Shown: one piece after another, positions 1-64,000 of the stretch
How positions within the stretch are numbered: the first letter of the stretch is position 1
Layout: each line of letters opens with the position of its first letter
Sequence record: OK905446.1
DNA length: 64,000 nt
Strand: one strand, 5' to 3'
Program-made: the position numbers and the translations under genes
Notes under the pieces: generated by a model
The model's database searches: none
Told to the model about the DNA's origin: nothing
The model's input: the letters and a program-made list of their open reading frames with translations, nothing else

Positions 1-26
1 AACAGAAAAATTGAGAGTGGCATAGT

Positions 27-440
27 ATGATCATCGAAACTATCAAAGCAACACGTCTACAAGCACGTAAAGACCGTAACAACGCAGTGGCATCCGTTCT
101 GGGTGTTATCATGGGTGAACTTGACCGTCGTCAGAAGCACGATGACGAATCTTGTATCAAAGTAATCTCTAGCGCGATTGACAACAACAAACTAGCACTT
201 GAGCACGCTCAAGGCGACCACGTTGACATTCTTAACAAAGAAAACGCTGTGCTTGAGTCTCTATTACCTGCGAAAATCTCAGACTCTGAACTAGATACGT
301 TCGTTTCTGAATTCGTTCTTGAATCTGGTTCTGACTCTATGCGTGACATGGGTAAACTGATGGGTGCTTTGAAAGCAACTGGTAAAGTTTTCGATGGTGG
401 CAAAGCGTCTGCTCTATTCAAACTAGCAATCGGTCTGTAA
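27..440 (+). CDS. GatB/YqeY-domain protein (putative tRNA-binding)
   Basis: 137 aa helical protein with YqeY-type segments (ARKDRN..VLGVIMGE, E..VLESLLP..ISDSEL, MRDMGKLMG, DGGKAS). Confidence 0.75.
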   Translation: MIIETIKATRLQARKDRNNAVASVLGVIMGELDRRQKHDDESCIKVISSAIDNNKLALEHAQGDHVDILNKENAVLESLLPAKISDSELDTFVSEFVLESGSDSMRDMGKLMGALKATGKVFDGGKASALFKLAIGL

Positions 441-441
441 T

Positions 442-606
442 ATGCAGACTGATTACATTAAATACAAAGTAGTGACGCATAACAATTCAAAAACTTTTGA
501 AGAAGAAGTGCAGCAACTACTTAACGAGGGATGGGAACTGCATGGCTCTTTGCAAGTCGACCGGTTCTACCTCTACCAATCACTAATAAAAACGGGGTTA
601 GACTAA
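442..606 (+). CDS. small hypothetical protein, 54 aa (DUF1737-like)
   Basis: Not in ORF track; MQTDYIKYKVVTHNNSKTFEEEVQQLLNEGWELHGSLQ...; fills the gap between neighbours, TAATG coupling to next gene. Confidence 0.65.
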   Translation: MQTDYIKYKVVTHNNSKTFEEEVQQLLNEGWELHGSLQVDRFYLYQSLIKTGLD

Positions 607-776
607 TGGCACATTGTGTTGTATGTAAACAGCCAATTAAAGAAGGCGATGTCACTATCGACACGCCACAAGGCACTGTACACGCAGGTCAATGTCAGCA
701 ACATCTTGCCGAAATGGCGATGTCTGAATCTGGCGGTGATCAGCAGCTAGTTGAAACACAACTTCTAAACGGGTAA
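606..776 (+). CDS. T4 UvsY.-2-like small protein
   Basis: ATG at 606 overlapping upstream stop; CVVCKQPI...TPQGTVHAGQC...SES...QLVETQLL resembles T4 uvsY.-2 and lies next to uvsW as in T4. Confidence 0.75.
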   Translation: MAHCVVCKQPIKEGDVTIDTPQGTVHAGQCQQHLAEMAMSESGGDQQLVETQLLNG

Positions 777-780
777 AGAT

Positions 781-891
781 ATGAGCAGAGATCGCAAACG
801 AGATCGAGGGTTCTTCGATTGGTTATTTTATCCAATTGAATTATTGTTTGAGATAATCGGTGCGATTCTCTCGGCAATCTTTTCTGACTAA
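781..891 (+). CDS. 36-aa putative membrane peptide
   Basis: MSRDRKRDRGFFDWLFYPIELLFEIIGAILSAIFSD; basic N-terminus plus hydrophobic helix, ends just before terminator. Confidence 0.45.
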   Translation: MSRDRKRDRGFFDWLFYPIELLFEIIGAILSAIFSD

Positions 892-892
892 T

Positions 893-920
893 AAAAAAGG
901 GAGCTAATTGCTCCCTTTTT
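893..920. terminator. bidirectional intrinsic terminator
   Basis: AAAAAAGGGAGC-taatt-GCTCCCTTTTT between convergent genes. Confidence 0.85.
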
Positions 921-925
921 CGTAT

Positions 926-2449
926 CTATGCGGCAAGGTCTACTTTCTTAACTGCATATTTGAACTCTTCTTGGTTGTAAAGCTCAATACGCTGCATCCC
1001 ATGCTTCATCGTATAATTTACGTGTGTATACGGCTTCTTAGCGTTCGCACGTTTCGGCTTGATTGCTAAGTTGTCGATAATATCAAACAGCTTCGCAGTA
1101 ACTTTCGAACCGTGTTTACGTAGAATACGACCAATCGACTGCAAGTTGATGATCTTACTCTTCGTTGGGTGAGCGAAGATTACGTTGTGAAGTTTCTTGA
1201 TACTGATACCAGTCGAGAATACACCATACGACGCGACGATAATCGCACCATCAATGTCTTCTGCAATCTTCTTCACATGCGTGCGGTCATCGGTTTTAGT
1301 CTCACCTGATACGTAGAACACTTTCTCAGGGTCATAAACTTTCTTCAATGCTTCGTACAGCAACTTACCATGCTTGATGTTCTTAAACAGCAATAGCGTG
1401 TTTTCGCCTTTCTTGGCACTTAGATGATGCGCAAGCTTGATCAAATAACGATTTCGCTGCTTGTTCTCAAGAATGAATTTCATTTCTTCTTGATATGAAC
1501 TGCCTTTCATTTCATCACGCAGTGGCTGTGGATATTCGAGCATTAAGCAGTTGATCTTCAGATCAGTTACTTGTCCCTCTTCCATTAGCTGTGCAGTTGA
1601 AACAGGTCGGAAAATATCACCGAATGAACCCACATACTGTAGAATATTCGCTTTACCGTCTCTAAGTGAGCCAGTCAATCCGATTTTGTATTCACAGTTG
1701 GTCATTTTCTTGATAATGCCGTCTAATGACTTACCCGTTGCTAAGTGACATTCATCGACTAGCAACATACCAAACTGATCAAACCATGCTTTGTCTTGCT
1801 TAACAGCCGACTGCCATGTTGAAACGACAATGTTACAATCACCGATTGCATCACGGTCAACACCACCGCGAATCTGATAAATATCGCCATGTTCGAATAA
1901 ACGATAATCTAAGAAGTCATCACGCATTTGCTGAACAAGTGCAGTGGTCGGTACGATAATCAATACTTTCTGACACTCGTGATTCTCTAAGAACCATTTG
2001 GTCAATAATGACTGAATCAACGATTTACCGGCTGATGTTGGTAGATTTAATAGACTATGCTGATGGTTGATGCCATGAAACACTGAGTCCATTTGATACC
2101 AGTATGGGCTAATCTTATTGCTACCGCCGTAAATATCAAGCGACGCAACCCATGCTTCAAAATCTTCGCGAGTGATTTTCTCAACTGGATCAATCATCGG
2201 GTCAGTTTCAATCGAATACATCATGTTTGATGCGAACGCTCTAGCTTGTCCGACTAAACCATATGGCAAGAAACCTTGATAAGTCATTAGTCGAATCTTA
2301 CCATCCCATATGCCCATTTTAAATTTAGGGTTGAATTTGTACCCGTCAGTCAGAAATGAAAAGTAGTCAATCATTTCATGAGTAATGCTTGGCTCTGCTA
2401 CGACTCTCGCATAACTCTCATCGAAGTACTCAATTTTAATATCTGCCAT
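926..2449 (-). CDS. uvsW: UvsW SF2 DNA helicase
   Basis: Walker A LPTSAGKS, DECH box, motif VI QSIGRILR; 507 aa; T4 synteny. Confidence 0.95.
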   Translation of the reverse strand: MADIKIEYFDESYARVVAEPSITHEMIDYFSFLTDGYKFNPKFKMGIWDGKIRLMTYQGFLPYGLVGQARAFASNMMYSIETDPMIDPVEKITREDFEAWVASLDIYGGSNKISPYWYQMDSVFHGINHQHSLLNLPTSAGKSLIQSLLTKWFLENHECQKVLIIVPTTALVQQMRDDFLDYRLFEHGDIYQIRGGVDRDAIGDCNIVVSTWQSAVKQDKAWFDQFGMLLVDECHLATGKSLDGIIKKMTNCEYKIGLTGSLRDGKANILQYVGSFGDIFRPVSTAQLMEEGQVTDLKINCLMLEYPQPLRDEMKGSSYQEEMKFILENKQRNRYLIKLAHHLSAKKGENTLLLFKNIKHGKLLYEALKKVYDPEKVFYVSGETKTDDRTHVKKIAEDIDGAIIVASYGVFSTGISIKKLHNVIFAHPTKSKIINLQSIGRILRKHGSKVTAKLFDIIDNLAIKPKRANAKKPYTHVNYTMKHGMQRIELYNQEEFKYAVKKVDLAA

Positions 2450-2474
2450 GTTTTTCTCTCTATGCGAGTTTTGT

Positions 2475-2499
2475 CTAAATATGTATAACTGTATTTATA
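2475..2499. promoter_or_regulatory. back-to-back T4-type late promoters
   Basis: CTAAATA on + (2475-2481) and TATAAATA on - (2492-2499) between divergent genes. Confidence 0.7.
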
Positions 2500-2512
2500 G
2501 GGGTCTAAAAAC

Positions 2513-2719
2513 ATGACACGAGCCGAAATGATGTCGCAGTTGGACAAGGGTTGTCTTAAATTCGAACGCGACGGTCGAAAATATCACGGAACATTGTGTA
2601 AACATTATTTACCTGTACTAGAAACAAATCGCGAAGAAATGCGAAAAAATGAAAAGTCTACCGATACGGTAACTTTCTTCGACTTGAACGACAATGTATG
2701 GGTAACGATTAAGGTCTAA
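2513..2719 (+). CDS. small SH3-like (DUF2693/WYL_2-like) protein
   Basis: 68 aa; KFERDGRKYHGTL...LP...VTFFDLNDNVW pattern; family call tentative. Confidence 0.5.
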   Translation: MTRAEMMSQLDKGCLKFERDGRKYHGTLCKHYLPVLETNREEMRKNEKSTDTVTFFDLNDNVWVTIKV

Positions 2720-2727
2720 GGGAAATT

Positions 2728-3240
2728 ATGATTACTGAATATCTGAAGAAACAAACCAAACGTGGCGTAGCTGAATTCGCATTGAAGCACTACGACATTG
2801 AACTCGACAATGCACTTACTAAAAGCAAGATGATCGAAGAGCTAATGTCTAACGAAATTGTTAGCAAATCTGGTGTTCCGCTAGAATGCACTGTAATCGA
2901 GTCTAAGACGACATGCGATCTAGTCGATGAATCAGACGCGATTCCAATTAAAGACGCTGAGATTGCGGCTGAAGTCGATTTAACCGCAATTAAACTAGAT
3001 TGTCCGCTAGGTGACGAAGATCTAGTGATTGTAATCGAAGACGAGTTCAAGCCTAAGTGGATGCCTACTTATCGTCGAGGTGATGAAATGTACCAACCGC
3101 TTTCGGCTGATATTATCCATGACTGGCATATCGGTCGACGCGATTCGCATGATCTGAAAACTATTGAACACTGGGTTAAACTTCGCGGTCAATTACTAGT
3201 CCATGAACGCCAATCAAACAGCTTTACTTATCTGAGGTAA
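2728..3240 (+). CDS. inh: Inh-like prohead protease inhibitor/minor head protein (paralogue 1)
   Basis: N-terminal EFALKHYDIELDNALTKSKMIEEL and C-terminal HWVKLRGQLLVHERQSNSFTYL match T4 Inh ends. Confidence 0.7.
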   Translation: MITEYLKKQTKRGVAEFALKHYDIELDNALTKSKMIEELMSNEIVSKSGVPLECTVIESKTTCDLVDESDAIPIKDAEIAAEVDLTAIKLDCPLGDEDLVIVIEDEFKPKWMPTYRRGDEMYQPLSADIIHDWHIGRRDSHDLKTIEHWVKLRGQLLVHERQSNSFTYLR

Positions 3241-3244
3241 TAAC

Positions 3245-3733
3245 ATGTTTCGATTCAACGAATATGAGAACACTCTATACGGTGTTCATATCAGTCTTTC
3301 AATTGACGAGGAATGGGGGAATCACAATCTAGGCAAGATGATACCTGAACCTGAGATTGACAAGCTACTTGATACTAAACCGAAGCATAAATGGAAAATT
3401 GCACCGAATGCTGCTAAGTATCAGACGTTGCTTTTCAACATCGACTCTAGTCGTATTGTGTTCAAAAACACAGTTTATCAAGTTGCATATCTAGGTAATA
3501 TTCACCCACCGAAAGAAGTCGGTAAGCCAGAGACGGGGTATAAGTTTGCGGTCAAGAAAGCCATCTATCACTCACACCCGAGTACTGAGCTTTACACTGG
3601 TAAAAACCCGAAAGATCCGAAGCTGAATGATACAATTGCACTAGTGTGGTGGTTTCAAAGTGGGACAATCGTGTTTGATTTGTGGAAGCACAGCGAATAT
3701 GATGAAAAACTTGCAAAATGGCGCAAAAAGTAA
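3245..3733 (+). CDS. hypothetical protein, 162 aa
   Basis: Long ORF with RBS, co-oriented in operon. Confidence 0.7.
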   Translation: MFRFNEYENTLYGVHISLSIDEEWGNHNLGKMIPEPEIDKLLDTKPKHKWKIAPNAAKYQTLLFNIDSSRIVFKNTVYQVAYLGNIHPPKEVGKPETGYKFAVKKAIYHSHPSTELYTGKNPKDPKLNDTIALVWWFQSGTIVFDLWKHSEYDEKLAKWRKK

Positions 3734-3762
3734 TTGACATTGATATTGTCTTAGCCTAAACT
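3734..3762 (+). promoter_or_regulatory. sigma70-type early promoter
   Basis: TTGACA-17 nt-TAAACT. Confidence 0.7.
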
Positions 3763-3794
3763 TGTTTTCGTTGAGACAATATAGAGAGCACATT

Positions 3795-4070
3795 ATGACT
3801 ATTCTTGAAAAAGCATTTGCTGAATACAACGCAGAACAAGTTTCTGCGCCTGAAGTCAGAACTGAGCTTTTCACGCCTTGCGGTGTGAGATTCACAACTG
3901 AACCAATGTATAACACTGCCACTGGTATGCACGATTGCATTATGTATGTATTCGACACCGGCGAACAGATTATTGTTGACGATGAACTTGATAGCTTCCA
4001 TGAAGCTTATGTGCAATACTGCAATGAGCAGTTCAGTGAACTACAAGTTCCCGTTGAAAAACCACTTTAA
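3795..4070 (+). CDS. hypothetical early protein
   Basis: Start moved to MTILEK (RBS GAGAG, ATTATG context); acidic. Confidence 0.7.
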   Translation: MTILEKAFAEYNAEQVSAPEVRTELFTPCGVRFTTEPMYNTATGMHDCIMYVFDTGEQIIVDDELDSFHEAYVQYCNEQFSELQVPVEKPL

Positions 4071-4086
4071 ATGAGAGAAATATATC

Positions 4087-4713
4087 ATGACTAACATTGA
4101 AATCGTACGCAAAGCACTTGCAAACAATGAAACACTAAAACGCAGTGTATTTCGTCAAGCTGTTCACGATCTTCTAGAGAAGCGTGAACTAACAGTAGCT
4201 GAAATAGTGTACGCATTGAACGGCGGGGAATACAACGAAACTCTACGTCGTCGAGTTCAATCAAACGTACAAAGCTCAGATAAGGTTATCGTTTGTCGAT
4301 TTGAGAAATTCGGTAGTCGCGAAGTTTACGTTTACACGCTAAACACTAAAGGTCGTCTAGCAATCGACATCCCTAAACGCAAATCACCTCGCAAGCCTAT
4401 TCAAGGTTTTGAGAAACTACTGACTCGTGCGTTGAATCGTGGTCTCGGTCTGTCCGTTGCCGTTGCAGGTCAGCAAGCAATTGATGCGTTTAAAGCTCTA
4501 GAAACAAAACAGCAAATTCGTTACTTGACTTCTATTGCTCTACGTGACAATGCTCGTGAGATTCTAGATATTGTCAGCAAATCAAATCTACCGAAAGAAG
4601 AGCTTGAGAAAATCAATGTTACAAAATTGGTTCGTGATAATGCAACATATGTGATTGCAAAAGTGAACAAATCAAGTGCATTTTTCAACAACATCAAAGC
4701 AATCTACGGTTAA
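4087..4713 (+). CDS. hypothetical basic protein, possible winged-helix DNA binding
   Basis: 208 aa; LLEKRELTVAEIVYAL...VQSNVQS...YVYTL is wHTH-like (tentative). Confidence 0.65.
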   Translation: MTNIEIVRKALANNETLKRSVFRQAVHDLLEKRELTVAEIVYALNGGEYNETLRRRVQSNVQSSDKVIVCRFEKFGSREVYVYTLNTKGRLAIDIPKRKSPRKPIQGFEKLLTRALNRGLGLSVAVAGQQAIDAFKALETKQQIRYLTSIALRDNAREILDIVSKSNLPKEELEKINVTKLVRDNATYVIAKVNKSSAFFNNIKAIYG

Positions 4714-4725
4714 TTTAACCGCATT

Positions 4726-4752
4726 AAAGGGTGACTTCGGTCGCCCTTTTTT
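4726..4752 (+). terminator. intrinsic terminator, UUCG loop
   Basis: AGGGTGAC-TTCG-GTCGCCCTTTTTT. Confidence 0.85.
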
Positions 4753-4761
4753 CGTTTCTGT

Positions 4762-4768
4762 CTAAATA
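4762..4768 (+). promoter_or_regulatory. late promoter
   Basis: CTAAATA about 25 nt upstream of 4794 ORF. Confidence 0.65.
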
Positions 4769-4793
4769 TAATAAACAATAAGGGGTTAAAACT

Positions 4794-5387
4794 ATGATTG
4801 AATTTTTAACAGAAATGGACAAAGCGAAAAAAAGCGGACGTTGGGCGCAATTTCAAGCAATGACCGCAGGTTCGAAGGGAGAGGTTAAAAAACGTCTGCA
4901 ACGAAAAGGTGGGTTCTGGGGTACATTTGCGGGCTTAATTGCTGGTGCAACGGCTTCAGGTGAATTGAAAAAGCACAATCGTTCTCTTGAAGATCATAAA
5001 CTAAGAATGGAAAAGTCAGCCGTTGATACGATTCACAGCTTGAACATTCTAAAAGATGCGATTGAGCTTGATAGACCGCGTGAAGAAGTCATGGCAGCAG
5101 CTAAGAGACTGAAGCTTGACAACATGACGATGAAGAAATACGCCGCTGAAATGATTCGCGTCGTTGATGAGTACAAGCGTGTTCACGATGATGACAAGAA
5201 AGCAGGTGCACTACGATTCAATGATCGCGAGTACGACCGACATGATTTTCGCGAAATCTATCATCACTTGAACATGATTGAAGACAGCACGTTTTACGTC
5301 GATAAAGCAGCTTCCGCAGCAATGACAGGCGATACTCAATTCGCAGTACGAATGATCAGAAACATTACCAACGAGGCAAGACGATGA
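4794..5387 (+). CDS. putative internal head protein, 197 aa
   Basis: Late promoter; N-terminal MIEFLTE resembles T4 capsid-targeting/gp21-cleaved leader. Confidence 0.6.
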   Translation: MIEFLTEMDKAKKSGRWAQFQAMTAGSKGEVKKRLQRKGGFWGTFAGLIAGATASGELKKHNRSLEDHKLRMEKSAVDTIHSLNILKDAIELDRPREEVMAAAKRLKLDNMTMKKYAAEMIRVVDEYKRVHDDDKKAGALRFNDREYDRHDFREIYHHLNMIEDSTFYVDKAASAAMTGDTQFAVRMIRNITNEARR

Positions 5388-6364
5388 ACATGATTTTTGA
5401 ACGTGCGACGTTGAAAACTCGCAAAGGTAGCGCGATTAAACGCAGCAAATGGGGCGTGGGTAAAGACATCGGGGGTTCATTATATGTTCACGTTGACTAC
5501 GTACCAGACGAGTTCAAGCAAATGGTTGCTGATGCTCGTACGCAAGTTTCTATTGCTAATGCACAATTCACACCGAATATCGTACGCATTGACTACAAGA
5601 AAGGCGGGGTAGCGTTCTATGACTCAGTTGAATTTGATACTGTCCAAGAACCTGCGGCTGGTTTAATGGTTACTTACAAAGACGGTGCTGTTTCTAAGCC
5701 ACGTCAAGTAAATCAGATCTGGCACCACAAATGGCTGTGGGTTGGCGATGATTATCGCGGGTTCAACACTACTCAGTCTTATGACCGTTCGGCCCAATGG
5801 CTAGATCATGACGACATCCCATTTGCTAAAATCGGCAATAAGAAGACGTGGTCTGAATGGCTAACATCGGTAAACTTGAGTGAATCTAGTATGTTCTCTG
5901 AATCTATGGACAAGCCTGCTAAAGTAATGTATCCGAAAGGTGATGACCCGAAAGGTGACAAAAAGCCAATTGAAGGTCTATTTCAGATTGGTCAACAAAC
6001 ATATCGCGTTATTCTAGTCCCGCACGATATTAATTGGGGTGATAATGGCGAGTTGTTCAATTTCAATCCACCAGAGTCGGTTGGCGGTGTTGAAGTGCAT
6101 TTCCAAGTTAGACACATGGGAAGTTGGACTAATGATTTAACCGCTTCTGAAAACCCGCTTCAAGTATTCGCTACTGTAGTCAACGAAACGGTTAAATTCG
6201 CAACGACATACAACTGTAATACAATTGCGACATCAATCAAAGATGGGAATGAGAAGCGAGTTAGATTGTACAAGCGTCTATTTCAACGATATGGTAGCAA
6301 GCATGGGTACAAGCCTTCGTTTGAAACTCAAGGCGATGTAACTATGTTCACGCTCAACAAATAA
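5384..6364 (+). CDS. putative two-domain internal head protein, 326 aa
   Basis: ATGA overlap with upstream gene; MNMIFE leader and central NLSE-SSMFSE linker resemble prohead protease sites. Confidence 0.6.
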   Translation: MNMIFERATLKTRKGSAIKRSKWGVGKDIGGSLYVHVDYVPDEFKQMVADARTQVSIANAQFTPNIVRIDYKKGGVAFYDSVEFDTVQEPAAGLMVTYKDGAVSKPRQVNQIWHHKWLWVGDDYRGFNTTQSYDRSAQWLDHDDIPFAKIGNKKTWSEWLTSVNLSESSMFSESMDKPAKVMYPKGDDPKGDKKPIEGLFQIGQQTYRVILVPHDINWGDNGELFNFNPPESVGGVEVHFQVRHMGSWTNDLTASENPLQVFATVVNETVKFATTYNCNTIATSIKDGNEKRVRLYKRLFQRYGSKHGYKPSFETQGDVTMFTLNK

Positions 6365-6366
6365 AC

Positions 6367-6392
6367 AAAAGCGCATTAATTTGCGCTTTTTT
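6367..6392 (+). terminator. intrinsic terminator
   Basis: AAAAGCGCA-ttaatt-TGCGCTTTTTT. Confidence 0.8.
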
Positions 6393-6403
6393 GTTTTTAC
6401 CTA

Positions 6404-6432
6404 TTGACACTTTCACCATAAAGTCGTATTAT
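6404..6432 (+). promoter_or_regulatory. sigma70-type early promoter
   Basis: TTGACA-17 nt-TATTAT. Confidence 0.75.
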
Positions 6433-6473
6433 CTCTACATCGAAACGACATCGACTAACTGAGAGAGAATATT

Positions 6474-7652
6474 ATGACTAACCAATTCGAAAACACGTAC
6501 ACAATCCGTTCTATCTTCATGAACGAGTTCGAAGCTCGTGTTGCATCCACTAACAAAATTGCAAAGCGTCTAAACGTTGCTGAAATCGAATCTGAATTCG
6601 GTGAAGTTTACTCAGTAGTTCGTGTAGTAAACGGTCAAAAAGAGCGTGAATACTACGTTGACGTTACAATTCGCGGTGAATACCCATCAAACAAAGGTTG
6701 GTCATTCTTGACTCAACTTGATCACGCTACAAATCTTGTTCGTTCAAACAACGAAACAAATCACCGTCATCTTCTTGGCGATACTACATGCGATCACTGC
6801 AACTCAAATCGTCAGCGTAACGTGACTTACGTTATTCAAAACGAAGAGACAAAAGAAGAGATTCGCGTGGGTGGTTCATGTCTGAAATACTACTTGCCTA
6901 CTAAATCAATCGACTCACTAGCTACATTCTACGTCGCAATTTCGGAATTCGGTGAAGAAGATTCATGGGGTCGTGGTTCTTCGAAACCCTCATACAATGC
7001 CCTTCAGATTGTTTCTTGGGCTGCTATGTATGTTGAGCATAACGGTTCATATCACGGCGGTGGCATCACTCGTCAGTGGGTAATGAACATGATCAACGCA
7101 CAGACAAAAGAAATGCGCGAAGAGCGTGATGCAATGCTTGATGAATACAACTACGACAAGTGTGAAGAGCAAGCAAAAGAAATCCTAGAGTGGGTTGCTA
7201 ATCAAGAAGCAACTAACGATTTCATGCACAATGTAATCGCGTCTTGCACTGCACCGTTCGTTGAGTACAAACAAACTGGCTTCATTGCCGCAGCTATCGT
7301 TGCTTACAACAAAGCAAAAGAGCGTGAGATTCTAGCTAAACTAGAAGCAGAGCGTAAAGCTGATCTACCAGAGTCTGATCACGTTGGAACTGTTAAGAAG
7401 CGTGAAAACTTCACTGTGACTCTTGAGAAAACAATCGTTACTGAAGGTTACTACGGCGACACATTCATTCACCGCTTCCGTGATGAGCAAAACAACCTAA
7501 TTATCTGGTTCGGCACTAAACGCCTACGCAACAACGACAACGACAAGATCGAATCGGGTGAGACTGTTACGATTAAAGCTACTGTAAAAGAGCACAGCGA
7601 GTTTCGTGACGAAAAACAGACAATCGTACAGCGTGTAGCGTTCGTCGCTTAG
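6474..7652 (+). CDS. conserved phage protein with CxxC motif and C-terminal OB-fold-like domain
   Basis: 392 aa; CDHC...VGGSCL; C-terminal HVGTVKKRENFTVT...FRDEQNNLIIW...ATVKEHSEFRDEKQTIVQR. Confidence 0.7.
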   Translation: MTNQFENTYTIRSIFMNEFEARVASTNKIAKRLNVAEIESEFGEVYSVVRVVNGQKEREYYVDVTIRGEYPSNKGWSFLTQLDHATNLVRSNNETNHRHLLGDTTCDHCNSNRQRNVTYVIQNEETKEEIRVGGSCLKYYLPTKSIDSLATFYVAISEFGEEDSWGRGSSKPSYNALQIVSWAAMYVEHNGSYHGGGITRQWVMNMINAQTKEMREERDAMLDEYNYDKCEEQAKEILEWVANQEATNDFMHNVIASCTAPFVEYKQTGFIAAAIVAYNKAKEREILAKLEAERKADLPESDHVGTVKKRENFTVTLEKTIVTEGYYGDTFIHRFRDEQNNLIIWFGTKRLRNNDNDKIESGETVTIKATVKEHSEFRDEKQTIVQRVAFVA

Positions 7653-7680
7653 AATCGCACACAGAGCGTCGTATAGACCT

Positions 7681-7710
7681 AAAAAAAGCCCGCTAATTAG
7701 CGGGCTTTTT
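7681..7710. terminator. bidirectional intrinsic terminator
   Basis: AAAAAAAGCCCGC-taatta-GCGGGCTTTTT between convergent genes. Confidence 0.85.
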
Positions 7711-7711
7711 G

Positions 7712-8041
7712 TTATGGTGTGACCGGCACGTCCCAATTGATGCGGAAGAAGCGACTATTCGTATGTTCACGACATAGAGTAGTTGTACCGTCGACCGCGT
7801 TTGCTAGAACGTCTAGACATTCCTGAGAAAGACCTGTGATGTCAGTAATAGGGCCCGCTGAAATAGCAGCGTCTAACTGTTCATACGTTTGCTTGTCGAT
7901 GATGATGTATAATTCACCTGCGTGATTTAGAACCGCAGTGTCAATGTCATCGTACGCGCTTTTCGCTGCGTCAGCAGCCGCGACAGACGCAGAATCAACC
8001 GAGACTGAAAGATCCAAATCTGTATGGATTGGTGTTGTCAT
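7712..8041 (-). CDS. small acidic late protein with Inh/Hoc-like C-terminal motif
   Basis: 109 aa; GTTTLCREHTNSRFFRIN resembles upstream GKVLVRETRNSQFITIQ. Confidence 0.6.
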   Translation of the reverse strand: MTTPIHTDLDLSVSVDSASVAAADAAKSAYDDIDTAVLNHAGELYIIIDKQTYEQLDAAISAGPITDITGLSQECLDVLANAVDGTTTLCREHTNSRFFRINWDVPVTP

Positions 8042-8053
8042 TGGAGTAACCTC

Positions 8054-8548
8054 TTATTGTATTGTGATAAATTGACTATTGCGTGTCTCACGCACTAGAA
8101 CCTTGCCGTCTTTTTCGACGTAGTGCAAGATTGTTTTAACCAATCGAAGGTCTGATGCAATCACACTTTCAATCGCTGCTTGACCAGATAGAATTGCCTT
8201 CGCAGACGAAACCGCCGAGTCGGTTGCAACCATGAAACGCTCAAATCCACGCTTAAATGGTAGAGGGAGTGGCTCGAACGAATCGTCTTTAGGTAGCTCG
8301 ACTTTAACTTCGGTTGTGATAGCGTCAGTCAACGCTTCCGGTTCAGCAATTTCAGGCGTTTCTTCAACAAGAAGTTCTTCCCATGGGAGCTGTTTCAGCG
8401 GCGTTTTTTCTTCAGCGGCTTCAATAAGTGCTTTAGTCATAGCACCTTTCGATTTACGACGATCAAGTTCAATGCCGTAAAATTCTTGCGCAAACTCATC
8501 TAGTTCTGTTTTAGTTAGTGAATCTGCATGTGTTTTTAATTGACTCAT
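8054..8548 (-). CDS. inh: Inh-like prohead protease inhibitor/minor head protein (paralogue 2)
   Basis: ELDEFAQEFYGIELDRRKSK and ILHYVEKDGKVLVRETRNSQFITIQ closely match T4 Inh. Confidence 0.8.
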   Translation of the reverse strand: MSQLKTHADSLTKTELDEFAQEFYGIELDRRKSKGAMTKALIEAAEEKTPLKQLPWEELLVEETPEIAEPEALTDAITTEVKVELPKDDSFEPLPLPFKRGFERFMVATDSAVSSAKAILSGQAAIESVIASDLRLVKTILHYVEKDGKVLVRETRNSQFITIQ

Positions 8549-8578
8549 TGTGAATCTCCAAATTTATTCATTCATTTA

Positions 8579-8618
8579 TATTTAGACCATTGACATCTAT
8601 TATTTAGTCTTGTATTCT
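8579..8618. promoter_or_regulatory. late promoter (-) and sigma70 promoter (+)
   Basis: CTAAATA on - at 8579-8585; TTGACA-17-TATTCT on + at 8590-8618. Confidence 0.65.
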
Positions 8619-8642
8619 ATAGGTATACAAAGGAGAAGCGAA

Positions 8643-9722
8643 ATGAAAAAATACATTGTTGGTGGGGCTGTACGAGACTCGATTCTGAAACATGTCGATG
8701 GGTGGTCTCAATTCCCGAACGACATTGATTATGTTGTGACGAATTGCACGCATGAACAAATGAAAATGATGTACGGTGAACCCATCGGGGCAGATTTTCC
8801 TGTGTGGTTAGACAAACAAGGCAATGAAGTTGCACTTGCGCGTGTTGAGAGAAGTACTGGTGGCAAAACAACTGACTTTACGTTCACAACCGATGGTGTG
8901 ACTTTAGAAGATGATTTATCGCGTCGAGATCTGACTATCAACTCAATGGCAATCCCAGACATGACGCCAAACAGCTTGTTTATGTGGGGTTCGACTGAGG
9001 ATGTCATCGACCCGTACGGCGGTCTAGGCGACTTGAGAAACAAGATTCTTCGACACACGACTGAAGCATTTGCTGAAGACCCTTTACGTGTTCTACGAGT
9101 TGCACGTTTATTTGCGCGTTACTACAGCATGGGATTCAAAGTAGCCGAAGAAACGTTCGAACTTTGCAAGAAAATGGTATCTGATGGTATGCTCGACAAT
9201 CTACCGAAAGAACGTGTGTGGCTAGAGACTCAAAAGGCATTATCAGAAAAAGACGCACACATGTATTTTGCATTTTTAGGTCGTGTGGGATTTTGTTCTG
9301 TTCCGAGTATCAGAGAGTTGATGGGGCTGAAACACTTCAAGACATTACCATTTGAAGTTGATAAAGACGTTTTGTTAATGGCTAAGTGGGCTGCATTCGA
9401 TCATCGAAATCGCTACACTGCAAAATTTGGCGCAACGAAACAATACGACAAGACAACTGAGATCTTGCTAACGTTGAACACGTCGCAAGCATTAGACGAG
9501 TCAATCATAACAACGCTTGAATATCTGGGTGCTTACAAGCAAGGGCTGCCATTCAAAGTCGCTCTTACACAAGTAAGTGATGAACTTGCTCGTAAAGTAA
9601 TGACAGACTTGTTAGTGAAGACACGCAATATAAAAGTAGATGTTGAACCGGGACCTGCATATGGTGCTGCATTGCATGATGCGCGTGTAGCAATTGCCTA
9701 CGATTATTTGCATAGTCTATAA
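8643..9722 (+). CDS. cca: tRNA nucleotidyltransferase (CCA-adding enzyme)
   Basis: YIVGGAVRD, DIDYVV, LEDDLSRRDLTINSMA, DPYGGLGDL, EDPLRVLRVAR motifs; start at MKKY. Confidence 0.95.
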   Translation: MKKYIVGGAVRDSILKHVDGWSQFPNDIDYVVTNCTHEQMKMMYGEPIGADFPVWLDKQGNEVALARVERSTGGKTTDFTFTTDGVTLEDDLSRRDLTINSMAIPDMTPNSLFMWGSTEDVIDPYGGLGDLRNKILRHTTEAFAEDPLRVLRVARLFARYYSMGFKVAEETFELCKKMVSDGMLDNLPKERVWLETQKALSEKDAHMYFAFLGRVGFCSVPSIRELMGLKHFKTLPFEVDKDVLLMAKWAAFDHRNRYTAKFGATKQYDKTTEILLTLNTSQALDESIITTLEYLGAYKQGLPFKVALTQVSDELARKVMTDLLVKTRNIKVDVEPGPAYGAALHDARVAIAYDYLHSL

Positions 9723-9726
9723 ACGC

Positions 9727-9752
9727 AAAAAGGGACTCCGAAGAGTCCCTTT
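9727..9752. terminator. bidirectional terminator downstream of gp23
   Basis: AAAAGGGACTC-cgaa-GAGTCCCTTTT. Confidence 0.85.
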
Positions 9753-9773
9753 TGTTTGTCTGTTTCGCTAGTC

Positions 9774-11321
9774 TTATAGACCTTTAACGAATACGCGACG
9801 GAAGTAAGCGTTTTTGCCCATTGAAGCAGCAACTGGAGCGCCGTTACCCACTTTAGCGTGAGTTGCGTTCGGATCTGCGAATGGGTTAACTTGCACACCG
9901 TAACGAGTCTTGAACCCGATTACTGGTTGGAAGTTGCGGCTGTCTGAACCACGTAGTGGAGTCAGCGGTACGTATGGTGAGTAGAACACACCTGCGTCCA
10001 TTTCAGTGCTACCTTTGAAACCAACTGTGAAGTAATCGTTCACTGCGTATTGGTCGATGTACACTTTGAAGCGACCACCTAGAACACCCGCGAACACAGT
10101 TTGATTTGTGTCAGTGTTCATTGAACCGTTTTGCATACCTTGTGCAGCAGGGCCAACAAGAGTATCAGTCATTGATAGTGCCGAAACTACGTTGCGTGAT
10201 GCAATGATGAAGTTACCGTTACCACGACCAGTTTGACGACCGATTTCGTTCGCTTCTTTTTCGATTTGGATCAATAGAGCTTTGTAAGCTTCACCTGCCC
10301 AACGAGCGCCTTTCACGTCTACAGCGTCTGAGAAGTCAAACACACCAGCAGCACCAGCGCCTTGAGTCCAACCAGACTTACCGATTTGAGCTTGAGAGTT
10401 AACTAGGTTAACGATTTCGCGGTTAAGCTCAACCATAACTTCGTTAGCAAGAATGCCGCTCAGTTCAGCGTCAGCGTCTAGACCGTGTACAGCACGTAGG
10501 TCTTGTGCAAGCTCGATTGAGTATTGAGCTTTCAATTGACGTGATTTCGCTTCAACAACCTGTTTGTCGATGCGGAATGACATTTCGTTCCACTCGTTGT
10601 TGCTTGAACCGTTGAATGATTCTTGCAATTCAGCCTGTGAAGTTGCCATACCTGCGTCGATTTCAACAACTAGACCGCTTGAGATAGCAGTAGTGTATTC
10701 GTCAACTGTCATTGCACCTGCTACAGCTACAGTCACAGCACCAAGTGCTAGGAAGTAACGTACAGAGTCAGCGTCGCCACCCACAGAAGCTACTACAGCT
10801 TTGTATGGAGTGCCGTCAGTTGCTGCACCAGTGTCTGGTAGGTCTGCGATAGTGCTTGCAGCCGCTTGACCAGAGAATGAAGTGTCAGCTTGACGAGTTG
10901 GGTGGAATGCTTCAACGCCAGTTAGCGGATCTTTACCGTAGATTGAGCGAAGTGTAAACACTTGGCTAGTAGGGCCAGTCATTGGCTGAACACCAGCAAT
11001 ATCGAATGCGATAAGCTGTGGAATAGCACGACGAACCATACCCATTACGGTAGGACCGATGTTAGTTACTGCACCTGAAGTAACGCCTTGAGCGATATTC
11101 GCAGGATCGTAACCGTGGTCACCGTTAACTACAGCTTCGTTAAGACCAGAGTTGAATGCTTCAACTAGCTGTGGGTCACGATACATTGGGTCGTTGTTGA
11201 TGTCGCGATCTTGGTTTTCAAAGATTTTCGACATGATTTTTTGCTTAGTTGCAGTTGCAATCTCTGGCATGTCTGCGCCTTCTGCTTCAAGCAAGTCTTT
11301 CCATTTTTCAGTTAGGTTCAT
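9774..11321 (-). CDS. gp23: major capsid protein
   Basis: 515 aa; GPTVMGMVRRAIPQLIAFDIAGVQPMTGPT, EMSFRIDKQVVEAKSRQLKAQYSIELAQDLRAVHGLDADAEL. Confidence 0.98.
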   Translation of the reverse strand: MNLTEKWKDLLEAEGADMPEIATATKQKIMSKIFENQDRDINNDPMYRDPQLVEAFNSGLNEAVVNGDHGYDPANIAQGVTSGAVTNIGPTVMGMVRRAIPQLIAFDIAGVQPMTGPTSQVFTLRSIYGKDPLTGVEAFHPTRQADTSFSGQAAASTIADLPDTGAATDGTPYKAVVASVGGDADSVRYFLALGAVTVAVAGAMTVDEYTTAISSGLVVEIDAGMATSQAELQESFNGSSNNEWNEMSFRIDKQVVEAKSRQLKAQYSIELAQDLRAVHGLDADAELSGILANEVMVELNREIVNLVNSQAQIGKSGWTQGAGAAGVFDFSDAVDVKGARWAGEAYKALLIQIEKEANEIGRQTGRGNGNFIIASRNVVSALSMTDTLVGPAAQGMQNGSMNTDTNQTVFAGVLGGRFKVYIDQYAVNDYFTVGFKGSTEMDAGVFYSPYVPLTPLRGSDSRNFQPVIGFKTRYGVQVNPFADPNATHAKVGNGAPVAASMGKNAYFRRVFVKGL

Positions 11322-11359
11322 TTGAATGATTCCTTAATTAATTCTAAAATTTACAAAAG

Positions 11360-11367
11360 TATTTATA
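11360..11367 (-). promoter_or_regulatory. late promoter for gp23
   Basis: TATAAATA. Confidence 0.85.
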
Positions 11368-11391
11368 TAACGCGAAATTGCGTTTTATTGC

Positions 11392-12243
11392 TTATCGAGT
11401 AGAACGAGCAGCGTTTAGATATGCAGCCATTGAAGGTACTGCGGATTCTTTCATTTCTTTGTCGTCTTTCTTCTCAGCGTCTTCTTCACCGTCTTTTTTA
11501 TCAGCCGGCTTCTTGTCGTCTGGCATATCTTCTTTTTCAGCAAGTTTGATACCAGAAGCGAACTTGATAACACTATTTAGATTGTCTTCAAAGTTCTCAT
11601 CGAATCGAATTGATTCTGCTAGGTCAGACACTTTCTCTTTTTGAGATTCAGCCATGCCCGCAGTAACACGTTCGATGATGATGTTTTTTTCTACGTAGTT
11701 AGCGTATTCTTTGTGTTGGCGATTTTCGACAACAACTGCGTCTAGGCGACCTTCAAGATCTTGAATGTTTTCTTCAAGAGCTTCGATCATGTCGATCTTG
11801 TCGTCTGGGCAGTGAACGTTGTTCTCGATGAATACATTTTTCATGCCTTCCATCAAGCCGTCGAACATAGAAACTTTAAGACCGTTTTCAACCGCTAGTT
11901 TGTTTTCAGCCATCCAAGCTTCAACAACGTGGTCAAGATACGAATCAAGTTTGTTCGCCATTTGTTCTGCTAGATGTTCGCCGTATTTTTCAGCAGCTTC
12001 ATTTAGCTCTTCTTTGTGTTCGTTGATTACTGCTTCAGCCTTTTCAGCAGCTTCAGCAATGTGTGCTTCCGCAAGCTCAACGGCTTTAGTTTTAATTACA
12101 CTTTCGAAAACAGTGCTGAACTTATTACGAACATCTTCGGAAAGTTCAACCGATTCAAAAATGCCATCCAAAGCAGTAGTGATTTTAGTATCGTCTTTCG
12201 ATACCGCTTCAAGTAGTTGCTCTTTGATTTGCATCTTCTTCAA
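11392..12243 (-). CDS. gp22: prohead core scaffold protein
   Basis: LDSYLDHVVEAWMAENKLAVENGLK...MFDGLMEGMKNVF; synteny. Confidence 0.93.
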   Translation of the reverse strand: MKKMQIKEQLLEAVSKDDTKITTALDGIFESVELSEDVRNKFSTVFESVIKTKAVELAEAHIAEAAEKAEAVINEHKEELNEAAEKYGEHLAEQMANKLDSYLDHVVEAWMAENKLAVENGLKVSMFDGLMEGMKNVFIENNVHCPDDKIDMIEALEENIQDLEGRLDAVVVENRQHKEYANYVEKNIIIERVTAGMAESQKEKVSDLAESIRFDENFEDNLNSVIKFASGIKLAEKEDMPDDKKPADKKDGEEDAEKKDDKEMKESAVPSMAAYLNAARSTR

Positions 12244-12263
12244 TTCCTTAAATATGTTTTATA

Positions 12264-12271
12264 TATTTATA
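12264..12271 (-). promoter_or_regulatory. late promoter for gp22
   Basis: TATAAATA. Confidence 0.8.
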
Positions 12272-12908
12272 AGAGAGTTTTTAACGTTTCCGCTAGTTTC
12301 GCAAACTCAGCGTCATTACTTTCGGTAATTTCTTCTGTTTTTACTGGTTTAGCAGCTTCATTTGACTCAGTTACTGGTTTAACGTATGCAGCAGGCGCAC
12401 TTGGACCCCACACTACATCTACACCAACTGTAAGACGAAAGTCTTGTACTTCGTTGATTCCGTCAACTTGTTTAACTGAACCAAGACCTCGTGAACTCAC
12501 ACCCGGTACCCAACCGCCTTCGATTAGACCGCGAACGATTTGTCCCTTCGGAGTATTTAGTACGATTGCTTTACCCATTACGTTATCGCCATCCCACCAC
12601 AACTCAGTAATTCGAATTGCAGCTTCAGCAGGATCGACGTTTGAACGGCTAGGGTGATTAAGCTCGCCTAACGCTTGATTCGTCTTGACTTGCTCTTGAA
12701 TGTATTTAGATACGGCATTTTCCATGACTTTTTTCGGATATCTGCGACCATTACGGTTCACGACATTCGATTGCATGAAAATCCCTTCAATATACAAGTC
12801 ACCGCCCTTTTCGGCAGGCATTTTAGCTTCAACAAGAGGTTTTTCGCCTGTTTCGGAAGTAGCAAAACTCGATACGCCCCAGTCTTCAATTAATAGTTGT
12901 AATTCCAT
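12267..12908 (-). CDS. gp21: prohead protease
   Basis: YIEGIFMQSNVVNRNGRRYPK, LGELNHP, GVSSRGLGS. Confidence 0.95.
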   Translation of the reverse strand: MELQLLIEDWGVSSFATSETGEKPLVEAKMPAEKGGDLYIEGIFMQSNVVNRNGRRYPKKVMENAVSKYIQEQVKTNQALGELNHPSRSNVDPAEAAIRITELWWDGDNVMGKAIVLNTPKGQIVRGLIEGGWVPGVSSRGLGSVKQVDGINEVQDFRLTVGVDVVWGPSAPAAYVKPVTESNEAAKPVKTEEITESNDAEFAKLAETLKTLL

Positions 12909-12910
12909 AA

Positions 12911-13396
12911 TTAAAGTCCTAGTTGTTTGCGTTTTTTAAGCGATTTTTTACGCTTCTTATTCGCAATGCGTTTACCCGAAACGTCGCGCTTGCGAGTTCT
13001 AGCTGCTTTACGAGCAGTTTTAACACGCTTCGACTTACTTAGACCTGTTGTTTGTGTTGCTTTTCGTTTGCGCGTCTCACGGTCTTTTTGACGTTTAATC
13101 AGTGGACCGCCCATTTTTTGACGACCCACAGATACGCTTTTAACCATGCGTTCGTTCAGATTGAACTTTTCGCAAACTTCTTCAAATGATAATCCGTCTT
13201 CAAGAGAACTAATCGCATCAAGTACAACATTCACCGAGTTTGTAATCTCAGCGTTGCTATGAACCCCAATGTCTTCAGCTTCGGCAAATGCCTTGATCGT
13301 GTCGCTAATATCTTGACGGTCTAAGTGACCGTCAAGTACTGCTTCAACCAAGTCTTCTACCATCTTATCTTGAACGGCTTCGGAAATGAACTTCAT
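12911..13396 (-). CDS. gp68: prohead core protein
   Basis: Basic C-terminus KRQKDRETRKRKATQTTGLSKSKR; synteny. Confidence 0.85.
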   Translation of the reverse strand: MKFISEAVQDKMVEDLVEAVLDGHLDRQDISDTIKAFAEAEDIGVHSNAEITNSVNVVLDAISSLEDGLSFEEVCEKFNLNERMVKSVSVGRQKMGGPLIKRQKDRETRKRKATQTTGLSKSKRVKTARKAARTRKRDVSGKRIANKKRKKSLKKRKQLGL

Positions 13397-13563
13397 TAGT
13401 CCTCCTGATTGATTTCACCGTCTACTTTGATTGAACGACCAAGTTCTTGCTTCATGTCGTCAATGCGAGCCGCTACACGTTGCCCGATTTCTTGGCGGAA
13501 TTGCGCTTCAAAATCTGCTAGTTTACCGTCGCGTGCCGCTGCTACCATTGTTTCTAAGCCCAT
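13396..13563 (-). CDS. gp67: prohead core protein, 55 aa
   Basis: Not in ORF track; MGLETMVAAARDGKLADFEAQFRQEIGQRVAARIDDMKQELGRSI; position between gp20 and gp68. Confidence 0.8.
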   Translation of the reverse strand: MGLETMVAAARDGKLADFEAQFRQEIGQRVAARIDDMKQELGRSIKVDGEINQED

Positions 13564-13576
13564 AATGTGCTACCTC

Positions 13577-15124
13577 TTAAAATCCGTGATCGTCTTGTTG
13601 GAATCGTGGGTTTGTCTCTTCTTCATCAATTTCATTCTGCATTGCAGTGATTTGATCGTCAGACAAACGTAAAATGTTCTTCTGAATGTATTTATGACTG
13701 TAATATTTACCGGCATATTCTTGCAGGTCTCGCATTGCATTCATACGACTATTTAGTATCTCTAATTCTTTCGATTCCTCGAAATACGAATCTTGGTTGA
13801 ATACTACATAGATTTTTTCGTAGTTAGCATCCCACTCTTCCTCAGTAATGATGTTATTAACAATCAACTGATGTTTAAGAGGGTCAGTAATTACAGTTTC
13901 AAATTTAGTTTGCAAACGTTTTACGAATTTAGTAAACTTCAATTCATCACGAGTAATTTCAGCGCCCTGACCGAAGTTAATACCACCCGTCTGATCTTCA
14001 GACGCCGCACGCGAGGTTGGAATACGCATTGCTTTATACAGCTTGCGGTTGAAGTACAGAACGTCTTCAATATCGCCTAGTGATTGACCGCCAGGCAGCG
14101 TGCTTACTTCAGTACCTTTCGAGCCTTCACGACGCGGTAGGTAGTAGTCTTCAAGCATCGACATTGCGTTAGTCGTGTTCTTAACTTGACCAGTAGTTGT
14201 ATCGTAAACTACACGGTTTTTAACGTTTTGCATGATGCCATTTACGTATTGCTGCGCTTTTTGAGTAGGTAAGTTACCAACGTCAACATAGAATACACGA
14301 CGTTCTGGCGCACGAGCTAGACGATAGATTACCAGCGCATCTTCTAGCATCTTCAACTGGTTTGCAGGCTTGATCGCACGATCAAGATAGCCGATAATAT
14401 ACGGATCGTCTGCACAACCACGCATTAGCCCACTGTGAGCAAATACGATTGCATCTTTAGGAATTCTGAATGATGTTTGAGCACGGTTTGTTGCGCTCAT
14501 CCATGACGGCATTTTGTAATCAGACTGCTTATACACGTAGTATTCAAGCGTGCCTTTTACGATTTCAACACCTTCAATTGTTTCTTTCTGAATCTCGCGA
14601 ACCAACTCCATTTTCATCGGGTTGAGTGGGCGCAATTCAATAATGTTGTTATCTTTATCTAAGATCTTGTGGAAATAGATTCGTGAGTCAACATACCACT
14701 TTCTGAACCACTTGTAACCATGCTTACGCATTTGAAGCAAGCCGACAACTCGGTCGAATTCTTCATTGATCTTTGTCTTGATATTTTCTGAGAAGTCTGT
14801 ATTATCTAAGTTCAGCCATACAACTTCTTTATCGTTTTCATAAACGATTGCTTCATCGACGATTTCTTGAATAGCATCATCGACTTCGTGATATTCTGCT
14901 AGTGCGCGGTATCCCTTGATCAGTTCTTTAACTGAAACAGTACCTTCACCTTGAATGTCTGAGGGAATCGCAGCATGACCAAGTTGAGGTGCTAATAAGT
15001 TAGTATGAATCTCTTTAGCACCATCTACGTTATCTGGCGCAGAGAACGAACGAACTGGATTTTTCTCAATCTGTTGGATGTCCTGCTCTTCTTCTTTTGT
15101 CCAGAACTTCATAAATTCTAACAT
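13577..15124 (-). CDS. gp20: portal vertex protein
   Basis: YRLARAPERRVFYVDVGNLP, EDYYLPRREGSKGTEVSTLPGG. Confidence 0.97.
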   Translation of the reverse strand: MLEFMKFWTKEEEQDIQQIEKNPVRSFSAPDNVDGAKEIHTNLLAPQLGHAAIPSDIQGEGTVSVKELIKGYRALAEYHEVDDAIQEIVDEAIVYENDKEVVWLNLDNTDFSENIKTKINEEFDRVVGLLQMRKHGYKWFRKWYVDSRIYFHKILDKDNNIIELRPLNPMKMELVREIQKETIEGVEIVKGTLEYYVYKQSDYKMPSWMSATNRAQTSFRIPKDAIVFAHSGLMRGCADDPYIIGYLDRAIKPANQLKMLEDALVIYRLARAPERRVFYVDVGNLPTQKAQQYVNGIMQNVKNRVVYDTTTGQVKNTTNAMSMLEDYYLPRREGSKGTEVSTLPGGQSLGDIEDVLYFNRKLYKAMRIPTSRAASEDQTGGINFGQGAEITRDELKFTKFVKRLQTKFETVITDPLKHQLIVNNIITEEEWDANYEKIYVVFNQDSYFEESKELEILNSRMNAMRDLQEYAGKYYSHKYIQKNILRLSDDQITAMQNEIDEEETNPRFQQDDHGF

Positions 15125-15162
15125 ATTTTACCTCAATAAAGGGGCTTGCGCCCCTAAAGTTC

Positions 15163-15663
15163 TTAATCTAATGTGAAGTAGTCTAGGCTGAATGTAACTT
15201 CAAACGTTTCGATTTCGTTGTTTGAGTCCCAGTCAAGCGCAATTTCGCCTACCACAGTCGGGAAAATCCCGTAAACAGTCGCCGTAGTCGTCGGATCGCC
15301 GTTACGGTCTAACTGAGTGATTGTACCAGTACGTTTGTACTGATCTGGCGTCTCACCAGAAATGTCTTTGCCTAAGCCTACAGCACGAGCTTGCCATGCC
15401 ATAATTGCTTTTCGAATGTCATGAGTTTCATCGTTGTACACAGTCACGTTCCAGTCGTCGAACGTGCGGTCTCCCGCAATGTTGTACTTACGGTTTTGGT
15501 ATGAAACTTCTAGCTTCTCAACACTGCCCGGTGGCATTGAAGAGGCGCGACATTGAAACTTAAAGTTCTGTCCCAGATACGGAATCTCAACTTCGAACAA
15601 GTTCGGACGAGCGAAATCACCGTTACTGAAAGCTCTTTTAATGTTGTCTACATTAAGTGCCAT
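15163..15663 (-). CDS. gp19: tail tube protein
   Basis: DFARPNLFEVEIP, AGDRTFDDWNVTVYND, EIALDWDSNNEIETFEVTF. Confidence 0.95.
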   Translation of the reverse strand: MALNVDNIKRAFSNGDFARPNLFEVEIPYLGQNFKFQCRASSMPPGSVEKLEVSYQNRKYNIAGDRTFDDWNVTVYNDETHDIRKAIMAWQARAVGLGKDISGETPDQYKRTGTITQLDRNGDPTTTATVYGIFPTVVGEIALDWDSNNEIETFEVTFSLDYFTLD

Positions 15664-15678
15664 TTTCTTCTTACCTTT

Positions 15679-15703
15679 TATTTATAGGGGCTGAAAAGCC
15701 CCT
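15679..15703 (-). promoter_or_regulatory. late promoter for gp19 plus hairpin after gp18
   Basis: TATAAATA at 15679-15686; AGGGGC-tgaaaa-GCCCCT hairpin. Confidence 0.75.
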
Positions 15704-15714
15704 TGTGATTGCTC

Positions 15715-17730
15715 TTAGCCGATGATTTCTGCGAAGTCAGCGTCAGTTGACGTTGCTACGAAGTTCAGCGTAATGAAGTTGATTGACTTAGCAGGTTTCA
15801 CGTAGATACTTGCTACAAACTCGTTTCTGTCGATGACAGAACCTGGGTTGTTAGTCTCATCACACACAACGCGGAAGTCGTACACGCCGCCTAGATCTTG
15901 AATGTTAGTCAAGTATGCGTCGATTTCTGATTTGAAGCTTGAGCGTGTGAACTCATCGTTCAATTCAAATAGACGGTACTTAGCAGAATCAGAGATCGCT
16001 TTCTTCAGCAAGTTAAACAGACGACGCACGTTAATGCGGTCAAATGCACTTGCTTGTTGTGTAGCAGTCTTATCACCGTACAGTACGAAGCCTTGTCCTG
16101 CAAAGCCCACTACTGGGTTAATACCGATTTGGTATAGCGCGTCACGATGAGCACGACGTAGATCAACTGCAAGACGATTCACACCCTTGATCTGACCACG
16201 GTTGAAGCCCGCAGGCGACATCCAAGGTTGAGATACTTGGTCAGTGTACGCACATAGACCAGCAATATCACCCGCTAGTGGTACCCAGCGATTACGGTCG
16301 TTGTACTTGTCGTACTGATACTTATAGTTGCCGTCGATTACCGCGTAAGTTGTGCTTACGTTCAAGTTGTCTACGACTGGCTGACCGTTAGTTGGGTCAA
16401 TACCTGTACGCCATCCCTGAATGTTAGCAACTGCAACGTGTGCTTGCTTGTTAACGATCATTGACTGAGGTGGAGATACGAATACCACACAGTCTTGACG
16501 AACGTTACCAACTGAGTCGATTGCGTATTTCTGAACAGTTGAAGCGATTGAAACTTCTTCAGCAGCAGCGTTACCCGCAATGATCAAGTTCGCGTAAAGA
16601 ACTTCTGGGTCAGATAGCATGTCTAGACCGAATAGCCAGTCGTCAGCACCTGCGTTAGCGTCGTAACCACCACCGAAGTTGTATGCACCTGATTCAGCTT
16701 TCCAACCCTCTGCGATTGCAGTGATGTAAGCAGAACCGCTATTTTCAAAGAACTCGTCGATGAAGATAGATTGACCGTTAACGTCTTTGTCACCTGCGCT
16801 AGTTGAAACGATGAACGCTTCTTCAACTTCACCCGATACGCGAACAACTACAGCGTATTGATTGCTGTTTGCTGGACCGAATGTGAAGTAACTATTCAGG
16901 TTGATTGAACGTGTGCCACCATCTGGGTAGATTGGCAGTTCAACGTCACCTAGTGTATGACCCGCTGCAAACGCGAATGCAGTTTGGTAGTCAGCGTAGT
17001 TGATGATCTCTACTGAGATTGCATCACCGAAGTCACCTACGTAACGAGCAGACAGACGAGGGAAAGCTTGCTTCTCGATAAGATCAGCATATTTCAAGTC
17101 ACCGCCTTCAGTTTCGATTGCTGTCAGCGCATCAAAAGCAAGCTCGATATTAGGGAAGTAAACTGAACCCTTGTCGATGATTTCAATGTTCGTTAGAGCA
17201 ATGTCACCTTGTGTTGGTTGAAGCGTCACTGTACCTACACCTGGGTAGTTACCGTCAGCTTTTGCAGCAGCAACGATCTCAGCCGATGGCAAGAAAATCT
17301 TCGATGCAGCGTTGTTGTTTCCTGCGTCAACTTCAAGAACCACGCCTTTCTCAGTAAGTGTACCCACGCCTGAGTAAGTGATAGTGATTTCATCACCAAC
17401 AACACAACCGTTTGAAGCACCAATCGTGTATTCTACTGCGTTGTAAAGCGGAGTCGCGTTCTGTGCAGAAGATTCATCACAGATACGAACCAAACGCAGG
17501 TCATTACCGTACTTCAAGAAGTTGTTTGCAGTCATGAATGAAGCTGCGGTATAGTCGTTTGGACGACCGAAAATAGTAACCAAGTCAGACTCTGAAGTTA
17601 CCTGAGTGATGCTGTAAGCTGGACCCCACTCAAATTTCCCCACCATTGCTGCACGACCCGTTGCCGCACGACCAATAGCACTTGCAAGGTTAATCTCTTT
17701 ATTTTCGATGCCCGGAGATAAAAGAGTCAT
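15715..17730 (-). CDS. gp18: tail sheath protein
   Basis: LLSPGIENKEI, VGKFEWGP, WMSPAGFNRGQI, FDRINVRRLF. Confidence 0.97.
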   Translation of the reverse strand: MTLLSPGIENKEINLASAIGRAATGRAAMVGKFEWGPAYSITQVTSESDLVTIFGRPNDYTAASFMTANNFLKYGNDLRLVRICDESSAQNATPLYNAVEYTIGASNGCVVGDEITITYSGVGTLTEKGVVLEVDAGNNNAASKIFLPSAEIVAAAKADGNYPGVGTVTLQPTQGDIALTNIEIIDKGSVYFPNIELAFDALTAIETEGGDLKYADLIEKQAFPRLSARYVGDFGDAISVEIINYADYQTAFAFAAGHTLGDVELPIYPDGGTRSINLNSYFTFGPANSNQYAVVVRVSGEVEEAFIVSTSAGDKDVNGQSIFIDEFFENSGSAYITAIAEGWKAESGAYNFGGGYDANAGADDWLFGLDMLSDPEVLYANLIIAGNAAAEEVSIASTVQKYAIDSVGNVRQDCVVFVSPPQSMIVNKQAHVAVANIQGWRTGIDPTNGQPVVDNLNVSTTYAVIDGNYKYQYDKYNDRNRWVPLAGDIAGLCAYTDQVSQPWMSPAGFNRGQIKGVNRLAVDLRRAHRDALYQIGINPVVGFAGQGFVLYGDKTATQQASAFDRINVRRLFNLLKKAISDSAKYRLFELNDEFTRSSFKSEIDAYLTNIQDLGGVYDFRVVCDETNNPGSVIDRNEFVASIYVKPAKSINFITLNFVATSTDADFAEIIG

Positions 17731-17767
17731 TTATTTTTCCTTACCATTAAGTTGTTTGTTCATTCAA

Positions 17768-17775
17768 TATTTATA
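17768..17775 (-). promoter_or_regulatory. late promoter for gp18
   Basis: TATAAATA. Confidence 0.8.
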
Positions 17776-17776
17776 A

Positions 17777-20081
<2,305 letters not shown>

Positions 20082-20191
20082 ACGTTCCTCTCTAAAACGC
20101 TCTGTGAGCGTCTTTACAATAATATGAGTACAAACACTCAATACAATAGACAAACGCTGCGTACGAGCTGCACACAGCGTTCAATAAGCGA

Positions 20192-20740
20192 TTAAGCGTC
20201 AGTGTCACCGCGCAATGAGATTGATGCCGTCTCATTTGCTGCCGCAGCACCTGCTTCGATTGTACGACGAATCCAAACTGCACGCTGTTCACCGGCTGCT
20301 AAGTTGCCGATGTCAAGACCATTTGCAAAGTCAGAATGCGCACCGAATACAACCGCTGCCAGATCACCACCAGAATCGACTTCATCATCGAGTAGAATCA
20401 ATGAATCATCGCCGTTTTCAGCTACTGGATCTAGACCGATTTCAATCAACGAATCTGGCGATGCCGTATTCGCGAACATGAAAATCTTCGCGTCGTATAA
20501 TGTCAACGTCGCGTGAGTGTTTTGTACGTAAATCAAACGATACTCAACACGACCAGAAGCCGCTTCCGCTGATGGTACCGCGTCAAAAAGATCGTGTAAT
20601 GCACCTGAAACCAACTCGGTAGAGCTAATGCCACCACCTAGTGAATCAATTTCAAGGTCGTGCGTGTTGCCATTACCCGGTCCCGCTGCAACGACGTGCA
20701 GACTTTTGTTAAATTTTAAATCACCTGTTACGATAGGCAT
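20192..20740 (-). CDS. hypothetical late virion-associated protein, 182 aa
   Basis: Acidic beta-rich ORF between gp15 and gp16 with its own late promoter; SLGG..S, LFDAV...E...GRVEYR, AVWIRR motifs. Confidence 0.7.
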   Translation of the reverse strand: MPIVTGDLKFNKSLHVVAAGPGNGNTHDLEIDSLGGGISSTELVSGALHDLFDAVPSAEAASGRVEYRLIYVQNTHATLTLYDAKIFMFANTASPDSLIEIGLDPVAENGDDSLILLDDEVDSGGDLAAVVFGAHSDFANGLDIGNLAAGEQRAVWIRRTIEAGAAAANETASISLRGDTDA

Positions 20741-20764
20741 TGTTATCTCTCCAAAAAGATAAGG

Positions 20765-20789
20765 ATGGTCTTCATATTTAGAAGACCAT
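20765..20789 (-). promoter_or_regulatory. 9-bp hairpin with late promoter core in the loop
   Basis: ATGGTCTTC-ATATTTA-GAAGACCAT; minus strand reads CTAAATA across the loop. Confidence 0.55.
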
Positions 20790-20794
20790 TCATA

Positions 20795-22105
20795 TTAGTT
20801 TTCAATGTTGTACGATATGTCGTTGAAGTTCCATGTTATTGCACCCGGAGCGTAGTAGATCTCGTAAGTACTTGTCACTTCTGAAGACATGTTGTAGTTA
20901 ATATCAGTCGTTGCTGATAGGTCTGAACGAACTGACCAATCTACATCAAGCGTATCTGATGTTTCCGCACGAACTGACCAATCAATTGAATTCACGATTT
21001 CAACATATATTCCAGAACCCCAGTCAATGTCGTTGATTGTCTCAACCGAACTACGAACTAACCAGTCGATGTCAAGTTCATTCGATGCAATTGGCGTAGT
21101 GCCCCAATCGGCTACATACGTCGCATCAATATCACTACGAATATCCCATGCTAGTGCATTTTCATTCGCAGCAAAATCACGAACTGACCAATCAATTGAC
21201 AAATCAGAATCAATCAATGAACGGGTTGCCCAATCGATCATTAATGTATCTGTAATGCTGAATCGACGATTCCAATTAATATCAAGCTCATCTGTGATGA
21301 TCTCACGAGTATTCCAAGTGATACCGTATAGACTATCAACGCTGTATCGCCATCCGAACGTAGTAAGCGATTCAACTTCTGAACGAACATTCCAAAGAAT
21401 ATCGTGCGTACTTGTAACTGGCTCACGCTCTGCATGAATGATAACTTGCTCTTCATCATTGAAATTCAAGTAAATTGTTCTAATTTCGCCAAATTGAGCA
21501 TTTGTAGGCGGGTATAACCAACCTTTCATGCGCAAGTTCAGCGTCCATTCGATGTGTCTCATATCACCCGCAGCACCTTCGAACGTAGTCTCGGGTGTTG
21601 CTGATTCTAAGATAATCGGAATGTCACGCTGATCTACTACAACCTCATTCTCATCAAGTTCTTTGATCATTGTGTTGAATTGAGGTTGAAAGTATGGCAG
21701 TATCTGTTCTATAATCTGAAATGCATCATCTTGATGTCGCGTATACACGCTCACTTCAAATTCGAAGTCGTAAGGGACAGGGTTGAATAACTTGTTCGAC
21801 TTTGGTCGGTCTCCCGTGTAGTCTCGCGTCAGCTTACGATTTGCAATGTTAGTTTTTCTCGTGGCGTCATACGTACACGAGACCATGTCCAAGCCAATTC
21901 TTGGTAGCATTGTAGCTACATTAGCCACACTGCCGTCGCCGTTAAGCTCTTGACTATTCAAAGAAGCAACAAAGTGCTCCTTTGATGAAACTGTTATTGG
22001 CACCTTTCTATACCCGTCTCCGCGAGACACGTATATGTTAGAGAACAAGTTTCCCATCAAGAGAACGTATTTTCGTAGCGATCTGTGATAGAAATACCCT
22101 TTCAC
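20795..22105 (-). CDS. gp15: tail sheath stabiliser/terminator with Trp-repeat C-terminal extension
   Basis: GYFYHRSLRKYVLLMGNLFSNI, PVPYDFEFEVSVYTR, QIIEQILPYFQP; about 200-aa repeat tail. Confidence 0.9.
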   Translation of the reverse strand: MKGYFYHRSLRKYVLLMGNLFSNIYVSRGDGYRKVPITVSSKEHFVASLNSQELNGDGSVANVATMLPRIGLDMVSCTYDATRKTNIANRKLTRDYTGDRPKSNKLFNPVPYDFEFEVSVYTRHQDDAFQIIEQILPYFQPQFNTMIKELDENEVVVDQRDIPIILESATPETTFEGAAGDMRHIEWTLNLRMKGWLYPPTNAQFGEIRTIYLNFNDEEQVIIHAEREPVTSTHDILWNVRSEVESLTTFGWRYSVDSLYGITWNTREIITDELDINWNRRFSITDTLMIDWATRSLIDSDLSIDWSVRDFAANENALAWDIRSDIDATYVADWGTTPIASNELDIDWLVRSSVETINDIDWGSGIYVEIVNSIDWSVRAETSDTLDVDWSVRSDLSATTDINYNMSSEVTSTYEIYYAPGAITWNFNDISYNIEN

Positions 22106-22114
22106 GATGCCCCC

Positions 22115-22951
22115 TTAAAAACTGTCGAATGGATTACTGTTATTTACATTAAAGCCAATCGTCGCTTGACGTGGGTCAGTCGGTTGAATATCACTACCGT
22201 GAGGAACAACTTGCTCGCCTTCGTAGAATTTATCAACTTCATCTTCGATTTGAGTGATTTCCTCGCCTTGCTCGATGCCAATATCCCATCGACCGTCAAG
22301 TGCATTGATTCTGTCAATATCAATCATTTCGTCAGTGTCTGAACCAAAGTTTAATAAGTCGTCGATTGAATCAATAACCGCGTCTGGCTTCTCAAGATTG
22401 ATTTCTTCACCAGAGTACACGAATTTAGTCATTTTCATCTTGCGCATTGGCAAGACGCCATTCATATACCACGGATCTTCTCTCTCAATCCAACTAATCT
22501 CAAATAGAGAATTAGCAAGAGGGAAGTAAATCAAATCACCCATTAACGGCTGTTTACCGTCACCTTGTTGCGCGAATAATTTCGGGTTGATACAAACATT
22601 CATTTCATCGTTAACTTGAAACCCAAATTTGCTGTACCAATCTCCGTCGCCATCCCAACCCTCAAACGACTCGACGTAAAGAGCCATTCTGAAGTTTTGA
22701 GTAAATTTACTCAAAGGATCTTCTCCGAATACAAGATCGACCTTTTCCATTTCTCTACGCAGATACACACACTCAACACCACGGTTGATGATTGCCTCTG
22801 CAACAAGCATGTCAGTTAGATTCTGCTCATTTGTATGTTTCACCCAATTGAAGTACGGGTTGACAAGATGCTCATCATAGATCTTGTCAAAACCCTTTTG
22901 ACTTTCCAATTTAGCGAACATACCACCTGAGTTAGTGTCGTATGCGCTCAT
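22115..22951 (-). CDS. gp14: neck protein
   Basis: LVAEAIINRGVECVYLRRE, DLVFGEDPLSKF, GDLIYFPLANSLFEI. Confidence 0.93.
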   Translation of the reverse strand: MSAYDTNSGGMFAKLESQKGFDKIYDEHLVNPYFNWVKHTNEQNLTDMLVAEAIINRGVECVYLRREMEKVDLVFGEDPLSKFTQNFRMALYVESFEGWDGDGDWYSKFGFQVNDEMNVCINPKLFAQQGDGKQPLMGDLIYFPLANSLFEISWIEREDPWYMNGVLPMRKMKMTKFVYSGEEINLEKPDAVIDSIDDLLNFGSDTDEMIDIDRINALDGRWDIGIEQGEEITQIEDEVDKFYEGEQVVPHGSDIQPTDPRQATIGFNVNNSNPFDSF

Positions 22952-22954
22952 AAA

Positions 22955-23878
22955 TCACCCCATGAATACACCAAGCGGAACAGTCAATGACATTAGCTCT
23001 TCGCGTAGCCTCTCTATTTCTTGAGTAGCTTCGTCGTAGATCTCTTTACCGTCAACTGTGATACCACCTGGCAATTGTAGACCTTGGTGTTTCTTCAAGA
23101 TCACGCCGTTCATTTGTTTAGTCATAGCAGTTGCCATGTCTTTAACCCAACGCACAGAATATGCATTCTGCTCGGCAAACTGATTAGGGTTACCGATTGT
23201 GTTGTTCTGGCGAAGTATGCTATACGGGTCATCCCAGCGTTCTTGAGCAGTTGTATCTTCATACGAACCGATTGTCGCTGCTTTGTTACCGATGATACCA
23301 GTCGCTGATTCAGATACTAGCAATGCGCTAGGAACAAATGCTTCAACTACAATCAAATCACCGACTCTCAAGTTTGCGTTCACGCGCAATTGTTTATTGA
23401 CGCCATTGTACCAATAGTCATATTCAGGCGAAAGTAAATCGCTCAACATGTTCTTGTATGACATCAAGTTCCAATAATCGCTAAGACTACCCTGACCTAG
23501 CATACCTTGATGATATGAGTTACACGAACCAGCACCGGGACCGCCTGCAAGCCCCTGCAAGAAGTCACTAAACCAAGAGTATGTCGCGTTACCATCTAGA
23601 GTGAAGAACGTACTTTCAGCACGCAAGATTTTAGTAATTGCAGTTGCTGGAATATCTAAATTGATGATACCAGTCTGTGCTTGCTCTTCAGTCAGCGAAA
23701 TGATAGAATATGTCTTATTCACGCCGTCTGGATGATATTCAATGTAAAGTTCTAGCGCACGTGAAATACAGTCGTATACCTGATCTTCAGATACTTCAAC
23801 GTTGACAATAGGCGCACCAAGGCGCCTTAAAATCAAGTCTTTCATTTCACGAGGCGATGTAGCGTTATACGCTTGCAT
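22955..23878 (-). CDS. gp13: neck protein
   Basis: LILRRLGAPIVNVEV, LQLPGGITVDG, EIERLREEL. Confidence 0.93.
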   Translation of the reverse strand: MQAYNATSPREMKDLILRRLGAPIVNVEVSEDQVYDCISRALELYIEYHPDGVNKTYSIISLTEEQAQTGIINLDIPATAITKILRAESTFFTLDGNATYSWFSDFLQGLAGGPGAGSCNSYHQGMLGQGSLSDYWNLMSYKNMLSDLLSPEYDYWYNGVNKQLRVNANLRVGDLIVVEAFVPSALLVSESATGIIGNKAATIGSYEDTTAQERWDDPYSILRQNNTIGNPNQFAEQNAYSVRWVKDMATAMTKQMNGVILKKHQGLQLPGGITVDGKEIYDEATQEIERLREELMSLTVPLGVFMG

Positions 23879-23890
23879 AGTTGCCCCCTA

Positions 23891-25573
23891 TTAAAGTTTC
23901 ATAACAAATGATTCGTGTTCAATTGTTACCGCATCATCTGTATGAGCGTAGATACGAATCTCTGACAGATCGTGAAGATCTGCAATCGCTGGGATTGTAA
24001 CTGGTGTAACAACACCCGCACGTAGTGTACGTGTTGATTCAAACGATTCGTTGCTCATGTCATCATGAAGAATATCAATACGAATAGTCACAGTCGTCGC
24101 AGTAGGTGAAACCATAATCCAGTTGATTACAAGAGGCTTCTTGAAGTCAAGACCTTCACGAGTAATTACACCACCAGTAAATGTGAAACCAGTTGTATCA
24201 GAAACTGAGTTGAACAAACTAAACACGTCAGTAGGCGTAGTAGGCATAGCAACCGTTGCGGGCGTGTCTGATGTGATAAGTGCATAGTCTGCACGAGCTT
24301 CAAGCTCAAGAACACGAGCCCGCAAAGTACCAACCTCATCATCTGATTGACCGACTACAGTCAATAGACCATCAACATCCGATTGAGCAGAATCGATCAA
24401 CCCGCGGTTTTCTTGAATGCTGTACCATGCTGTGAATTCAACCGGACTATCGCGATCACCCAGACTCGCTTCAAGCGAAGTGACTCTGTATGAGATTGTG
24501 CCGGTCTCTGCGTCAGTAGCCCCAAGACGACTCCATAAGTTCGAAATATCGGTGTTAAACGTCGATAGACGAGCTTTAACCGTACCCGCATATACATCAC
24601 CCACTGAGTAAGAGCCAATATCGGCTGAAATGTCAGTCGTTGCTTGTACGTTAATACCAACTTGAGTGTTTGTATCTGAAATTGATTGCTCATTTGCAGT
24701 AACACGGTCGATCAGGCCAGTTGTAGGTGCTTCAACTTCTTGTTGCAGCAATGCAATGTCTGAAGTATTATCGCTAACTGCGCTTTCAGCGTCGTCAAGA
24801 CGCAAGTAAATCGAACGACCCGGGTCTGCGTCAACTGCATCACCAATTTCATCACGAATATCTGAAATCGCACCTACTTGTGAATTCTGCTCAAGATCAT
24901 ACAAGCGACCGTTAATAGTCAATGGGATCGCGTTCTCACCAATTTCAGCATTGATAGTCGCAGTTTTGTTGTACAGATCTTCGATTTGATATTTCATACC
25001 AGTCGGGTTTGTACTTGGCGACAAGTTACCGTTCACGTCATAGTTACGGTCATTACCAATGCGACGTTTGATGAAATACAAATCTTTTCGAATTGTATCG
25101 TTGTTCTCAACGTCGTTAGGAATGTCGTTGACATTTCGAGTGCCAATATCAGCTTCGATGTCTTCTACTGTACGATGTAGACCAGTAGCGATAACATCAA
25201 CTGTACTAGCAACACCAACGTTTGTTTGAAGATCGCTAAACTGATTCTCAAGAACGTCAATATCGAACTCATTTTGAGTTACACGAGCACCAAGGTTAGC
25301 GTCACCGCCACCCGTTAATTCGTTAACAGTATCAACTAATTCTTCAATAGCTGCTTGTTGTGATTTTGTGTTGTTGTGAGAGTTTAGAACGTTTTCTTGA
25401 ATCTGTACTCCTGCGCGGTTTAACACACCGTCAGAAACAGTGTCACCAGAAGCACCGTTGATGCTTTCGCCATTCTTAGCCCAGTTAATTCGAGTTTGAT
25501 CGGGACGTTGAGAAGGATCTGGTTGACCATTTACATATCTAAGCTCTGCTATGATAGGCTTTTGAATTGTCAT
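23891..25573 (-). CDS. wac: fibritin (neck whiskers)
   Basis: N-terminal YVNGQP...RINWAKNGESINGA...GVLNRAGVQIQEN, segmented coiled coil; synteny. Confidence 0.85.
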   Translation of the reverse strand: MTIQKPIIAELRYVNGQPDPSQRPDQTRINWAKNGESINGASGDTVSDGVLNRAGVQIQENVLNSHNNTKSQQAAIEELVDTVNELTGGGDANLGARVTQNEFDIDVLENQFSDLQTNVGVASTVDVIATGLHRTVEDIEADIGTRNVNDIPNDVENNDTIRKDLYFIKRRIGNDRNYDVNGNLSPSTNPTGMKYQIEDLYNKTATINAEIGENAIPLTINGRLYDLEQNSQVGAISDIRDEIGDAVDADPGRSIYLRLDDAESAVSDNTSDIALLQQEVEAPTTGLIDRVTANEQSISDTNTQVGINVQATTDISADIGSYSVGDVYAGTVKARLSTFNTDISNLWSRLGATDAETGTISYRVTSLEASLGDRDSPVEFTAWYSIQENRGLIDSAQSDVDGLLTVVGQSDDEVGTLRARVLELEARADYALITSDTPATVAMPTTPTDVFSLFNSVSDTTGFTFTGGVITREGLDFKKPLVINWIMVSPTATTVTIRIDILHDDMSNESFESTRTLRAGVVTPVTIPAIADLHDLSEIRIYAHTDDAVTIEHESFVMKL

Positions 25574-25612
25574 TTTTGTTCCCTTGTATTGTAAATGAAC
25601 ATAGCTTACTAC

Positions 25613-25620
25613 TATTTATA
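25613..25620 (-). promoter_or_regulatory. late promoter for wac
   Basis: TATAAATA. Confidence 0.8.
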
Positions 25621-25711
25621 GCAATACAAAGGATCAAGGAGGGATTGTCTTTATGCGTTAATAATAGCAGTTACATTCACGGGTTTAAACAAGTATTTAA
25701 TACTAATAATA

Positions 25712-25797
25712 CTAATATCTCTAAGTTCACTAAAACCCCTAATACTACTAAGATGATGCGGAATTTTTCCGCCTCTTTCCATTCTGCCGCTTCGCTC
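25712..25797 (-). repeat. 86-bp dispersed element, copy 1 (inverted relative to 52046-52131)
   Basis: Reverse complement matches 52046-52131 with 2 mismatches. Confidence 0.95.
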
Positions 25798-25800
25798 ATA

Positions 25801-25830
25801 CAAAAAAGGGTGAGAAATAAATCTCACCCG
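25801..25830 (-). terminator. intrinsic terminator after short tail fibre genes
   Basis: Minus strand GGGTGAGA-tttatt-TCTCACCCTTTTTTG. Confidence 0.8.
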
Positions 25831-25869
25831 TTTATTCATATTGACTTTCAAGCTATACTATGATTGTCT

Positions 25870-27291
25870 TTATGCAGTTCTTTCCCACATGTAAACAGTG
25901 TAGTACGGCTGAATGTTGTTGTGCGCTTGGTTGCCACCAACTGGTGACGTGTAATACAAGTAGTTATCTCGGTCAGTCTTACGAGAACCCGGGTTATTAC
26001 GCCCGTACTGATAAGCTACACCGAATCCCACACCGTTGCCGTCGTGATGTTCACCCCAACCCGCGTGTTTGTGAGACGGGATTGTTGCTTCAGTTAGAGT
26101 AACTTCATACTCACCGCCAGTTTGACGAATGTTGAATGTTCTGCCGCCATATGACCCCTCTGAAACAAGAACTCTACCTTGTGCTAAACGAGTCCATGTC
26201 CCGCCAAATAATGTTGCAGGTGATGTTGACACAAGAGACATGTAAACTGCACCGACTGGATACATGTTCAGCATAGCTCTAGATGCAATCAAACCATTCT
26301 GCATTAATTGAGTGCCAGAAACTGACTGAATGTTATTTACTTTCAGCGTTCCATTTATTGTACCGCCAGGTGCACCAATCTTTTCATTATTCAGCTTGTA
26401 TCCCATAGCTGCACTAAGTGCTTGTAATGGGTCATTGGTTGTTAAGTTGTTTGCAATCTTTGCAACACCTACGCGAGAACTATTCGCGCTGAATAAACTC
26501 AACGTGCCAACTGTCACTGCGTGATCGTTTGATGAACGAGCATTCGCAACTGTTGCGTCTGGAAGATAAAAACCAGCTTTTCGAGTTGTTGTTGCTGTTC
26601 TGAAGTTAAAACGATACGGCGAAATTGCAAGATTGTCTTCACTCACTGAAGTACTGTTAACTTCTGTTCCGTTTGCTAAACGAATCAAACCTTTCGTAGA
26701 TTCCGAAGCGTCTGATGCTGTAGTGTTAGCCCATACATCGAGCATTTGCTTGACTCGCTGAGGAGTCATTGCTACAGTTGACGATAATGAGCCTGTTGTA
26801 GTAGCTTGTGCTGATGTCGCTAGACGCACAGCACCCGGTGCAGATTCAGTCGCATAGAAGCGGTTGTTCAATGCATAGTTCAACGTCTTCAGCGTGAATG
26901 CGTGACTCTGTGCTGCTTCGACTGGCGCAGACGGTGAAACTGTATCAATCGTAGTTTCAGTGATCAATTTAACGAAACCAAACTGAACTTCAGTTGCAGT
27001 TGCGTGATTTTCCATCCAGTAATTCAGTGCGTACGGTGTGACCGCGCTCGTGTCATTCGCTGGGTTTGAAACTGCCGTTTCGTCGCTTAGTAATGTAATA
27101 CCTGCGACGGTCGTCGATGCGACTGGATAATCTGGGATTGGTGACAGCGCATGTTCTTGAATCAATTCAAGGCATGTCTGAAGATCGTCATTGCCGCCAG
27201 TCTGCCCTTCAAAGGCAGTACCAGCAACTTCGACTGTAACCGTACCCGCATCATCAATCACGTGGTTGAAAATTTGAGTTCCTTTACTCAT
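25870..27291 (-). CDS. gp12: short tail fibre, paralogue B
   Basis: PVASTTVAGITLLS, ASESTKGLIRLA repeats, YPVGAVYMS collar, HKH metal motif, GGNQAHNNIQPY. Confidence 0.85.
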   Translation of the reverse strand: MSKGTQIFNHVIDDAGTVTVEVAGTAFEGQTGGNDDLQTCLELIQEHALSPIPDYPVASTTVAGITLLSDETAVSNPANDTSAVTPYALNYWMENHATATEVQFGFVKLITETTIDTVSPSAPVEAAQSHAFTLKTLNYALNNRFYATESAPGAVRLATSAQATTTGSLSSTVAMTPQRVKQMLDVWANTTASDASESTKGLIRLANGTEVNSTSVSEDNLAISPYRFNFRTATTTRKAGFYLPDATVANARSSNDHAVTVGTLSLFSANSSRVGVAKIANNLTTNDPLQALSAAMGYKLNNEKIGAPGGTINGTLKVNNIQSVSGTQLMQNGLIASRAMLNMYPVGAVYMSLVSTSPATLFGGTWTRLAQGRVLVSEGSYGGRTFNIRQTGGEYEVTLTEATIPSHKHAGWGEHHDGNGVGFGVAYQYGRNNPGSRKTDRDNYLYYTSPVGGNQAHNNIQPYYTVYMWERTA

Positions 27292-28826
27292 TTAACTCGT
27301 CTCCAAATATAAACGGCGTAGAATGGCATCATATTTTCATGAGCCTGATTCCCTCCGACTGGTGATGTGTAGTACATGTAGTTATCATGGTCAGTAGCAC
27401 CCATGCCCACATTATTTCTTGAACCTGTATAGCCGAATGGCCAGTAGTCAACATAGCTATATTGAGTACATTTGTAAGTTACACCGTATGGGTTACGAAT
27501 CTCGTCGTATTTGATACATTGTGATTTAGAACCCGTGTATGCTTCACCCCAACTAGCATGACTATGTTTGGGCAATTGCGATTCCGTTAGTTTTACTCTG
27601 CTATCATTTCGAGTAGAACCGGCTGAGAAATAACGCTTACGAAGACCATCATTCCCTGTCCCTTCACCCATCATCGTCTGACCGCCAGTGATTCGATACC
27701 ATATCCCACCGAAAATCGTATTCGGATCGACGTTTGCAGTACAATGGAAAATACTACCAATTGGGCGACCTGCTAGACCAATTTTTCCATCTAACTGATC
27801 ATTCGGGAACATTTCTCTGTTCTCAGTTACATTGACATAATACGTACCGTTATAGTTCGTTTGTTTTTGTCTAGTAACTAGTTTACTGATGATATTGTCA
27901 CACTGAAGTGTTCCGGTAATCGTACCACCAGTAGGTCCCAATTTGTCTGCTAGATCGTACCCTAGTGCTGCGCTTGTTACTTGCGTGCTATCATTCAAGT
28001 ACGTAGCAGGTAATTGAAAGAATCCGTGATTGTCAGACGTACCTAATAAATTGTCTATCGTGTTTGGGGTGATTGCGTATTCATTTGCATCACTTGCGTT
28101 TCTATCATAGTTGTTTTGAGTTAGCTTAAACGCGCCTCGCTTTGCTTTAGCTGCCGAGACATAATTCAAGCCTTTCACGCTGATTGCGATTGATGCATCT
28201 GATTTGTTAGAATCACCGGGACCAACTGTTCTTAGAACACCCTTCAATGATTCAGTTGCTTGAGACCATGGGTTCGGAATCTCAGTCTTGATTAAGTTCC
28301 ACGTTCTCATCGGTGAAATGAATCGGTTTGGTGCGTATGACAGTGATTCAGCAAGCGTTGCAAATTGCGAAAACCCACGAGACTGATCAGTTGTGTCATC
28401 GTCAAGTGCGTTTCTGACTGTCATCATTTCTTCTAATCGACGATATGATAGCAATCGACTTGCGTCTGATGATGCATAAGTCCGAGTCAAATCAATTGTG
28501 CGTAGTTCTTGTAAGTTACCTAACTGAGTATCCGTTGCTGGCGATACAAACTGATCAACCCCGTCAAGAGTCTCAGGTGTAAGCACAGTTAGCAGATCGT
28601 CTAGTGCATTTGCCTCGACTTGAGTTGAATATTCAACCGCCCCTAGCTCAGTTGAAGTCGCATAAGGGAGTGGTGGCAATTCAGCTAACGCACTTGGGTC
28701 GATTTGCTCTAAGATACTCTGTACGTCACCGCCCGACTCAAAAGCTGCGCCAGGCGATACGAACGGTTGCAGGTAAACATATTGTGCCTCGTCACTAACG
28801 TGCGTGAATATGTTTGTTCCTGACAT
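27288..28826 (-). CDS. gp12: short tail fibre, paralogue A
   Basis: NIFTHVSDEAQYV N-terminus, ATESLKGVLR repeats, collar domain, HSH motif, GGNQAHENMMPF. Confidence 0.85.
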   Translation of the reverse strand: MSGTNIFTHVSDEAQYVYLQPFVSPGAAFESGGDVQSILEQIDPSALAELPPLPYATSTELGAVEYSTQVEANALDDLLTVLTPETLDGVDQFVSPATDTQLGNLQELRTIDLTRTYASSDASRLLSYRRLEEMMTVRNALDDDTTDQSRGFSQFATLAESLSYAPNRFISPMRTWNLIKTEIPNPWSQATESLKGVLRTVGPGDSNKSDASIAISVKGLNYVSAAKAKRGAFKLTQNNYDRNASDANEYAITPNTIDNLLGTSDNHGFFQLPATYLNDSTQVTSAALGYDLADKLGPTGGTITGTLQCDNIISKLVTRQKQTNYNGTYYVNVTENREMFPNDQLDGKIGLAGRPIGSIFHCTANVDPNTIFGGIWYRITGGQTMMGEGTGNDGLRKRYFSAGSTRNDSRVKLTESQLPKHSHASWGEAYTGSKSQCIKYDEIRNPYGVTYKCTQYSYVDYWPFGYTGSRNNVGMGATDHDNYMYYTSPVGGNQAHENMMPFYAVYIWRRVK

Positions 28827-29530
28827 TATGCAATCCTTCTATAGTAATAAACTGTATCTGGGAATGTTAGTGTGTCTGTGTAATACAGTTCCCACTCACC
28901 GTAACCTAAGCTCTTCTGACCGTCTGATGTACCCGTCACAACGCTTTGAGCTTGAATCCCTGTTGGACTACCCTCAGGGTCTAAAATGTCTGTGAGCGTC
29001 GATGTGTACGCTGTATTGTGCGGTCTAGAACTACGGTGTTTCAAAAGAAACGTGTTCGACGGTGCAACGTGGTCTGTTGGTACAGTATCAAACAATGCCG
29101 ATGCGTGAAGAGCCGTGAAGACCTTTTCTGCAATGTCGTTGTCTGAATCACCGACGTTAAGTTGAACTGATACACCATACAAGCTGATGTTATCTACGCC
29201 TGATGTTCCGCTATACGTGATTGTTTCATTGAACTGGTTCGTGTTGAACGGGTTCGTTGCGTCTGATGAAGCAATAATCGTACCTACTGGCATGATTGCT
29301 GCCATTGCAAGCTGCATGATAGCAGCTTGAACGTTTGGATCCCACGCACCCTCTTGAATCTCATCAATTGTCGAGTCGCCCAACACCGCGCCGCGGAAGT
29401 TGAAGCGATCACCCGGGAACAAGCCCGAGTCATCAATTGATGTTTGATCGAAGATTTTCATGCGAGAATCATTGCTCCACACTCGTGACGCATGTCTTGC
29501 TTTAGTTGTCATTATGCAGTCCTTAACCAA
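28826..29530 (-). CDS. gp11: baseplate wedge subunit/short fibre connector
   Basis: Synteny between gp10 and gp12; MPVGTII...LGYGEW...YYYRRIA. Confidence 0.8.
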   Translation of the reverse strand: MVKDCIMTTKARHASRVWSNDSRMKIFDQTSIDDSGLFPGDRFNFRGAVLGDSTIDEIQEGAWDPNVQAAIMQLAMAAIMPVGTIIASSDATNPFNTNQFNETITYSGTSGVDNISLYGVSVQLNVGDSDNDIAEKVFTALHASALFDTVPTDHVAPSNTFLLKHRSSRPHNTAYTSTLTDILDPEGSPTGIQAQSVVTGTSDGQKSLGYGEWELYYTDTLTFPDTVYYYRRIA

Positions 29531-31758
29531 GTGTATGCAGTGATGTACGGTTGAGTTACGTCAACTGCTTGTGCTACCTGACCGTGGTTGACTTTGATTG
29601 GCTCTTCTTTGTAGTAAGCCAGAGGAACGGTGTTCTCTGGGTCACCTAGACAGCCATTCAAGTTAATATCACCACCCGCTGTTGCTGAACGCGCAACTAA
29701 GCTATATTGCTCAGTCGTGTTACCGATGTCGCGCTCTGCTTCATTGTTGTAGTTGGGGTTTGTAGTACTTATCAGTTCTGGGATGTTAGCTTTAGTCAGC
29801 GTAACACCAATTGAACCACCAGTACCACCCGCTTGAACAATGTTTTCGTTGTTATTGTTTCGATGGAATTTACCGTCATCATTCGGGTTCCAGCCAACGA
29901 TTGTACGACCGGGACCGTAACGAACCCAAGTACCAAATCCCATGTAATCGGCTGGGTTATTCGGGTTGTTTGCATTCGTGTAAACTGAACCAATCGGGAA
30001 GATACTTTCAAACAATGAAATCAACGTACCACCCGGTGCGAATGTTTCAGGGTCTGGTAGTACTTCAGTAACTGCCGCACTTGGGTTTAGTGGGTCAGTG
30101 TACAGAATTTTGTTGAAGCGTCGAACGTCTGCCCAGTCGTCACGAGATACGAAGATCTCACGAGTTCTTTCTTGCAGGTTATCGTCGCCTTCATCCCATG
30201 AAAGAAGCGTACCGATTACGTTATCGTACCAACGAACTGTCACGATGTCGCTATCGCTTAGTGCTTCAGCAAAAACTAGCGTATTCCAGCGACCTTGAGC
30301 ATCTTGAATGTAGTCGAAATCGTAATCGCCGCCACTTTGACTATCACCGTTACCGGCTGTGTTGGCACGTGTCAACTGAGTACCGTTCACAAGAACTTCT
30401 AGCGTTTCTGTGTTGAATTGTGTATACTCTGGGAAACCGAAGTCTACTAGCTCAACTGTCATATCAGGAACAAATTCTTTCTTGACAATAGCACCCGGTG
30501 ACTCTTCGACCCCATAGTTGTTTTCGTCAATTAGTCTAATCGACTTCAAAACATAGCTGCTACGGAAACTCGATACGTCACTCAAGTAAGTAACCATTGC
30601 AATCGGGTCGTTTTCGTTGGCAGGTAGACGCAAGCGAATAGTTCTGCCGTCTAACGGTGCCAAATCATCGTTTGTCAATTGTTTCCAACGACTATCAACT
30701 GTCAGGTCTGTATAGCCCGCTGCTGAAGTATGGGAAATCAAACATTCAAACGTTTGAGAGAACCCGCCATGATCTTGAGTTACAATATCACCAACTGAAT
30801 ATGCGGTTGAGCCAGCGTGGTCTACGTAATCTGGGAAATCTGCAAATTCAGCCCAGTTGTTCTCTTGCCATGTACCAATGCTGTTATGCTCGACAATACA
30901 TTGCCACACACGGTCGTCGCGACCTGTAACTGCATCACCTCGAACTAAATCACCTACATAGTACGTTTCAGGGTTATTAGCAACCCATGCATCAACTGTA
31001 TGTAACGGTACTGAACCGTAGTCGCTGAAGTCGTTTAAATCTGTACCGAAGTACAGCAAGTTACCACGACGATAAACTTCAACCGCTGCTTGGTTGTATA
31101 TACCACCGTTTAGCTCAAGTGACATGTTAAAGTCACGCTGATCTTGACGTGAAATCAATGCACGACGCAAAACACTAGGAACATCACCAAATGTCAAACC
31201 GTTTACGTATTTCTGAGCAACGTATTCCCAGTGGCGTGGTGGCGTGAAAACTAGTTCTAAGTCTTGGTATGCATTGCTGAATTCAGCACCTGAACCCAAT
31301 TCGTTTTGTGCTGCGCCTGCTACACGTTTAATCGAGTCTTTAGGGTCCGGGTAGATTGTTACAAGCTGTTTATCCCATGTCCCTTTAACGTCACGAACTC
31401 GAATAGCTTTGCCGTAGTCTGCTTCTTCTACACCTGCTGGTAGATATACGTTCACTGAACCAAGAGACGTGTCGACCGTCCATGACTCACCGAAGCTTGC
31501 ATATAGCTCAGGACCCTGACCATCGCCGTTCTCGTCGAAATACAGTTCAGCGTTAGCAGGGTTGTACGATGAATCACCGTTCAGATATGTAGAAGCAAAT
31601 TTCCAAGTGCGCCAAGCACCGGCAGCATATAGTCTGCTACCGTCGCCTAAATGACTGTATATTTCGTCGAAATTGTCGCGAGTCTTGATGCCACCTTGTC
31701 GTAGGTAATCACCAGTACCGTCGTCAACAATTTGCCCGACGTTGATCGTCTGTTTCAT
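29512..31758 (-). CDS. gp10: baseplate wedge subunit/tail pin
   Basis: MKQTINVGQIVDDGTGDYLRQGG, FPIGSVYTNANNPNNPADYMGFGTW, VTQPYITAYTWLRTA. Confidence 0.93.
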   Translation of the reverse strand: MKQTINVGQIVDDGTGDYLRQGGIKTRDNFDEIYSHLGDGSRLYAAGAWRTWKFASTYLNGDSSYNPANAELYFDENGDGQGPELYASFGESWTVDTSLGSVNVYLPAGVEEADYGKAIRVRDVKGTWDKQLVTIYPDPKDSIKRVAGAAQNELGSGAEFSNAYQDLELVFTPPRHWEYVAQKYVNGLTFGDVPSVLRRALISRQDQRDFNMSLELNGGIYNQAAVEVYRRGNLLYFGTDLNDFSDYGSVPLHTVDAWVANNPETYYVGDLVRGDAVTGRDDRVWQCIVEHNSIGTWQENNWAEFADFPDYVDHAGSTAYSVGDIVTQDHGGFSQTFECLISHTSAAGYTDLTVDSRWKQLTNDDLAPLDGRTIRLRLPANENDPIAMVTYLSDVSSFRSSYVLKSIRLIDENNYGVEESPGAIVKKEFVPDMTVELVDFGFPEYTQFNTETLEVLVNGTQLTRANTAGNGDSQSGGDYDFDYIQDAQGRWNTLVFAEALSDSDIVTVRWYDNVIGTLLSWDEGDDNLQERTREIFVSRDDWADVRRFNKILYTDPLNPSAAVTEVLPDPETFAPGGTLISLFESIFPIGSVYTNANNPNNPADYMGFGTWVRYGPGRTIVGWNPNDDGKFHRNNNNENIVQAGGTGGSIGVTLTKANIPELISTTNPNYNNEAERDIGNTTEQYSLVARSATAGGDINLNGCLGDPENTVPLAYYKEEPIKVNHGQVAQAVDVTQPYITAYTWLRTA

Positions 31759-31767
31759 TATTGTCCC

Positions 31768-32736
31768 TTACGATAGTCTGATTGTTTCGATAGATTTGAT
31801 AGCAATTGAAACGTTGTCATCATTAGAAGTGATGTCAAGTACAATAACACCATTGTCAACTCTAGGCTCAATCAGAATCAAGTTACCAAAATCTTTGTCT
31901 GTATTGATTACTGAGTATTCATCAATATAAACGTCTGTTACATTATTTAGCAGCAACAATTCCGAAGACATACGACGAGTAACCGCACCGCCTTGTAGTG
32001 GGTCGCTGTTCTCTGCATATACCATCAATTTACATGCTGCATATGATAGTACGTCAAAGAGCGGCATTGTAACTGTCACTGTATCTGGGATTGAGTAAAT
32101 CGTGTCGTTTACTGGCGCGCCAAAGTCACCTACTAGTGGGTTGATCTTGATACCCCATTGTGGCGTCCCTGCTAGACCTGTACCATCGTCGATTACTGTA
32201 CAAACAATATGACAGCGATTCGTACGAACGATTTGTGTGCCGTTTAGCTCAGAAGCACCTACGATAGCATCACCCGCCGATGGTGAAATTACAATCGGGT
32301 TTGTATCTAGCGTCGCAGTAGTGTTTTGAAATTCAATTCGCTCACCGCGTTTTGCCATACCCGCAGTCGTTCCGATTTTAGGCAAGTTCAGCGTCATTGA
32401 TGCACCGCCACCTAGTGCTGATGTATCAATGTCGTATTTCCCGCCTGTCACGATAGAAGTAAGCAAGTTTGTGTTGTTCGGTCCACCAGAACCACCCGCG
32501 GTTGAACTTGGAGGAATTCTGTTCCAATACCCACCTGCATGTGGTCGAGGTGCGTTGTCGTTGTATGCAGGGATATAGTTTTCACCTGCTTCAGTCAATT
32601 CAAAGTCTGAATTGATGTGGTAGAACTCGTCTGAGTTATCACGCAGCTTGTTACCACCGTTGTGAATTGTATCACCAGTACCAACCGAACCCGCAGTACC
32701 AGTTTCTAATCTTTGTCGTCCCATCTTAATCTCCAA
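31768..32736 (-). CDS. gp9: baseplate wedge long-tail-fibre connector
   Basis: GSVGTGDTIHNGGNKL N-terminus; C-terminal IAIKSIETIR. Confidence 0.88.
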   Translation of the reverse strand: MEIKMGRQRLETGTAGSVGTGDTIHNGGNKLRDNSDEFYHINSDFELTEAGENYIPAYNDNAPRPHAGGYWNRIPPSSTAGGSGGPNNTNLLTSIVTGGKYDIDTSALGGGASMTLNLPKIGTTAGMAKRGERIEFQNTTATLDTNPIVISPSAGDAIVGASELNGTQIVRTNRCHIVCTVIDDGTGLAGTPQWGIKINPLVGDFGAPVNDTIYSIPDTVTVTMPLFDVLSYAACKLMVYAENSDPLQGGAVTRRMSSELLLLNNVTDVYIDEYSVINTDKDFGNLILIEPRVDNGVIVLDITSNDDNVSIAIKSIETIRLS

Positions 32737-32780
32737 GAAAGGCGCGATCTTCGCGCCTAATGAGTTATTTACTGTATTTA

Positions 32781-33812
32781 TTAGAAGTTGTAGATCAAGT
32801 TGAACTCTTCTACTTGGTCGAGCGTCTTACGAATCGGCTGTCGGTTTTCCATATAGATTACCTGACCAGTGCCGGCTTGAATCTGATATGGGTCATAGCG
32901 TGTTTCAGTCGCTTTCGTGTCTTCAGTCGCACCTTCTTCTCGAACTAGTAACGGGTTTTGAACTATCGAAATTTGACGATAGCCCTGATTCCCGGGTCCG
33001 AACAAGTGAATGAAGTCAGAACCTGCTAGTTTAGCTCTGAATCGAAGCTGAACTGCACCGACACTGAAAATCGTCTCGTCGTAGTTCTCGTTGAAAACGA
33101 TGTTCTGATCAAGACCCCAAGCCACGCGATTTTCAATGATGTCTTCTGGGAACGGACATACGATGTATTCTTGCGTTACGTTCGTCAGAACTTCGTTCGG
33201 CGGAATCGTGTACAAGTATTCCCAAATGTAGCCATCACCTGTTTCAATCGCGTTGCCTGTACCGTGAGGGATGTTCTCTTGGTTGCCAGGTGATGAAGGC
33301 GCTAGCCATTCCCCGCCAACCGCCACACAGTCGTCTTTGTTTGTCACTGTTGCAATCGAACATGTACCGCGAATGTTAGTGTTATTCGGGTCTGTTTCAG
33401 GGATGTCAATGCAGCGATAAACCATGTAACCGTTCAACGCGCTCGGGTGACTGTTGACAGACATTGTGTTAACTGTTACGATGTCCCCGAACGTAAAACG
33501 AAGCGAGTTATTCAAATCAGGGTCGCCCCAATCCTTACGAGGGATTACAGGGCGAAGCTGTGCTTTTGGTATCTTGATCAGACCTAGCGCACGAGCCCAA
33601 ACGTCAGCTTTACCGTCTGGGCTATCGTTAGGATAAGGTGGCGCGAAGTTTATTTCATCTTCGCGATCTGACCATGGTTCATTACGACCGAACATAAGGT
33701 AAATTGTGTTCTTGTCGTCTTCATCACCTACGTTTTCGTAGAAGTTCATCAAGTTATTAACTCGATATTCTGTTGTGATTGTTGATCTGTAAATTTTTGC
33801 CACTTTATTCAC
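32781..33812 (-). CDS. gp8: baseplate wedge subunit
   Basis: IYRSTITTEYRVNNLMNF, FAPPYPND, VIPRKDWGD, GDGYIWEYLYTIP. Confidence 0.93.
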   Translation of the reverse strand: MNKVAKIYRSTITTEYRVNNLMNFYENVGDEDDKNTIYLMFGRNEPWSDREDEINFAPPYPNDSPDGKADVWARALGLIKIPKAQLRPVIPRKDWGDPDLNNSLRFTFGDIVTVNTMSVNSHPSALNGYMVYRCIDIPETDPNNTNIRGTCSIATVTNKDDCVAVGGEWLAPSSPGNQENIPHGTGNAIETGDGYIWEYLYTIPPNEVLTNVTQEYIVCPFPEDIIENRVAWGLDQNIVFNENYDETIFSVGAVQLRFRAKLAGSDFIHLFGPGNQGYRQISIVQNPLLVREEGATEDTKATETRYDPYQIQAGTGQVIYMENRQPIRKTLDQVEEFNLIYNF

Positions 33813-36800
33813 CTATTTGTTTTTGAGTCGGCGTTTCTGGGTCATATGGGTTACCAACATTGTCTTTCAGTCTGTACTCAACATCTTCGTACATATCTGA
33901 AATACTCATTGCGGCAGTTGACCAGTCAAACATGAATGCTGGCGCACGTTCGTATGGAGTCATGCTCCATTGAATTGAGCCGTTCGCATCTGCCGGTTGA
34001 ACTTTCGCAGTTGGGTTGTAATCTGGGTTAAGCACGCGCTGTTTCCCTCCCCAAATGTCGTTAATATCACCCGTGTCTGTCTCTATATATCGTTGCTCGT
34101 CAATCACAACTGATTCATCAAGTGCAATCACTCGCTCGTTGCTCCAGTAATCGTTGTATTCGGTTACTGTGACCCCTTGCGTGTTGTTGATTCTGTCGTG
34201 AATTACGTGATCAAGCGGGTCTTCAAGTGCTAACGGGTGTGGTTTCAATTGAAGCTCACCAAACGAGTTATACACACGCTCATCACTGAAATTCAGCAAT
34301 GATGTTTCTTCAGTGAAATTCAAACCAATGCCGTTGTCGTAACGAACTAATCTGAACGAATCCACGATTGTTTCATGGTGTTCAACTGAGATACCATGAT
34401 TGATCAGAACTGTTAGCAACGTGATTCCCAAGAAGCCGAAGCCGATTGGGTGTACAAAACGGATTACGTCGTCTTTGTATTGGCTTAATTGCAATTCAGA
34501 ACGCAATTTCATGACGTAGTAAGTTTTGCTTCGATCTAGGAACTCATTTGAGTCATAGTCGATTCGCTCACCTTGTACGCGAGTAATTGCAGTAGCTGCA
34601 AACTCGATTCCGTCAATAGACAATGCATCACCGATATTAAGCTCACCGATTAGGTTGTTCAGGGTCAATTTCCAGTAACGCTTACCCTCAATGTAGTAAC
34701 GGTCGATGTATGTCACGTCTGCGTTACCCGTTTCTGAGTATATACGTCGACCAACAATATCATCTGTTACATCATTAGAGTTTACAACAATCGCGTATTC
34801 GAATGTGTTTAGAGATTCAATTTCAATCTCAACACTTTCATTGTACAGCAACTTAAACAAGAATTTGTACGAATCAAGAATACCCTTCGTGCTGTAGAAG
34901 TCTGCGCGTCTTGCTAAGAAGAACTTCACAACTGCATCACGTTTTTCAGGCTCTAAAATTCGATTACGCTCGTATACTAGCTTGTGAAGATACTCAGTGT
35001 AATGATCATCAAGCGGGTTTTTGCTGTTTAGCAAGTTGTATACGTTGTTGTATGCTGTTCCGTCGCCTTTACTGATGAAATCTAAGTAGTGCTTCGCGAA
35101 ACTCTTGTAGAATCCGTCTGCATCTAAGTAGTTTTCTGGCATCATTTTGTAAACCAATGGCGTCAACGTTGGATCTAACATAGTTGTTGGGTCTTCTGCT
35201 GGCGGCTCAATGATAACAGGCGTATAGTTAGAAAGACTTGCCGTGATTACGCGACGTTCAGGCGACCAACGAATCGGCGCTGTGATGTCTACGCGATACG
35301 GGAATCTGTAGTACCCAACCACTTTGTTGTCGTTCTTGGTGTGAATAATCGCACCTGCTGAATAGCCGTTAAATCCGAAAATAGTCAGATTCGGCGCTTC
35401 GAACATGTATTCGCCTTCGTTGAATGTTTCTTTCCAACGAACTGATTCAAGATCTGAAAAATCATGACGGAAGATTGACTCTTTCTTGTAGTACATGATT
35501 TCGTTTGCCCACGATTTCCAGTCGCGTGTTTCTGCACGCTGCATCCAGTTAAAATGCGCTGCACCGTAGTAATCTTGTGGTTTATAATCCCACGTGTCGC
35601 CGTCTTTTGTTGCAATGATTTGAGTCATTGGCTTAACGTAAGTCGTGAAGAACGGCTTAGTGAACATGCGAACCGCTTCGTCAACTTCGTCGTTGTCTGC
35701 AACTAAGTACGGGTCGTCGATTGTGCCGTAACGATCACCCGGCTGTGAGTGATAGTTACCCGGTGCACCGCTTGACTCTTGACGATTGTCATAAGCAGGG
35801 TTGCCTTCTTCACCATAGTTCCTAGTCAAATCGTGACCTACGATTAAGTGAGTATTGTCGCGAGAAATAACCGAACGTTCATTCAATAGTTCTCGTTCTT
35901 CTGGAATGTTTCCGTATACACGTTCCCACTCTAAGTTCTCATACCCAATTACAATCGCGCCGTTCATAATAGCAACACGATTTAGACGATATACGCCACG
36001 AATTTCATTCGGGTCTGATGTGCCGATTCTCTTGCCATTTCCGTCGTGTTCCCACTCGCCAATGACTAGGGCGTACATGTTTCCATCCTGATAGTCGATG
36101 CCTTGTTCTGGGTCATCGAAGTACTGAATTTTCTTAACACACACGTCAGCGGTGTTTTCATCAAATGCAGGACGGCTAACATCGTTCAATACAATTGGTT
36201 CAGCAAAATACACTGGCTCGTTGTCTACAATACCCGTCGTTTCAAATATACGCTCACCGTAAAGATCAGATAGAACTTCATCGAATATTCGAGGGATTCT
36301 ATTGTTATGCCACACATATGTGTTGCCATGAGTAACAACCGTCATTACGTCATCAACGCCAAATGCATCTGCTTTGTGACGAACTTGTGGTGGTAGAATC
36401 GCAAGATCTTTGAAACGCTCAACGTCAAATCCGAAGCCTAGATCGAAGTCTAGCTTATCGAACGTCAAGTCAACCGAGGCATGACTGTATTCCGTACCGT
36501 TATCGTGCGAGTAATCAACGTCAGTAGACGCAACGCCTTGAATAAGGTAATCATACCCTAGCAAGTAACTGAACGTGTTAGACTGCTTACAGATACAATC
36601 ATACACTGGGCTACCAAGACGTGAGTTTGTTGCTCTGTATGTCTGCCAAGTCTGACCGCCGTCATTCGATACTTTACAAACTTCCTGCCAACGCTCGAAT
36701 GCATAAATCACGTCATCAATAACTGATGGGATTACGCGACTGTTACTCTGACACACAGACGGCACTTTCCCGTAGTTCGCACTGAACCCTGGATTGGTTA

Positions 36801-37302
36801 CAAACCAATATGCGGCTGAATCTGCGTTGAACATGTTAGGGTCAAATTCAAACCCTGGTCGTACTAAGGTTGCTTGAAGCTGGTTACGGCTGTTAAGATA
36901 CTGGTCGTTGTCATTATTCAAACGCGCTTCTATGAATGAAGACGCAGGTGTGAATTCAGACTGAGTGGTTATATCGTAATCATTCGTTTCTGATGTGTAA
37001 CCAACGTCAGATTCAATCCATTCGCTTGGCTCAAACCCTTTGTATACTGAGCGAACGCGCCATTGATAGTAACGCACAGATTCGTTGATGTCAGTGAATA
37101 GTCGTGTTTCAGCCGTAAACGGGTTTGGGTATAGCGGTTGATATGACTGAGACGGCAAGAATGAGACATTGACCGCTGAACGAACATGAATTTCGTAGCG
37201 GAAGTTTTCACCCACGGTCGTCCACGAAAGTTCAGCATAGTTTCGCGTCAATTTGTCGATTGACACCTCCATAATCGGAGGTGCCTGTAAAATATTTGCC
37301 AT
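33805..37302 (-). CDS. gp7: baseplate wedge initiator
   Basis: 1165 aa; DFYSTKGILDSYKFLFKLLYNESVEI, DVIRFVHPIGFGF. Confidence 0.92.
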   Translation of the reverse strand: MANILQAPPIMEVSIDKLTRNYAELSWTTVGENFRYEIHVRSAVNVSFLPSQSYQPLYPNPFTAETRLFTDINESVRYYQWRVRSVYKGFEPSEWIESDVGYTSETNDYDITTQSEFTPASSFIEARLNNDNDQYLNSRNQLQATLVRPGFEFDPNMFNADSAAYWFVTNPGFSANYGKVPSVCQSNSRVIPSVIDDVIYAFERWQEVCKVSNDGGQTWQTYRATNSRLGSPVYDCICKQSNTFSYLLGYDYLIQGVASTDVDYSHDNGTEYSHASVDLTFDKLDFDLGFGFDVERFKDLAILPPQVRHKADAFGVDDVMTVVTHGNTYVWHNNRIPRIFDEVLSDLYGERIFETTGIVDNEPVYFAEPIVLNDVSRPAFDENTADVCVKKIQYFDDPEQGIDYQDGNMYALVIGEWEHDGNGKRIGTSDPNEIRGVYRLNRVAIMNGAIVIGYENLEWERVYGNIPEERELLNERSVISRDNTHLIVGHDLTRNYGEEGNPAYDNRQESSGAPGNYHSQPGDRYGTIDDPYLVADNDEVDEAVRMFTKPFFTTYVKPMTQIIATKDGDTWDYKPQDYYGAAHFNWMQRAETRDWKSWANEIMYYKKESIFRHDFSDLESVRWKETFNEGEYMFEAPNLTIFGFNGYSAGAIIHTKNDNKVVGYYRFPYRVDITAPIRWSPERRVITASLSNYTPVIIEPPAEDPTTMLDPTLTPLVYKMMPENYLDADGFYKSFAKHYLDFISKGDGTAYNNVYNLLNSKNPLDDHYTEYLHKLVYERNRILEPEKRDAVVKFFLARRADFYSTKGILDSYKFLFKLLYNESVEIEIESLNTFEYAIVVNSNDVTDDIVGRRIYSETGNADVTYIDRYYIEGKRYWKLTLNNLIGELNIGDALSIDGIEFAATAITRVQGERIDYDSNEFLDRSKTYYVMKLRSELQLSQYKDDVIRFVHPIGFGFLGITLLTVLINHGISVEHHETIVDSFRLVRYDNGIGLNFTEETSLLNFSDERVYNSFGELQLKPHPLALEDPLDHVIHDRINNTQGVTVTEYNDYWSNERVIALDESVVIDEQRYIETDTGDINDIWGGKQRVLNPDYNPTAKVQPADANGSIQWSMTPYERAPAFMFDWSTAAMSISDMYEDVEYRLKDNVGNPYDPETPTQKQIGE

Positions 37303-39260
37303 TAAGAAATACCCTCTAGAACGATGTCAGTGTATTGAGGACGTAGCTCGTTCTCATATACAATCAAGCTACCGTCGTCTGTGTATATATTCGCACGTGT
37401 TGGCGTTGATGAAAGAATCAAATTACCAGTGACATCCCAATCTGCTGAGTTGATGCCTAAGTTGATGAAGTCATAGTCCATCAAGCCCGATGCATAGTTG
37501 ATTGTACCAACACGGTAGTATAAACTACGGCTGCCGATGATCTCACGATCAAAGTCGTTTGCAGTATATGCACCAGTCGGTAGACCAGTTTCAGGGTCAA
37601 TAGGTGCTGTAATATCACCTGCCGCAAATGGACCCAGAAGAACAGTACCGATGTCTTCTTGAGTCGGCGCAGTACGCGCTTCTGTAGTTCGAATCTGAAC
37701 CGTATAACCTTTCGGTGTGAATGTGATGTCTTCTGATTTCACCGAAGCTGGTGTAATCGGGTTCAAGAAACTGTAACCACTCATCGGCGTCTGTGCAAAG
37801 TTAGTCAATTCACGAATCAAGCTGATGTCACAGCGTGAACCTAGGATTGATGCGTGCGCGTCATCAACGTAGCTCAACATCTTCGAAACGTGAAACGATG
37901 CGTTGAAAATTTCAACTTCGTTGTAGTAGTAATCAGAAATCGCGTTGATGATCTGAGCTTTCAGATAGTCCGCACCCTCTGCTAGAGATCCAGTACGATA
38001 GTTAACACGTAGATTGTGTTTAACGTACAAGTATTCTGGGTCAACTACTTTAGGCGTTACCGTGACAATGTTGAATTCTTTCAGATATTCTTCAATGTCG
38101 TTTCGTGCGACTTGCGGTAGTGTCAAACCTAGCTTTGGCTTGATTGAAATGAACACATACCCAGGTTTGTCTGAACTACCGAATGCCTGAACTGCTTGCA
38201 CGATATTACCGAACTTCTGAGAAACGAAAGTTTCATAGTCAAGCTTAGTAACACAGCGTCGTTGCGATTCACGGAAAATCGGTGCTAGTTCGCGAATACG
38301 CTCTGTGCCTTCAGCGTAACCGCCGCCGATTGAACCAACGAAGTTTTCATCGTCATTTGGGTTGTCGTCGATGTTCTTATCATCTAACTGGAAGTTAGGG
38401 ATGTCATCTGCCCATGTGAAACGTTGTGAGCCGTTAGCTACTGGTCCCGATGTCTTGACGTATTGAACACGAATACGCTGACCTTCGATTGGGCGTAGAC
38501 CACCGATATAACCCGGGTTGTATGCGCCTGCGTTTTCAGTAAAGTCAGTCAATTCACCTTCACCGAAATACACTTCAGTGTAGCCGTCTACTGTTTCGCG
38601 CAAGTAGAACACATTCGAACCACCTGTCACGTTTACAATTGATTTGTCTGTCCAGTTTGTCCATTCTGCGTTATCTACGAACACACGCACGTAGTTGCGA
38701 TCTAAATCTGGGTCTTTAATCGTAATCGCTTCTGTTTCGCTGAAAAGCGTCTCATAACGACCTAACGTGCCTTGAACTAAGTCAATCTGATCTTGATATA
38801 CAAGCGGACTAGCTGGGTTTAGTGGGTCTTGCTTCGCACCGATCAAGATGTGAGGTTCCCACACGATGTAGCTGTAGTAATAAACGCCGTCAACGTCAGC
38901 ACTAAATCGAGTACCCGTACCTAGAGTAATCTCAACTGGGTTTTCAGCGTGATACGCTTTGATTCCGATTGTGTGCGTTGCTGCCGAAAGAGAGCTTGGT
39001 GCATAACCCATATCTTGCGCGTGCTGAACCACACTGCTATGTTTTTGTGCAGTGCGAATAAATCCCTCGAATAGTGCTGCATTCGAGTAGTGCTGAAGAT
39101 ACATTGTATTGTATGCAAGCAAATCTGTTAGTACGTTCAGACGACTTCCTTTGAAATCGTAATCCTTGAACTCGTCTTGACCTTTCAAATACTGAATAAG
39201 GTCTTGTTTGATTGTTTCAAACGAGCCAGAACTAACAGGTAAATTCGAGTTAGTTGCCAT
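37302..39260 (-). CDS. gp6: baseplate wedge subunit
   Basis: FKDYDFKGSRLNVLTDLLAYNT, RESQRRCVTKLDYETFV. Confidence 0.95.
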   Translation of the reverse strand: MATNSNLPVSSGSFETIKQDLIQYLKGQDEFKDYDFKGSRLNVLTDLLAYNTMYLQHYSNAALFEGFIRTAQKHSSVVQHAQDMGYAPSSLSAATHTIGIKAYHAENPVEITLGTGTRFSADVDGVYYYSYIVWEPHILIGAKQDPLNPASPLVYQDQIDLVQGTLGRYETLFSETEAITIKDPDLDRNYVRVFVDNAEWTNWTDKSIVNVTGGSNVFYLRETVDGYTEVYFGEGELTDFTENAGAYNPGYIGGLRPIEGQRIRVQYVKTSGPVANGSQRFTWADDIPNFQLDDKNIDDNPNDDENFVGSIGGGYAEGTERIRELAPIFRESQRRCVTKLDYETFVSQKFGNIVQAVQAFGSSDKPGYVFISIKPKLGLTLPQVARNDIEEYLKEFNIVTVTPKVVDPEYLYVKHNLRVNYRTGSLAEGADYLKAQIINAISDYYYNEVEIFNASFHVSKMLSYVDDAHASILGSRCDISLIRELTNFAQTPMSGYSFLNPITPASVKSEDITFTPKGYTVQIRTTEARTAPTQEDIGTVLLGPFAAGDITAPIDPETGLPTGAYTANDFDREIIGSRSLYYRVGTINYASGLMDYDFINLGINSADWDVTGNLILSSTPTRANIYTDDGSLIVYENELRPQYTDIVLEGIS

Positions 39261-39314
39261 GTTATTCCCCTGTTGGTAAAATTATGTAAATTTCGTTTCT
39301 TATATTTAATGCAC

Positions 39315-39340
39315 AAAAAAGCCCGCTCAATGGCGGGCTG
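39315..39340 (-). terminator. intrinsic terminator after gp25
   Basis: Minus strand AGCCCGC-cattga-GCGGGCTTTTTTTG. Confidence 0.8.
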
Positions 39341-39343
39341 ATG

Positions 39344-39763
39344 TTATAAACGATTCACTAGACTCGTTTTTAATGCAAACAATCGGTCGAAGTTCGTTCT
39401 TAAATGATACTGAACCACAATTTCATATGTGTTTCGGTCATAGAGCGGTAAGACCTCAATCTTTTGAATCACAACACGCGGCTCCCATTTTGAAATCGCG
39501 TTCTCAATACTGTATTTGATAGCAAACGCACTTGCAGGCGAAATATTCTCAAACAACTGATTGCTTATGTCACACCCAAACTCTGGGTTGAAAGGTCTTT
39601 CGCCTTTCTTTGTGCTCACAATCCCGATGATTGATTCTTGTATTGCCTTTAAGTCGTATGATGCGCTCAAGTCATTGTTAACAACACTCTTGCTGAAATT
39701 TGCTGGGATGTCGCTGTAGTAGTAACTCCCGGGCTTTAGAGTGTTCAACTCTGCAATTGCCAT
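39344..39763 (-). CDS. gp25: baseplate wedge subunit
   Basis: YSDIPANF, AIQESIIGIVSTKKGERPFNPEFGC, WEPRV. Confidence 0.95.
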   Translation of the reverse strand: MAIAELNTLKPGSYYYSDIPANFSKSVVNNDLSASYDLKAIQESIIGIVSTKKGERPFNPEFGCDISNQLFENISPASAFAIKYSIENAISKWEPRVVIQKIEVLPLYDRNTYEIVVQYHLRTNFDRLFALKTSLVNRL

Positions 39764-39785
39764 AGTTTTCTCCGAATTTTAAATT

Positions 39786-39793
39786 TATTTATA
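39786..39793 (-). promoter_or_regulatory. late promoter for gp25
   Basis: TATAAATA. Confidence 0.75.
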
Positions 39794-39801
39794 GAAAAGT
39801 G

Positions 39802-39915
39802 TTGACAGGGGTGTGCGTTTTGCCTATTATGTACTCCTCAGCGCAACGAAGCGCACAAACAAAATGAGAAATTTGTGAAAAACAACTTGACGAACTGAAG
39901 AACATAACGTATCAT
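39802..39915 (+). promoter_or_regulatory. tandem sigma70 promoters
   Basis: TTGACA-17-TATTAT (39802-39830) and TTGACG-17-TATCAT (39887-39915). Confidence 0.75.
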
Positions 39916-39947
39916 CTACTTCGTCAACTTAACTAAGAGAGCAAAAC

Positions 39948-40823
39948 ATGTTTAAAAATATCGCTAAACTCCTTTCAGTAGCAGCACTGGGCTTCGCACT
40001 AACTGGTTGTGGTACTCCTGCTGAAATCCCGACTGGCTTCGTTGGTAAGATTCAGACGAAAGACGGTTTCGACTTGAAACAAGAACCTCGTCAACCATCT
40101 AAGTTCCGTCTTGATTGGGCATGGCGCTACCCAGATCGTCTAGTACTTCTTGACGTATCTGACAGCTTCTACACCATGAAGTTCGACACGTTCATGCCAA
40201 AAGATGAACTGATGCTGAAGTACAACGTCGAAATGACGATGACAGTCGATCCGAAGAAATACAACTTCGTGTTTGCGAAAGTTCCGTTCAAATCGCAGAC
40301 TGATCAGCTAGGCGTGATTTCACAACAAGACGTGTTCTCTCGATATGCACGTGCTAAGTTAAACACGGTCATCCCGTCAATTCTTGCTGAATACAGCATT
40401 TCAGAAGTGGCATCGACTCGTGAAAAACTGAACACGTTCGTAATGCAACGTCTGAACCAAGAACTGTCAGATACTCCGTTCGTGCTTAAAGTCGTAGGTA
40501 TCACTGATGTTGTGTACCCACCAACAATCACTAAAGCACAAGAAGCATCGGCAGAGCGTCGTCAACAAGAAGACACTGTTAAAGCACAACGTAAGCTAGA
40601 CTTACTACAGATTTCAACACGTGAAGAAGTTTCAAAACGTGAGCGTGAAATCGAGCTTTACGAAGCTGAAACTAAAAAGCTAGTAGCTGACAAGCTGATG
40701 AACAACAACGTACGATTCCTTGAAGAGCAAAAAACTCTACGTGAGCTTGCGAAATCAAATAACAAAGTGTTCGTACCAACTGAAATGCTTGACAAAATCG
40801 CAGTACAAACTCCGATTAAGTAA
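39948..40823 (+). CDS. SPFH/band-7 (prohibitin-like) lipoprotein
   Basis: Signal peptide with lipobox LTGC; IPTGFVGKI, beta-rich domain then coiled coil, VVYPPTITKAQE. Confidence 0.8.
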   Translation: MFKNIAKLLSVAALGFALTGCGTPAEIPTGFVGKIQTKDGFDLKQEPRQPSKFRLDWAWRYPDRLVLLDVSDSFYTMKFDTFMPKDELMLKYNVEMTMTVDPKKYNFVFAKVPFKSQTDQLGVISQQDVFSRYARAKLNTVIPSILAEYSISEVASTREKLNTFVMQRLNQELSDTPFVLKVVGITDVVYPPTITKAQEASAERRQQEDTVKAQRKLDLLQISTREEVSKREREIELYEAETKKLVADKLMNNNVRFLEEQKTLRELAKSNNKVFVPTEMLDKIAVQTPIK

Positions 40824-40836
40824 TACAACAAACATT

Positions 40837-40863
40837 AGGGCAGCATAGTGCTGCCCTTTTTTA
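40837..40863 (+). terminator. intrinsic terminator
   Basis: AGGGCAGCA-tag-TGCTGCCCTTTTTT. Confidence 0.75.
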
Positions 40864-40876
40864 AAAGGAAAAATAC

Positions 40877-41245
40877 ATGGAATTTTTATTAGCTATCGCA
40901 CCTGTAGTAGGCATCTTCGTTATTGTATTACTTGCTCTACTAATTGTTTTCATCATGTCAAAGATATTCAAGTATGATGTGAAACTACCATACGGCAAAA
41001 TCATTCTAGCTACGCTAGTTCTGACTACGATTGTAAGTGGCTACAAAGTCTTCACTTCGCCAATCACACGCCCGACTGTAAACGAAGCTGTGAACGATAC
41101 TGCACGATATGAAGTCGATCCGATGATTAAACTCGAAGCGCCAAAAGCAAACGACAATTCATTCAAATCTGAAGAAGTTGATGTAACAACTCTGAAAAGC
41201 GAAGATAAAATCAAAGAACACGCTGCAAATTCAGTTACGAACTAA
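40877..41245 (+). CDS. hypothetical membrane protein
   Basis: Two hydrophobic segments; AAGGA RBS. Confidence 0.7.
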   Translation: MEFLLAIAPVVGIFVIVLLALLIVFIMSKIFKYDVKLPYGKIILATLVLTTIVSGYKVFTSPITRPTVNEAVNDTARYEVDPMIKLEAPKANDNSFKSEEVDVTTLKSEDKIKEHAANSVTN

Positions 41246-41531
41246 CAACCTTCCCCGCACCACCTGCAACCGTATCGCCACATGTTAGCGTGTCACCGAT
41301 ACGGATTGCATTACTCCCCTCGATAAACACTTTCGGACTGTATGTTGCTGCGCTACCTGCGTGGCAATCATACGGTTTTACTGTGTTACAGTGCGTCACA
41401 TGAACTAAGTTCGCTACTGATAACGCTGGTTTCCCTTGTACTGATACTTTCCCACTGCCGCCCGTCACGATAGTTGGTGGATATGTGCCATGACCTGTTG
41501 TCGGTTCATCTGCACCTGCTAATGCTGGCAT
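41235..41531 (-). CDS. gp5.4: PAAR-repeat spike tip
   Basis: TTGHGTYPPT, VQGKPA, HVTHC, AIRIGDTLTCGDTV. Confidence 0.92.
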   Translation of the reverse strand: MPALAGADEPTTGHGTYPPTIVTGGSGKVSVQGKPALSVANLVHVTHCNTVKPYDCHAGSAATYSPKVFIEGSNAIRIGDTLTCGDTVAGGAGKVVSS

Positions 41532-41532
41532 A

Positions 41533-42015
41533 TTATGCTCCTGCTGCTATGTAATCTCTAAGTTGCTGCGCCCACGTATCCCACTTACCTTTAACTGTCT
41601 GTGTGAACGTCTCGACAAGCTGCCGATCTTCAATCACACCTGGCAATAAAGGGTCTTCATACTGATAATTCACAGTAACTTCGTAGAAATAATCAGTAGA
41701 CAACGGGCTTGGCGCTTCGAAACGATACACATGACCATGAATCGGATTGGCAGGCAAGTCTTCAAACCTGCTCACTTCATGATAACTATTGTCTCGTGTA
41801 TCGCGATATTTTAAACCACTTGGTCCCAAATCAAACGAGTCTTGATACTGCCCGTGATAACGAGCACCAACAACTGTGATGCCGTTATTAACTCGATAAT
41901 CTGTTATGTTGATGTCAACAAGAGTTTCTCCGAGATCAAGAACGGCAGAGAACGTCACATCGACGTTCTCACCTTCTGCTATCTCTTCTAACTCAATTGG
42001 TAGAATACTAGCCAT
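41533..42015 (-). CDS. gp5.1: gp5.1-like baseplate-region protein
   Basis: ASILPIELEEIAEG, YHGQYQDSF, KYR, W..WAQQLRDYI; synteny. Confidence 0.8.
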   Translation of the reverse strand: MASILPIELEEIAEGENVDVTFSAVLDLGETLVDINITDYRVNNGITVVGARYHGQYQDSFDLGPSGLKYRDTRDNSYHEVSRFEDLPANPIHGHVYRFEAPSPLSTDYFYEVTVNYQYEDPLLPGVIEDRQLVETFTQTVKGKWDTWAQQLRDYIAAGA

Positions 42016-42019
42016 TCAA

Positions 42020-43237
42020 TTACCCTAGGCTTACTGTTGAGCCATCTAGTGCAGCCGCGCCAGCTAAGTTCAACGTTGCACCGCCACCATCATCACTAAT
42101 CGAAGCTGCTGAACGTGTATATGATGAGCTAACGCTTTCAGAAACTGAACCACCGACTGTAAGAGTGTAATTACCGCTAATATGCTGCGTGTAATCGCCC
42201 GTAACAGTGCTTTGAACGTTTCCGCCCACACTTTGTTGAACATTACCGTCGACCGTCTGTGTGACGTTCTGATGCACTGTTTGCGTGACATCTTGATCGA
42301 CTGTCTGAGTTACATTCATTTCGACGTGTTGATCCACATTCCCTTTGACATGTTGCTTCAAGTCGCCGTCGATCTGTTGAGTTACGTTTTGTTGACAGTA
42401 GAACGTAGCATCACCAACAACTGTAATATTCAAGTTGCCTTTGATGTACACATTCTGATTCATTTGAACAATTTCAAAATCATCACCAACGATTTTCGTA
42501 ACTCGACTGCCGTCGGGGTGAATCTCTTCAAATGTACCCGTTCTGTGATACGTGTGAAGACGTTCAGCACCTGCCGTGTCATCTATTTCATGCACATGCC
42601 CAGATTCAGATTCACGAACGTGATTGAATGGATATTGAGCAGCATACGGTGTTGGCTTCTCATCGTATTTCACACCCTCTGCATCATACCCAGCAAGCGG
42701 TATTTGCTTCTCTTCGGCATTCCGTTTAAGACCTATGATAGAGTGAGGTCGATAAACGTATGGCGCGTCGCCACTATCAAAAGCTTGCTGAGACTGTGAT
42801 TCGTCGTACACATCGGGGTCAACGTCATTACGAGCTAGACGGTTTGTATCTGGCTCATTGAGCTTATCAGCTAACGGATATTTTTCATTCGGGTCATTAA
42901 ACCCAATACTACCATTCGCTACTTCTTCTGGTATGCCAGGCAATACTCCCATGGCAACTGCATCTTGACGCAATTTGTCACGAAAGAATCCAAAAACCCA
43001 TGTGCCTTCAACGACACCAATCGGCGCGTTGCCAATGCCATTCATTGCTGCATTATCAAGAGACTGCATGGGATGAACCCAAAGCAGTTCTTCAGTTCGA
43101 ATACCCTGATCTGAACTTTTCTTATCAGGGTGCAGACCTATCATGCGAACTTTAATTCTGCCTAATTTGAGTGGGTCAGTAGTTCGATCTTCAACTACGC
43201 CAGTCCACCACTCAAACCCATCTAATCCCATAAACAT
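42020..43237 (-). CDS. gp5: baseplate central spike without lysozyme domain
   Basis: WWTGVVEDR...LGRIKVR OB-fold, YPFNHVRESESGH, 8-residue VxGN repeats; 405 aa. Confidence 0.93.
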   Translation of the reverse strand: MFMGLDGFEWWTGVVEDRTTDPLKLGRIKVRMIGLHPDKKSSDQGIRTEELLWVHPMQSLDNAAMNGIGNAPIGVVEGTWVFGFFRDKLRQDAVAMGVLPGIPEEVANGSIGFNDPNEKYPLADKLNEPDTNRLARNDVDPDVYDESQSQQAFDSGDAPYVYRPHSIIGLKRNAEEKQIPLAGYDAEGVKYDEKPTPYAAQYPFNHVRESESGHVHEIDDTAGAERLHTYHRTGTFEEIHPDGSRVTKIVGDDFEIVQMNQNVYIKGNLNITVVGDATFYCQQNVTQQIDGDLKQHVKGNVDQHVEMNVTQTVDQDVTQTVHQNVTQTVDGNVQQSVGGNVQSTVTGDYTQHISGNYTLTVGGSVSESVSSSYTRSAASISDDGGGATLNLAGAAALDGSTVSLG

Positions 43238-44508
43238 TATTTGTTGCTCCCCGCAATTGCTATATTCACTGATGAATCACTCGAAAGCTCAAGAGTCGTT
43301 ATGAATGCATTTGGCTCTACACGATGTTTAAGCTCATGAACAATCCAACGACCTGACGCATCTAAACTAGAATGATTCTCACCCGTTACAGCGTGATAGT
43401 CCATGAACACGACATCACCCACAGTGATATTTGTATTTCCCGGGATTTCGACAATGATCTGCTTCGCTTTCAGATAAGTCTCTTCCATTAGAGATACGCC
43501 ATGAATAGACCCAAGCGGGTGTTTATTATCATGCTCGTAAAACCCATCGTTTGGCAATAACTGAATGCTATTCAATGGCTGTTCAGTCTCAGGTACTTCA
43601 CTTGCAAATTCAAGATTATCGGTATACATGTGAGCACGTTCATTGAGTATGCCAACTTGAGCTATGTAGTCGCTTCGACGAACGTCTTTTGTTGTCAATT
43701 TCTTTCGAATTAAACTATGAGAATATGTCCTAGACCCAAATAATCCACTAGAAATCTCATGCATGTTAGATTGTTCTTTCACCACAACTCGCAATGCTGT
43801 GATTGTGTTTGTGTTGCCTGATGTCCATTTACCATCACCAGTATCAGCACCCTTGCGAATTATGTATTCGTACTCTTTTGAACGAATTGTACCAAGAGAC
43901 GCGAACTTAACTGAATCTCGGTCTTCGTAGAACAAGAATTTACAGCTATTGTTCACGTCTGTGCTTGCGTGATCGACAATGCTCTTAATGATGTCATAAG
44001 GCTTGCCGATTTTTGTGACGAAATCTCTTTGATACAACGATGTTTCGATGTCGTACACGGGAGCTTCATCGCCTAAATTATCAAGAATTGACTTGATGAT
44101 GTTCGATATACTAGTTTTGTTAAACACGTACGGGCGCTTAACATAATCGTTCAACGTAATCAAGTTGTTTGTGAAACGTACTAATACAGATTCAAATCCA
44201 CCTGTTCTAGCTGGCATTCTTGATATGCCTGTAGCACGGAACGATTTTTGATATACTCGATTTGCTTGCTCCCCGACATACGACGCAAACTCAACGTCGA
44301 TAGCTTCAAATCCCGTCATGCGAATCGTGTCAACGACACCAATCGAATCTTTGAACATGAACATGCCAGAAACCAACCCATTAAGTGATTCATAAATTTC
44401 CATGTGAGTGATTTCATTCTCCACAGTCGCGGAGAAATCTAGACCACGAATATGAATCTTGCTAACCACAAAGTTCTCAACTGGGTTAGCGGAGCGCATT
44501 TCAAACAT
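43237..44508 (-). CDS. gp27: baseplate hub protein
   Basis: ITHMEIYESLNGLVSGMFMFKDS, PGNTNITVGDVV, WIVHELKH resemble T4 gp27. Confidence 0.75.
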   Translation of the reverse strand: MFEMRSANPVENFVVSKIHIRGLDFSATVENEITHMEIYESLNGLVSGMFMFKDSIGVVDTIRMTGFEAIDVEFASYVGEQANRVYQKSFRATGISRMPARTGGFESVLVRFTNNLITLNDYVKRPYVFNKTSISNIIKSILDNLGDEAPVYDIETSLYQRDFVTKIGKPYDIIKSIVDHASTDVNNSCKFLFYEDRDSVKFASLGTIRSKEYEYIIRKGADTGDGKWTSGNTNTITALRVVVKEQSNMHEISSGLFGSRTYSHSLIRKKLTTKDVRRSDYIAQVGILNERAHMYTDNLEFASEVPETEQPLNSIQLLPNDGFYEHDNKHPLGSIHGVSLMEETYLKAKQIIVEIPGNTNITVGDVVFMDYHAVTGENHSSLDASGRWIVHELKHRVEPNAFITTLELSSDSSVNIAIAGSNK

Positions 44509-44509
44509 T

Positions 44510-45088
44510 TTATACCCCTGATAATTTCATAAATGTGCTAATGTATGTGCTTACATCATCGGTAGACAATACATTAATCACTCGACTTTCTTCGTTTCGG
44601 TTGAACTCATATTCATCAACTGAAACTGGAATCATTACGCCATGATAAAGAATTTCTCGATGATCTTCTTGACCTTCTTCAGGCGCGTTATTGTTCCAAT
44701 CAAATTCGTTGTACCAGTTTCGTGGGTTTTCTGGGTCTTCGACCATATCAAACCACCAACGACCTTGCTCATCTACATGGTGATGAACTTGCTCATTGCC
44801 ACCGATATATTGATAACGATAAATAGCGTTCTCAGAAACGGTTTCGTTGGGCTGAACCCAATCATAAAACGGGTCAACTCTTTGATTTAAAAGCATAATC
44901 ATCCAATACAGCGACGTATCACCGTACAGTTCATATGCAATCTGTTCGGGGCGATAGTCGCCCCTAATTTTATACTGAATCAGCGTGTAAGACGGGATGA
45001 TCTGCTTGTGATAGTAATTCAAATTTTTGAATATGTTAGCCGTCTCAACACCTTGATATTCAGTCTTGTCAAATATCGCGAAAATCAT
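44510..45088 (-). CDS. gp53: baseplate wedge protein (LysM-like)
   Basis: YRPEQIAYELYGDTSLYWMIMLLN...DPFYDW. Confidence 0.93.
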   Translation of the reverse strand: MIFAIFDKTEYQGVETANIFKNLNYYHKQIIPSYTLIQYKIRGDYRPEQIAYELYGDTSLYWMIMLLNQRVDPFYDWVQPNETVSENAIYRYQYIGGNEQVHHHVDEQGRWWFDMVEDPENPRNWYNEFDWNNNAPEEGQEDHREILYHGVMIPVSVDEYEFNRNEESRVINVLSTDDVSTYISTFMKLSGV

Positions 45089-46233
45089 TAGAATAAGCTC
45101 CCAATATCACCAAAGAATGAACCCGAATCATTGCTGTTGCCGCTTGCAGTAGTCGTACCGTTATCGTAACCACGAACGCTACTTGCTTGATCTCGCTCGT
45201 ACATTGCACGATCCATAGGGATAAGTTCGCTGAATGTAATCTCAAGCTCGATGCCTGCCGGGTCACCTGCTGTGCCTCTGAAAGTTCGCCAGTATTGATC
45301 TGGTGTTCTGTTCAATTTAACTGAAGTGATACCCGCGGGACCGAAAACGAATCGTGGCGTGTATCTTGCTGCGTCAACATCTGACACTTCTTCAATCATC
45401 CACACAGGTGGCGTTTTCAACAACGTCGCATATTTTGCAAAACCATTCGCAAAACCAGAGCCTAGATTTGCAGTGCCAGTATCTAATAGCTGTGATGAAA
45501 TCTGACCTTTAACTGGCAGCGACAAGCGATAAAACGTCTTGATAATCTCACCAACAATCTTCAACTCATCGAGTGATTTTGGGTGAAATTGATACATCAA
45601 AGTTTGTTGACGTTGCGCGGTACCCTTGTATGCCGTGACAGTAACGTTATCAGTAACGACGCTGCTGTTTTTCTCAAGCTGACCGGCTGCATTCGATTGA
45701 ATGAACGAACGTTTAATCTGTGCCAACGTCGCACCTGCTGCTGTAGCAACGGCTTTCTTACCCGCTTCAACACCCTGAGATACAGTATCTGCACCTGCCG
45801 CGGTAGCTGCTGCCGCTAAGAAATCATTAAGAACAGACGTTGGTGTTTTGTCGTATTCGTGTGAAACTTCTTCAATTAGGTTAGGAGCATACAATGCCAT
45901 AGTTGCCATCAACTCGCTCGGGATCTCAGCCGCTTGCTTTGATTCTTTCGACGAAGCAGTGAATGATTGTCGCATATCCGTGTAATGTTGCTTAGTTGTA
46001 CTCGCCAAGTCATATGCACGAAATATGAAGAAGTTCGAGTGACCAGAACGTGCGCCTAAATTTGGCGGATATGTCAATGCCACAATATTAGACGTGCTTA
46101 CTCGCCCTTGGTCGGTCTCTTGAGTAATTTCTGATGTGCTGCTTTCAACTCCGCCACTATCAGTAACAGCCAACACACGGTCAAGCGTATCACTCTGTTT
46201 GCCGCTAAGACCTATGTAACCAAATAGTCCCAT
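45088..46233 (-). CDS. gp48: baseplate tail tube cap
   Basis: R..MYQFHPKS.DE...V.EIIKTF, PPVW, FGPAGITSV, IELEITFSE. Confidence 0.85.
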   Translation of the reverse strand: MGLFGYIGLSGKQSDTLDRVLAVTDSGGVESSTSEITQETDQGRVSTSNIVALTYPPNLGARSGHSNFFIFRAYDLASTTKQHYTDMRQSFTASSKESKQAAEIPSELMATMALYAPNLIEEVSHEYDKTPTSVLNDFLAAAATAAGADTVSQGVEAGKKAVATAAGATLAQIKRSFIQSNAAGQLEKNSSVVTDNVTVTAYKGTAQRQQTLMYQFHPKSLDELKIVGEIIKTFYRLSLPVKGQISSQLLDTGTANLGSGFANGFAKYATLLKTPPVWMIEEVSDVDAARYTPRFVFGPAGITSVKLNRTPDQYWRTFRGTAGDPAGIELEITFSELIPMDRAMYERDQASSVRGYDNGTTTASGNSNDSGSFFGDIGSLF

Positions 46234-46259
46234 GTTAGTTTCTCCTTAAAATATATCTG

Positions 46260-46281
46260 TATTTAGACGCGATACTAAATA
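46260..46281. promoter_or_regulatory. divergent late promoters
   Basis: CTAAATA on - (46260-46266) and on + (46275-46281). Confidence 0.7.
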
Positions 46282-46298
46282 TAAGAAAGGAGGCGTTT

Positions 46299-46754
46299 AT
46301 GGCATATTCTGGCAAATACGTTCCAACAAACAAATCAAAGTACAAAGGCAATTATCAGAAGATCGAGTACCGAAGCTCATGGGAATTGTCTTTCATGCGC
46401 TGGTGTGACAACAACCCGCATGTTGTTCGTTGGAATTCTGAAGAAATCGTTATACCTTACGTTAGCTCGGCTGATGGGGGTAAAAAACGTAGATATTTCA
46501 TGGACTTTTTTGTAGAACTATCTGACGGAAGAAAGTTCATTTTTGAAATCAAACCACACAAAGAAACGATCCCACCTGAGAAGCCACAGCGGCTGACTGA
46601 GAAGGCAAAAAAGAGACTCTTGCACGAGGTTTACACATACAGAGTAAATCAAGACAAATGGACTGCTGCGATTAAATTTGCGAAGCAAAAGGGATGGACG
46701 TTTCGAGTGTTAACCGAACACGGTCTTAGAAAATTAATAGGACTTAGAGTATGA
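46299..46754 (+). CDS. gp4: head completion protein (TnsA-like nuclease fold)
   Basis: MAYSGKY.PTNKSKYKG, YRSSWE, WNSEEIVIPY, RRYFMDF, EIKP. Confidence 0.95.
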   Translation: MAYSGKYVPTNKSKYKGNYQKIEYRSSWELSFMRWCDNNPHVVRWNSEEIVIPYVSSADGGKKRRYFMDFFVELSDGRKFIFEIKPHKETIPPEKPQRLTEKAKKRLLHEVYTYRVNQDKWTAAIKFAKQKGWTFRVLTEHGLRKLIGLRV

Positions 46755-47155
46755 TTAGTGATTATCTAGATGATGCATGGATTGATGAACGAGCATATCA
46801 TGTACCCGAGGCGGATTTAGCCGTTACTCTTGAGTACGCAAAAGAGAACGGGGTAAATAAGACTGCTGGTCTTTCATCTGAACAAGCACTTGAAATGTGG
46901 GCAAATGATGATTATAAAAATTATCAAATAGCTAGACGTGCAGAATATATGCACACCGAAGAATATAAAGAAAAGATCAGCAATGCAAATCGCGGGAAGA
47001 CTCGTTCAGAGAAATCTAAGGCTGCATATCGAAAGGCGGCTAGTTCTAGACCGAAGTCGGCTTGCCCACATTGTGGTAAGCTATACGCAAAGCCAAATAT
47101 GGCTCAACACGAGCCTAGTTGTAGACGAAAACACAGCGAGGTAGAACATGGCTAG
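46751..47155 (+). CDS. NUMOD3/zinc-finger protein, homing-endonuclease-related
   Basis: EEYKEKISNANRGKTRSEKSK (NUMOD3-like) and CPHCGK...H...C; no GIY-YIG/HNH motif seen. Confidence 0.6.
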   Translation: MISDYLDDAWIDERAYHVPEADLAVTLEYAKENGVNKTAGLSSEQALEMWANDDYKNYQIARRAEYMHTEEYKEKISNANRGKTRSEKSKAAYRKAASSRPKSACPHCGKLYAKPNMAQHEPSCRRKHSEVEHG

Positions 47156-47744
47156 AACAGATAGATCACCGAAGAAAAAAGAGAGTCTTCTTGCCAGCTT
47201 TCAAGCTCAAACTCATGAGCTTGGTCGTACTCCAATTGCAAAGAATCAGCGAAAATCACTAGCGTGGTTTAAAAAGCGAGTTCATGACGCAATTCGTAGT
47301 CGAAAAGTGCAAGTTCCACACAAAGGCAACATGTATGTTTTCGCGTACGACGCAAAGACCAAACATCAATTACCGTATTGGGATAAGTTCCCATGTATCA
47401 TATGCTTGGGGCAACAAAAGGGATATATGCTTGGTTTGAACTTGCATTACATCCCGCCCAAAGATCGCGAGAAATTTTTAACTACATTACTAAGATTCGC
47501 AAACACGAAAACAGTTAGCAACTCCACGAAGCTTATGATTGACTGGGGTCGAGTGAAAAACATTAAATTCAGTAAACATATGGTGAAATTGTACATTCTA
47601 AAGCGTATCAAAGGTTCGCTTGAAGAAGTTAAACCACATGACTGGTACAACGTTATTCACATGCCATTGCAACAATTCGTTGCCAAAAATGGTCGCAACA
47701 TTTCTGCTGTTCGTGCGTACGATGATCGTTATAGAAGGAGATAA
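47148..47744 (+). CDS. gp2: DNA end protector protein
   Basis: YVFAYDAKTKHQLPYWDKFP, GLNLHYIPP. Confidence 0.93.
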   Translation: MARTDRSPKKKESLLASFQAQTHELGRTPIAKNQRKSLAWFKKRVHDAIRSRKVQVPHKGNMYVFAYDAKTKHQLPYWDKFPCIICLGQQKGYMLGLNLHYIPPKDREKFLTTLLRFANTKTVSNSTKLMIDWGRVKNIKFSKHMVKLYILKRIKGSLEEVKPHDWYNVIHMPLQQFVAKNGRNISAVRAYDDRYRRR

Positions 47745-47747
47745 CGA

Positions 47748-48494
47748 ATGGCAATCGGAATAGATGTTAAGAAGTTCTTATCTCACATCACGAAGAACGA
47801 CTTAGCAAGACAAAACTTGTATGCGGTGCGATTTGCATCGCTGCAAGATACAGCAAAGCAAGTCATGAATACCGGCGAATCATTCTTGAACGCCGATTTC
47901 AGTGACATTAAGGGTGTCGGTGTGCAAGATGCCCTTGCTTCAACTGCTTCGCTATTCGGATCTGGGTTTGAGTTTGAACGAAATATAGGGATGATGGTTA
48001 AATCAGTCAACATCCCAGGTTCGTCGTACGAAACAGACGTTGATAAGACACGTCGCAGACCTCATCACGTAGTCAAAGCAAAGACCGATGAGACGGTCAC
48101 TATGTCGTTGTATTTGTCACCAACTCACCCAGAGCGTAAGATGCTGCTAGGTTGGTTTAAGCAAATCTACGCGAATGATTCAGCACAAGTTGGATTCTTC
48201 GCTAACTATGCTCGTACAATCGAGATCTACACGTACGACCGAAATGCAGACATGGTAACAATGACCAGTCTTAAAAATGCGTTTCCGATTCGTGTTGGTG
48301 GGGTTCAACTAGGTTACGAAAACAACAACGCGGTCGCTGAATTTGAAGTTGAATTTGTGTATGAAAGTGCATCATATATGACTGAAGATTTATCAAGCAC
48401 AGTCTCGGATGCGTTGGGTATCACTCAGAACTTCGAGAAAACATATAACAGCTTTTTCAATACAGGCACTGAATTGATTTCAGGTCTATTCTAA
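47748..48494 (+). CDS. gp54: baseplate tail tube initiator
   Basis: DLARQNLYAV, VKSVNIPG, AFPIRVGGVQLGYENNNAVAEFEVEFVY. Confidence 0.85.
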   Translation: MAIGIDVKKFLSHITKNDLARQNLYAVRFASLQDTAKQVMNTGESFLNADFSDIKGVGVQDALASTASLFGSGFEFERNIGMMVKSVNIPGSSYETDVDKTRRRPHHVVKAKTDETVTMSLYLSPTHPERKMLLGWFKQIYANDSAQVGFFANYARTIEIYTYDRNADMVTMTSLKNAFPIRVGGVQLGYENNNAVAEFEVEFVYESASYMTEDLSSTVSDALGITQNFEKTYNSFFNTGTELISGLF

Positions 48495-48504
48495 GGTAAA
48501 CATC

Positions 48505-49353
48505 ATGACCAAAACATTTGATATTAGCGTACTAGCTGCGCCACAATATACTGTAAAACTACCATCAACTGGTGAAGAAATTAAACTGCGTGCAATGCTT
48601 GCAAAAGAGCACAAAGCATTGCTAATCGCGAATGAATCCGATGAAAAGATAGACGCAATCGAACAATGTCTTGAAAACTGTATTGTTTCTGACATCAACA
48701 TGGACGAACTGACTGTTGGTGATGCTGAATATCTGTTCTTGCACATGTACATGAACAGCAATGGTGTGACTAGCATTCAAGCCGAATACAACTGCTGTGC
48801 AGATAAGCCAGAAGAAGAGCTTCAGAAACTTTCTCAAGAGGAAGAAGCAGAGCTTGAAAAATCTGCCGATGACATCTTCGCTGAGATCATGAATCAATCA
48901 GACGAAGAAGCAATCGAATCTGTGTTTGCACCAGAAAAACATTTGTGTGGTGAACGAATTACAACAAACATCGACTTGAAATCTGCATTCGTACCGGAAT
49001 ATAAAGGCGAAGACTTTGTTAAAGTCAACCCTCGCGTTGTAATCAAGTTGCAACACCCAACTATTCGCGTTTACGAGAACAACGACCCGAATACACCACA
49101 AGGGTTGTTCAACATTGCAGTTGCTGCGATTAAAGAAGTTCACGTTGGCGATACTGTGTACACCAAAGAAGAATTGGAAGCTCAGAATCAACTAGTCAAC
49201 ATCATGGGCGAACTCGACACGGCAGCATTCAAGAAAGTTCAAACGTTTGTTGATTCTGTACCGCGTGTGACATCACACATCGACGTTAAATGTCCGAAGT
49301 GTGGCAACCACGAGAAAGTAACCCTACGAGGCATCGAAGATTTTTTCGTATAA
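48505..49353 (+). CDS. gp26: baseplate hub assembly protein
   Basis: VKLPSTGEEIKLR, two Cys clusters, CPKCG...LRGIEDFF. Confidence 0.88.
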   Translation: MTKTFDISVLAAPQYTVKLPSTGEEIKLRAMLAKEHKALLIANESDEKIDAIEQCLENCIVSDINMDELTVGDAEYLFLHMYMNSNGVTSIQAEYNCCADKPEEELQKLSQEEEAELEKSADDIFAEIMNQSDEEAIESVFAPEKHLCGERITTNIDLKSAFVPEYKGEDFVKVNPRVVIKLQHPTIRVYENNDPNTPQGLFNIAVAAIKEVHVGDTVYTKEELEAQNQLVNIMGELDTAAFKKVQTFVDSVPRVTSHIDVKCPKCGNHEKVTLRGIEDFFV

Positions 49354-49520
49354 TGCTCGGTAGATACTCACTTGAAGAGTATTACAAGGAAAATTTTGCC
49401 ATGATCACTCATGGCAATTTCTCTCTTCACGATTTAGAAACAATGGTTCTATTCGAGCGTGAAATCTATGCCGCACAGCTTATACATTACATCCAAGAAA
49501 AGAATAAGGAACAACAATAA
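49353..49520 (+). CDS. gp51: gp51-like C-terminal module (standalone or frameshift fusion)
   Basis: EEYYKENFAMITHGNFSLHDLETMVLFEREIY resembles C-terminus of T4 gp51; TAATG overlap; upstream T TTT TTC heptamer. Confidence 0.8.
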   Translation: MLGRYSLEEYYKENFAMITHGNFSLHDLETMVLFEREIYAAQLIHYIQEKNKEQQ

Positions 49521-51478
49521 TGGCGGCTGACGACAAGAAGATGAATGAGATAATCGGAAGATTAGATCATATCATTCTTCAACAAGAAGACCGACCTGAA
49601 GTTTATACGATGCAGCGCGTGGCTCGTCATATCAGTAACATTGATATTACAACCACGTCGATGCTCGAAACTATGCAGTCGGTGTTTAAAACAAATGAAA
49701 AAGCAGTAGCACAGCAAAAAGGTCTGTTTCAGCGTGTTATTGAAAACTTTGATCAGACATCTAATAAAGTTCGTGCTGCGATCATATCACTTACTGATGT
49801 TATCAAAACGACGTTAGACTTTAAAGGCCATCTGAATCGAATCAACCGCGGCATTCAAGAAATGCACTTGACTGCAAAAATGCAGTTCGCACGTATGCAG
49901 GAGGGGTTTACTCGTTGGTTTGAACGTCTGATTTTCAGAGTCAATGACATGAAGCGCGTCATAGGGCTTCAGAAGACGGCTGCTGATGATTTGAATAGTT
50001 TCTTGACGAACGGTGCGGGTAACAACTCGCCGCTTACTGTGGGCTTTATAAGCGCGTTGTACAAGAAGATATTTGCGTATCAAGTTGTAACCGAAACACG
50101 AAATCGTAAAACTGAACTTCATCGTTACAAAGAGAACATGAAAGTTCAGCGCAACCAAGCAAAAGACTTGAAGCGAATTGCCACACATCTGGTCGGTCAG
50201 AAATTAGGTTGGATTGCTAAAGTATTCAAACTGTTTGGTGCATTTGTCACGTTTCTTGGCGGACAAGCAATACTTCTATCAACATCGTTAGCCAATGCTT
50301 CTATGGCAGCATCAAAATTCGGCGCACTAGGACGTATAGCATCAACGATCTTGCTCGGATTTGGTAAATTCGGTAAAGGAACGGGTAACATAATTCAAGC
50401 TCTAGCAACTGACATGTCAGGTACTGTTAAAGGCTGGATGATGTTCGTCGTGAAAAGACTGTTCTTAGGTCTAGGCCGAATGATCGGCATTATGCTAAAC
50501 CCAGTTGCGTTGATTGGTATGCTTGCAGGTTATGGTATTTACAAGCTATTCGAAGAAGAAATTGACCGAATTTTCGTAGCACTGAAAAGCATATTCTCAG
50601 ACCCCGAAAAACGAGCCGCATTGTTTGCAATGGTCTCGAATTGGTTTAATGGCGTAATTCAGAGCATTTCGAACTGGTTTGGCGGTGTCGGTGAGAGTAT
50701 TGAAGAAGCAATACCTGAAGGTGCAGTCGAAGGCGTAGTTGCTGGCTTCCAGAAGCTAACTTCGTTTGTTCAGAAAGCATTCAATATGTACGTGAACGCG
50801 ATTAACAGCGTGATTGCAAGTTTCTTGTCTATCCCTGACTCGTTCAGATTGCTTATGTTATCAATTCAGAACTTGATGTTAAACATCAAAGAAATGGCTG
50901 GTAGCATTATCGACTGGATCCCAGGTGTTGATAGACCAGAAATGCTAGGCAAAGACAAGCTATCGGCTGAACGAGGGAAGCTAGATGCCGACAAGTCAGA
51001 AGTTAACGCTAGACTGACTGAACGCTATCAAACTAACTACCTAGGGAAAGCTGGGGATGCAATCGCAGACGGTGCTAAGAACGCAGCACAGAGCGTTGTA
51101 GACGGTGCTAAGGGTGTGATGGATGCAGTTAAAGATCCAGCTAAACGTCTTGCGTCATCTGCCGAAACACTTGACAGATTCTTAGCTGCTGAAGTTGAGA
51201 AGAAGCAAATGGAAGAAGACGCCATTGTTGCTGCTGAGAGACAACGTATGATCGACGAAGGGATTATCAAGCCATTCCAAGAGATCAAGCGTTCAGTAAT
51301 CTTAGAAGCAGTCGCAGCGCGTGAAGCAGCATTCAGAGCAGCACAGCAATCGAAAGAAGTCGGTTCGAACTTTGTTAACAACGCTGTAAGCACAGTTCAG
51401 AATACAACGAACTTCACCAGACCATTAACTACAGGTGGCGAAGCTAAGATGCCAACTACAAGAGGTACGTTCAACTAA
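49520..51478 (+). CDS. gp29: tape measure/baseplate hub protein
   Basis: 652 aa helical protein with central hydrophobic segments; follows gp26/gp51. Confidence 0.75.
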   Translation: MAADDKKMNEIIGRLDHIILQQEDRPEVYTMQRVARHISNIDITTTSMLETMQSVFKTNEKAVAQQKGLFQRVIENFDQTSNKVRAAIISLTDVIKTTLDFKGHLNRINRGIQEMHLTAKMQFARMQEGFTRWFERLIFRVNDMKRVIGLQKTAADDLNSFLTNGAGNNSPLTVGFISALYKKIFAYQVVTETRNRKTELHRYKENMKVQRNQAKDLKRIATHLVGQKLGWIAKVFKLFGAFVTFLGGQAILLSTSLANASMAASKFGALGRIASTILLGFGKFGKGTGNIIQALATDMSGTVKGWMMFVVKRLFLGLGRMIGIMLNPVALIGMLAGYGIYKLFEEEIDRIFVALKSIFSDPEKRAALFAMVSNWFNGVIQSISNWFGGVGESIEEAIPEGAVEGVVAGFQKLTSFVQKAFNMYVNAINSVIASFLSIPDSFRLLMLSIQNLMLNIKEMAGSIIDWIPGVDRPEMLGKDKLSAERGKLDADKSEVNARLTERYQTNYLGKAGDAIADGAKNAAQSVVDGAKGVMDAVKDPAKRLASSAETLDRFLAAEVEKKQMEEDAIVAAERQRMIDEGIIKPFQEIKRSVILEAVAAREAAFRAAQQSKEVGSNFVNNAVSTVQNTTNFTRPLTTGGEAKMPTTRGTFN

Positions 51479-52008
51479 TGAAAAACTTGACGATGAAGAA
51501 TAACTTCCGAATCGACATACCAGACAACGGGGCAACGGAAACGTTTCAGTGGCAGATTCAAACTGCCACGATCCCGAGTGTTAATATGGAAATTGCAAGT
51601 ATAAGTCGTGGTTCAAAGTACGCCAAACTAGCTAACAACAACATAGCAGGTTCAGGCACTTCGTACGATGACTTATCAATTCAGTTTCTAGTCGATGAAG
51701 AAATGAGGACTTACGCTGAGTTATACAAGTGGTTAATCACTATGAATAACCCTATTGGTCCCAGTAACAGTGATGGTAAAGTTCCAGTAACTCTATTGCT
51801 ACATGTTCTAGACAATAACAAAGAAAAGACTGTTGCTACGTATCGCTTTATCAATGCGTTCCCGAAGTCATTAAGTGCAATCGAATGGAACTACACAGAA
51901 TCAGGTGACGTTGAAACAGTTACATGTGATGTTGAGTTTGAATACGCCTACTTTGAAATGGTTCATAAAGTAGATGGCAAAGAAGTAACAATCACACCCA
52001 TCGGCTAA
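51478..52008 (+). CDS. gp3: tail tube terminator
   Basis: NNFRIDIPD, QTATIPSV, YDDLSIQFLVDEEMRTYAELYKW, FINAFPKSLS. Confidence 0.92.
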   Translation: MKNLTMKNNFRIDIPDNGATETFQWQIQTATIPSVNMEIASISRGSKYAKLANNNIAGSGTSYDDLSIQFLVDEEMRTYAELYKWLITMNNPIGPSNSDGKVPVTLLLHVLDNNKEKTVATYRFINAFPKSLSAIEWNYTESGDVETVTCDVEFEYAYFEMVHKVDGKEVTITPIG

Positions 52009-52010
52009 AT

Positions 52011-52032
52011 TAAGCCCCTTCGGGGCTTTTTT
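52011..52032 (+). terminator. intrinsic terminator, UUCG loop
   Basis: AAGCCCC-TTCG-GGGCTTTTTTG. Confidence 0.85.
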
Positions 52033-52045
52033 GTATCTGAATCTA

Positions 52046-52131
52046 GAGCGAAGCGGCAGAATGGAAAGAGGCGGAAAAATTCCGCATCATCTTAGTAGTA
52101 TTAGTAGTTTTAGTGAACTTAGAGATATTAG
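52046..52131 (+). repeat. 86-bp dispersed element, copy 2, with 9-bp TAG iterons continuing to about 52155
   Basis: Inverted copy of 25712-25797; TAG at 52093, 52102, 52111, 52120, 52129, 52138, 52147. Confidence 0.95.
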
Positions 52132-52228
52132 AAAAATTAGAGAAACTAGTGTAATCCCCACTTGTTTAGAATACGCCATTTTCATCGTATAATCGAGATA
52201 CGAAACAACTATTGACTGGTAACTCATT

Positions 52229-52867
52229 ATGATAATAGGAATCAATGGGCAGAAGCGATCTGGCAAAGATACAGTCGCTGACATCCTGAAAGAATCTCAT
52301 AGTGATAATGCTTATGTTTACAAATTTGCAGACCCGATTAAAGAGGGATTGTACATTGGACTAAAAGAATACGGCTATGAGTACGCAGACATCGACGGGC
52401 AGAATGACTTTGATAGAGAAATCCCGACATTCACTTTCGATGAAGCTGTAGAACTTGTATTAACCTGCTGTGAATATGCAAACGTAGACGCTGATTATGA
52501 TTATGTCTACTACTCTCTGCTGCCTCACACGACACTTTTCAGCATCCGTGACTTACTACAAATGACTGGCACTGATGTTGCTCGTTCGCTTGATGATCAG
52601 CACTGGATCAATTATGCACGCAATAAATACAATGAGCTAGTGTTTAACAATCCCGAATTGGTGTTTATAATAACGGATGTTCGTTTTGAAAACGAATTGC
52701 ATTTAGTACAAGAGCTTGGTGGCACGATGCTTCAAGTAACCAGAAACGGTTCGCTTGCATCTAATCACATTAGCGATACTGAGTTGGGTCATATTAGCGA
52801 CGCAATTCAAATAGACAATAACGGTTCTCTTGAAGAACTGCATGAAAAAATCAACAATTTATTTTAA
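52229..52867 (+). CDS. gp1: deoxynucleoside monophosphate kinase
   Basis: IIGINGQKRSGKDT P-loop, FADPIK, RDLLQMTGTD, IITDVRFENE. Confidence 0.93.
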   Translation: MIIGINGQKRSGKDTVADILKESHSDNAYVYKFADPIKEGLYIGLKEYGYEYADIDGQNDFDREIPTFTFDEAVELVLTCCEYANVDADYDYVYYSLLPHTTLFSIRDLLQMTGTDVARSLDDQHWINYARNKYNELVFNNPELVFIITDVRFENELHLVQELGGTMLQVTRNGSLASNHISDTELGHISDAIQIDNNGSLEELHEKINNLF

Positions 52868-52876
52868 GGTGAAGAA

Positions 52877-53140
52877 ATGTCACAACAAACTCCAGAACAA
52901 GTAATCGAGCAGAAAGAAGCAGTAATCAAAGATCTTAAAGTTCGTACCTTTGACCTACAAGAAGCTCTTCAAGCTGAACGTAACTCATTCGGTCAATTCG
53001 TAGGTGTACTAGCGCAACTACTAGATTTCGATCAAGAAAAAGCAAGTTCTCTTCAGAACTACGTTGACGAAATCGCTTACCTAACTGGCAAAGCTGAACG
53101 ACCTGTTGAGGTCGAAGCTGTAGAAGAAGAAGCTGAATAA
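52877..53140 (+). CDS. gp57A: tail fibre chaperone
   Basis: Short acidic coiled coil LKVRTFD; synteny gp1-57A-57B. Confidence 0.75.
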   Translation: MSQQTPEQVIEQKEAVIKDLKVRTFDLQEALQAERNSFGQFVGVLAQLLDFDQEKASSLQNYVDEIAYLTGKAERPVEVEAVEEEAE

Positions 53141-53595
53141 TGAAACTATCTAAGTTCCTTGAGAGTCAGGGAACTTACGTTGGTATCAGATTAGACGAAG
53201 CGAGTAAGCAAGAGCTTGTTCGATTGCAACAAACGCTTCGTTTAAAAAATCCGTTAGATCCAGATAAATTTCACGTGACTGTGCTTTATAGTCGTAAGCA
53301 AATTGATGTGCCTGTAGTAGATACCACTTTCGTTGCCACTGTCGAACAAATTGACTGTTGGAAAACGCAAGACGGTAAGCACGCTGTCGTTGCTAAGATG
53401 TCATGTCCTGCTCTTGTAGCGCGTCACGAAGACCTTATCTCTATCGGTGGTACTCACGACTACCCTGACTATCAACCGCACGTCACGTTATCGTATGACG
53501 ACGCTATCACACCGATGTCCGTTAACACTGAAGTTCGTCTTGTTAATGAATATCTCGAACCACTAGACCTAGATTGGGTTGAAAATAATGACTGA
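53140..53595 (+). CDS. acb1: 2H phosphodiesterase, gp57B/Acb1 anti-CBASS family
   Basis: Two HxT motifs (FHVTVLYSR, PHVTLSYD), GTYV, THDYPDYQPH, EPLDLDW. Confidence 0.88.
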   Translation: MKLSKFLESQGTYVGIRLDEASKQELVRLQQTLRLKNPLDPDKFHVTVLYSRKQIDVPVVDTTFVATVEQIDCWKTQDGKHAVVAKMSCPALVARHEDLISIGGTHDYPDYQPHVTLSYDDAITPMSVNTEVRLVNEYLEPLDLDWVENND

Positions 53596-53842
53596 CTTAT
53601 CTACTGAAGCAGTACTGCGAAAGTATCAAGAAGACCCTGAATCACTGAACTCCGATGAAAACGTCGTTCTATTGACGTACGTAGTTGGTTTGCAGACCGA
53701 TCAGATTACTTTGCTTAAAGAGAACAACAAACTTTACGACAAAGCTATTCTTGAGCTTCAACAAGCAGTTTCGCAACTTCAAATCAAGCACGCTGCGCTT
53801 GAACGAGGCGAGACTGAAAGCGGTATTATCATCTCCGCTTAA
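53588..53842 (+). CDS. hypothetical coiled-coil protein
   Basis: ORF overlapping gp57B stop; heptad pattern. Confidence 0.65.
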   Translation: MTDLSTEAVLRKYQEDPESLNSDENVVLLTYVVGLQTDQITLLKENNKLYDKAILELQQAVSQLQIKHAALERGETESGIIISA

Positions 53843-53859
53843 AAACTTTAAAAAAGTTG

Positions 53860-53981
53860 TTGACTTCATCTGAAAAGGATGTAGAATGTATTTCATCGAG
53901 TCGAGAGACAGAAAACAAAATCTTAACTCGATGAAATACTTGAAAAAAAGATGTTGACTTTCGCTGAAAAGCTGATAAGAT
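53860..53981 (+). promoter_or_regulatory. tandem sigma70 promoters with A-tract UP elements
   Basis: TTGACT-16-TAGAAT (53860-53887) and TTGACT-16-TAAGAT (53954-53981). Confidence 0.75.
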
Positions 53982-53989
53982 TAACACAG

Positions 53990-54097
53990 TTGATTAAGCG
54001 AGCTAGAGTTCATCGTTCTCGCCTCTTCATTGAAGATGAACAACTTGATTAAACAGACTAGACTCATCGTTTCTGTCTCTTTGCTGAAGATGAGTAA
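53990..54097 (+). ncRNA. two tandem 53-55 nt H-type pseudoknot repeats
   Basis: Direct repeats with compensatory changes in both stems. Confidence 0.7.
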
Positions 54098-54247
54098 TAT
54101 TTTAAATGTGCGCTAGCCGCAATGAATACATAGGGGCAGTTAAGTTCTGCTGAGCAGCGAGAAGTCTTAGCGGACTAACTCACGAACAAAAACTAGCTGA
54201 GTTAAAATTCGCTCAGTCGGCGTGCAAGTAGCGCACATTTAAAATAT
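54097..54247 (+). ncRNA. structured RNA closed by perfect 19-bp stem
   Basis: ATATTTTAAATGTGCGCTA (54097-54115) pairs with 54229-54247. Confidence 0.55.
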
Positions 54248-54262
54248 CGAGAGTACATTGGT

Positions 54263-54385
54263 CGAGTGTTGGTGTAGTGGCAGCACACGTAGCATACTGT
54301 AATCAGACATGATTATATTCAGCAACCAATTTACGCATATCATAGGGAGATCGTGGGAACAGTTCGATTCTGTTACACTCGACCA
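54263..54385 (+). tRNA. interrupted tRNA-Pro(AGG)-like gene, 49-nt insert at 28/29
   Basis: C1:G72, A73, CCA, D and T arms; removing 54290-54338 restores CGATC/GATCG stem with loop ATAGGGA. Confidence 0.7.
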
Positions 54386-54418
54386 ATGTCCTCTCACTAA
54401 CAAAGCGAGGTGAGCAAT

Positions 54419-54574
54419 TTGATTGTCTATCTTCTCGCACTAGTATTCATAGTTCTATTTGCCTTGGACATTGAAGAAGAAAAGGTGCGTAATCATACTT
54501 TTACGCTAATCACATGCGAACGGGTCATTAATCCCGTAATTAAAGCGCACGATATTGGGTTGTGTTGTGATTAG
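54419..54574 (+). CDS. possible 51-aa membrane peptide (TTG start)
   Basis: GAGGTG RBS; MIVYLLALVFIVLFALDIEEEK... Confidence 0.35.
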   Translation: MIVYLLALVFIVLFALDIEEEKVRNHTFTLITCERVINPVIKAHDIGLCCD

Positions 54575-54657
54575 CTAAGGCAATATAAAACAAGGATTAC
54601 TGGTTCTTGCGTAGGGAATTACCGTTAGGTCTGCGCAAGAACTCGAAAACATATTGA

Positions 54658-54782
54658 TGCGGGTTGGTGTAGTGGTTAGCACACGTAGCAAAAAAACTGA
54701 TTCTGATAAGAATCTGTACGGCAATCAATTCGCATATCATTCATAAGATCGTGACGCAGGTTCGAATCCTGCACCCGCATCA
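54658..54782 (+). tRNA. interrupted tRNA-Met(CAU)-like gene, 50-nt insert at 28/29
   Basis: TGCGGGT/ACCCGCA acceptor, D and T arms; removing 54686-54735 gives CGATC/GATCG stem with 8-nt loop ATTCATAA; no encoded CCA. Confidence 0.6.
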
Positions 54783-54797
54783 ATATGTTTTTACAAC

Positions 54798-54918
54798 GGA
54801 GAGTTAGCTCAGTCTGGTAGAGCAAAAGAATGTTAAAGAATTCTGATAAGCATTCATGCTGCAAACCCTAACTAGGTAAATCTTTTTGTCGGTGGTTCAA
54901 ATCCACCACTCTCCACCA
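54798..54918 (+). ncRNA. tRNA-shaped RNA with 51-nt anticodon loop
   Basis: GGAGAGT/ACTCTCC-A-CCA, canonical D and T arms, AAAGA/TCTTT stem enclosing hairpin + CTGCAAA. Confidence 0.7.
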
Positions 54919-54931
54919 CTTTCGAGGTTTT

Positions 54932-55300
54932 ATGAATAAGTTTGATGACATAAACGACGAGCTAGATTGTATTTTGCATCGTTGTGAGATTGTAAAGCGC
55001 AATCTTAGAAAATATTGCTCATTCGCTGTTGAAATGCAGTATCGACTTATGATAAACTTCATCGGCATGGGTTGCTATCAACAAGTACTGCCTGTGTTAG
55101 ATAATCTCAACTATCACCCTGACACTAGTCAGCTTGATTGCCTAGAGATTAGACGGACGATTAAAGAATTGTTGCTCTGTGCAGATAAACTTGATTTTCT
55201 ACACCAACAAGACATGTTTCATCAAGTGAAGACATCTGCGCTTATAGCAGAAGAAGCAAACATCTTTGCTGCCAAAGTAGGTCGATTTCTTGAGAGATAA
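54932..55300 (+). CDS. hypothetical protein, 122 aa
   Basis: GAGGT RBS; fills the space between RNA genes. Confidence 0.65.
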   Translation: MNKFDDINDELDCILHRCEIVKRNLRKYCSFAVEMQYRLMINFIGMGCYQQVLPVLDNLNYHPDTSQLDCLEIRRTIKELLLCADKLDFLHQQDMFHQVKTSALIAEEANIFAAKVGRFLER

Positions 55301-55301
55301 T

Positions 55302-55379
55302 GGCCCGTTAGCTTAACTGGTAAAAGCAGTCGGCTCATAACCGAAAGATAGTTGGGTTCGAGTCCCACGCGGGTCACCA
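55302..55379 (+). tRNA. tRNA with CAU anticodon (Ile2 or elongator Met)
   Basis: Cloverleaf, loop CTCATAA, CCA; GGCCC acceptor resembles Ile2 type. Confidence 0.85.
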
Positions 55380-55401
55380 GTTAAAATAATGAAAAAAGTT
55401 C

Positions 55402-55430
55402 TTGACTTTGTTTTCGTGTAAGCCGATAAT
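55402..55430 (+). promoter_or_regulatory. sigma70-type promoter
   Basis: A-tract, TTGACT-17-GATAAT. Confidence 0.65.
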
Positions 55431-55464
55431 ACTTACATCGAAACGAAACATAGAAGAGAACATT

Positions 55465-55704
55465 ATGACTGACACTAAAATCAAAGCAACTGTTACTTTT
55501 GAGAGCCGTTCTGGTAAAATCATCGAACAGTTTGGTTACGGTGATACTCGCGAAGAAGCATTGAAATACGCTTCTCGTAAGGGTTTTGAAAACATCACTG
55601 TTCGTTTTGAAAACGAGACTTTTGAAGATGTCATTGATACTCGTACTGAAGATGAAATCAAAGCTGAACATACAGCGTGGGCTAAACTTCATTACGGCAA
55701 ATAA
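55465..55704 (+). CDS. hypothetical early protein, 79 aa
   Basis: Start at MTDTKIK after GAGAAC-ATTATG. Confidence 0.7.
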   Translation: MTDTKIKATVTFESRSGKIIEQFGYGDTREEALKYASRKGFENITVRFENETFEDVIDTRTEDEIKAEHTAWAKLHYGK

Positions 55705-55707
55705 TTA

Positions 55708-55947
55708 TGGCGGGGCTAGGTGCTCTGTGTGCAGTGTATGCCGAACATTAGTATAGTCGCAGACTCGCTATCTACGACGGTGCTGAATCACTCGGACTTG
55801 TCGAGAAAAAACATGTGAGAGGTCGAACTCTCATGTGTTGAAATAAAGACAATGAATTTGATATGCTGATAGGCTCTTACTTCGAAACTCTTATCGGGTT
55901 GACGATGTGTTGCGCCAGTAGGGAGTTCGATTCTCCCACCCGTCCAC
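55708..55947 (+). ncRNA. about 240-nt RNA with tRNA-like acceptor/T arm (tmRNA-like features)
   Basis: GGCGGG/CCCGTC stem, T arm GGGAG-TTCGATT-CTCCC, internal hairpins. Confidence 0.55.
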
Positions 55948-55957
55948 GGAGAATATT

Positions 55958-56167
55958 ATGGGTAAAACGTATACTGATATTGCTAAACGCTATCAGCGCA
56001 AAGGTGAAGATATTCCGCATTGGCTTGCCAAAAAGCTGAAGCAAGGTCAACATGGTGTTTGTGCTGGGTTTCGATGGGGTAATTCTCGTAGAAGCAAATC
56101 GCGTGATAGGCAAATGTTCAGTCAAATCGAACGCAGTCAGTTGAAGCGTAAGAGAGGTATGATATGA
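55958..56167 (+). CDS. small basic hypothetical protein
   Basis: GGAGA RBS; 69 aa Lys/Arg-rich. Confidence 0.65.
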   Translation: MGKTYTDIAKRYQRKGEDIPHWLAKKLKQGQHGVCAGFRWGNSRRSKSRDRQMFSQIERSQLKRKRGMI

Positions 56168-56688
56168 ATGTTCCGTTGAAATTTGCTCAAGCGTTCTCAA
56201 AAGAAGAGCGTGCCGCAATGTCACCTGAAGAACGTTCGAGACTTCGCTCGATATACAACAACAAGTACAATGACTATATTGAAAAGTATGTCAACGTGTA
56301 CACACGCAAAGATTTTCGACGTGAGCGTTGTTGGGTTATCCTAGCTCGTTGTAAAAAGACGGGTAAGATCATGGGTGAGATTGAGAACAGTTTCAACATG
56401 GGATGGTCGACTGAACGTGTTCGAGTAATTCGTCCGTATCTTGGGTATGACTTTCAAGCTTCTAAACGCTTCTCTAAAGCAGCGTACAATAAAGCTTGTT
56501 CAGACTATATCGCTAACTACGATAAGCGCGTAAAAGAGCTTAGAGAGCGATACAGCAACACTCACGACGTGTTTATCGCTCGTGTGGGTAGTCAGACTTG
56601 TCCGATTTCAATTGATTGGGATACGTTCTACAAAGAAAAGAACAAACGCAACTTTGAATGGCGAAATTTGAAGTTCAAAGTTAAATAA
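56164..56688 (+). CDS. hypothetical protein, 174 aa
   Basis: ATGA overlap with upstream ORF; GAGG RBS. Confidence 0.7.
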   Translation: MNVPLKFAQAFSKEERAAMSPEERSRLRSIYNNKYNDYIEKYVNVYTRKDFRRERCWVILARCKKTGKIMGEIENSFNMGWSTERVRVIRPYLGYDFQASKRFSKAAYNKACSDYIANYDKRVKELRERYSNTHDVFIARVGSQTCPISIDWDTFYKEKNKRNFEWRNLKFKVK

Positions 56689-56693
56689 TTTAC

Positions 56694-56809
56694 AGTCGGG
56701 TAGCTCAGTGGTAGAGCACGAAGAATGATACTGTCAAGTATCGCTCCAGCACTCTTTCAATTGCCTGTTAAGCACGTGGTCGCTGGTTCGAATCCAGCCC
56801 CGACTGCCA
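56694..56809 (+). tRNA. interrupted tRNA-Asn(GUU), 41-nt insert at 28/29
   Basis: Removing 56721-56761 gives perfect cloverleaf CGTGC-CTGTTAA-GCACG, G73, CCA. Confidence 0.8.
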
Positions 56810-56834
56810 TTTTCAAAACATAGTGAGGTACAAC

Positions 56835-57068
56835 ATGAGTAATTTCAATATCAATAAAACATTGCTTACTCCGAAACAACTGCGCGGTCTGTCAGACGAG
56901 CGTCTTAATGAATATCGCAAATCGTTTCGTAAACCTCTTGGCTTCTTGAAGCATCTGAATGACACGAATGAGTTGACTGAAGATCAGCACAAGAAGTTTG
57001 TACAGCTTAACAAGCATTACAACGATGAAATTCTAGTTGAAATGAATAAGCGAAAACACCTAGGCTGA
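56835..57068 (+). CDS. hypothetical protein, 77 aa
   Basis: GAGGT RBS before MSNFNINK. Confidence 0.65.
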   Translation: MSNFNINKTLLTPKQLRGLSDERLNEYRKSFRKPLGFLKHLNDTNELTEDQHKKFVQLNKHYNDEILVEMNKRKHLG

Positions 57069-57342
57069 TAGAAAGATCGCAGAAAGTTGAAATTTTTTTC
57101 AATTTTCTGCGAAAATACCGCAAATCGTCAAAATTGGTGTTATAAGTACTATTATACAAACAAAAACAATTTTTATTTTTTGCAAGAGAGCATTCAATGA
57201 CACATTCGATTACACATTCATCTGAGACATTACGCAGCGATTTTCTGCGCTCAGAATTCGTGTATCTAGCGAATCCGTGTGCAAAACAAAACTGGGATTC
57301 CCTCTTGTAGTCCGATAGTATAACATAGAAGTATACTTGAGG

Positions 57343-57365
57343 ACGCAAATAGCGTCCTTTTTTTA
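57343..57365 (+). terminator. intrinsic terminator
   Basis: AGGACGC-aaata-GCGTCCTTTTTTT. Confidence 0.8.
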
Positions 57366-57450
57366 TTATCTGAAGAAAAAGAAAATAATTTGAAAATTTT
57401 GTTTATCGTACTTTGATTGCAGAGTATCATAAACAAAGTTAAAGAACAAA

Positions 57451-57524
57451 CGGATCGTGGCGTAAAGGTAGCGTGCGTGCTTTGGGAGCATGTGGTGAGA
57501 GTTCGAGTCTCTCCGATCCGACCA
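57451..57524 (+). tRNA. tRNA-Pro(UGG)
   Basis: Cloverleaf, C1:G72, loop TTTGGGA, CCA. Confidence 0.92.
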
Positions 57525-57531
57525 ATTTAAT

Positions 57532-57607
57532 GCCCTGTTAGCTCAATTGGAAGAGCAGTGCCCTACGAAGGCAAAGGTTGTGAGTTCGAATCTCTCACGG
57601 GGTGCCA
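57532..57607 (+). tRNA. tRNA-Arg(ACG)
   Basis: Loop CTACGAA, CCA. Confidence 0.9.
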
Positions 57608-57754
57608 TTTGATACGCTTAGGACCGTATCTTGCTAAGTACTGTCGAGACGATAGAATTTAGCAAACTTTTCACTAAAAAGTGTTTAAGATGTCTTGATC
57701 TAGTGTTAAGATTAACACATAGAAATGAAAACGTTAAGTTCTTCAAAATAATTT

Positions 57755-57876
57755 AAAAAAGATGTTTACAACGATGAAAACATCATGTACAATAAAGAAA
57801 AGCGAATTAACATTCAAAACTGAATGAAAAGTTTTTCAAAAAAGATGTTTACAACGATGAAAACATCATGTACAAT
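57755..57876 (+). repeat. duplicated 39-bp promoter unit, 83-bp period
   Basis: AAAAAAGATGTTTACAACGATGAAAACATCATGTACAAT at 57755 and 57838 (TTTACA-17-TACAAT). Confidence 0.9.
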
Positions 57877-57908
57877 GAAGAAGAACGAAATAACGCAAAA
57901 CGAATAAT

Positions 57909-57985
57909 GCGCATGTAGCCCAATTGGCAGAGGCACTGGTCTTAGAAGCCAGAAGTTAAGAGTTCGACTCTCTTCATGCGTACCA
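57909..57985 (+). tRNA. tRNA-Leu(UAG), short variable loop
   Basis: Loop CTTAGAA, CCA. Confidence 0.9.
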
Positions 57986-58037
57986 AACATGTAGTCTGTA
58001 TGCGATAGCTGACTTAAAACATAAATCTTCGCACATT

Positions 58038-58112
58038 GCACCCTTAGCTTATCAGGAAAAGCGGCGGATTGAAGTCCCGCAGTGCTCGGTTCGATTCCGA
58101 GAGGGTGCACCA
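58038..58112 (+). tRNA. tRNA-Phe(GAA)
   Basis: Loop TTGAAGT, CCA. Confidence 0.88.
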
Positions 58113-58118
58113 GATTCT

Positions 58119-58193
58119 GGGTCGTTCGTATAACGGTAGTACATCTGGCTTTTAACCAGATCGGTGTGAGTTCGAATCTCATGCGACCCACCA
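58119..58193 (+). tRNA. tRNA-Lys(UUU) copy 1
   Basis: Loop CTTTTAA, CCA. Confidence 0.92.
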
Positions 58194-58204
58194 GATTTTA
58201 TAAT

Positions 58205-58281
58205 GCGTCGGTAGCTCATCATGGAAGAGCAGGGAGCTTTTAACTCTCAGGTGTCTGGTTCGAGTCCAGGGCGGCGTACCA
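58205..58281 (+). tRNA. tRNA-Lys(UUU) copy 2
   Basis: Loop CTTTTAA, different body from copy 1, CCA. Confidence 0.9.
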
Positions 58282-58344
58282 AATTTAGATACATTGTGTA
58301 TCGCTTTGCGAGTTAATTAGCTTGCAAATCAATATACAATTAAT

Positions 58345-58418
58345 GCTCTGTTCGACTATCGGTAGGTCATGTCACTTTCAATGACAAGAGACGGGTTCGA
58401 CTCCCGTACAGAGTACCA
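58345..58418 (+). tRNA. tRNA-Glu(UUC)
   Basis: Loop CTTTCAA, CCA. Confidence 0.92.
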
Positions 58419-58483
58419 ATTTAACTTGATAGCGTAGCACCTTTCGCTGTAGAGATACAGCACTTGATAATAAAGGATACGTT

Positions 58484-58855
58484 ATGAAAGAATGTTCTAC
58501 TTGCAAGTCAATGAAGCCATTGACTGAGTATTACAAAAGAAGCGATACTAAAAGCGGGATTGAAGGGAGTTGTAAAACTTGCTGCAACGCTAAGGTATAT
58601 GAGGCTAGAGAAGCTTTTAAAGTCAAGTGTGTTGAGTACATGGGCGGCGAATGTCAGTCTTGTGGATACAATAGATGCATATCAGCTTTGGAGTTTCATC
58701 ATAAAGACCCTTCTCAAAAAGACTTTGAGATAAACAAAGGTCGTATGACTAGTTTTAAAAACGCTCAGAATGAATTAAATAAGTGTGTGATGCTTTGTTC
58801 AAATTGTCACAAAGAAGCACACGCTGGTATACTAGATATTGGATCGTTAGGCTAA
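58484..58855 (+). CDS. HNH endonuclease with zinc-binding motifs
   Basis: CSTC...CKTC, CQSCGY...LEFHH...E...C.MLCSNCHKEAH. Confidence 0.88.
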   Translation: MKECSTCKSMKPLTEYYKRSDTKSGIEGSCKTCCNAKVYEAREAFKVKCVEYMGGECQSCGYNRCISALEFHHKDPSQKDFEINKGRMTSFKNAQNELNKCVMLCSNCHKEAHAGILDIGSLG

Positions 58856-58926
58856 CGGTAAGCCGGCGGGCTGTAACCCCGTGTCCCGTGAGGGAATTCT
58901 AGGTTCGAATCCTAGGCGATCCACCA
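58841..58926 (+). tRNA. tRNA-Tyr(GUA)
   Basis: Loop CTGTAAC, long variable arm, CCA; 5' end overlaps HNH stop. Confidence 0.9.
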
Positions 58927-58931
58927 ATTTT

Positions 58932-59021
58932 AGCTTGCATACTGCAATTTAACTTACTCTATTGATCGCTCGGCGGGTATAGCCCAGACAGCGATAAACA
59001 GACCAAAGAACGCAAGCTGTA
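58932..59021 (+). ncRNA. ACAGCAA-family structured RNA (variant ACTGCAA)
   Basis: AGCTTGC/GCAAGCT stem, ATACTGCAAT, 3' CTGTA. Confidence 0.55.
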
Positions 59022-59040
59022 ATTTTTAAGAGAAGGTAAT

Positions 59041-59226
59041 ATGAAAGCATTATTTGCACTTGTATTAGCAGTAAGTTTGTCAGCTTGTAGTTCAGGCATT
59101 TCAGTAACGGATATTTCGACTCGTGCTGATAAAGATACAAACGGATGCATCGTCAAGGTTGACGAAAAGGCAGAAGGGACTTTCATCTATCAATCAGATT
59201 CTTGTCTGATTCAATTTACGAAATAA
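59041..59226 (+). CDS. small lipoprotein
   Basis: Signal peptide with lipobox LSAC; AAGG RBS. Confidence 0.75.
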   Translation: MKALFALVLAVSLSACSSGISVTDISTRADKDTNGCIVKVDEKAEGTFIYQSDSCLIQFTK

Positions 59227-59227
59227 T

Positions 59228-59302
59228 TGCGAGTAAGAGTACTGGGAACTCACTAGTCTCATAAGCTAGTTTAGGTCAGTTCAATTCTGGCACTCGCTTC
59301 CA
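59228..59302 (+). tRNA. tRNA-Met(CAU), probable initiator type
   Basis: U1:U72 mismatch, CTAGT-CTCATAA-GCTAG, CCA. Confidence 0.8.
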
Positions 59303-59308
59303 AACAAT

Positions 59309-59407
59309 GGAAGGCTTAGCCGAAAGATTCGGGGTAGCGGCAACGGTCTTGAAAACCGTCGGAGCATGGGAATGCTTGTTAGGGTTCGAATCCCTAGTCT
59401 TCCGCCA
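59309..59407 (+). tRNA. tRNA-Ser(UGA) with enlarged D-loop
   Basis: Loop CTTGAAA, long variable arm, G73, CCA; extra CCGAA/TTCGG hairpin in D arm. Confidence 0.85.
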
Positions 59408-59470
59408 ATTAGTTAACCGGGAAGTTTAGTCACTTAACCGATTAACAGTGCGCTGAAATGCGCACACTTT

Positions 59471-59544
59471 AGTCCCTTAGCTCAACGGTAGAGCTTGCGA
59501 CCGATAATCGCACGGTAAGAGTTCGATTCTCTTAGGGACTACCA
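59471..59544 (+). tRNA. tRNA-Ile(GAU)
   Basis: Loop CCGATAA (C33), CCA. Confidence 0.88.
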
Positions 59545-59591
59545 AATTTAGCGTGAGGATGACCACTGATTCAAGCCACCTCATTCGCGAT

Positions 59592-59665
59592 AGGGGCATG
59601 ATGTAAAGGCAGCATGACGGATTCCAAACCCGTTCGTTAGAGTTCGAATCTCTATGCCCCTGCCA
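59592..59665 (+). tRNA. tRNA-Trp(CCA)
   Basis: AGGGGC acceptor, loop TTCCAAA, G73. Confidence 0.92.
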
Positions 59666-59670
59666 GTTTA

Positions 59671-59730
59671 AGTAATCTTACAGCAAACAATACAAAACTT
59701 TTATTTGGAAAAAGCAAAAAGGATTACTGT
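59671..59730 (+). ncRNA. ACAGCAA-family RNA with anticodon-stem-loop-like cargo
   Basis: AGTAATCT/GGATTACT stem, TACAGCAAAC, hairpin CTTTT-ATTTGGA-AAAAG. Confidence 0.6.
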
Positions 59731-59739
59731 TTTATTCAA

Positions 59740-59814
59740 GGGTGTGTAACTCAGAGGCAGAGTAGTCGGCTGTTAACCGACAAGTCGAGATTTCGAAATT
59801 CTCCACGCCCGCCA
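59740..59814 (+). tRNA. tRNA-Asn(GUU) copy 1
   Basis: Loop CTGTTAA, G73, CCA. Confidence 0.88.
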
Positions 59815-59815
59815 C

Positions 59816-59891
59816 GCTTCATTAACTCAGTTGGTAGAGTGTCTGACTGTTAATCAGAGAGTCGTTGGTTCGAGTCCAACATGAAGCGCCA
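59816..59891 (+). tRNA. tRNA-Asn(GUU) copy 2
   Basis: Loop CTGTTAA, G73, CCA. Confidence 0.92.
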
Positions 59892-59960
59892 AATTCGGAG
59901 AGTCACTACCGTTAAGTGTGAACTTGAAAAAACAAAGCAACTAATTTAAGTTGTCTTTGG

Positions 59961-60036
59961 GGAGCCGAGGTGTAAAAGGTTGCATGTCTCCCTGTCACGG
60001 AGAAGGTAGCGGGTTCGAAACCCGTCGGTTCCGCCA
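59961..60036 (+). tRNA. tRNA-Asp(GUC)
   Basis: GGAGC acceptor, loop CTGTCAC, G73. Confidence 0.92.
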
Positions 60037-60055
60037 AAGATAATTTAAGAATAAT

Positions 60056-60129
60056 TGGGATATGGTGTAATGGCAGCACTGCGGATTTTGACTCCGCCAG
60101 TTAGAGTTCGAATCTCTATTTCCCAGCCA
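60056..60129 (+). tRNA. tRNA-Gln(UUG)
   Basis: U1:A72, loop TTTTGAC, G73. Confidence 0.9.
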
Positions 60130-60130
60130 A

Positions 60131-60219
60131 ATACCGAAGAGTGTTTTCAGCAAACAATTTACTAATATTCTTCTATGAAAAGAAATGTTTCGGGTTCGAC
60201 TCCCGTTTAGAGTTGGTAT
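60131..60219 (+). ncRNA. D-arm-less tRNA-like RNA with TTCAGCAAA motif
   Basis: ATACCGA/TTGGTAT stem, ASL TTCTT-CTATGAA-AAGAA, T arm CGGG-TTCGACT-CCCG. Confidence 0.55.
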
Positions 60220-60257
60220 CTCTAGTCCGGACGACGCAAGTAACGACACTCAGTATC

Positions 60258-60331
60258 GCCTCCATAGTTAAATGGTATAACACTTGACTTGTAATCATGT
60301 ATTCGGGGTTCGACTCCTCGTGGGGGCACCA
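60258..60331 (+). tRNA. tRNA-Thr(UGU)
   Basis: Loop CTTGTAA, CCA. Confidence 0.9.
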
Positions 60332-60356
60332 TTTTCTAAACAACTGTGAGAACAAC

Positions 60357-60566
60357 ATGAACTATATTTCAATATGGTGTGAATATGACATTGGTGGCTA
60401 TTTCGGTGGCAACAATAACGAAGATGCTTTTTCCGTTGATGAAAAACTATCTGATGAAGAAATTGAAGCAAAAGTTGCTGAATATATTTCTGACATTGTT
60501 GGTGAGCCGATTGAAGAACTTGAAGGTCTGTACGGCTGGGATCATATCTCAATCACACAGTTGTAA
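60357..60566 (+). CDS. small acidic hypothetical protein, 69 aa
   Basis: Start at MNYISIWCEY after GAGAAC; the track's 60297 start overlaps tRNA-Thr. Confidence 0.7.
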   Translation: MNYISIWCEYDIGGYFGGNNNEDAFSVDEKLSDEEIEAKVAEYISDIVGEPIEELEGLYGWDHISITQL

Positions 60567-60576
60567 AATAAATTAT

Positions 60577-60650
60577 GGGCCGTTAGCTTAATGGGAAAGC
60601 GCCTCACTTGCAATGAGGAAGATAGGGTTCGACTCCCTGCGTGTCCACCA
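60577..60650 (+). tRNA. tRNA-Ala(UGC)
   Basis: G3:U70, loop CTTGCAA, CCA; irregular acceptor. Confidence 0.8.
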
Positions 60651-60726
60651 AATTTCGATCACATGAGTGTAGAGTCTCTTTACTACCATCTTCTACGCAA
60701 TAGCTCATGGATCGAATTCTTTCAAC

Positions 60727-60802
60727 GTCCTCATAGCTCAATCGGAAGAGCAACGACCTTCTAAGTCGTGGGTTGTGGGTTCGAATCCCTCTGGGGATGC
60801 CA
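60727..60802 (+). tRNA. tRNA-Arg(UCU)
   Basis: Loop CTTCTAA, CCA. Confidence 0.92.
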
Positions 60803-60864
60803 AATTTAAGCTCTATCATGCGGCGAATGATACTTGCTTCGGCATATCACGAGCATGGTTTGAG

Positions 60865-61081
60865 AGACAATATACAGCAACAAATTAAAATTACTTAAAA
60901 AGAAGTGATGATCTTCACCTGGGCAGTGCTTCGGCGCAGCTTGAAAGGAAAGATTCTCTCTGCCTAGAAATAGTCAGATAGGCGCGTCGCTGAAACAGAC
61001 GATATTTGCTTGTTGTGAATAACAAGATAGTCAACTCCGATTCATGTCAAAGACGAAAAAACACTTCGGTATTGTCTGTAC
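60865..61081 (+). ncRNA. ACAGCAA-family RNA with about 190-nt multi-hairpin cargo
   Basis: AGACAATA/TATTGTCT stem, TACAGCAAC, 3' CTGTAC. Confidence 0.6.
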
Positions 61082-61218
61082 TTAATTCGTCGGAAACGAC
61101 ACTACAGCCGCAAGGCACGATATGCTAACTCAGTTAGCCGTGATATAGGATGTATCACGTGGCATTATTATGCACGTTTCTGGTTATCGTCATGTAAAAC
61201 ATACAAAACCAAGACTAT

Positions 61219-61294
61219 GGAGATGTAGCTCAAGTGGTAGAGCAATGGTCTCATAAGCCATTAGATCCGATTTCGAGTATCGGTGTCTCCACCA
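61219..61294 (+). tRNA. tRNA with CAU anticodon (probable elongator Met)
   Basis: Loop CTCATAA, CCA. Confidence 0.88.
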
Positions 61295-61400
61295 AATTCA
61301 ATCATGAGGGTATGCATGAAATCGTTGTATAAGAAGCTAACTAGCTTTTATCAATATCATAGCTATCACGGTACAAAACTGTGTAAGCGACATAAATCTC

Positions 61401-61607
61401 GTGGCAAGCTTAAACACAAGCTTAAATTCATTCAAAAAGGTTAAGAAGCATGACTACTTTACACTAAGCAAGGGCAACATTCGCGACAAAATTCGTGATG
61501 TTGAAAATCGTCTCGCAAAAGAGGCCAACCCGTTCTTTATAAGAACACTTACTGTAGAGCTTACGAATCTACGTGCAATACGTGATTTGTTCGACGCTTC
61601 AGATTGA
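61401..61607 (+). CDS. hypothetical protein, 68 aa (GTG start)
   Basis: ORF in inter-tRNA gap. Confidence 0.45.
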   Translation: MASLNTSLNSFKKVKKHDYFTLSKGNIRDKIRDVENRLAKEANPFFIRTLTVELTNLRAIRDLFDASD

Positions 61608-61611
61608 CAAT

Positions 61612-61685
61612 GCGGGTATGATGTAATGGTAGCATGACGTCCTTCCAAGTCGTTCGTCTCGGTTCGAGTCCGTGTACCCGCTCCA
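61612..61685 (+). tRNA. tRNA-Gly(UCC)
   Basis: GCGGG acceptor, U73, loop CTTCCAA. Confidence 0.92.
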
Positions 61686-61691
61686 AATTTT

Positions 61692-61765
61692 GGTCCCTTA
61701 GTATAATGGCAGTACGTCTCTTTTACACAGAGAAAGAAGTGGCTCGATTCCACTAGGGACTACCA
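61692..61765 (+). tRNA. tRNA-Val(UAC)
   Basis: Loop TTTACAC, CCA. Confidence 0.88.
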
Positions 61766-61787
61766 TTCTTATGATGAGAAATAAATT

Positions 61788-62027
61788 ATGACGCCTGTAT
61801 TACTTGAAACTCACGAATACGTAAATTCAAACCAAATTGAAAAACTGAAACGCATGGACAGACTTATGTTTGACTGTTGGCGTGCTGGTTATAAACGCGG
61901 TAAGATTTTAGAACGTGCTCTTGAAATTGAGTCTTCAACAACTTCTGATGACATCGAAATTTATTTCAAAAATATGTTTACAAGAGAGCTATCGCCTGAT
62001 AGTATCTACTTAAAGAAAACTGCATGA
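61788..62027 (+). CDS. hypothetical protein, 79 aa
   Basis: GAGA RBS; in inter-tRNA gap. Confidence 0.65.
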   Translation: MTPVLLETHEYVNSNQIEKLKRMDRLMFDCWRAGYKRGKILERALEIESSTTSDDIEIYFKNMFTRELSPDSIYLKKTA

Positions 62028-62105
62028 CGGAGTAGTGCTCCGACCGAATGACACACGCAAATGAGTCCGGTTGACAAACGTTATATGTCCCAAAGTGTAC
62101 TTTGG

Positions 62106-62183
62106 TGTGGCAGTGGGTGAAGTGGAAATACCTCCGGGTTGTGATTCCGGAAGATGCGGGTTCGATCCCCGTCTGTCACCCCA
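62106..62183 (+). tRNA. tRNA-His(GUG)
   Basis: Loop TTGTGAT, C73, CCA; position -1 is T rather than G. Confidence 0.88.
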
Positions 62184-62286
62184 AAGTGCATTTAGCGAAA
62201 AAAGCATTGTAGTAGCGCATGGGAATTCTGAATGCTTGAAATACCCATTAAGATCGCCAGTAGCTCATGCAATGCACTAACAATTT

Positions 62287-62360
62287 GCCCGAATCGTATA
62301 ATGGAAGTATGAGGGATTGCAAATCCCGCGGTCAGAGTTCGATTCTCTGTTCGGGCTCCA
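62287..62360 (+). tRNA. tRNA-Cys(GCA)
   Basis: Loop TTGCAAA, U73, CCA. Confidence 0.92.
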
Positions 62361-62376
62361 TTTTGAGAACTATATC

Positions 62377-62601
62377 ATGAAACCAGAAGTTAAAGAATAC
62401 TTAGACAGATCTGTTAAATTTTCAATTCGCTTGACTGAAGATAGCATTCGAAGAACTTCTGTGAAGTTGCATGAGCAAAAAGCTCACTTGCATGAATTGA
62501 GAAAGCAACTTGATTGTGAACATGAAATGGTTGCTGATAATAGCGGGTTTGAATTAATTACTGCAACATGCACTAAGTGCGGTTTGCAAGATCAGTATTA
62601 A
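62377..62601 (+). CDS. small protein with C-terminal Cys motif, 74 aa
   Basis: Start MKPEVKEY; CEH...CTKCG. Confidence 0.7.
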   Translation: MKPEVKEYLDRSVKFSIRLTEDSIRRTSVKLHEQKAHLHELRKQLDCEHEMVADNSGFELITATCTKCGLQDQY

Positions 62602-62803
62602 AGACGATGCACAAGTTGGATGTGCAAAGGGGTCGGTTATGGTTCAAGACTACGGTCTAAGAGGTTAATCGCTCGGAACTGAGCATGTTTGAGTTGCTAC
62701 TTGCGAGTAGTGATTAGTGCGTAAGAAGCCCGTAGCTAGTATAATGAGTTGATAACTCGGCAGCCTAGCAGTGTCGCCAACATCGACATAACGACACAGT
62801 AAT

Positions 62804-62880
62804 GCGCATGTGGTCCAATTGGCAGAGGCATGAGGTTTAAATTCTCAGGGATGGCGGTTCGAATCCGCCCATGCGTACCA
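62804..62880 (+). tRNA. tRNA-Leu(UAA), short variable loop
   Basis: Loop TTTAAAT, CCA. Confidence 0.88.
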
Positions 62881-62886
62881 AATTTC

Positions 62887-62963
62887 GCCCAACTAGTCCA
62901 ATAGGCAGAGGCGCTAGTTTCAAACACTAGATGATCCGAGTTCGAATCTCGGGTTGGGCACCA
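62887..62963 (+). tRNA. tRNA-Leu(CAA), short variable loop
   Basis: CTAGT-TTCAAAC-ACTAG, CCA. Confidence 0.88.
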
Positions 62964-63185
62964 AATTAACTTAGCAACGCGAATCGAAAGAGAGTGATTA
63001 GACCGTACGACACTATGGTCTTAAAAGAAGATATAGCTGAAAGGCTATGTGTAGACCTGCTAAGAGTCCCGTGGGTCGTTAAATTATCAAATGGGATCTG
63101 CGAAGCGCGTGGCACACGCTGGCAATAAGAGCAAATATGTGTCTGAGCATGAGAGCAGCATGCCACCGATTAAAAGTCGCTCAGT

Positions 63186-63193
63186 TATAAATA
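63186..63193 (+). promoter_or_regulatory. late promoter
   Basis: TATAAATA 25 nt upstream of 63219 ORF. Confidence 0.8.
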
Positions 63194-63218
63194 ATATAAA
63201 CTAACTGAGGGATAAGAC

Positions 63219-63398
63219 ATGAAATTAAAAACGTTTGATGAATATCACGACTTGACTGAGAAAGTTGAGAAGCGTGGTGACAAGTGGGTTGCTCTTTCAT
63301 CTAAAGGTCGTGTACTTGGTACACATGATACCGAGAAAGAAGCAAACGCACAGATCGCGGCTGTTGAAATTAGCAAAGCAGAACGTGGTAAGAAATAA
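63219..63398 (+). CDS. putative small internal head protein, 59 aa
   Basis: Not in ORF track; GAGG RBS; MKLKTFDEYHDLTE leader resembles T4 capsid targeting sequence. Confidence 0.7.
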   Translation: MKLKTFDEYHDLTEKVEKRGDKWVALSSKGRVLGTHDTEKEANAQIAAVEISKAERGKK

Positions 63399-63403
63399 TC
63401 TAC

Positions 63404-63492
63404 GGAGATATGGTCTAATGGTATGACAGCACCCTGCTAAGGTGTCGGACGTTAATAGCGTTCTCTGGGTTCGACTCCCAGTATCTCCGCCA
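63404..63492 (+). tRNA. tRNA-Ser(GCU)
   Basis: Loop CTGCTAA, long variable arm, G73. Confidence 0.92.
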
Positions 63493-63503
63493 AATTCGCA
63501 ATA

Positions 63504-63756
63504 AGACATTGTACAGCAACTATTACTAATCAAAGAAGCAAACTTTAATAGTAATGAGGCGCACTAGCTGCTTTCTCAGTGATGACGTGAGCCCGGCGCA
63601 TTCTCGTGGTAGGAAATGGCCATTAAGACGGTGTTCGTACTGTTAAACGAAATAGGTCTCATGCCGAATCATGGGTATTCTCTTGATGAGAAACATCGAG
63701 ATAGTCAATTGAGATTTAAGGAAAAGACGATAAAACAATTCTCGAATGTCTGTGTA
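63504..63756 (+). ncRNA. ACAGCAA-family RNA with about 225-nt cargo
   Basis: AGACATT/AATGTCT stem, GTACAGCAAC, 3' CTGTG. Confidence 0.6.
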
Positions 63757-63767
63757 TTGCACATCTA

Positions 63768-63794
63768 AACCTGCCTTGAGCAGGTTTTTTTGTT
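63768..63794 (+). terminator. intrinsic terminator ending the tRNA island
   Basis: AAACCTGC-cttga-GCAGGTTTTTTTG. Confidence 0.85.
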
Positions 63795-63844
63795 TATGGC
63801 GTTTGACAAATCGTGTAATCTGAGAATAAACAACGGGAGATCAC

Positions 63845-64000
63845 ATGTTGGTTAGTAATACAAAACGAGTTTCAATTTACAAGATGAAGCGTGTAGCTAG
63901 AATGCCTGATGCTGATGTATTCTTTCAAATGAGCCAATACGAGCATTTGAACAATAACAGCGTCAAGATTACCAATAAACTGACAGCATTCATCATACGA
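63845..64000 (+). CDS. hypothetical protein, truncated by window edge
   Basis: GGGAG RBS; MLVSNTKRVSIYKMK... open to end of window. Confidence 0.55.
   Translation, partial: MLVSNTKRVSIYKMKRVARMPDADVFFQMSQYEHLNNNSVKITNKLTAFIIR

Follow-up and report, generated by a model that had tools for sequence, protein, structure and literature searches.

Among T4-type phages, replication origins have been mapped in T4 only, and these share no common motif. T4 oriF (uvsY) and oriG (34) each pair a MotA-dependent middle promoter with an easily unwound stretch downstream of it; the MotA box itself is a single 9-bp motif that takes the place of the -35 hexamer and is centred near -30. T4 oriE holds evenly spaced direct repeats, 12 nt every 24 nt, within the gene 5 coding sequence. 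Iteron origins of plasmids (for instance, the RK6 gamma origin) consist of short tandem repeats with a fixed period, and RepA/ori of PLE exemplifies such an origin in a phage satellite. Ribbon-helix-helix centromere or operator proteins also bind short-repeat arrays (omega heptads, ParG tetramer boxes). Finally, PeSL, described for nt-1/KVP40, are cassettes repeated between genes, in which a terminator-like stem-loop (consensus A3-4G3-loop-C3T3-4) is joined to an early promoter; they occur in many copies in variable regions (PMC4122927).

The window analysed here, a stretch of 64,000 nucleotides (OK905446.1), comes from Vibrio phage VS1, a KVP40-like relative of T4. The preliminary description reported a near-identical 86-nt inverted pair, each copy located after a terminator, composed of a purine-rich tract, a hairpin and TAG units every 9 nt (six and seven, respectively), and followed by common downstream sequence, and we find all these elements in place. 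Across the 86-nt span, the two copies differ by 2 mismatches (TTAGTAGTT versus TTAGGGGTT, within unit 2), and a repeat search of the window reported 25703-25797(-) and 52046-52140(+) as the sole long inverted pair (95 nt, 95% identity). An intrinsic-terminator-like hairpin with the tail TTTTTTGTAT lies 5' of each copy, the hairpin GCGGAA-AAA-TTCCGC is followed by TTAG at a 9-nt period, and ACTTGTTTA is present downstream of both arrays. Five TTAG at period 9 match the window twice, in these copies only, and matched 0 of 100 dinucleotide-preserving shuffles. The features are as follows (gene names from KVP40, in the case of 12-2 from the orthologous locus).

25808..25829, minus strand: intrinsic-terminator-like hairpin at the end of the short tail fibre gene 12-2, with a T run after it
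25787..25797, minus strand: left arm GAGCGAAGCGG of the wac-locus copy, a motif that also heads the island elements discussed below
25755..25775, minus strand: hairpin GAGGCGGAA-AAA-TTCCGCATC of the wac-locus copy, a 9-bp stem with one mismatch
25698..25751, minus strand: six 9-bp units TTAGnnnnn of the wac-locus copy
25661..25689, minus strand: sigma70-type promoter-like site (TTTAAA, 17 nt, TATTAT), towards wac
25613-25620: T4-type late box TATAAATA of the wac locus
25571-25573: ATG of wac
52012..52028, plus strand: intrinsic-terminator-like hairpin at the end of gene 3 (tail completion protein)
52046..52056, plus strand: left arm GAGCGAAGCGG of the gene 3 / gene 1 copy
52068..52088, plus strand: hairpin GAGGCGGAA-AAA-TTCCGCATC of the gene 3 / gene 1 copy
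52092..52154, plus strand: seven 9-bp units of the gene 3 / gene 1 copy, six TTAG and a final CTAG
52165..52193, plus strand: sigma70-type promoter-like site (TTTAGA, 17 nt, TATAAT), towards gene 1 (dNMP kinase, ATG at 52229)

The element is not, however, present just twice, as originally thought: the genome-wide search that the preliminary description had proposed recovers six copies in VS1, the third about 500 bp to the left of the window start, as well as six in KVP40 and seven in phage 1.081.O, and in these three genomes, TAG occurs at least four times at period 9 in element copies only. All copies share the same layout, namely, the left arm, a 9-bp-stem hairpin, the letters ATC, and then, 5-7 units of 9 bp with the consensus TTAGWRRWW. 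Conservation in related phages, against which the first account had asked its proposal to be judged, is also evident, with the element kept at fixed loci among the KVP40-like relatives. In about 50 related phages, the family occupies matching intergenic positions, six per genome; all six loci (upstream of nrdH, of the 0136/DNA methylase genes and of lipoprotein 0252, and at 12-2/wac, 3/1 and 35/uvsY) were verified in VS1, KVP40, VH7D and 1.081.O, and the conserved position was confirmed at single loci in F86, K566 and 6E35.1a. The core of the element is conserved more strongly than its flanks. Across 30 copies with 5-7 units, every unit is exactly 9 bp, with zero indels at the unit boundaries, and TTAG is unchanged in 177-180 of the 180 units, with the remaining five positions variable, so that, to judge from these alignments, both the TTAG letters and the 9-bp spacing are under selection. 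The hairpin, too, has changed in a compensatory manner, with two base pairs swapped in KVP40 and VH7D (GGCGGAA/TTCCGC to GGCCCAA/TTGGGC). A coding role of the array was rejected, with an ATG-led frame found in two copies only and lacking conservation.

Outside this group of phages and the bacterial islands that we discuss below, searches yielded little. In scans of IMG/VR, the element was carried by KVP40 and VH7D only, and loose period-9 patterns matched unrelated giant-virus repeats; a scan of one representative genome per species produced a single chance match inside a coding region. The best matches of the locus in Rfam 15 scored 14-18 bits, compared to gathering cut-offs of 39-91, and correspond to no described family. 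Neither the Schizotequatrovirus nor the PICMI papers refer to the element.

Within the genome, the six copies are more evenly spread than expected by chance (P = 0.004-0.007 for a minimum gap of at least 26 kb), and the arrays rank between the 97th and the 100th percentile of AT-richness among the 54-bp windows of the genome. A sigma70-type promoter-like site abuts 5 of the 6 copies, with 3-22 bp, depending on the copy, separating the last unit from the -35 hexamer, and four copies have an intrinsic terminator behind and a promoter in front. The lipoprotein locus is the one that lacks a promoter, and there, the array extends into the ribosome site and the start codon. One copy is located at the uvsY promoter, the place occupied by oriF in T4. 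A link to late promoters was considered and dropped, given that a late box is found near two of the six copies only.

The element also occurs in bacterial chromosomes. In V. parahaemolyticus, V. alginolyticus and their relatives, we identified chromosomal islands that look like phage satellites: they encode a modified, phage-derived (gp45-like) sliding clamp or a gp44-like ATPase and a homologue of KVP40.0294, and also carry defence systems. Each of the 0294-like island genes examined is preceded, at a distance of 300-400 nt and on the same strand, by an element of the same architecture, that is, AGCGAAGCGA, the hairpin GACAA-TTT-TTGTC, ATC and 7-10 units TTC(A/T)TTnnn. This cassette of the 0294-like gene and the array adjoins genes for a primase, a clamp-loader-like or a clamp-like protein, and sister islands have, in its place, an unrelated gene accompanied by 11-nt iterons. 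Some islands additionally hold the phage-type TTAG element, at 94-97% identity, in the form of a clean presence/absence indel of about 180 nt. A search for the island in a plasmid collection gave zero matches, and no counterpart of the TTC-type element was found in phages. In one island variant, a ParA gene is located near the element.

The KVP40.0294 protein, the candidate reader of the arrays, belongs to a family whose core is basic and rich in beta structure and whose tail is acidic, and the tail (DLDKVLMSLDEEEF) is similar to the acidic tail of KVP40 gp32 (ELDALLADLELGDD). Its sequence has no match in Pfam, PHROGs or PDB, and the Atlas was uninformative; comparison of its structural model with PDB and the AlphaFold clusters using Foldseek and with VIA-align found no match either, and no DNA-binding fold was recognised. 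In the phages, the 0294 gene is distant from all six arrays; its translation is coupled to that of asiA both in KVP40 and in a distant T4-like contig, a coupling that points to transcription rather than replication. By analogy with the islands, phage 0294 might be the protein that reads the TTAG arrays.

The element looks like a protein-binding control site because the Vibrio chromosomal islands copied it; most likely, judging from sequence comparison, it serves either the start of replication or the activation of the next promoter. Of the specific explanations, we favour, with a probability of about 0.4, a nucleoprotein site that forms a replication-initiation module with the adjoining promoter and has the 0294 family as its candidate reader. 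Under this model, the array of 5-7 exactly spaced 9-bp units and the short hairpin would act in cis at six fixed intergenic sites, where an early phage protein of the 0294 family would bind the units side by side, and the very AT-rich array, the hairpin and the neighbouring sigma70-type promoter would together make up the initiation module. The logic would be that of T4 oriF and oriG, a promoter plus an unwinding element, supplemented by a site-specific protein of its own. The islands, as presumed parasites of these phages, would have copied the 0294 protein and re-tuned it to their own TTC-type array, and some island lineages would have further acquired the phage TTAG array, such that phage infection would fire the island. 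The original reading as an origin or nucleoprotein site is thus retained in part: the conserved, repeated non-coding element and its iteron-like anatomy stand, and the reading itself is favoured by the conserved positions, the exact 9-bp spacing under apparent selection, the even spread, the extreme AT-richness, the uvsY copy at the place of oriF, and the island replication module with its cassette of cognate protein and array; the two-copy view, the oriE precedent and the inversion did not gain support. Several observations run counter to our explanation. A duplex iteron model accounts neither for the orientation of every copy along with its flanking genes nor for the sense-strand bias of the hairpin, and T4 origins lack a common motif and have no need of such a protein. 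In addition, the model of 0294 shows no known DNA-binding fold, the coupling of the 0294 gene to asiA points elsewhere, and a promoter is missing at one locus, that of the lipoprotein.

Activation of the promoter comes close to an origin role in likelihood. The strict form of this possibility, in which the array is solely an enhancer that binds a stage-specific activator, with 0294 standing in for MotA as the partner of AsiA and no part in replication, is less probable than the favoured explanation. The asiA-coupled 0294 gene lies in the interval between gene 52 and asiA that in T4 contains motA, a search of VS1, KVP40 and 1.081.O for MotA homologues found none, the promoters are found at five of the six arrays, all copies are directed like the downstream gene, and the island arrays are likewise upstream of, and directed towards, the 0294-like or Rep-like gene. 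Against this, 0294 resembles MotA neither in profile comparison nor in fold, the promoter is missing at the lipoprotein locus, and the even spacing and the hairpin are left unexplained; furthermore, both the distance to the -35 hexamer and the number of units vary, so there is no fixed helical register with RNA polymerase. Co-direction with the flanking genes would also be compatible with an element that acts in sense transcripts, whether read-through or polycistronic. Its hairpin would guard the 3' end of the upstream mRNA, and the unstructured, C-poor UUAG repeats would be a processing site or the operator of an RNA-binding protein that acts cooperatively, comparable to the T4 gene 32 leader. 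The sense-strand hairpin is indeed the more stable one, thanks to G.U pairs, in 20 of 30 copies (the opposite holds in 4), cytosine is nearly absent from the unit spacers (G 194 versus C 16), and the array meets the ribosome site and start codon not only at the lipoprotein locus but also in two islands (L017 and L018). Nevertheless, an RNA-level function, taken as a whole, is unlikely: four of the six copies are located between a terminator and a promoter, where little transcription is expected, no Rfam family matches, and the island TTC-type arrays retain the architecture despite being G-poor, with the opposite skew.

The remaining alternatives carry less weight. The element could be a pac site for the small terminase, or a fixed site of entry, nicking or clamp loading from which the gp45 clamp would reach late promoters of matching polarity; a satellite requires the packaging signal of its helper, and the phage element, along with the gp45-like clamp or gp44-like ATPase, is present in islands, copy orientation follows local gene polarity, and a late box lies 130-330 nt downstream of two copies. 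However, no late box lies near the other four, the TTAG element is missing from most island relatives, and a site requirement is not known for T4-type packaging, all of which makes such a role improbable. Similarly low odds attach to a selfish or merely recombinogenic repeat, a small mobile cassette akin to PeSL or MITE/REP that renders no service to the phage. Such mobility would fit the indel-like distribution in islands, the 9-nt direct repeat at the element ends in L017, the tandem duplication in 1.081.O, and the homogenisation of copies within a genome (0.86 identity, compared to 0.79 for distant orthologues), but there are only six copies, at the identical six loci in all lineages examined, with strongly conserved TTAG and spacing, and the island arrays are tied to one specific protein family. 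Least credible, to the point of being nearly negligible, is the earlier idea that the inverted pair flips the 26-kb block of structural genes. The window copies do form an inverted pair with 95% identity across 95 nt, and the gene map implies that gene polarity would stay consistent at both junctions; yet, throughout the related genomes listed, each of the two junction queries aligns uninterrupted, the strand is the same for both, and about 26 kb separate them, so no inverted arrangement has been fixed (0 of about 50 genomes have the block inverted), and the remaining four copies form no such pairs.

If the role in origin function or activation is borne out, the KVP40-like phages would gain, from a conserved and easily recognised six-copy element, initiation or activation sites that can be predicted and tested, and 0294 would become a candidate for the missing AsiA partner in phages without MotA. 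In the islands of V. parahaemolyticus and its relatives, the element and its presumed reader suggest an undescribed satellite or parasite of aquaculture-relevant phages, and a simple cis code that would let an island detect its phage through the array. More broadly, and only tentatively, we propose that an undescribed 0294-like family reads abutting 9-bp units beside a hairpin and sets the starts of replication and/or middle-stage transcription, and that satellite-like islands captured this protein-site pair together with the sliding clamp, with the phage array as an infection sensor.

Set against the known systems, the element parallels T4 oriF and oriG in its several sites per genome, each with a promoter and an easily unwound stretch, one of them at the uvsY promoter, but differs in being a common hairpin-plus-array located upstream of a sigma70-type promoter with a -35 hexamer, in the absence of MotA; the MotA-dependent promoter with a downstream unwinding element is not found here, and neither is a MotA box, the arrays ending 3-22 bp upstream of -35. 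Like oriE, the phage origin that the preliminary description invoked as precedent, it has direct repeats at even spacing, but the T4 iterons are coding, unrelated in their letters, different in period and devoid of a hairpin. The terminator and promoter frame at four of the six loci resembles PeSL, but the hairpin-plus-TTAG module falls outside the PeSL description, with a different hairpin, an array and six copies at conserved loci, and does not belong to these cassettes. Like the arrays of ribbon-helix-helix proteins, it features a 4-7 nt motif at a fixed short spacing upstream of promoters; unlike them, it has the hairpin and left arm in addition, and the phage has no partition genes and no such protein that we could identify. 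Compared to the iteron origins of plasmids and satellites, the 9-bp units abut one another, which makes consecutive sites wind around the helix, 0294 has no winged-helix Rep fold, and the phage 0294 gene lies far from the six arrays. As in these origins, the tandem direct repeats have a constant period, the adjacent DNA is AT-rich and easily melted, and in the islands, 0294-like genes always have an array of the same architecture upstream, an association that places the array beside the gene of its presumed binder, in a replication module where the cassette is exchangeable with another gene-plus-iteron cassette.

The inverted pair of the preliminary description is recovered by a repeat search of the window, which matches 25703-25797 to 52046-52140 over 95 nt at 95% identity; in alignment, only 2 mismatches fall within the 86 nt first delimited. 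Each copy is preceded by a hairpin resembling an intrinsic terminator and carries a second hairpin followed by TTAG at 9-nt steps, with six units (single 9-bp repeats) in one copy and seven in the other, and ACTTGTTTA lies downstream of both. Five TTAGs at period 9 gave 0 matches in 100 shuffles of the window. The pair therefore stands, but the count of two does not: a BLAST search with the element finds six copies in the whole record of Vibrio phage VS1 (OK905446.1), with which the window is identical; VS1 is a KVP40-like member of Schizotequatrovirus and relative of T4 (record position = window position + 62000). A search of both strands for TAG repeated at least 4 times at period 9 matches only those six places in VS1 and KVP40.

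Locations of the six copies in annotated KVP40, with window coordinates for the VS1 pair
Intergenic, KVP40.0061 / nrdH
Intergenic, KVP40 0135 / 0136-DNA methylase genes
Intergenic, KVP40 0251 / lipoprotein-like gene 0252
Intergenic, 12-2 / wac (window 25703-25797, minus strand)
Intergenic, gene 3 / gene 1 (window 52046-52140, plus strand)
Intergenic, gene 35 / uvsY

The element is conserved among the relatives, with 4-7 places in each of about 50 phage records, all of them from Vibrio phages. VH7D also has six copies, F86, K566 and 6E35.1a carry the element at the loci checked, and the divergent phage 1.081.O shares the six loci of KVP40, with the gene 3/gene 1 site tandemly duplicated as two whole elements about 164 nt apart (MG592456.1 207173-207400, L148). 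The suggested inversion of the 26-kb block through the repeats is fixed in none of the relatives examined.

The aligned copies share one order of parts: a left arm reading (G/A)AGCGAAGCG(G/A), a variable purine-rich spacer, a hairpin with an AAA loop on a 9-bp stem, ATC, and an array of 5-7 abutting 9-bp units. TTAG is retained in 177-180 of 180 units, position 6 is a purine, positions 5-9 are otherwise variable, and insertions or deletions at unit boundaries are absent, which implies that the spacing itself is under selection. One KVP40 copy and two VH7D copies have two compensatory flips (GGCGGAA/TTCCGC to GGCCCAA/TTGGGC) that keep the hairpin paired. Owing to G.T(U) wobbles, the sense strand gives the more stable fold in 20 copies and the other strand in 4 (means -10.0 versus -8.0 kcal/mol), and on the sense strand the spacer positions of the units are almost devoid of cytosine. 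The flanks are less conserved than the core, and identity is 0.86 among copies within a genome versus 0.79 between orthologues of distant genomes, hence some homogenisation.

Every copy is co-directed with both flanking genes. A terminator-like hairpin precedes four of the six, and in five a sigma70-type promoter-like site lies 3-22 bp past the last unit; in the lipoprotein copy, the final units form the ribosome site and start codon. The six sites are more evenly spread than points placed at random (smallest gap 26 kb, P ~0.005), and few 54-bp windows of the genome are as AT-rich as the arrays. Other features of the region include a cluster of 27 tRNA genes (window 55302-63492, plus strand; likewise in KVP40), within which two promoter-like 67-nt copies (GTTTACA ... 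TACAAT; 57745-57811 and 57828-57894) are 88% identical and 83 nt apart, and a 54-nt tandem repeat of 2.1 copies with 78% matches (53977-54093). The heptamer GCGAAGC, mostly on the sense strand, occurs at 3-4 times the mononucleotide expectation in VS1, KVP40 and 1.081.O, which may be a simple codon usage effect.

The complete element also occurs (up to 97% identity) in two metagenome contigs that have no other DNA-level likeness to the KVP40-like phages; both are parts of chromosomal islands.

Island sequences from Vibrio genomes and metagenomes
L165:1-15699
L159:1-20930
L285:1-8858

Judging by the names on identical proteins, the island hosts are V. parahaemolyticus, V. alginolyticus, V. diabolicus and relatives, the same species that KVP40-like phages infect. 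The islands encode a large serine recombinase, a small HTH protein, a resolvase, ParA, and a VapE-like primase or, in its place, a gp45-like protein, along with defence cargo (Thoeris, a PstI-type restriction system, Cap4, KAP NTPase/TIR). Several island genes are phage-derived: a sliding clamp of 345 aa, with 55% and 42% identity to the two domains of KVP40 gp45 and a 135-residue insert; a gp44-like ATPase; a fragment similar to KVP40.0297, which occupies the position of T4 holin gene t; and a homologue of KVP40.0294 (285-323 aa). The islands resemble satellites or parasites of KVP40-like phages; no description of them was found in the literature searched. Sister islands have the empty site: the TTAG element is present or absent as an indel of roughly 180 nt, and in one contig a 9-nt direct repeat lies on either side of it.

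Each island 0294-like gene examined, in three lineages, is preceded on its own strand, at a distance of 300-400 nt, by an element built to the same plan in other letters: AGCGAAGCGA, hairpin GACAA-TTT-TTGTC, ATC, and 7-10 9-bp units TTC(A/T)TTnnn. In two V. parahaemolyticus assemblies, this TTC-type element is followed 110 nt on by a TTAG-type one, both pointing toward the 0294-like gene. In islands where an unrelated gene of 382 aa takes the place of the 0294-like gene, 11-nt iterons substitute for the TTC array; such joint exchange of gene and array is the behaviour expected of a replication-initiator/origin cassette. The 382-aa gene is preceded by a phage-style promoter (L165:7545-7575) combining an early-type -35/-10 (TTTAGA ... 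TACAAT) with a T4-type late box, TATAAATA. The left-arm motif also exists alone, since three 44-nt tandem repeats upstream of a TTC-type element (L285:3280-3400) each begin with GGAGCGAAGCGG.

By analogy with the islands, the strongest candidate for a protein that reads the TTAG arrays would be the phages' own 0294. The family is tiny, with 11 representatives among 1.8 billion proteins. The gene lies between gene 52 and asiA, the place of motA in T4, ends 4 nt ahead of asiA in KVP40, and is coupled to asiA there and in a distant T4-like contig; MotA is not detectable in VS1, KVP40 or 1.081.O. The protein joins a mildly basic core to a very acidic tail with a motif, DLDxxLxSL, similar to the KVP40 gp32 tail, and its confidently predicted, chiefly beta structure (pLDDT 82, pTM 0.75) matches no solved or predicted fold. 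The annotated start of KVP40.0294 (NC_005083.2 158949-159764) is probably 28 codons too early, given that the orthologues are all 242-243 aa.

The exact spacing, the four invariant letters, and the pairing of protein with array argue for a putative cooperative protein-binding array. As to its role, we favour a candidate origin or initiation module, at a probability of roughly 0.4, in the light of the setting of the island cassette, the even spread of the six sites, the AT-rich arrays, the hairpin, the position next to uvsY, and the promoter-linked nature of T4 replication origins. Nearly as good is pure promoter activation, with 0294 standing in for MotA; the two roles are compatible because T4 origin primers arise from activator-dependent promoters. 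Action at the RNA level or on a displaced strand is kept alive by the co-orientation of the elements with genes and by the bias of the hairpin to the sense strand.

Neither the Schizotequatrovirus genomics paper nor the PICMI satellite paper mentions the element or the islands; the original KVP40 genome paper may hold an earlier mention. Among known systems, the likeness to T4 oriE initially proposed fails on comparison with the T4 repeats, and the PeSL stem-loops and promoters from work on nt-1 and KVP40 (PMC4122927) differ from the present element.

What the first reader, a model, noticed from the sequence alone, without database searches (positions are those of the whole stretch)
49328..49520. 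Probable programmed -1 frameshift making gp26 and a gp51-like fusion just upstream of the tape measure gene
Seen: gp26 ends GAT TTT TTC GTA TAA. T TTT TTC (49341-49347) is a canonical X XXY YYZ heptamer, with GAGG at 49328-49331 about 10 nt upstream. The -1 frame is open (FFRIMLGRYSLEEYYKENF...) to 49520. Established: lambda-type G/GT tail chaperones use such a frameshift before the tape measure gene, and T4 gp51 resembles a gp26-like domain plus this C-terminal module. Inference: one locus yields both chaperones, suggesting T4 gp26/gp51 are G/GT analogues fixed by duplication. TAATG re-initiation is the alternative.
Basis: partly seen in the sequence, partly recalled or inferred. Interest (0 to 1): 0.72.

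Follow-up and report, generated by a model that had tools for sequence, protein, structure and literature searches.

The report
Conserved frameshift makes gp26-gp51 fusion
In this KVP40-like Vibrio phage, the baseplate-hub chaperone gene gp26 ends in a slippery T TTT TTC site that most likely lets some ribosomes slip back one base and add a 57-residue gp51-type tail; the site is conserved across many T4-related phages, which suggests that T4's separate gp26 and gp51 genes are the counterpart of the lambda G/GT tail-chaperone pair.

Summary
The window is Vibrio phage VS1, a KVP40-like phage. gp26 (48505-49353, Pfam T4_baseplate) ends GAT TTT TTC GTA TAA. T_TTT_TTC (49341-49347) is in the right phase. 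GAGG lies 9 nt upstream. The -1 frame stays open to 49520 and encodes a 57-residue module that matches the C-terminal domain of T4-type gp51.

Comparative evidence favours a programmed -1 ribosomal frameshift:
- All 78 distinct junctions from 87 related loci carry T_TTT_TTN at this spot.
- Eight further phages from other T4-like lineages carry it too.
- The preceding codon always ends in T, although its amino acid varies.
- The second slippery codon can change Phe to Leu while the T-run is kept.
- 44 of 78 junctions have no start codon for the module.

Tevenvirinae encode the short and long forms as two genes, 26 and 51. Their gp26 keeps the Phe-Phe but spells it TTC TTT, which is not slippery.

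The gene order here (tube-like protein, gp26, module, ~650-aa putative tape measure) mirrors lambda V-G-T-H. gp26 shows no fold match to any solved structure, so the likeness to G/GT is functional, not homology. No fusion protein has been observed. In this phage the TAATG overlap could also give some free module. I found no prior description.

The parts
47748..48494 (+). Tail-tube-family paralogue (gp19/gp54-like) just upstream of gp26. It sits where lambda V sits.
   Evidence: Pfam Phage_T4_gp19 2.1e-06; phrog_45 'tail tube' 5.4e-39. Relatives annotate it as tail tube or baseplate-tail tube initiator.
48505..49353 (+). gp26-like baseplate hub assembly protein, 282 aa. This is the 0-frame (short) product.
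   Evidence: Pfam PF12322 T4_baseplate 3.6e-48, covering profile positions 2-218 of 219; phrog_150 2.5e-53. AF2 model has pLDDT 86.
49328..49331 (+). Shine-Dalgarno-like GAGG 9 nt upstream of the heptamer; a possible upstream stimulator.
   Evidence: Seen. In relatives an SD-like tetramer lies within 22 nt upstream in 60 of 78 junctions, against 11% of background windows, mostly with a 10-11 nt spacer. The Glu codon there is GAG in 44 of 59, against 28% elsewhere in the same genes.
49341..49347 (+). Slippery heptamer T_TTT_TTC in gp26 phase; the proposed -1 shift site.
   Evidence: Seen. T_TTT_TTN is present in 78 of 78 distinct related junctions, and the preceding codon always ends in T. It is also present in Aeromonas phages 65 and phiAS5, Stenotrophomonas Moby, Cronobacter LPCS28, Pseudomonas pf16, Sinorhizobium phiM12, Pelagibacter HTVC008M and Rhizobium RHph_N34.
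49347..49520 (+). -1-frame extension: a 57-codon Gp51_C-type module plus its stop. It would be added after gp26 residue 281, giving a long product of about 338 aa.
   Evidence: phrog_634 'baseplate hub assembly catalyst' 3.1e-20, profile positions 59-113. The same profile region is matched by the C-terminal 50 aa of T4-type gp51. PF28602 Gp51_C is listed for homologues. The AF2 model is three helices with pLDDT 91.
49353..49520 (+). Alternative reading of the same frame as a stand-alone 55-aa ORF starting at the ATG of TAATG. This is how relatives annotate it.
   Evidence: ORF list and the KVP40, QD01 and nt-1 annotations. No SD lies within 5-10 nt of this ATG. The ATG is replaced by ACG in Vibrio phage D479.
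49520..51478 (+). 652-aa putative tape measure protein; its start overlaps the module's stop (TAATG).
   Evidence: phrog_15654 (function unknown), with weak hits to phrog_167 tape measure (2.2e-04) and phrog_17020. The syntenic proteins of HTVC008M and phiM12 hit several tape-measure phrogs at 1e-05 to 1e-12. No detectable similarity to T4-type gp29.
51478..52008 (+). gp3-like tail tube terminator / sheath stabiliser; closes the cluster.
   Evidence: Pfam Phage_T4_gp19 3.1e-08; phrog_45. Relatives annotate it as gp3.

Best explanation
gp26 is decoded in two ways.

Most ribosomes read T_TTT_TTC in frame, add one more residue and stop at 49351-49353. This gives the 282-aa gp26.

A fraction slip back one base while the two tRNA-Phe sit on TTT and TTC; both can re-pair on TTT TTT. 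These ribosomes continue in the -1 frame for 57 codons to 49520. The result is a product of about 338 aa with the architecture of T4 gp51: a T4_baseplate domain followed by a Gp51_C module.

Likely helpers, all inferred:
- the SD-like GAGG 9 nt upstream, as in dnaX;
- the 0-frame stop only one codon past the site;
- possibly a weak local hairpin.

The short and long forms then act together as non-virion chaperones for assembly of the central hub and tape measure, in the way lambda G and GT act. In Tevenvirinae the same two forms are made from two separate genes, 26 and 51.

Shown: the sequence anatomy, the homology of both parts, and nucleotide-level conservation of the shift site. Inferred: the slip itself, its efficiency, its stimulators and the chaperone role.
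For: 1. The anatomy is exactly as described.

2. In 87 of 87 usable related sources the module lies in the -1 frame of a gp26-like ORF. All 78 distinct junctions carry T_TTT_TTN: 64 with C, 10 with A and 4 with T. The heptamer is followed by at most one codon before the stop in 74 of 78.

3. The constraint acts on nucleotides, not amino acids:
- The preceding codon is AGT, TCT, GAT, GCT, AAT, GGT or CAT (six amino acids) and always ends in T. Elsewhere in the same genes, T-ending codons make up 32-80% for those amino acids.
- The first Phe codon is TTT in 78 of 78, against 73% elsewhere.
- The second codon may be TTA or TTG (Leu) with the T-run kept.

4. 44 of 78 junctions have no ATG, GTG or TTG for the module. 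In D479 and Melnitz-2 the -1 frame is closed by stops right up to the heptamer.

5. The same site occurs in distant lineages: Aeromonas phages 65 and phiAS5, Cronobacter LPCS28, Stenotrophomonas Moby, Pseudomonas pf16, Sinorhizobium phiM12, Pelagibacter HTVC008M and Rhizobium RHph_N34.

6. Tevenvirinae give a natural control. Genes 26 and 51 are separate there, and gp26 keeps Phe-Phe spelled TTC TTT after a codon ending in G or A.

7. T4-type gp51 has T4_baseplate at residues 1-201 plus a C-terminal 48 aa that match the module.

8. The SD-like motif upstream is enriched.

9. There is precedent. SPP1's G/GT analogues 17.5/17.5* are reported to use the same UUUUUUC heptamer (PMC6316719).

10. 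T4 gp26 and gp51 are listed as hub assembly chaperones, and gp51 is required but absent from the particle (PMC3004832).
Against: - No protein, ribosome-profiling or reporter data exist for this or any relative, so the slip is inferred.
- No conserved downstream RNA structure was found. The window's best fold has z = -0.13, and the 67-sequence alignment gives no consensus structure. There is no Rfam hit.
- This phage and its close relatives do have an ATG in TAATG, so coupled re-initiation could also deliver the module.
- Ackermannviridae have the module in the -1 frame without a canonical heptamer, and usually with an ATG. The module can therefore probably work, or at least be made, without fusion in some phages.
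- The loci are phylogenetically related, so raw counts overstate independence.
Confidence: 0.85

Rival explanations
1. Termination-reinitiation only. Ribosomes finishing gp26 at TAA restart at the overlapping ATG (TAATG, 49351-49355) and make a free 55-aa Gp51_C peptide. On this view the T-run is simply the codons for a conserved Phe-Phe.
For: TAATG is present here and in KVP40, nt-1 and QD01. All database annotations call a separate small ORF. Ackermannviridae lack the canonical heptamer but mostly keep an ATG.
Against: 44 of 78 distinct junctions have no start codon at all. The closest outgroup Vibrio phage, D479, has ACG at that position. The T-run is kept through amino-acid changes and through seven different preceding codons, all ending in T. 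Tevenvirinae keep Phe-Phe but not the run. There is no SD at a useful distance from the ATG. This reading does not explain why the module is always in the -1 frame starting exactly at the run.
Confidence: 0.08
2. Transcriptional slippage. RNA polymerase stutters on the T6 run and adds one base to a fraction of mRNAs, which then encode the fusion in a single frame.
For: Homopolymer runs can cause this, and the end product would be the same fusion. Four of 78 junctions have a T8 run.
Against: 74 of 78 runs are exactly six T, mostly ended by C. From my own knowledge of bacterial cases such as IS elements and Thermus dnaX, that is shorter than the roughly 8-9 bases usually needed. Selection for polymerase slippage should lengthen the run, but the run is held at the ribosomal X_XXY_YYZ pattern and phase. 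The upstream SD-like enrichment points to a ribosomal mechanism.
Confidence: 0.04
3. There is no recoding. The -1 ORF is an ordinary small gene, and the heptamer is a coincidence of an AT-rich genome.
For: The window holds 55 in-frame XXXYYYZ heptamers in its long ORFs. T6 runs are fairly common: 19 T6+ and 24 A6+ runs in the window, and 0.42 extra runs per gp26 gene.
Against: Position, phase and sequence are conserved in every junction examined outside Tevenvirinae and Ackermannviridae. About half of the lineages lack a start codon.
Confidence: 0.03

Closest known systems
Lambda G/GT tail assembly chaperones and the conserved frameshift upstream of tape measure genes (Xu, Hendrix and Duda 2004, cited's reference list; paper not held, details from my own knowledge)
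   Same: A -1 shift near the 3' end of a gene adds a second domain, giving a short and a long form from one locus. The gene sits between a tube-family gene and the presumed tape measure gene. The T4 counterparts gp26 and gp51 are assembly factors rather than established virion parts (PMC3004832).
   Different: No sequence or fold relationship was found. gp26 has no PDB fold match (best E 0.9) and matches only gp26/gp51-type proteins in BFVD. gp26 is about twice the size of G. The T4 proteins are linked to hub assembly rather than shown to bind the tape measure and tube.
SPP1 gp17.5/gp17.5* (G/GT analogues)
   Same: The same UUUUUUC heptamer, and a putative -1 shift within the chaperone gene (PMC6316719).
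   Different: SPP1 is a siphovirus, the proteins are unrelated, and that case was also predicted by bioinformatics.
P2 E/E+E' (myovirus tail chaperone frameshift; from my own knowledge, paper not held)
   Same: A contractile-tail phage. As I recall, the slip site is a T-run heptamer of the T_TTT_TTG type. That same heptamer is seen here in Rhizobium phage RHph_N34.
   Different: The protein family and genome context are unrelated. I could not check the P2 details with the tools.
T4 gp26 and gp51 (hub assembly chaperones)
   Same: These are true homologues. The window's 0-frame product corresponds to gp26 (PF12322). The 0-frame part plus the -1 module reproduces the domain order of gp51.
   Different: In Tevenvirinae they are two divergently transcribed genes with no slippery run: 26-25 on one strand and 51-27-28-29 on the other. 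Here a single locus would yield both.
E. coli dnaX -1 frameshift (from my own knowledge)
   Same: An SD-like sequence about 10 nt upstream of the heptamer would act as stimulator.
   Different: dnaX also uses a strong downstream hairpin, and none is conserved here. In dnaX the shift truncates the protein rather than extending it.

Membership tests
Programmed -1 ribosomal frameshift site | X_XXY_YYZ heptamer in the phase of the upstream ORF | tested here: met
   T_TTT_TTC at 49341-49347 in gp26 phase.
Programmed -1 ribosomal frameshift site | The -1 frame is open past the 0-frame stop and encodes a conserved protein segment | tested here: met
   57 codons run to 49520. phrog_634 hit at 3.1e-20; homologues are found in over 200 phage records and in 540 confirmed IMG/VR stretches.
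Programmed -1 ribosomal frameshift site | The shift site is conserved at nucleotide level in relatives, beyond what the protein sequence requires | tested here: met
   78 of 78 distinct junctions carry the site. The preceding codon always ends in T across six amino acids, and TTA/TTG variants keep the run. The run is lost where two separate genes exist.
Programmed -1 ribosomal frameshift site | A stimulatory element (downstream structure or upstream SD-like sequence) | tested here: inconclusive
   The upstream SD-like motif is enriched: 60 of 78 against 11% background, and GAG in 44 of 59 against 28%. No conserved downstream structure was found: alignment fold empty, window z = -0.13. Some cyanophages have strong local hairpins (z below -3).
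Programmed -1 ribosomal frameshift site | The trans-frame protein is observed | not testable with these tools
   No proteomic or ribosome-profiling data were at hand. The in-frame 'fusions' in metagenomes (P0011, P0019) come from error-prone long-read contigs in which gp26 itself is fragmented.
Lambda-type G/GT tail assembly chaperone pair | Two overlapping ORFs joined by a frameshift, placed between a tube gene and the tape measure gene | tested here: inconclusive
   The order is tube-family paralogue, gp26, module, 652-aa ORF. The tape-measure identity of the 652-aa ORF rests on weak hits (phrog_167, 2.2e-04) and on syntenic proteins that hit tape-measure families. There is no match to T4-type gp29, and gp29 has no tblastn match listed in Vibrio phages or cyanophages.
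Lambda-type G/GT tail assembly chaperone pair | Sequence or fold homology to known G-type chaperones | tested here: not met
   No PDB sequence hit and no significant PDB fold hit. No Pfam or NCBIfam chaperone family was matched. BFVD hits are gp26/gp51-type proteins or unnamed proteins; none is named a tail assembly chaperone.
Lambda-type G/GT tail assembly chaperone pair | Both forms are needed for tail assembly and are absent from the virion; they bind the tape measure and the tube protein | not testable with these tools
   Literature only, and only for T4. gp26 and gp51 are listed as hub assembly chaperones, and gp51 is required but not in the particle. Whether gp26 is in the hub is disputed (PMC3004832).
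T4 gp26 family (Pfam PF12322 T4_baseplate) | Full-length match to the family profile above the gathering score | tested here: met
   164.6 bits against a cut-off of 24.5, covering profile positions 2-218 of 219.
T4 gp51 C-terminal domain (phrog_634 positions ~56-113; Pfam PF28602 Gp51_C) | The module matches the same profile region as the C-terminus of bona fide T4-type gp51 | tested here: met
   Window module: phrog_634 positions 59-113, 3.1e-20. C-terminal 50 aa of RB3 gp51: positions 56-103, 8.8e-09. PF28602 is listed for module homologues, but that model is not in the local Pfam copy.

The most novel reading that the evidence does not exclude
The gp26/gp51 pair is the T4-superfamily counterpart of the G/GT tail-assembly chaperone frameshift, built from an unrelated protein fold. 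The ancestral state would be one gene with a -1 frameshift. That state survives in non-Tevenvirinae Straboviridae, Kyanoviridae, Pootjesviridae and several unassigned T4-like genera. Tevenvirinae, including T4 itself, would have resolved it into two genes by duplication. Hundreds of database genomes would then be mis-annotated with a stand-alone 'gp51' mini-ORF, or with none.
Probability: 0.6. Interest if true: 0.82.

Novelty: new variant of a known kind. Interest (0 to 1): 0.76.

Why it matters
- It would extend the conserved tail-chaperone frameshift of long-tailed phages to T4-related phages, where to my knowledge it has not been described.
- It would show the same expression logic evolving on an unrelated fold.
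- It provides a natural case of a recoding site replaced by gene duplication.
- It would correct the annotation of this locus in several hundred phage genomes, including abundant marine cyanophages and pelagiphages.

Tried and rejected
- **Downstream stimulatory RNA structure.** The window fold has z = -0.13 and the RNAalifold run on 67 junctions was empty. Only lineage-specific hairpins were seen, in P-SSM2 and S-PM2. I did not claim a structure for this window.
- **Rfam scan of 49150-49650.** No match.
- **PDB by sequence.** Nothing for gp26 or the 652-aa ORF.
- **PDB by fold.** Nothing significant for gp26 or the module. Homology to known chaperones is therefore rejected.
- **Profile-profile comparison of the 652-aa family with T4-type gp29.** Probability 1.9%. 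No orthology is claimed.
- **NCBIfam.** Nothing useful.
- **Natural in-frame fusions in metagenomes.** P0011 and P0019 looked like support. Their contigs are pilon-polished long-read assemblies with gp26 split into several pieces, so they are probably homopolymer errors and carry no weight.
- **Literature.** Ten full-text searches (one rejected as malformed) found no description of a gp26/gp51 frameshift. Xu et al. 2004 and the P2 E/E' paper are not held. Prior mention in subscription journals therefore cannot be excluded.
- **The idea that the T-run only reflects a conserved Phe-Phe.** Rejected on codon evidence and on the Tevenvirinae control.

Full report
**What the window is.** A 3.8-kb stretch around the finding is 100% identical to Vibrio phage VS1. 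It is 98-99% identical to phages VS2 and QD01, and about 80% identical to KVP40 and nt-1. These are T4-related 'schizo-T-even' phages.

The local genes are all on the + strand:

| Coordinates | Gene |
|---|---|
| 46299-46754 | gp4 head completion |
| 46751-47155 | small NUMOD3-type ORF |
| 47148-47744 | gp2 |
| 47748-48494 | tube-family paralogue |
| 48505-49353 | gp26-like ORF (Pfam T4_baseplate, 3.6e-48) |
| 49353-49520 | 55-aa ORF (phrog_634 'baseplate hub assembly catalyst', 3.1e-20) |
| 49520-51478 | 652-aa ORF |
| 51478-52008 | gp3 |
| 52229-52867 | dNMP kinase |

**Checking the observation.**
- gp26 ends GAT TTT TTC GTA TAA.
- T_TTT_TTC lies at 49341-49347 in X_XXY_YYZ phase.
- GAGG is at 49328-49331, leaving a 9-nt spacer.
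- The -1 frame, read from the heptamer, gives FFRIMLGRYSLEEYYKENF... and stays open to the stop at 49518-49520.
- The gp26 stop overlaps an ATG (TAATG). The module's stop overlaps the next gene's ATG in the same way.

From the window alone the case is modest. There are 55 in-frame heptamers of this type in ORFs of at least 100 aa. Only this one has a -1 frame that runs at least 40 codons beyond the stop.

**Comparative test.** I collected the same locus from GenBank phages and from 80 IMG/VR contigs whose module is only 42-53% identical to the window's.
- In all 87 usable sources the module lies in the -1 frame of a gp26-like ORF of about 200-290 codons.
- All 78 distinct junction sequences carry T_TTT_TTN in gp26 phase: C in 64, A in 10, T in 4.
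- At most one codon separates the heptamer from the stop in 74 of 78.

The constraint is on nucleotides rather than on the protein.
- The codon before the run is AGT, TCT, GAT, GCT, AAT, GGT or CAT. That is six different amino acids, always with T in the third position.
- Elsewhere in the same genes, T-ending codons make up 32-80% for those amino acids.
- The first Phe codon is TTT in 78 of 78, against 73% elsewhere.
- The second codon can become TTA or TTG (Leu) without breaking the run.

The module often has no start codon. Forty-four of the 78 junctions have no ATG, GTG or TTG from the nearest upstream -1-frame stop to six codons past the heptamer. In Vibrio phage D479, the nearest outgroup, the ATG of the window is ACG, and -1-frame stops abut the heptamer.

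The data show the reverse.

**Wider distribution.** The same arrangement recurs in much more distant T4-like phages:
- Aeromonas phages 65 and phiAS5, and Cronobacter LPCS28. In LPCS28 the module is not annotated at all. Phages 65 and LPCS28 have no start codon.
- Stenotrophomonas Moby, Pseudomonas pf16, Sinorhizobium phiM12 and Pelagibacter HTVC008M.
- Rhizobium RHph_N34, which uses T_TTT_TTG.

Their -1-frame modules hit phrog_634 at the same profile positions and align with the window's module.

There are two exceptions.
- **Tevenvirinae** (RB3, S16, Cronus). Gene 26 (208 aa) and gene 51 (249 aa) are separate and divergently transcribed, and 51 heads the 51-27-28-29 operon that ends in the tape measure gene. 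Here gp26 still has Phe-Phe, but it is spelled TTC TTT after a codon ending in G or A, so the slippery run is gone.
- **Ackermannviridae** (Vi01, Kamild, D507, GR28A). The module is in the -1 frame, but only a T_TTC remnant is present and there is usually an ATG.

**gp51 equals gp26 plus the module.**
- T4-type gp51 matches the whole Pfam T4_baseplate profile with residues 1-201.
- Its last 50 residues match phrog_634 positions 56-103. The window's module matches positions 59-113 of the same profile.
- In phrog_150, the window's gp26 ends at profile position 232. That is the position where the C-terminal 50 residues of gp51 begin.
- Around the domain boundary, gp51 reads ...DIVDVFKLLVNPDEIFTFY.... 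The window offers ...GIEDFFV-stop in frame 0 and, separately, FFRIMLGRYSLEEYY... in frame -1. The two pieces line up with gp51 without a gap at the Phe-Phe.

The shifted product would therefore have the gp51 architecture: residues 1-281 of gp26 followed by 57 residues, about 338 aa in all.

**Mechanism.** Simultaneous slippage of two tRNA-Phe from TTT-TTC to TTT-TTT is the standard model. The same UUUUUUC heptamer is reported for the G/GT analogues of SPP1 (PMC6316719).

For stimulators, I found an enrichment of SD-like tetramers upstream:
- They occur in 60 of 78 junctions, against 11% of control windows, with the spacer peaking at 10-11 nt.
- The Glu codon involved is GAG in 44 of 59 cases, against 28% elsewhere in the same genes.
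- The window's GAGG has a 9-nt spacer.

I found no conserved downstream structure and no Rfam match. The near-constant position of the 0-frame stop, one codon after the site, may matter or may simply mark the domain boundary. Efficiency is unknown.

Transcriptional slippage is unlikely. The run is exactly T6 in 74 of 78 junctions.

**Function.** T4 gp26 and gp51 are listed as hub assembly chaperones. gp51 is required for assembly but absent from the particle (PMC3004832).

The order tube-family gene, gp26, module, large protein mirrors lambda V-G-T-H. The tape-measure identity of the 652-aa ORF is an inference from four observations:
- It has weak hits to phrog_167 and phrog_17020.
- The syntenic proteins of HTVC008M and phiM12 hit tape-measure families at 1e-05 to 1e-12, and their depositors annotate them accordingly.
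- It shows no similarity to T4-type gp29.
- T4-type gp29 has no tblastn match listed in Vibrio phages or cyanophages, so these phages need another tape measure.

**Not a homologue of G.** The AF2 model of gp26 (pLDDT 86) has no significant PDB neighbour. In BFVD it matches only gp26/gp51-type proteins of large myoviruses or unnamed proteins. The module is a confident three-helix unit (pLDDT 91) with no PDB neighbour. This works like G/GT but does not belong to that family.

**Novelty.** KVP40's annotators had already noted that the small ORF resembles the C-terminus of T4 gp51, and Pfam now has a Gp51_C family. I found no record annotated with a frameshift at this locus and no paper proposing one in ten full-text searches. 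The key subscription papers are not held, so earlier mention cannot be excluded.

**Caveats.**
- The counts are not phylogenetically independent.
- The IMG/VR sample is dominated by marine phages.
- In this phage, TAATG re-initiation may add free module.
- Nothing has been shown at the protein level.

**A note on procedure.** While comparing the gp51 domain boundary with the window, I lined up in my working notes one frame-0 residue ahead of the frame -1 residues. I did not save a joined sequence, print one from a script, send one to a tool or place one in this report. The two frames are given apart throughout.

Noticed in passing
window 46751-47155 (+): A 134-aa ORF with a NUMOD3 motif and homing-endonuclease phrog hits sits between gp4 and gp2. 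In QD01, which is 98% identical over the searched stretch, gp4 and gp2 abut with no such ORF. Aeromonas phage 65 also carries a homing endonuclease at the same gp4/gp2 junction.
   Followed up: partly
L093 4229-4399 (Salmonella phage Vi01); L105, L106, L099: In Ackermannviridae the Gp51_C-like module lies in the -1 frame after gp26 with only a T_TTC remnant in place of the heptamer. In Vi01 the stretch is unannotated and has no ATG, GTG or TTG. It is unclear how Vi01 expresses the module: possibly a single-tRNA slip on T_TTC or an unusual start.
   Followed up: partly
L092 3468-4094, L097 2962-3591, L098 2992-3618 (Tevenvirinae gp26): T-even gp26 ends ...EFF followed by E/K/R-L-L/I and then a stop. 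Those three extra residues resemble the first residues of the -1-frame continuation in other phages (R-I/L-...). T-even gp26 may therefore descend from a copy in which the two frames were already one and which was later cut short.
   Followed up: no
window 49518-49522: The module's stop and the start of the 652-aa ORF overlap as TAATG, the same overlap as at the gp26/module junction. This suggests translational coupling of the chaperone reading frame to the putative tape measure gene.
   Followed up: no
window 48505-49353 (gp26 residues C97, C148, C263, C266): Four cysteines are nearly invariant in the Vibrio-phage gp26 alignment, including a C-P-x-C-G motif just before the C-terminus. This may be a zinc site. 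T4-type gp51 has C-C in place of the CPxCG motif.
   Followed up: no
L103 2178-3079 and L104 1899-2800 (ENA long-read metagenome contigs): These contigs encode apparent in-frame gp26-module fusions, but gp26 itself is split into 2-4 called genes there. Homopolymer errors in pilon-polished long-read assemblies are the likely cause. Such contigs could mislead surveys of this T-run.
   Followed up: yes
L005 2480-2520, L007 2480-2530 (P-SSM2, S-PM2): Some cyanophages have a strong hairpin starting 5-9 nt after the heptamer (z -3.4 and -4.0 against shuffles). The window and many other loci do not, so the stimulators may differ between lineages.
   Followed up: partly
L006 2710-3039, L094 4364-4783, L095 4373-4705, L107 1518-1937: In Melnitz-2, phiM12, HTVC008M and RHph_N34 an extra ORF of about 110-140 aa sits between the module and the large putative tape measure gene. 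It is absent in the window and in cyanophages. Its function is unknown.
   Followed up: no

Follow-up and report, generated by a model that had tools for sequence, protein, structure and literature searches.

What kind of element stands between the predicted early promoters and the tRNA genes of KVP40-like Vibrio phages, and what would its role be there? These phages have been studied extensively and find use against vibrios in aquaculture, and the head of their tRNA region has so far been annotated as empty or as spurious tiny ORFs. The window, by which we mean the whole 64,000-nt stretch of record OK905446.1 that was analysed, matches the Vibrio phages VS1 and VS2 in this region at 100% identity and 48 further KVP40-like straboviruses (Schizotequatrovirus, Mylasvirus) at 77-96%; on this identity, its source is a KVP40-like Vibrio strabovirus. 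According to the KVP40 annotation, the locus lies 3' of homologues of the T4 genes 3, 1, 57A and 57B, and about 29 tRNA genes are found downstream, from 54.8 to 63.5 kb. The features leading up to the locus are as follows:

53140-53595: gp57B homologue, upstream of the pseudoknots
53579-53842: 87-aa ORF between gp57B and the pseudoknot locus
53860..53887, + strand: predicted promoter P1, TTGACT-16-TAGAAT, with an A-rich tract upstream
53888..53939, + strand: conserved hairpin in the P1 leader, with 19-nt arms (89% complementary) and a 14-nt loop
53954..53981, + strand: predicted promoter P2, TTGACT-16-TAAGAT, with TG before the -10 hexamer

In some T4-like records and relatives gp57B is labelled as the anti-CBASS protein Acb1 (2H phosphoesterase), so that an anti-defence gene is the nearest protein-coding neighbour but one of the locus.

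The earlier note had placed the element directly behind early promoters, and this position was borne out. Apart from P1 and P2, nothing in the 64 kb matches TTGACT-N16-TAnnAT (expected number of matches 0.11), and the hexamers of the two are conserved in the relatives, being invariant in 10 phages. From their sequence, both are read as conserved sigma-70-type promoters that are probably strong and of the early type. The hairpin begins directly after the -10 hexamer of P1 and is thus an extra element on P1 transcripts. The repeat itself begins 8 nt past the -10 hexamer of P2; judging by this spacing, transcription from P2 should start about 1-3 nt before it, and the transcript would begin essentially with the first repeat unit. 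The two units and their parts are:

53990..54041, + strand: pseudoknot unit 1 (covariance model score 67.6 bits); 5' single strand 53990-97; stem S1 53998-54002 / 54018-22; loop 1 54003-07; stem S2 54008-14 / 54035-41; junction GUU 54015-17; loop 3 54023-34
54042..54044, + strand: 3-nt linker from unit 1 to unit 2
54045..54095, + strand: pseudoknot unit 2 (covariance model score 78.2 bits); 5' single strand 54045-52; stem S1 54053-57 / 54072-76; loop 1 54058-61; stem S2 54062-68 / 54089-95; junction GUU 54069-71; loop 3 54077-88

Each unit consists, in this order, of an 8-nt single strand, the 5' arm of S1 (5 nt), loop 1 (4-5 nt), the 5' arm of S2 (7 nt), the GUU junction, the 3' arm of S1, loop 3 (11-12 nt) and the 3' arm of S2, which makes it an H-type unit. 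TRF described the tandem arrangement as a repeat with a period of 54, 2.1 copies and 78% matches; the two-unit cassette measures 106 nt, with 78% identity between unit 1 and unit 2. The earlier note had proposed two tandem RNA pseudoknots with arms in A-B-A'-B' order and six compensated changes between them. The sequence was found as it had been quoted, and the compensated changes were recovered in 4 of the 5 S1 pairs and 2 of the 7 S2 pairs.

To go beyond the two copies in the window, the alignment A3 was used, which holds 16 distinct units from 11 genomes, namely the window, nine further KVP40-like genomes and one marine contig. With the H-type structure imposed, all cells with letters (189 of 189, 100%) formed standard pairs, with the reservation that the sequences are related and the cells are not independent events. 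Shuffled alignments reached 84% pairing, none of 500 shuffles reached 100%, and sliding the 3' partner by 1-3 columns reduced pairing to 25-55%. Double-sided changes were seen in 7 of the 12 pairs. For example, pair 13:29 of unit 1 changes from G-C to A-U in nt-1 and the K566 group, pair 9:33 in S1 of unit 2 changes from A-U to G-C in phi-Grn1, and the S2 pairs 19:52 and 22:49 of unit 2 carry compensated changes in the K566 group. In three rows (K566, F86, D482 unit 2) the aligner put a gap at pair 9:33, and an A-C mismatch is the alternative reading for F86 and D482. In the marine contig, both S1 and S2 have wholly new sequences that are fully compensated. Since thermodynamics alone does not single the fold out (z = 0.16 for the nested minimum free energy, with each stem taken singly at -2.3 to -7.3 kcal/mol), the structure rests on this comparative evidence, by which both stems are proven and the two H-type pseudoknots confirmed as real. 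Units 1 and 2 are separate copies of one structured RNA module.

The unpaired parts of the module behave differently from the stems. Invariant columns number 26 of 52 and are mostly those of the loops and the junction, together with stem-closing positions. Loop 3 opens with an invariant pyrimidine run and ends in UGAA, A being found only in its last bases. Loop 1 occurs in four forms among the units, and close relatives differ by one-base loop indels; the fourth natural form, CUGA, was seen in unit 1 of phage TCU-VP03-AIR1 (PP712906.1). That the loops are invariant even where the stems of the marine lineage wholly differ fits a recognition surface and not mere stability. Two further base-pairing candidates were rejected. 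A perfect 11-nt complementarity between the loop of the P1 hairpin (53904-14) and unit 2 (54070-80) is lost in phi-Grn1 and K566, and a self-complementarity between the 8-nt 5' segments of the units is lost in nt-1, CZ01 and F86.

These data also bear on the idea that no RNA structure exists and that the repeat is a DNA-level element (protein-binding or promoter-like), a short coding region or a product of chance. This idea could draw on a -10-like TAGAGT hexamer that overlaps loop 1 of unit 1, and on the short ORFs annotated here in some records. However, the 12 base pairs are kept through double-sided changes in all sequences, the one-base loop indels between close relatives would break any reading frame, and the TAGAGT-type hexamer is not conserved, given the four forms of loop 1. 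We regard this explanation as refuted in practice.

A covariance model of the unit found exactly two copies in the window, at the sites listed above, and none elsewhere in it; pattern scans of the whole KVP40 genome in IMG/VR likewise gave these two units only. The element is present at the same place in 50 of 50 KVP40-like records, as one locus per genome, with a single unit instead of two in phage 1.081.O. Conservation in this region is highest in the units, whose identity to the window is 86-96%; the promoters reach 66-97% and the RNA that follows 61-97%. Loop-anchored pattern scans were run over IMG/VR, 241 million metagenome records and one genome each of 185,579 prokaryotic species. Beyond the KVP40-like phages they yielded one real lineage, consisting of L139 (contig PBMB01000011 of a marine MAG) and the Tara contigs L153 and L154; all other matches were discarded because their stems fail or the site lies within an ORF. 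Among the 185,579 species genomes, represented by one genome per species and scanned with a strict pattern, strain-variable Vibrio loci lying outside the sample, there were five chance matches and one phage-like MAG contig, and no bacterial counterpart. A blastn search of 72,556 plasmids and 5,426 complete E. coli genomes found no copy of the unit.

In the marine contig L139 a single unit with identical loops lies 9 nt upstream of a tRNA-Asn gene on the same strand, about 190 nt behind a duplicated promoter resembling T4 early promoters. Upstream of the unit and tRNA-Asn, L139 (about 1090-1330, minus strand) and also L153 and L154 carry a direct duplication of about 120 nt, each copy of which holds an A-tract, a TTGTAT-N17-TATAAT promoter-like site and a small hairpin. 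The ORFs of L139 are orphans, with no PHROG match and one Pfam match (DUF4942), and for this reason the contig, although binned as Chloroflexota, may be of phage origin. When fragments of the marine lineage were compared with the window by tblastn, no common protein was found, and hence no shared protein partner.

No Rfam 15 family covers 53990-54097 at gathering scores, and nothing plausible appeared even at E = 10; in the literature on KVP40 pseudoknots, transcriptomes and ncRNAs nothing relevant was found. On sequence and structure, then, the units are a new RNA motif. Covarying stems with an invariant junction in a pseudoknot of about 50 nt are what small ribozymes and pseudoknot riboswitches usually show, and small ribozymes have been described beside phage tRNA genes. 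The unit could accordingly be thought of as a small self-cleaving ribozyme or a ligand-binding aptamer, whose invariant loop and junction bases would form the catalytic or binding pocket and whose duplication in tandem would yield products of one unit's length or sharpen the response. Against this stand the lack of any Rfam ribozyme or riboswitch match even at E = 10, and the absence downstream of an expression platform, a regulated ORF or a terminator. We consider a ribozyme or aptamer quite improbable.

What follows the units is a series of structured RNAs and tRNAs:

54097..54247, + strand: structured RNA of 151 nt, closed by a 22-bp stem and containing three inner hairpins
54249-54395 and 54646-54791: two RNAs resembling tRNAs, each with D and T arms (z = -5.0 and -5.7)
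54798-54915 (118 nt) and 56694-56806 (113 nt): tRNA genes (Rfam 55.8 and 48.4 bits)

The 151-nt RNA begins after a gap of 1 nt behind unit 2, has a z-score of -6.4 and shows covariation in 22 of 42 pairs among eight phages; it (54097-54247) has no Rfam match. In VH7D and R10Z its interior is deleted and the pseudoknots are retained. It is a neighbour and not a part of the pseudoknot element, and it probably sets the 3' end of the leader that is proposed to be released. In the two tRNA-like RNAs, the acceptor stems are lengthened to 19-21 bp by complementary flanks and an insert of about 50 nt lies in the anticodon region; they give a weak tRNA-Sec match (E = 0.022) and bear a pseudo-tRNA label in some relatives. 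Both tRNA genes listed above were missed by ARAGORN. In the first of them, the anticodon loop contains, according to the alignment, about 46 inserted nt, and a homologue, a tRNA with a 46-nt insert, lies at about 461-555 of L139. Three side observations were made in this region: a weak, truncated Y-RNA-like (YrlA) match at 54727-54820 (E = 0.84), a tRNA at 60577-60647 that scores 46.3 bits with Rfam and has no ARAGORN call, and a homing-endonuclease gene annotated in PP712906.1 in the stretch matching window positions 54097-55400. No terminator-like site was found between the units and 57339, the first being that at 57339-57359, and the tRNA array has promoter-like sites of its own.

This layout gives weight to the main rival explanation, in which the units are a cis-acting leader of the stable-RNA transcription unit, working either as an antitermination or anti-Rho signal in the manner of HK022 put or of rrn leaders, or as a guide or insulator for RNase P or RNase III. 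The units always lie on the same strand as the stable RNAs and immediately 5' of them (1 nt here, 9 nt in L139), there is one core-conserved locus per genome, the arrangement of tandem promoters, leader and stable RNAs within long stems resembles that of an rrn operon, and the transcription unit is largely untranslated up to the terminator-like site just given. However, the units do not match the gamma-proteobacterial boxA consensus (PMC5725501): by eye, the units of the window agree with it at 6-7 of 10 positions and unit 2 of the K566 type at 8 of 10, and a search of the + strand from 53.8 to 54.8 kb, with up to one mismatch, found no site. The topology of put is taken to be a different one, the word "pseudoknot" being absent from PMC9378689. 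Further, the promoter-like sites of the tRNA array make long-range antitermination not obviously necessary, a duplicated module would be unexpected for a cis signal, and the unit in L139 lies far from its promoter, at the distance given above. A cis-acting leader is held to be possible but rather unlikely.

The reading that we favour, tentatively and with less than even confidence, is that the units are an early, processed leader RNA which acts in trans as a protein-binding decoy by means of its invariant loops. As soon as infection begins, the host RNA polymerase would use the two strong early promoters to produce a non-coding transcript whose 5' end holds the units. When the stable RNA next to them is matured, they would be set free as a small, stable RNA; in this phage the cut would fall at the neighbour's stem of 19-22 bp, which is of the kind cleaved by RNase III, and in the marine lineage at the 5' end of the tRNA, by RNase P. 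Instead of a terminator, the next feature, 1-9 nt downstream, is the end of a helix or a tRNA, and the 3' end would thus be defined by processing. Acting as a decoy or sponge, the freed RNA is proposed to use its unpaired, invariant loops and flanks to bind a protein; the foremost concrete form of this idea, unlikely when taken overall, is a decoy of the TenpI type aimed at an endoribonuclease. The fold, the conservation, the promoters, the adjacency, the lack of coding potential and the distribution are what the analysis shows, while release by processing, action in trans and the protein partner are what we infer.

Several facts argue for the decoy reading, namely the duplication with diverged stems and invariant loops, and the extreme strength predicted for the promoters; an architecture equal to that of published TenpI is a further point in its favour. 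With loops kept and stems diverged between the tandem copies, misfolding between copies would be avoided and the dose doubled, and a single copy suffices in phage 1.081.O and L139. The Acb1 label of the upstream gene also counts in its favour, but as weak guilt by association. Other facts argue against it. The element is fixed at the same place in all 50 relatives, although genes for counter-defence tend to vary; a role in cis would account equally well for its lying always immediately 5' of stable RNAs; and the searches gave no bacterial counterpart, no nearby toxin-like ORF and a loop signature unlike that of TenpI and CptI. A more specific proposal would make the element a genus-wide core decoy, a toxin-less antitoxin-like cassette that a lytic phage makes from its strongest early promoters and that is freed by the host enzymes of tRNA and rRNA processing, which disarms a Vibrio type III or other endoribonuclease defence before it fires; taken as a whole, this is unlikely.

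Whichever reading holds, a small, defined and testable RNA has been obtained, and a region without useful annotation is now seen to hold a covariation-proven motif absent from Rfam, followed by more unannotated structured RNAs. If the decoy reading is true, this would be the first time that an RNA counter-defence is seen to be fixed throughout a phage genus, and the architecture of type III antitoxins would be linked to tRNA-processing pathways. If the cis-leader reading is true, the stable-RNA operons of phages would, like rRNA operons, possess a leader signal of their own.

Of the known systems, the type III antitoxins invite the closest comparison, and it was with these that the earlier note had compared the units. 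They have been reported as tandem direct repeats of 31-62 nt in 1.9-5.6 copies with a promoter upstream (PMC3401426, Table 2), and the TenpI repeats among them measure 39-57 nt in 1.9-3.0 copies, tenpIN being found in Vibrionales (PMC3401426). In the TenpI of known structure, two non-identical H-type pseudoknots of about 51 nt with single-stranded ends make up a cassette of 102 nt, and each repeat is active singly (PMC13682666), and divergence of up to 35% between antitoxin repeats is common (PMC12283969). As far as architecture goes the comparison stands: the period of 54, the 2.1 copies and the promoter 8 nt upstream resemble type III antitoxins in general, although single-copy relatives exist, and the two non-identical H-type pseudoknots of about 51 nt, their single-stranded flanks and a cassette of about 102-108 nt resemble TenpI in particular. 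In other respects it fails. The units are followed by tRNA and ncRNA genes instead of a Rho-independent terminator or a ToxN, CptN or TenpN gene, they have no Rfam match, and they are encoded by a lytic phage, beside tRNAs. The signature of TenpI and CptI is a 1-nt loop 1 and a long A-rich loop positioned for A-minor contacts with stem 1 (PMC13682666, PMC12283969), whereas loop 1 of the units has 4-5 nt and loop 3 opens with pyrimidines and is not A-rich. Nor was any sequence or model similarity found to the bacterial loci searched. For example, the unit model finds nothing in the small plasmid NZ_CP056218.1, which has a tenpI locus according to PMC12283969, and none of the ORFs of this plasmid could be identified as TenpN with PADLOC, NCBIfam, Pfam or a PDB sequence search.

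The same comparison raises the question of whether a complete phage-borne type III toxin-antitoxin locus is present, with the units as the cognate antitoxin. A promoter and two repeats of TenpI-like size (PMC3401426) are what such a locus would begin with, but the terminator and toxin gene do not follow, and the next 3 kb are taken up by structured RNAs, by tRNAs and by small ORFs without a type III toxin match. No toxin-like ORF was found nearby: the small ORFs of these 3 kb have no match at or above the Pfam gathering score, and PADLOC gave marginal matches only (E >= 0.015), none of them to a type III toxin family. A complete locus is thus close to refuted, and together with the non-RNA explanation it receives only a sliver of our confidence.

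The toxin-less form of this architecture is said to occur in the Pectobacterium phage phiTE, whose pseudo-ToxI consists of tandem pseudoknots without a toxin gene, is reportedly proposed or shown to titrate the type III toxin of the host, and is reportedly recognisable by its sequence similarity to the host's ToxI. The units share with it that they are phage-encoded pseudoknot repeats lacking a toxin. They are unlike it in being present in 1-2 copies, in being fixed across a whole phage group and in having no host counterpart that could be found. The earlier note's suggestion of a decoy antitoxin thus met with no host RNA to mimic, since the unit was not detected in the bacterial species genomes, plasmids and E. 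coli genomes searched, and the core presence in 50 relatives and the unit placed 9 nt before a tRNA in another lineage also point away from an antitoxin mimic.

Leaders that act in cis form the other group of known systems. Like HK022 put and the boxA leaders of rrn operons and lambda, the element is a promoter-proximal structured RNA on a long early or untranslated transcription unit, and its tandem promoters are as in rrn; unlike the rrn and lambda boxA leaders, its units carry no match to the boxA consensus (PMC5725501). Within the T4 family, the leader of the gene 32 mRNA offers a further parallel. The arrangement of the units next to their neighbours differs from it, with two copies, different loops and no ORF behind them.

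The gene 32 leader is said to carry at its 5' end, in front of gene 32, an H-type pseudoknot that is bound by protein and from which autoregulatory binding proceeds towards a ribosome-binding site. In both cases, then, an H-type pseudoknot stands at the 5' end of a transcript of a T4-family phage, a position that for the units described here is predicted from promoter spacing.

What the first reader, a model, noticed from the sequence alone, without database searches (positions are those of the whole stretch)
54263..56809. Three tRNA genes interrupted at the same position (28/29) by related 41-50 nt inserts: candidate new tRNA intron class or decoy tRNAs
Seen: removing 56721-56761 gives a perfect tRNA-Asn(GUU) with G73. 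Removing 54290-54338 gives a tRNA-Pro with C1:G72, A73, G37 and anticodon AGG. Removing 54686-54735 gives a CAU tRNA with an initiator-like acceptor and one extra loop base. All inserts start after the CG of the anticodon stem and contain a 5-bp hairpin with a 6-nt loop, then C(A/G)GCA, then CAAT. The first two share TAGCA...CGCAT ends and a covarying CTG/C(A/G)G pair. Established: known bacterial tRNA introns are large self-splicing introns in the anticodon loop, and short non-canonical-position introns are archaeal. T4 has tRNA-cluster RNAs of unknown function (RnaC/RnaD) that may be related. Inference: either protein-spliced introns (phage RNA ligase/Pnk) or unspliced tRNA mimics that trap anticodon nucleases or tRNA-sensing defences.
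Basis: partly seen in the sequence, partly recalled or inferred. Interest (0 to 1): 0.9.

Follow-up and report, generated by a model that had tools for sequence, protein, structure and literature searches.

The report
Ro-protein RNA module inside phage tRNAs
Four tRNA-like genes of this KVP40-like Vibrio phage carry, in the anticodon arm, a conserved hairpin-plus-(A)C(A)GCAA RNA module that in many unrelated phages lies next to the gene for a Ro60-like RNA-binding protein. They therefore look like phage 'Y RNAs' built on a tRNA frame, not broken genes, and are not proven to be introns.

Summary
The window (Vibrio phage VS1, KVP40-like) holds four interrupted tRNA-like genes, not three, and relatives hold five paralogous families. 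KVP40's record has called them 'tRNA-Pseudo' since 2003.

The inserts are as conserved as the tRNA parts. All share one module: a 7-bp hairpin with a tetraloop (strong covariation), about 2 nt, then NCNGCAA (ACAGCAA in other phages).

The same module interrupts tRNAs of many anticodons, mostly at 28/29 or 29/30, in more than 100 IMG/VR contigs. In circularly permuted form it flanks the gene for a DUF2828+vWA protein in 9 of 10 phage loci chosen by that protein alone (29 ACAGCAA on the gene strand, 1 opposite, 4.8 expected). An AlphaFold model of that protein matches Ro60 over its full length. VS1 encodes it 2.9 kb past the window end.

Best reading: the inserts are the RNA element that partners phage Ro60-like proteins, and the interrupted tRNAs are Y-RNA analogues in normal tRNA topology.

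Excision to give working tRNAs is not excluded. E and D, and many examples in other phages, would make perfect tRNAs. A, B and C evolve unlike decoding tRNAs.

No Rfam family or paper describes the module. A link to T4 RnaC/RnaD is not supported.

The parts
54249..54395 (+). Element A. A tRNA-like gene (body 54263-54385; excised form reads as Pro, anticodon AGG) on a 21-bp terminal stem made of leader 54249-54262 plus acceptor, paired with 54375-54395.
   Evidence: aragorn -i; excised form called Pro(AGG). The stem is read from the sequence and covaries in F86/K566/D482. Present in all 13 KVP40-like loci examined and in F86, K566 and D482.
54290..54338 (+). Insert of A, between tRNA positions 28 and 29. 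Hairpin P2 54299-54316 (GUAAUCA-GACA-UGAUUAU), spacer AU, motif UCAGCAA 54319-54325.
   Evidence: Model R1 hit 54296-54329, 26.0 bits. Leave-out model R2 ranks it 3rd in the window, 13.9 bits. Mean pairwise identity of the insert 0.997.
54650..54787 (+). Element B. A tRNA-like gene (body 54658-54781) with an 8-nt 'anticodon' loop AUUCAUAA and no CCA, on a 15-bp terminal stem (54650-54664 paired with 54773-54787), followed by a T run.
   Evidence: aragorn -i; excised form has a 4-base anticodon. The loop differs between orthologues: AUUCAUAA, AUUUCCAA, AUUCUAA, CUUCAAA.
54686..54735 (+). Insert of B at 28/29. P2 54698-54715 (UGAUUCU-GAUA-AGAAUCU), spacer GU, motif ACGGCAA 54718-54724.
   Evidence: R1 27.5 bits. 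Leave-out R2 ranks it 1st in the window, 15.6 bits.
54798..54918 (+). A tRNA-like gene with an intact anticodon stem (AAAGA 54825-54829 / UCUUU 54881-54885), GUU kept in all orthologues, A73 and an encoded CCA.
   Evidence: Rfam tRNA 55.8 bits; aragorn -i; excised form called Asn(GUU). KVP40 annotates it tRNA-Pseudo-4.
54836..54879 (+). Insert of D, in or after the anticodon loop (boundary ambiguous by 1-2 nt because of repeated A). P2 54838-54855, spacer AU, motif GCUGCAA 54858-54864.
   Evidence: R1 22.4 bits; not found by leave-out R2. The stem covaries: GAAUAU/GUAUUC in K566, GUAUUC/GAAUGC in 1.081.O.
56694..56809 (+). Element E. The excised form is a canonical tRNA-Asn(GUU) with G73 and an encoded CCA.
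   Evidence: Rfam tRNA 48.4 bits; ARAGORN on the excised form. KVP40 annotates it tRNA-Pseudo-3. Present in all 13 KVP40-like loci and in K566/D482.
56721..56761 (+). Insert of E at 28/29. Possible closing helix AAGA 56721-56724 / UCUU 56753-56756, P2 56726-56743 (UGAUACU-GUCA-AGUAUCG), spacer CU, motif CCAGCAC 56746-56752.
   Evidence: R1 26.3 bits. R2 ranks it 5th, 12.0 bits. AAGA/UCUU becomes AAAU/AUUU in K566, but a closing helix is not supported statistically across phages.
59671..59728 (+). Free-standing, circularly permuted copy of the module between tRNA-Trp and tRNA-Asn: helix AGUAAUCU/GGAUUACU enclosing U-ACAGCAA (59680-59686) plus 34 nt.
   Evidence: Exact motif with a perfect 7-bp enclosing helix; MFE fold. 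Same layout as beside Ro60-like genes in P100, Alf5, S-CoN_Ph16 and CP30A.
63505..63635 (+). Second free-standing ACAGCAA unit (motif 63513-63519), directly after tRNA-Ser(GCU), between a long-range helix and a hairpin. Weaker case.
   Evidence: Exact motif; MFE fold; weak R1/R2 hits at 63500-63523.
60862..60960 (+). Possible third free-standing unit (ACAGCAA 60874-60880), with a longer spacer and a GAGAG/CUCUC closing helix. Doubtful.
   Evidence: Exact motif; MFE fold.

Best explanation
The inserts are copies of a conserved RNA module: a 7-bp hairpin, about 2 nt, then (A)C(A)GCAA. This module is the cognate RNA element of phage Ro60-like proteins (DUF2828 + vWA/MIDAS).

The four interrupted genes are therefore tRNA-framed analogues of Y RNAs. 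The tRNA body (acceptor, D and T arms) is kept, and the protein-binding module is grafted into the anticodon arm. Bacterial YrlA Y RNAs show the same arrangement in circularly permuted form.

The phage's Ro60-like gene lies 2.9 kb beyond the window end. The resulting RNP most likely acts in RNA surveillance or repair, or in counter-defence, during infection.

Shown: the module, its covariation, its spread across phages, its genomic coupling to the Ro60-like gene, and the Ro60 fold of that protein.

Inferred: physical binding, that A-D act unspliced, and the physiological role.
For: 1. All four inserts, and family C in relatives, share hairpin + NN + NCNGCAA. The hairpin covaries strongly.

81 of 145 matches lie in sequences with acceptor, D and T arms. 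38 give a perfect 5-bp stem and 7-nt loop (U33, R37) after removal of one insert, mostly at 28/29 or 29/30.

3. The commonest neighbouring ORF is a DUF2828+DUF7788 protein. It is present in 34 of the 118 scan loci, plus 7 loci from an earlier scan. It is also beside 11 matches in genome and MAG contigs.

4. Unbiased test: 10 loci from diverse phages were chosen only for holding that protein gene. They have 29 ACAGCAA on the gene strand, 1 on the opposite strand and 4.8 +/- 2.1 in shuffles. 21 of the 29 have a perfect 7-bp enclosing helix, against 22% of random positions.

5. The AF2 model of the protein (pLDDT 91.8) matches Ro60 structures over its full length; the top 12 hits have E from 1e-5 to 3e-8 and TM up to 0.60.

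6. KVP40 and 55 other Vibrio phage records encode it. VS1 has it at window-equivalent 66,910-68,343, with an ACAGCAA 28 nt before the start codon. Free-standing units lie in the window's own tRNA cluster.

7. A, B, C and D do not evolve like decoding tRNAs. Their loops change (AUAGGGA/AUUAGGA; 8-nt loops; U33C in K566 D). C has no usable loop. A and B have long terminal stems, and B has no CCA.

8. Precedent: phage Ro60 binds Y-like RNAs encoded beside its gene and also binds host PNPase (PMC12135203). Bacterial YrlA Y RNAs mimic tRNA (PMC4201824). The Ro60-like gp130 of Bas63 counters the ppl defence, and its authors guessed that some neighbouring 'tRNAs' are Y RNAs (bioRxiv 10.1101/2024.10.10.617714).
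Against: - No binding or expression data exist for these RNAs.
- The KVP40-like motifs are degenerate (UCAGCAA, ACGGCAA, GCUGCAA, CCAGCAC).
- A model built only from unrelated phages finds B, A and E at ranks 1, 3 and 5 in the window, but with marginal E-values (0.12-1), and it misses D.
- In KVP40-like phages the Ro60-like gene is about 10 kb from the interrupted genes, not adjacent.
- Part of the association could arise because both features favour tRNA arrays. Breezona, P100, CP30A and S-CoN_Ph16 argue against this, since their units are not in tRNA arrays.
- In other phages 19 of 22 interrupted tRNAs have no uninterrupted gene with the same anticodon in the locus, and they look like ordinary working tRNAs. 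E would be a perfect tRNA-Asn. This favours excision for at least part of the class.
Confidence: 0.55

Rival explanations
1. The inserts are true introns of a new class. An unknown endonuclease or the RNA itself excises the insert, and a ligase (host RtcB or phage Rnl) joins the exons. This yields working tRNAs, and possibly a free or circular mini Y RNA that then binds the Ro60-like protein. This overlaps with, rather than excludes, the main explanation.
For: - In-silico excision gives canonical tRNAs: E and D become Asn(GUU), A becomes Pro(AGG) with C1:G72, A73 and G37.
- In other phages the interrupted genes cover many anticodons. Some have identity elements that match the anticodon: Gly UCC with U73, Pro UGG with G37/A73, Asn with G73.
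- They are mostly non-redundant within the locus.
- The insertion point is strongly preferred, after C27-G28.
- Listeria phage P100 has RtcB ('tRNA splicing ligase') 1 kb from its Ro60-like gene.
Against: - No bulge-helix-bulge can be drawn at the junctions. This rests on manual inspection of D and of L034.
- There is no match to any intron or ribozyme family in Rfam.
- The same module occurs free-standing, where nothing needs splicing.
- A, B and C of KVP40-like phages could not decode after excision: 8-nt loops, no loop at all, no CCA, and anticodons that change between orthologues.
- E and D duplicate two normal tRNA-Asn genes in the window.
- No uninterrupted allele of the E-type anticodon arm exists in IMG/VR, against 11 interrupted copies.
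Confidence: 0.3
2. The RNAs are decoys or sensors for tRNA-targeting defence nucleases. They are unspliced tRNA look-alikes whose exposed anticodon mini-hairpins soak up or report anticodon nucleases. The module only stabilises or marks them.
For: - The anticodon mini-hairpin is kept as a 3-bp stem plus loop, and the stem covaries (AUC/GAU against GAA/UUC), while its loop sequence changes fast between A/B orthologues.
- The cluster lies beside the anti-CBASS gene acb1.
- A Ro60-like protein of a Felixounavirus is a counter-defence factor.
Against: - No defence system is known to be trapped this way.
- It does not explain why one sequence motif is conserved across phages of unrelated hosts, or why that motif tracks the Ro60-like gene.
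- C and D have no separate anticodon hairpin.
Confidence: 0.1
3. The genes are decaying tRNA pseudogenes with meaningless insertions, which is the present database annotation.
For: KVP40, phi-pp2 and phiGrn1/phiST2 annotate or describe them as pseudo-forms.
Against: - The inserts are conserved as well as or better than the flanks across phages that differ by 15-30% nearby.
- There are compensatory changes in the hairpin and in the terminal stems.
- The same module occurs in unrelated phages.
Confidence: 0.02
4. The module is a small self-cleaving or self-processing ribozyme or nuclease signal used to cut tRNA-array transcripts. Ro60-like genes simply share the neighbourhood.
For: An invariant 4-7 nt single-stranded motif beside a sequence-variable helix is typical of small ribozyme cores. 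Free-standing units sit between tRNAs in Alf5 and in this window.
Against: - No hit to hammerhead, twister, pistol, hatchet or HDV-like families.
- The units cluster at the Ro60-like gene even where there are no tRNA arrays (Breezona, CP30A, S-CoN_Ph16).
Confidence: 0.05

Closest known systems
Bacterial YrlA-type Y RNAs with Ro60/Rsr (Chen et al. 2014, PMC4201824; Rfam RF02553)
   Same: A non-coding RNA encoded in the neighbourhood of a Ro60-fold protein gene. It combines a tRNA-like body (T arm, D arm, acceptor) with a protein-binding stem that takes the place of the anticodon arm.
   Different: - Topology is circularly permuted. Here the ends are at the acceptor stem and the module is closed by a tetraloop, whereas in YrlA the ends form the Ro-binding stem.
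- The conserved motif is (A)C(A)GCAA, not the YrlA/Y RNA bulged helix.
- The Rfam YrlA model scores only 30 bits (gathering score 69), and only across the B/D junction.
- A, B and E keep an anticodon mini-hairpin.
- The protein belongs to Pfam DUF2828, not the TROVE family as annotated.
phiRo60 with Yrl1/Yrl2 of Thermus phage phiLo (PMC12135203)
   Same: A phage-encoded Ro60 homologue with small RNAs encoded beside its gene. Its structures (9KOP, 9L5Y) are among the Foldseek matches of the DUF2828 model.
   Different: Yrl1/2 were defined by a CGAA motif in a stem-bulge-stem and are not tRNA-embedded. No ACAGCAA module or interrupted tRNA is described there.
'Enigmatic', highly conserved introns in tRNAs of Lak megaphages (Devoto et al., bioRxiv 10.1101/356790)
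   Same: Oversized phage tRNA genes first scored as pseudo-tRNAs, with inserts conserved across genomes. A Lak phage record also gives a weak tblastn match to the Ro60-like protein (E 9e-9).
   Different: The Lak inserts were not compared here. Their position and motif are unknown to me. That paper proposes no partner protein.
Archaeal non-canonical tRNA introns (bulge-helix-bulge, EndA plus RtcB)
   Same: Short (tens of nt) inserts at non-canonical positions, including the anticodon stem. The exons make canonical tRNAs.
   Different: No BHB motif can be drawn. No splicing endonuclease was identified. The host is a bacterium. The insert carries a conserved sequence motif that also occurs outside tRNAs.
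Bacterial and phage group I introns in tRNA genes
   Same: They interrupt tRNA genes in bacteria and phages.
   Different: Group I introns are over 200 nt, lie in the anticodon loop and have a catalytic core. There is no Rfam group I hit here.
T4 stable RNAs RnaC and RnaD
   Same: Unexplained stable RNAs in a T4-type tRNA cluster, downstream of 57B. RnaC has a T-arm/acceptor-like 3' part.
   Different: No module hit at E<=1 with model R2 in the T4 region, and no sequence similarity seen.

Membership tests
Y RNA (RNA partner of a Ro60-fold protein) | Encoded near a gene for a Ro60/TROVE-fold protein | tested here: met
   A DUF2828+vWA gene lies within 0.1-0.5 kb of module-bearing RNAs in many loci. 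In VS1 it lies 2.9 kb past the window end, about 10 kb from elements A-E. The Ro60 fold is shown by AF2 plus Foldseek.
Y RNA (RNA partner of a Ro60-fold protein) | Binds the Ro60 protein in vivo or in vitro | not testable with these tools
   Needs RIP/CLIP or EMSA.
Y RNA (RNA partner of a Ro60-fold protein) | Conserved helix with adjoining unpaired conserved nucleotides as the protein-binding site | tested here: inconclusive
   A covarying 7-bp helix plus an invariant GCA within NCNGCAA is present. Its sequence differs from the metazoan, YrlA and phiLo (CGAA) sites, and binding is only inferred.
Rfam YrlA (RF02553) | Reaches the family's gathering score (69 bits) | tested here: not met
   The only hit is 30 bits, spanning the 3' half of B and the 5' half of D. 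No YrlA hit at E<=0.01 in L149-L152 or four other loci.
tRNA (Rfam RF00005 / ARAGORN) | Cloverleaf scoring above threshold | tested here: met
   D scores 55.8 bits and E 48.4 bits, with the insert treated as an insertion. All four are called by aragorn -i and, after in-silico excision, by plain ARAGORN. B has an 8-nt loop.
Decoding tRNA (functional after excision) | Anticodon and 7-nt loop with U33 conserved among orthologues; free 3' end | tested here: not met
   Not met for A (AUAGGGA against AUUAGGA), B (8-nt and varying loops, no CCA, 15-bp terminal stem), C (no loop) and D in K566 (C33). Met for E.
Protein-spliced (archaeal/eukaryal type) tRNA intron | Bulge-helix-bulge motif at the exon-intron junctions | tested here: not met
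   Manual inspection of D, and of L034 output: both junctions lie at the same end of the insert's arm, and no pair of 3-nt bulges is separated by 4 bp. No formal BHB scanner was available.
Protein-spliced (archaeal/eukaryal type) tRNA intron | Spliced product and excised intron detectable | not testable with these tools
   Needs RNA data from infected cells.
Group I intron | Catalytic core (P3-P9), over 200 nt, Rfam Intron_gpI match | tested here: not met
   The inserts are 41-50 nt. No Rfam hit even at E<=1.
Known small self-cleaving ribozymes (hammerhead, twister, pistol, hatchet, HDV-like) | Match to the family covariance model | tested here: not met
   No hit at E<=1 in 53800-57400, nor at the gathering score in the window.
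T4 RnaC/RnaD | Shared module or sequence | tested here: not met
   Model R2 gives no hit at E<=1 in L013. Rfam finds only weak noise.

The most novel reading that the evidence does not exclude
The hairpin-ACAGCAA module defines a new class of tRNA intron in bacterial viruses. It is cut out of the anticodon stem (28/29) and the exons are rejoined by RtcB-type ligation. The released, possibly circular, insert is the Y RNA of the phage Ro60-like protein. That would be protein-dependent tRNA splicing in bacteria, tied to Ro60 biology.
Probability: 0.2. Interest if true: 0.95.

Novelty: new variant of a known kind. Interest (0 to 1): 0.78.

Why it matters
- It would turn genes filed for twenty years as 'pseudo-tRNAs' of KVP40-type phages, and probably the 'enigmatic introns' of other large phages, into a defined RNA class with a named protein partner.
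- It gives phage Ro60-like proteins a sequence-defined RNA element that can be searched for and mutated. These proteins occur in 705 phage records here, and one is already shown to counter a bacterial defence.
- It offers a plausible evolutionary bridge between tRNAs and tRNA-mimicking Y RNAs.
- If the inserts prove to be excised, it would be the first short protein-dependent tRNA intron in the bacterial world, and would suggest natural substrates for bacterial RtcB.

Tried and rejected
- **T4 RnaC/RnaD homology.** Fetched the T4 region. No module hit.
- **gp57B as a splicing ligase or phosphoesterase.** It is Acb1.
- **Small neighbouring ORFs as processing enzymes** (54932-55300, 55465-55704, 55958-56167, 56164-56688, 56835-57068). 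They match only PHROGs of unknown function. The search for related loci with the 174-aa ORF found nothing.
- **Recent duplication from the phage's own uninterrupted tRNAs.** No close paralogue.
- **Hammerhead idea** (CUGAUAAG against CUGAUGAG). Rejected: the loop varies and there is no Rfam hit.
- **'The hairpin loop is an anticodon loop'** (CUGAUAA, CUGUUAA and similar). Rejected: the closing pairs make it a tetraloop, and other phages have GUUU, GUCC and others.
- **Target-site duplication** (the TAGCAT...TAGCAT repeat in F86 A). Keeping one copy does not restore a tRNA.
- **A general closing helix between insert leader and tail.** Not better than shuffled A/U-rich tails (4.14 against 3.89 bp, p = 0.23).
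- **An uninterrupted allele of E.** None in IMG/VR.
- **Sequence search of the Ro60-like protein against PDB.** It gave only designed repeat proteins. The fold search was needed.
- **Miller et al. 2003 (KVP40 genome paper) and the Sim et al. review.** Not held.
- **Literature searches.** None found a paper on the motif or on DUF2828 RNA partners.

Full report
**Identity of the window.** The region 54200-56850 is 100% identical to Vibrio phage VS1 and VS2. It is 83-95% identical to KVP40, nt-1, phi-pp2, ValKK3 and about 45 other Schizotequatrovirus/Mylasvirus records. KVP40's record annotates the homologues as tRNA-Pseudo-3, -4 and -5. phi-pp2 and phiGrn1/phiST2 annotate them as assorted intron-containing tRNAs or tRNA-OTHER. 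Their papers mention only 'pseudo-forms'.

**Checking the observation.**
- Plain ARAGORN finds 27 normal tRNAs in the window and none of the elements.
- ARAGORN with intron search finds four: A 54263-54385, B 54658-54781, D 54798-54918 and E 56694-56809.
- Rfam's tRNA model reaches threshold for D (55.8 bits) and E (48.4 bits), with the insert as a long insertion.
Excising 54836-54879 from D gives Asn(GUU).
- A and B sit on 21-bp and 15-bp terminal stems formed by the acceptor stem plus leader-trailer pairing. These stems covary in F86, K566, D482 and 1.081.O. B lacks CCA.

**Conservation.**
- Thirteen KVP40-like loci and four divergent ones (F86, K566, D482, 1.081.O) show five paralogous families, A to E.
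- C is absent from the window. QD01 has C where VS1 has D, and KVP40 has both.
- The inserts are conserved as well as the tRNA parts and better than the flanks (mean pairwise identity 0.83-0.997 against 0.70-0.93).
- Loops of the 'anticodon' mini-hairpins of A and B change between orthologues: AUAGGGA/AUUAGGA; AUUCAUAA/AUUUCCAA/AUUCUAA/CUUCAAA.
- D in K566 has C33. C has no usable loop.
- Only E behaves like a decoding tRNA.

**The shared module.** All inserts contain a hairpin whose stem sequence differs freely but stays paired, capped by GAUA, GACA, GUCA, GUUA or similar. About 2 nt later comes NCNGCAA. On an alignment of 35 modules:
- 83.7% of the cells of the 7-bp helix are paired, against 52% in shuffles.
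- The covariation score is 0.849 against 0.264 (0 of 500 shuffles as high), and 0.13-0.22 with slid partners.
- G-U pairs occur only in the tRNA sense, which points to an RNA-level structure.

A closing helix between insert leader and tail is suggested for E (AAGA/UCUU in VS1 becomes AAAU/AUUU in K566). It is not better than chance across phages.

**Spread beyond KVP40-like phages.**
- Exact-pattern scans of IMG/VR built on the flanks of E and of A/B found the same tRNA frames with other 51-55 nt inserts in unrelated contigs. All carried hairpin + ACAGCAA.
- Of 145 matches, 81 lie in sequences with acceptor, D and T arms.
- 38 give a perfect 5-bp anticodon stem and 7-nt loop with U33 and R37 after removal of one 28-87 nt insert.
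- The position is mostly 28/29 or 29/30, after C27-G28.
- The anticodons are diverse: Asn, Thr, Ser, Val, Asp, Pro, Arg, Ile and others.
- In those phages the interrupted genes are mostly non-redundant within the locus and have no long terminal stems.

**Covariance models.**
- A model from all modules finds exactly the four inserts as the top four hits in the window (27.5-22.4 bits; the next hit is 17.2).
- A model built only from unrelated phages ranks B, A and E 1st, 3rd and 5th, but with marginal E-values, and misses D. The KVP40-like copies are therefore divergent members.

**The partner protein.**
- Clustering the ORFs of module-bearing loci showed that the commonest neighbour is a roughly 480-500 aa protein with Pfam DUF2828 and DUF7788 (a vWA domain with a DxSGS MIDAS motif).
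- It is present in 34 of the 118 scan loci, usually within a few hundred nt of the interrupted tRNA. It is also beside 11 matches in genome and MAG contigs.
- tblastn finds it in 705 phage records. These include KVP40 (KVP40.0300), 55 other Vibrio phage records, mycobacteriophages (annotated 'Ro-like RNA binding protein'), Listeria P100, Felixounavirus, Campylobacter, Enterococcus and Staphylococcus phages, and weakly Lak-B3.
- An AlphaFold2 model (pLDDT 91.8, pTM 0.91) matches Ro60 structures over its full length. The 12 best Foldseek hits are all Ro60, including Thermus phage phiLo Ro60.
- VS1 has the gene at window-equivalent 66,910-68,343, 94% identical to KVP40.0300.

**Unbiased test of the coupling.** Ten loci were chosen only because they hold the protein gene: KVP40, Breezona, P100, Alf5, CP30A, EfsSzw-1, S-CoN_Ph16, PK-3, RSP15 and Serratia BF.
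- They contain 29 ACAGCAA on the gene strand and 1 on the other. Dinucleotide shuffles give 4.8 +/- 2.1, with a maximum of 11.
- 21 of the 29 have a perfect 7-bp helix. One strand ends 1-3 nt before the motif and its partner lies 23-104 nt after it. Random positions show this in 22% of cases. The sites without a helix include those inside the protein gene itself.
- This layout, helix strand-NN-ACAGCAA...helix strand, is the circular permutation of hairpin-NN-ACAGCAA. In Breezona and EfsSzw-1 the enclosed part contains a T arm, as in YrlA.
- The window's own tRNA cluster has such free-standing units at 59671-59728 and 63505-63635, and perhaps 60862-60960. One ACAGCAA lies 28 nt before the Ro60-like start codon in VS1 and KVP40.

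**What is known.**
- Bacterial Y RNAs (YrlA) are encoded beside Ro60 and mimic tRNA (PMC4201824).
- A Thermus phage Ro60 binds two Y-like RNAs encoded upstream of its gene, and binds host PNPase (PMC12135203).
- The Ro60-like gp130 of coliphage Bas63 counters the ppl defence. Its authors speculated that some adjacent 'tRNA genes' are Y RNAs.
- Lak megaphage tRNAs have unexplained conserved introns.
- None of these describes the ACAGCAA module or its insertion into tRNAs.
- Rfam 15 has no matching family, and the YrlA model does not reach threshold.

**Interpretation.** The best-supported reading is that the inserts are the RNA element partnered with the phage Ro60-like protein, and that the interrupted genes are Y-RNA analogues in normal tRNA topology.
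- For A, B, C and D of KVP40-like phages, the way they evolve argues that they act unspliced.
- For E, and for many interrupted tRNAs elsewhere, excision to a working tRNA cannot be excluded. It would make the module a new intron class whose product could be the Y RNA.
- No bulge-helix-bulge, group I core or known ribozyme is present. The neighbouring 'RNA ligase' gp57B is Acb1. T4 RnaC/RnaD lack the module.
- Binding, transcription and processing are all untested. The experiments that would decide are listed under decisive next steps.

Noticed in passing
window 55713-55950 (+): An odd element. It starts GGCGGGGCUAGG and ends GGGAG-UUCGAUU-CUCCC-ACCCGUC-CAC, that is, a T arm plus a 6-bp acceptor-like pairing (with G2-U) enclosing about 165 nt. 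ARAGORN does not call it as a tRNA or tmRNA, Rfam has no hit, and the module models do not hit it.
   Followed up: partly
window 54103-54245 (+): About 140 nt closed by a perfect 12-bp long-range pairing (AAAUGUGCGCUA ... UAGCGCACAUUU), just upstream of element A. The 3' part is conserved in F86 and K566. Possibly another structured RNA. No Rfam hit.
   Followed up: no
window 53850-54100 (+): Two strong sigma-70-like promoters with A-rich upstream tracts (TTGACT...TAGAAT at about 53858-53890, TTGACT...GATAAGATT at about 53945-53980), followed by two tandem related hairpins (GTTCATC...GATGAAC and ACTCATC...GATGAGT). Read from the sequence only; they could drive the RNA cluster.
   Followed up: no
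window 53140-53595 (+): The gene that several records call 'RNA ligase' (gp57B) is Acb1, the anti-CBASS cyclic-nucleotide phosphodiesterase (Pfam PF23474, 4e-46).
   Followed up: yes
window 60577-60647 (+): A tRNA found by Rfam (46.3 bits) but not by ARAGORN. The loop CUUGCAA would read as anticodon UGC (Ala).
   Followed up: no
L149 4473-5003 (KVP40.0299): The gene immediately after the Ro60-like gene in KVP40 is an RNase H-like protein (Pfam PF04308, 6e-17). It is a candidate nuclease partner of the RNP.
   Followed up: partly
L151 (Listeria phage P100) 962-1513 and 4614-6500: Beside the Ro60-like gene and three ACAGCAA units lie a ROOL-like RNA (86 bits, below the gathering score of 99.1), an HD phosphohydrolase and an RtcB 'tRNA splicing ligase'.
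   Followed up: no
L010 (TCU-VP03-AIR1) 1321-1974; L003 (QD01) 1399-1511: The B/C/D block is variable. In TCU-VP03 a homing endonuclease gene lies where relatives carry B, C and D, and none of the three was detected there. QD01 carries family C at the position where VS1 carries D.
   Followed up: no
L075 14095-14337 (-): A HEARO RNA (139 bits) in one of the contigs that carries several interrupted tRNAs and the Ro60-like gene.
   Followed up: no
L022 9677-9805 (-): An Asn-type tRNA frame with the same flanks as E, but with a 55-nt insert at 28/29 that lacks the hairpin-ACAGCAA module. The site can evidently hold other inserts.
   Followed up: no
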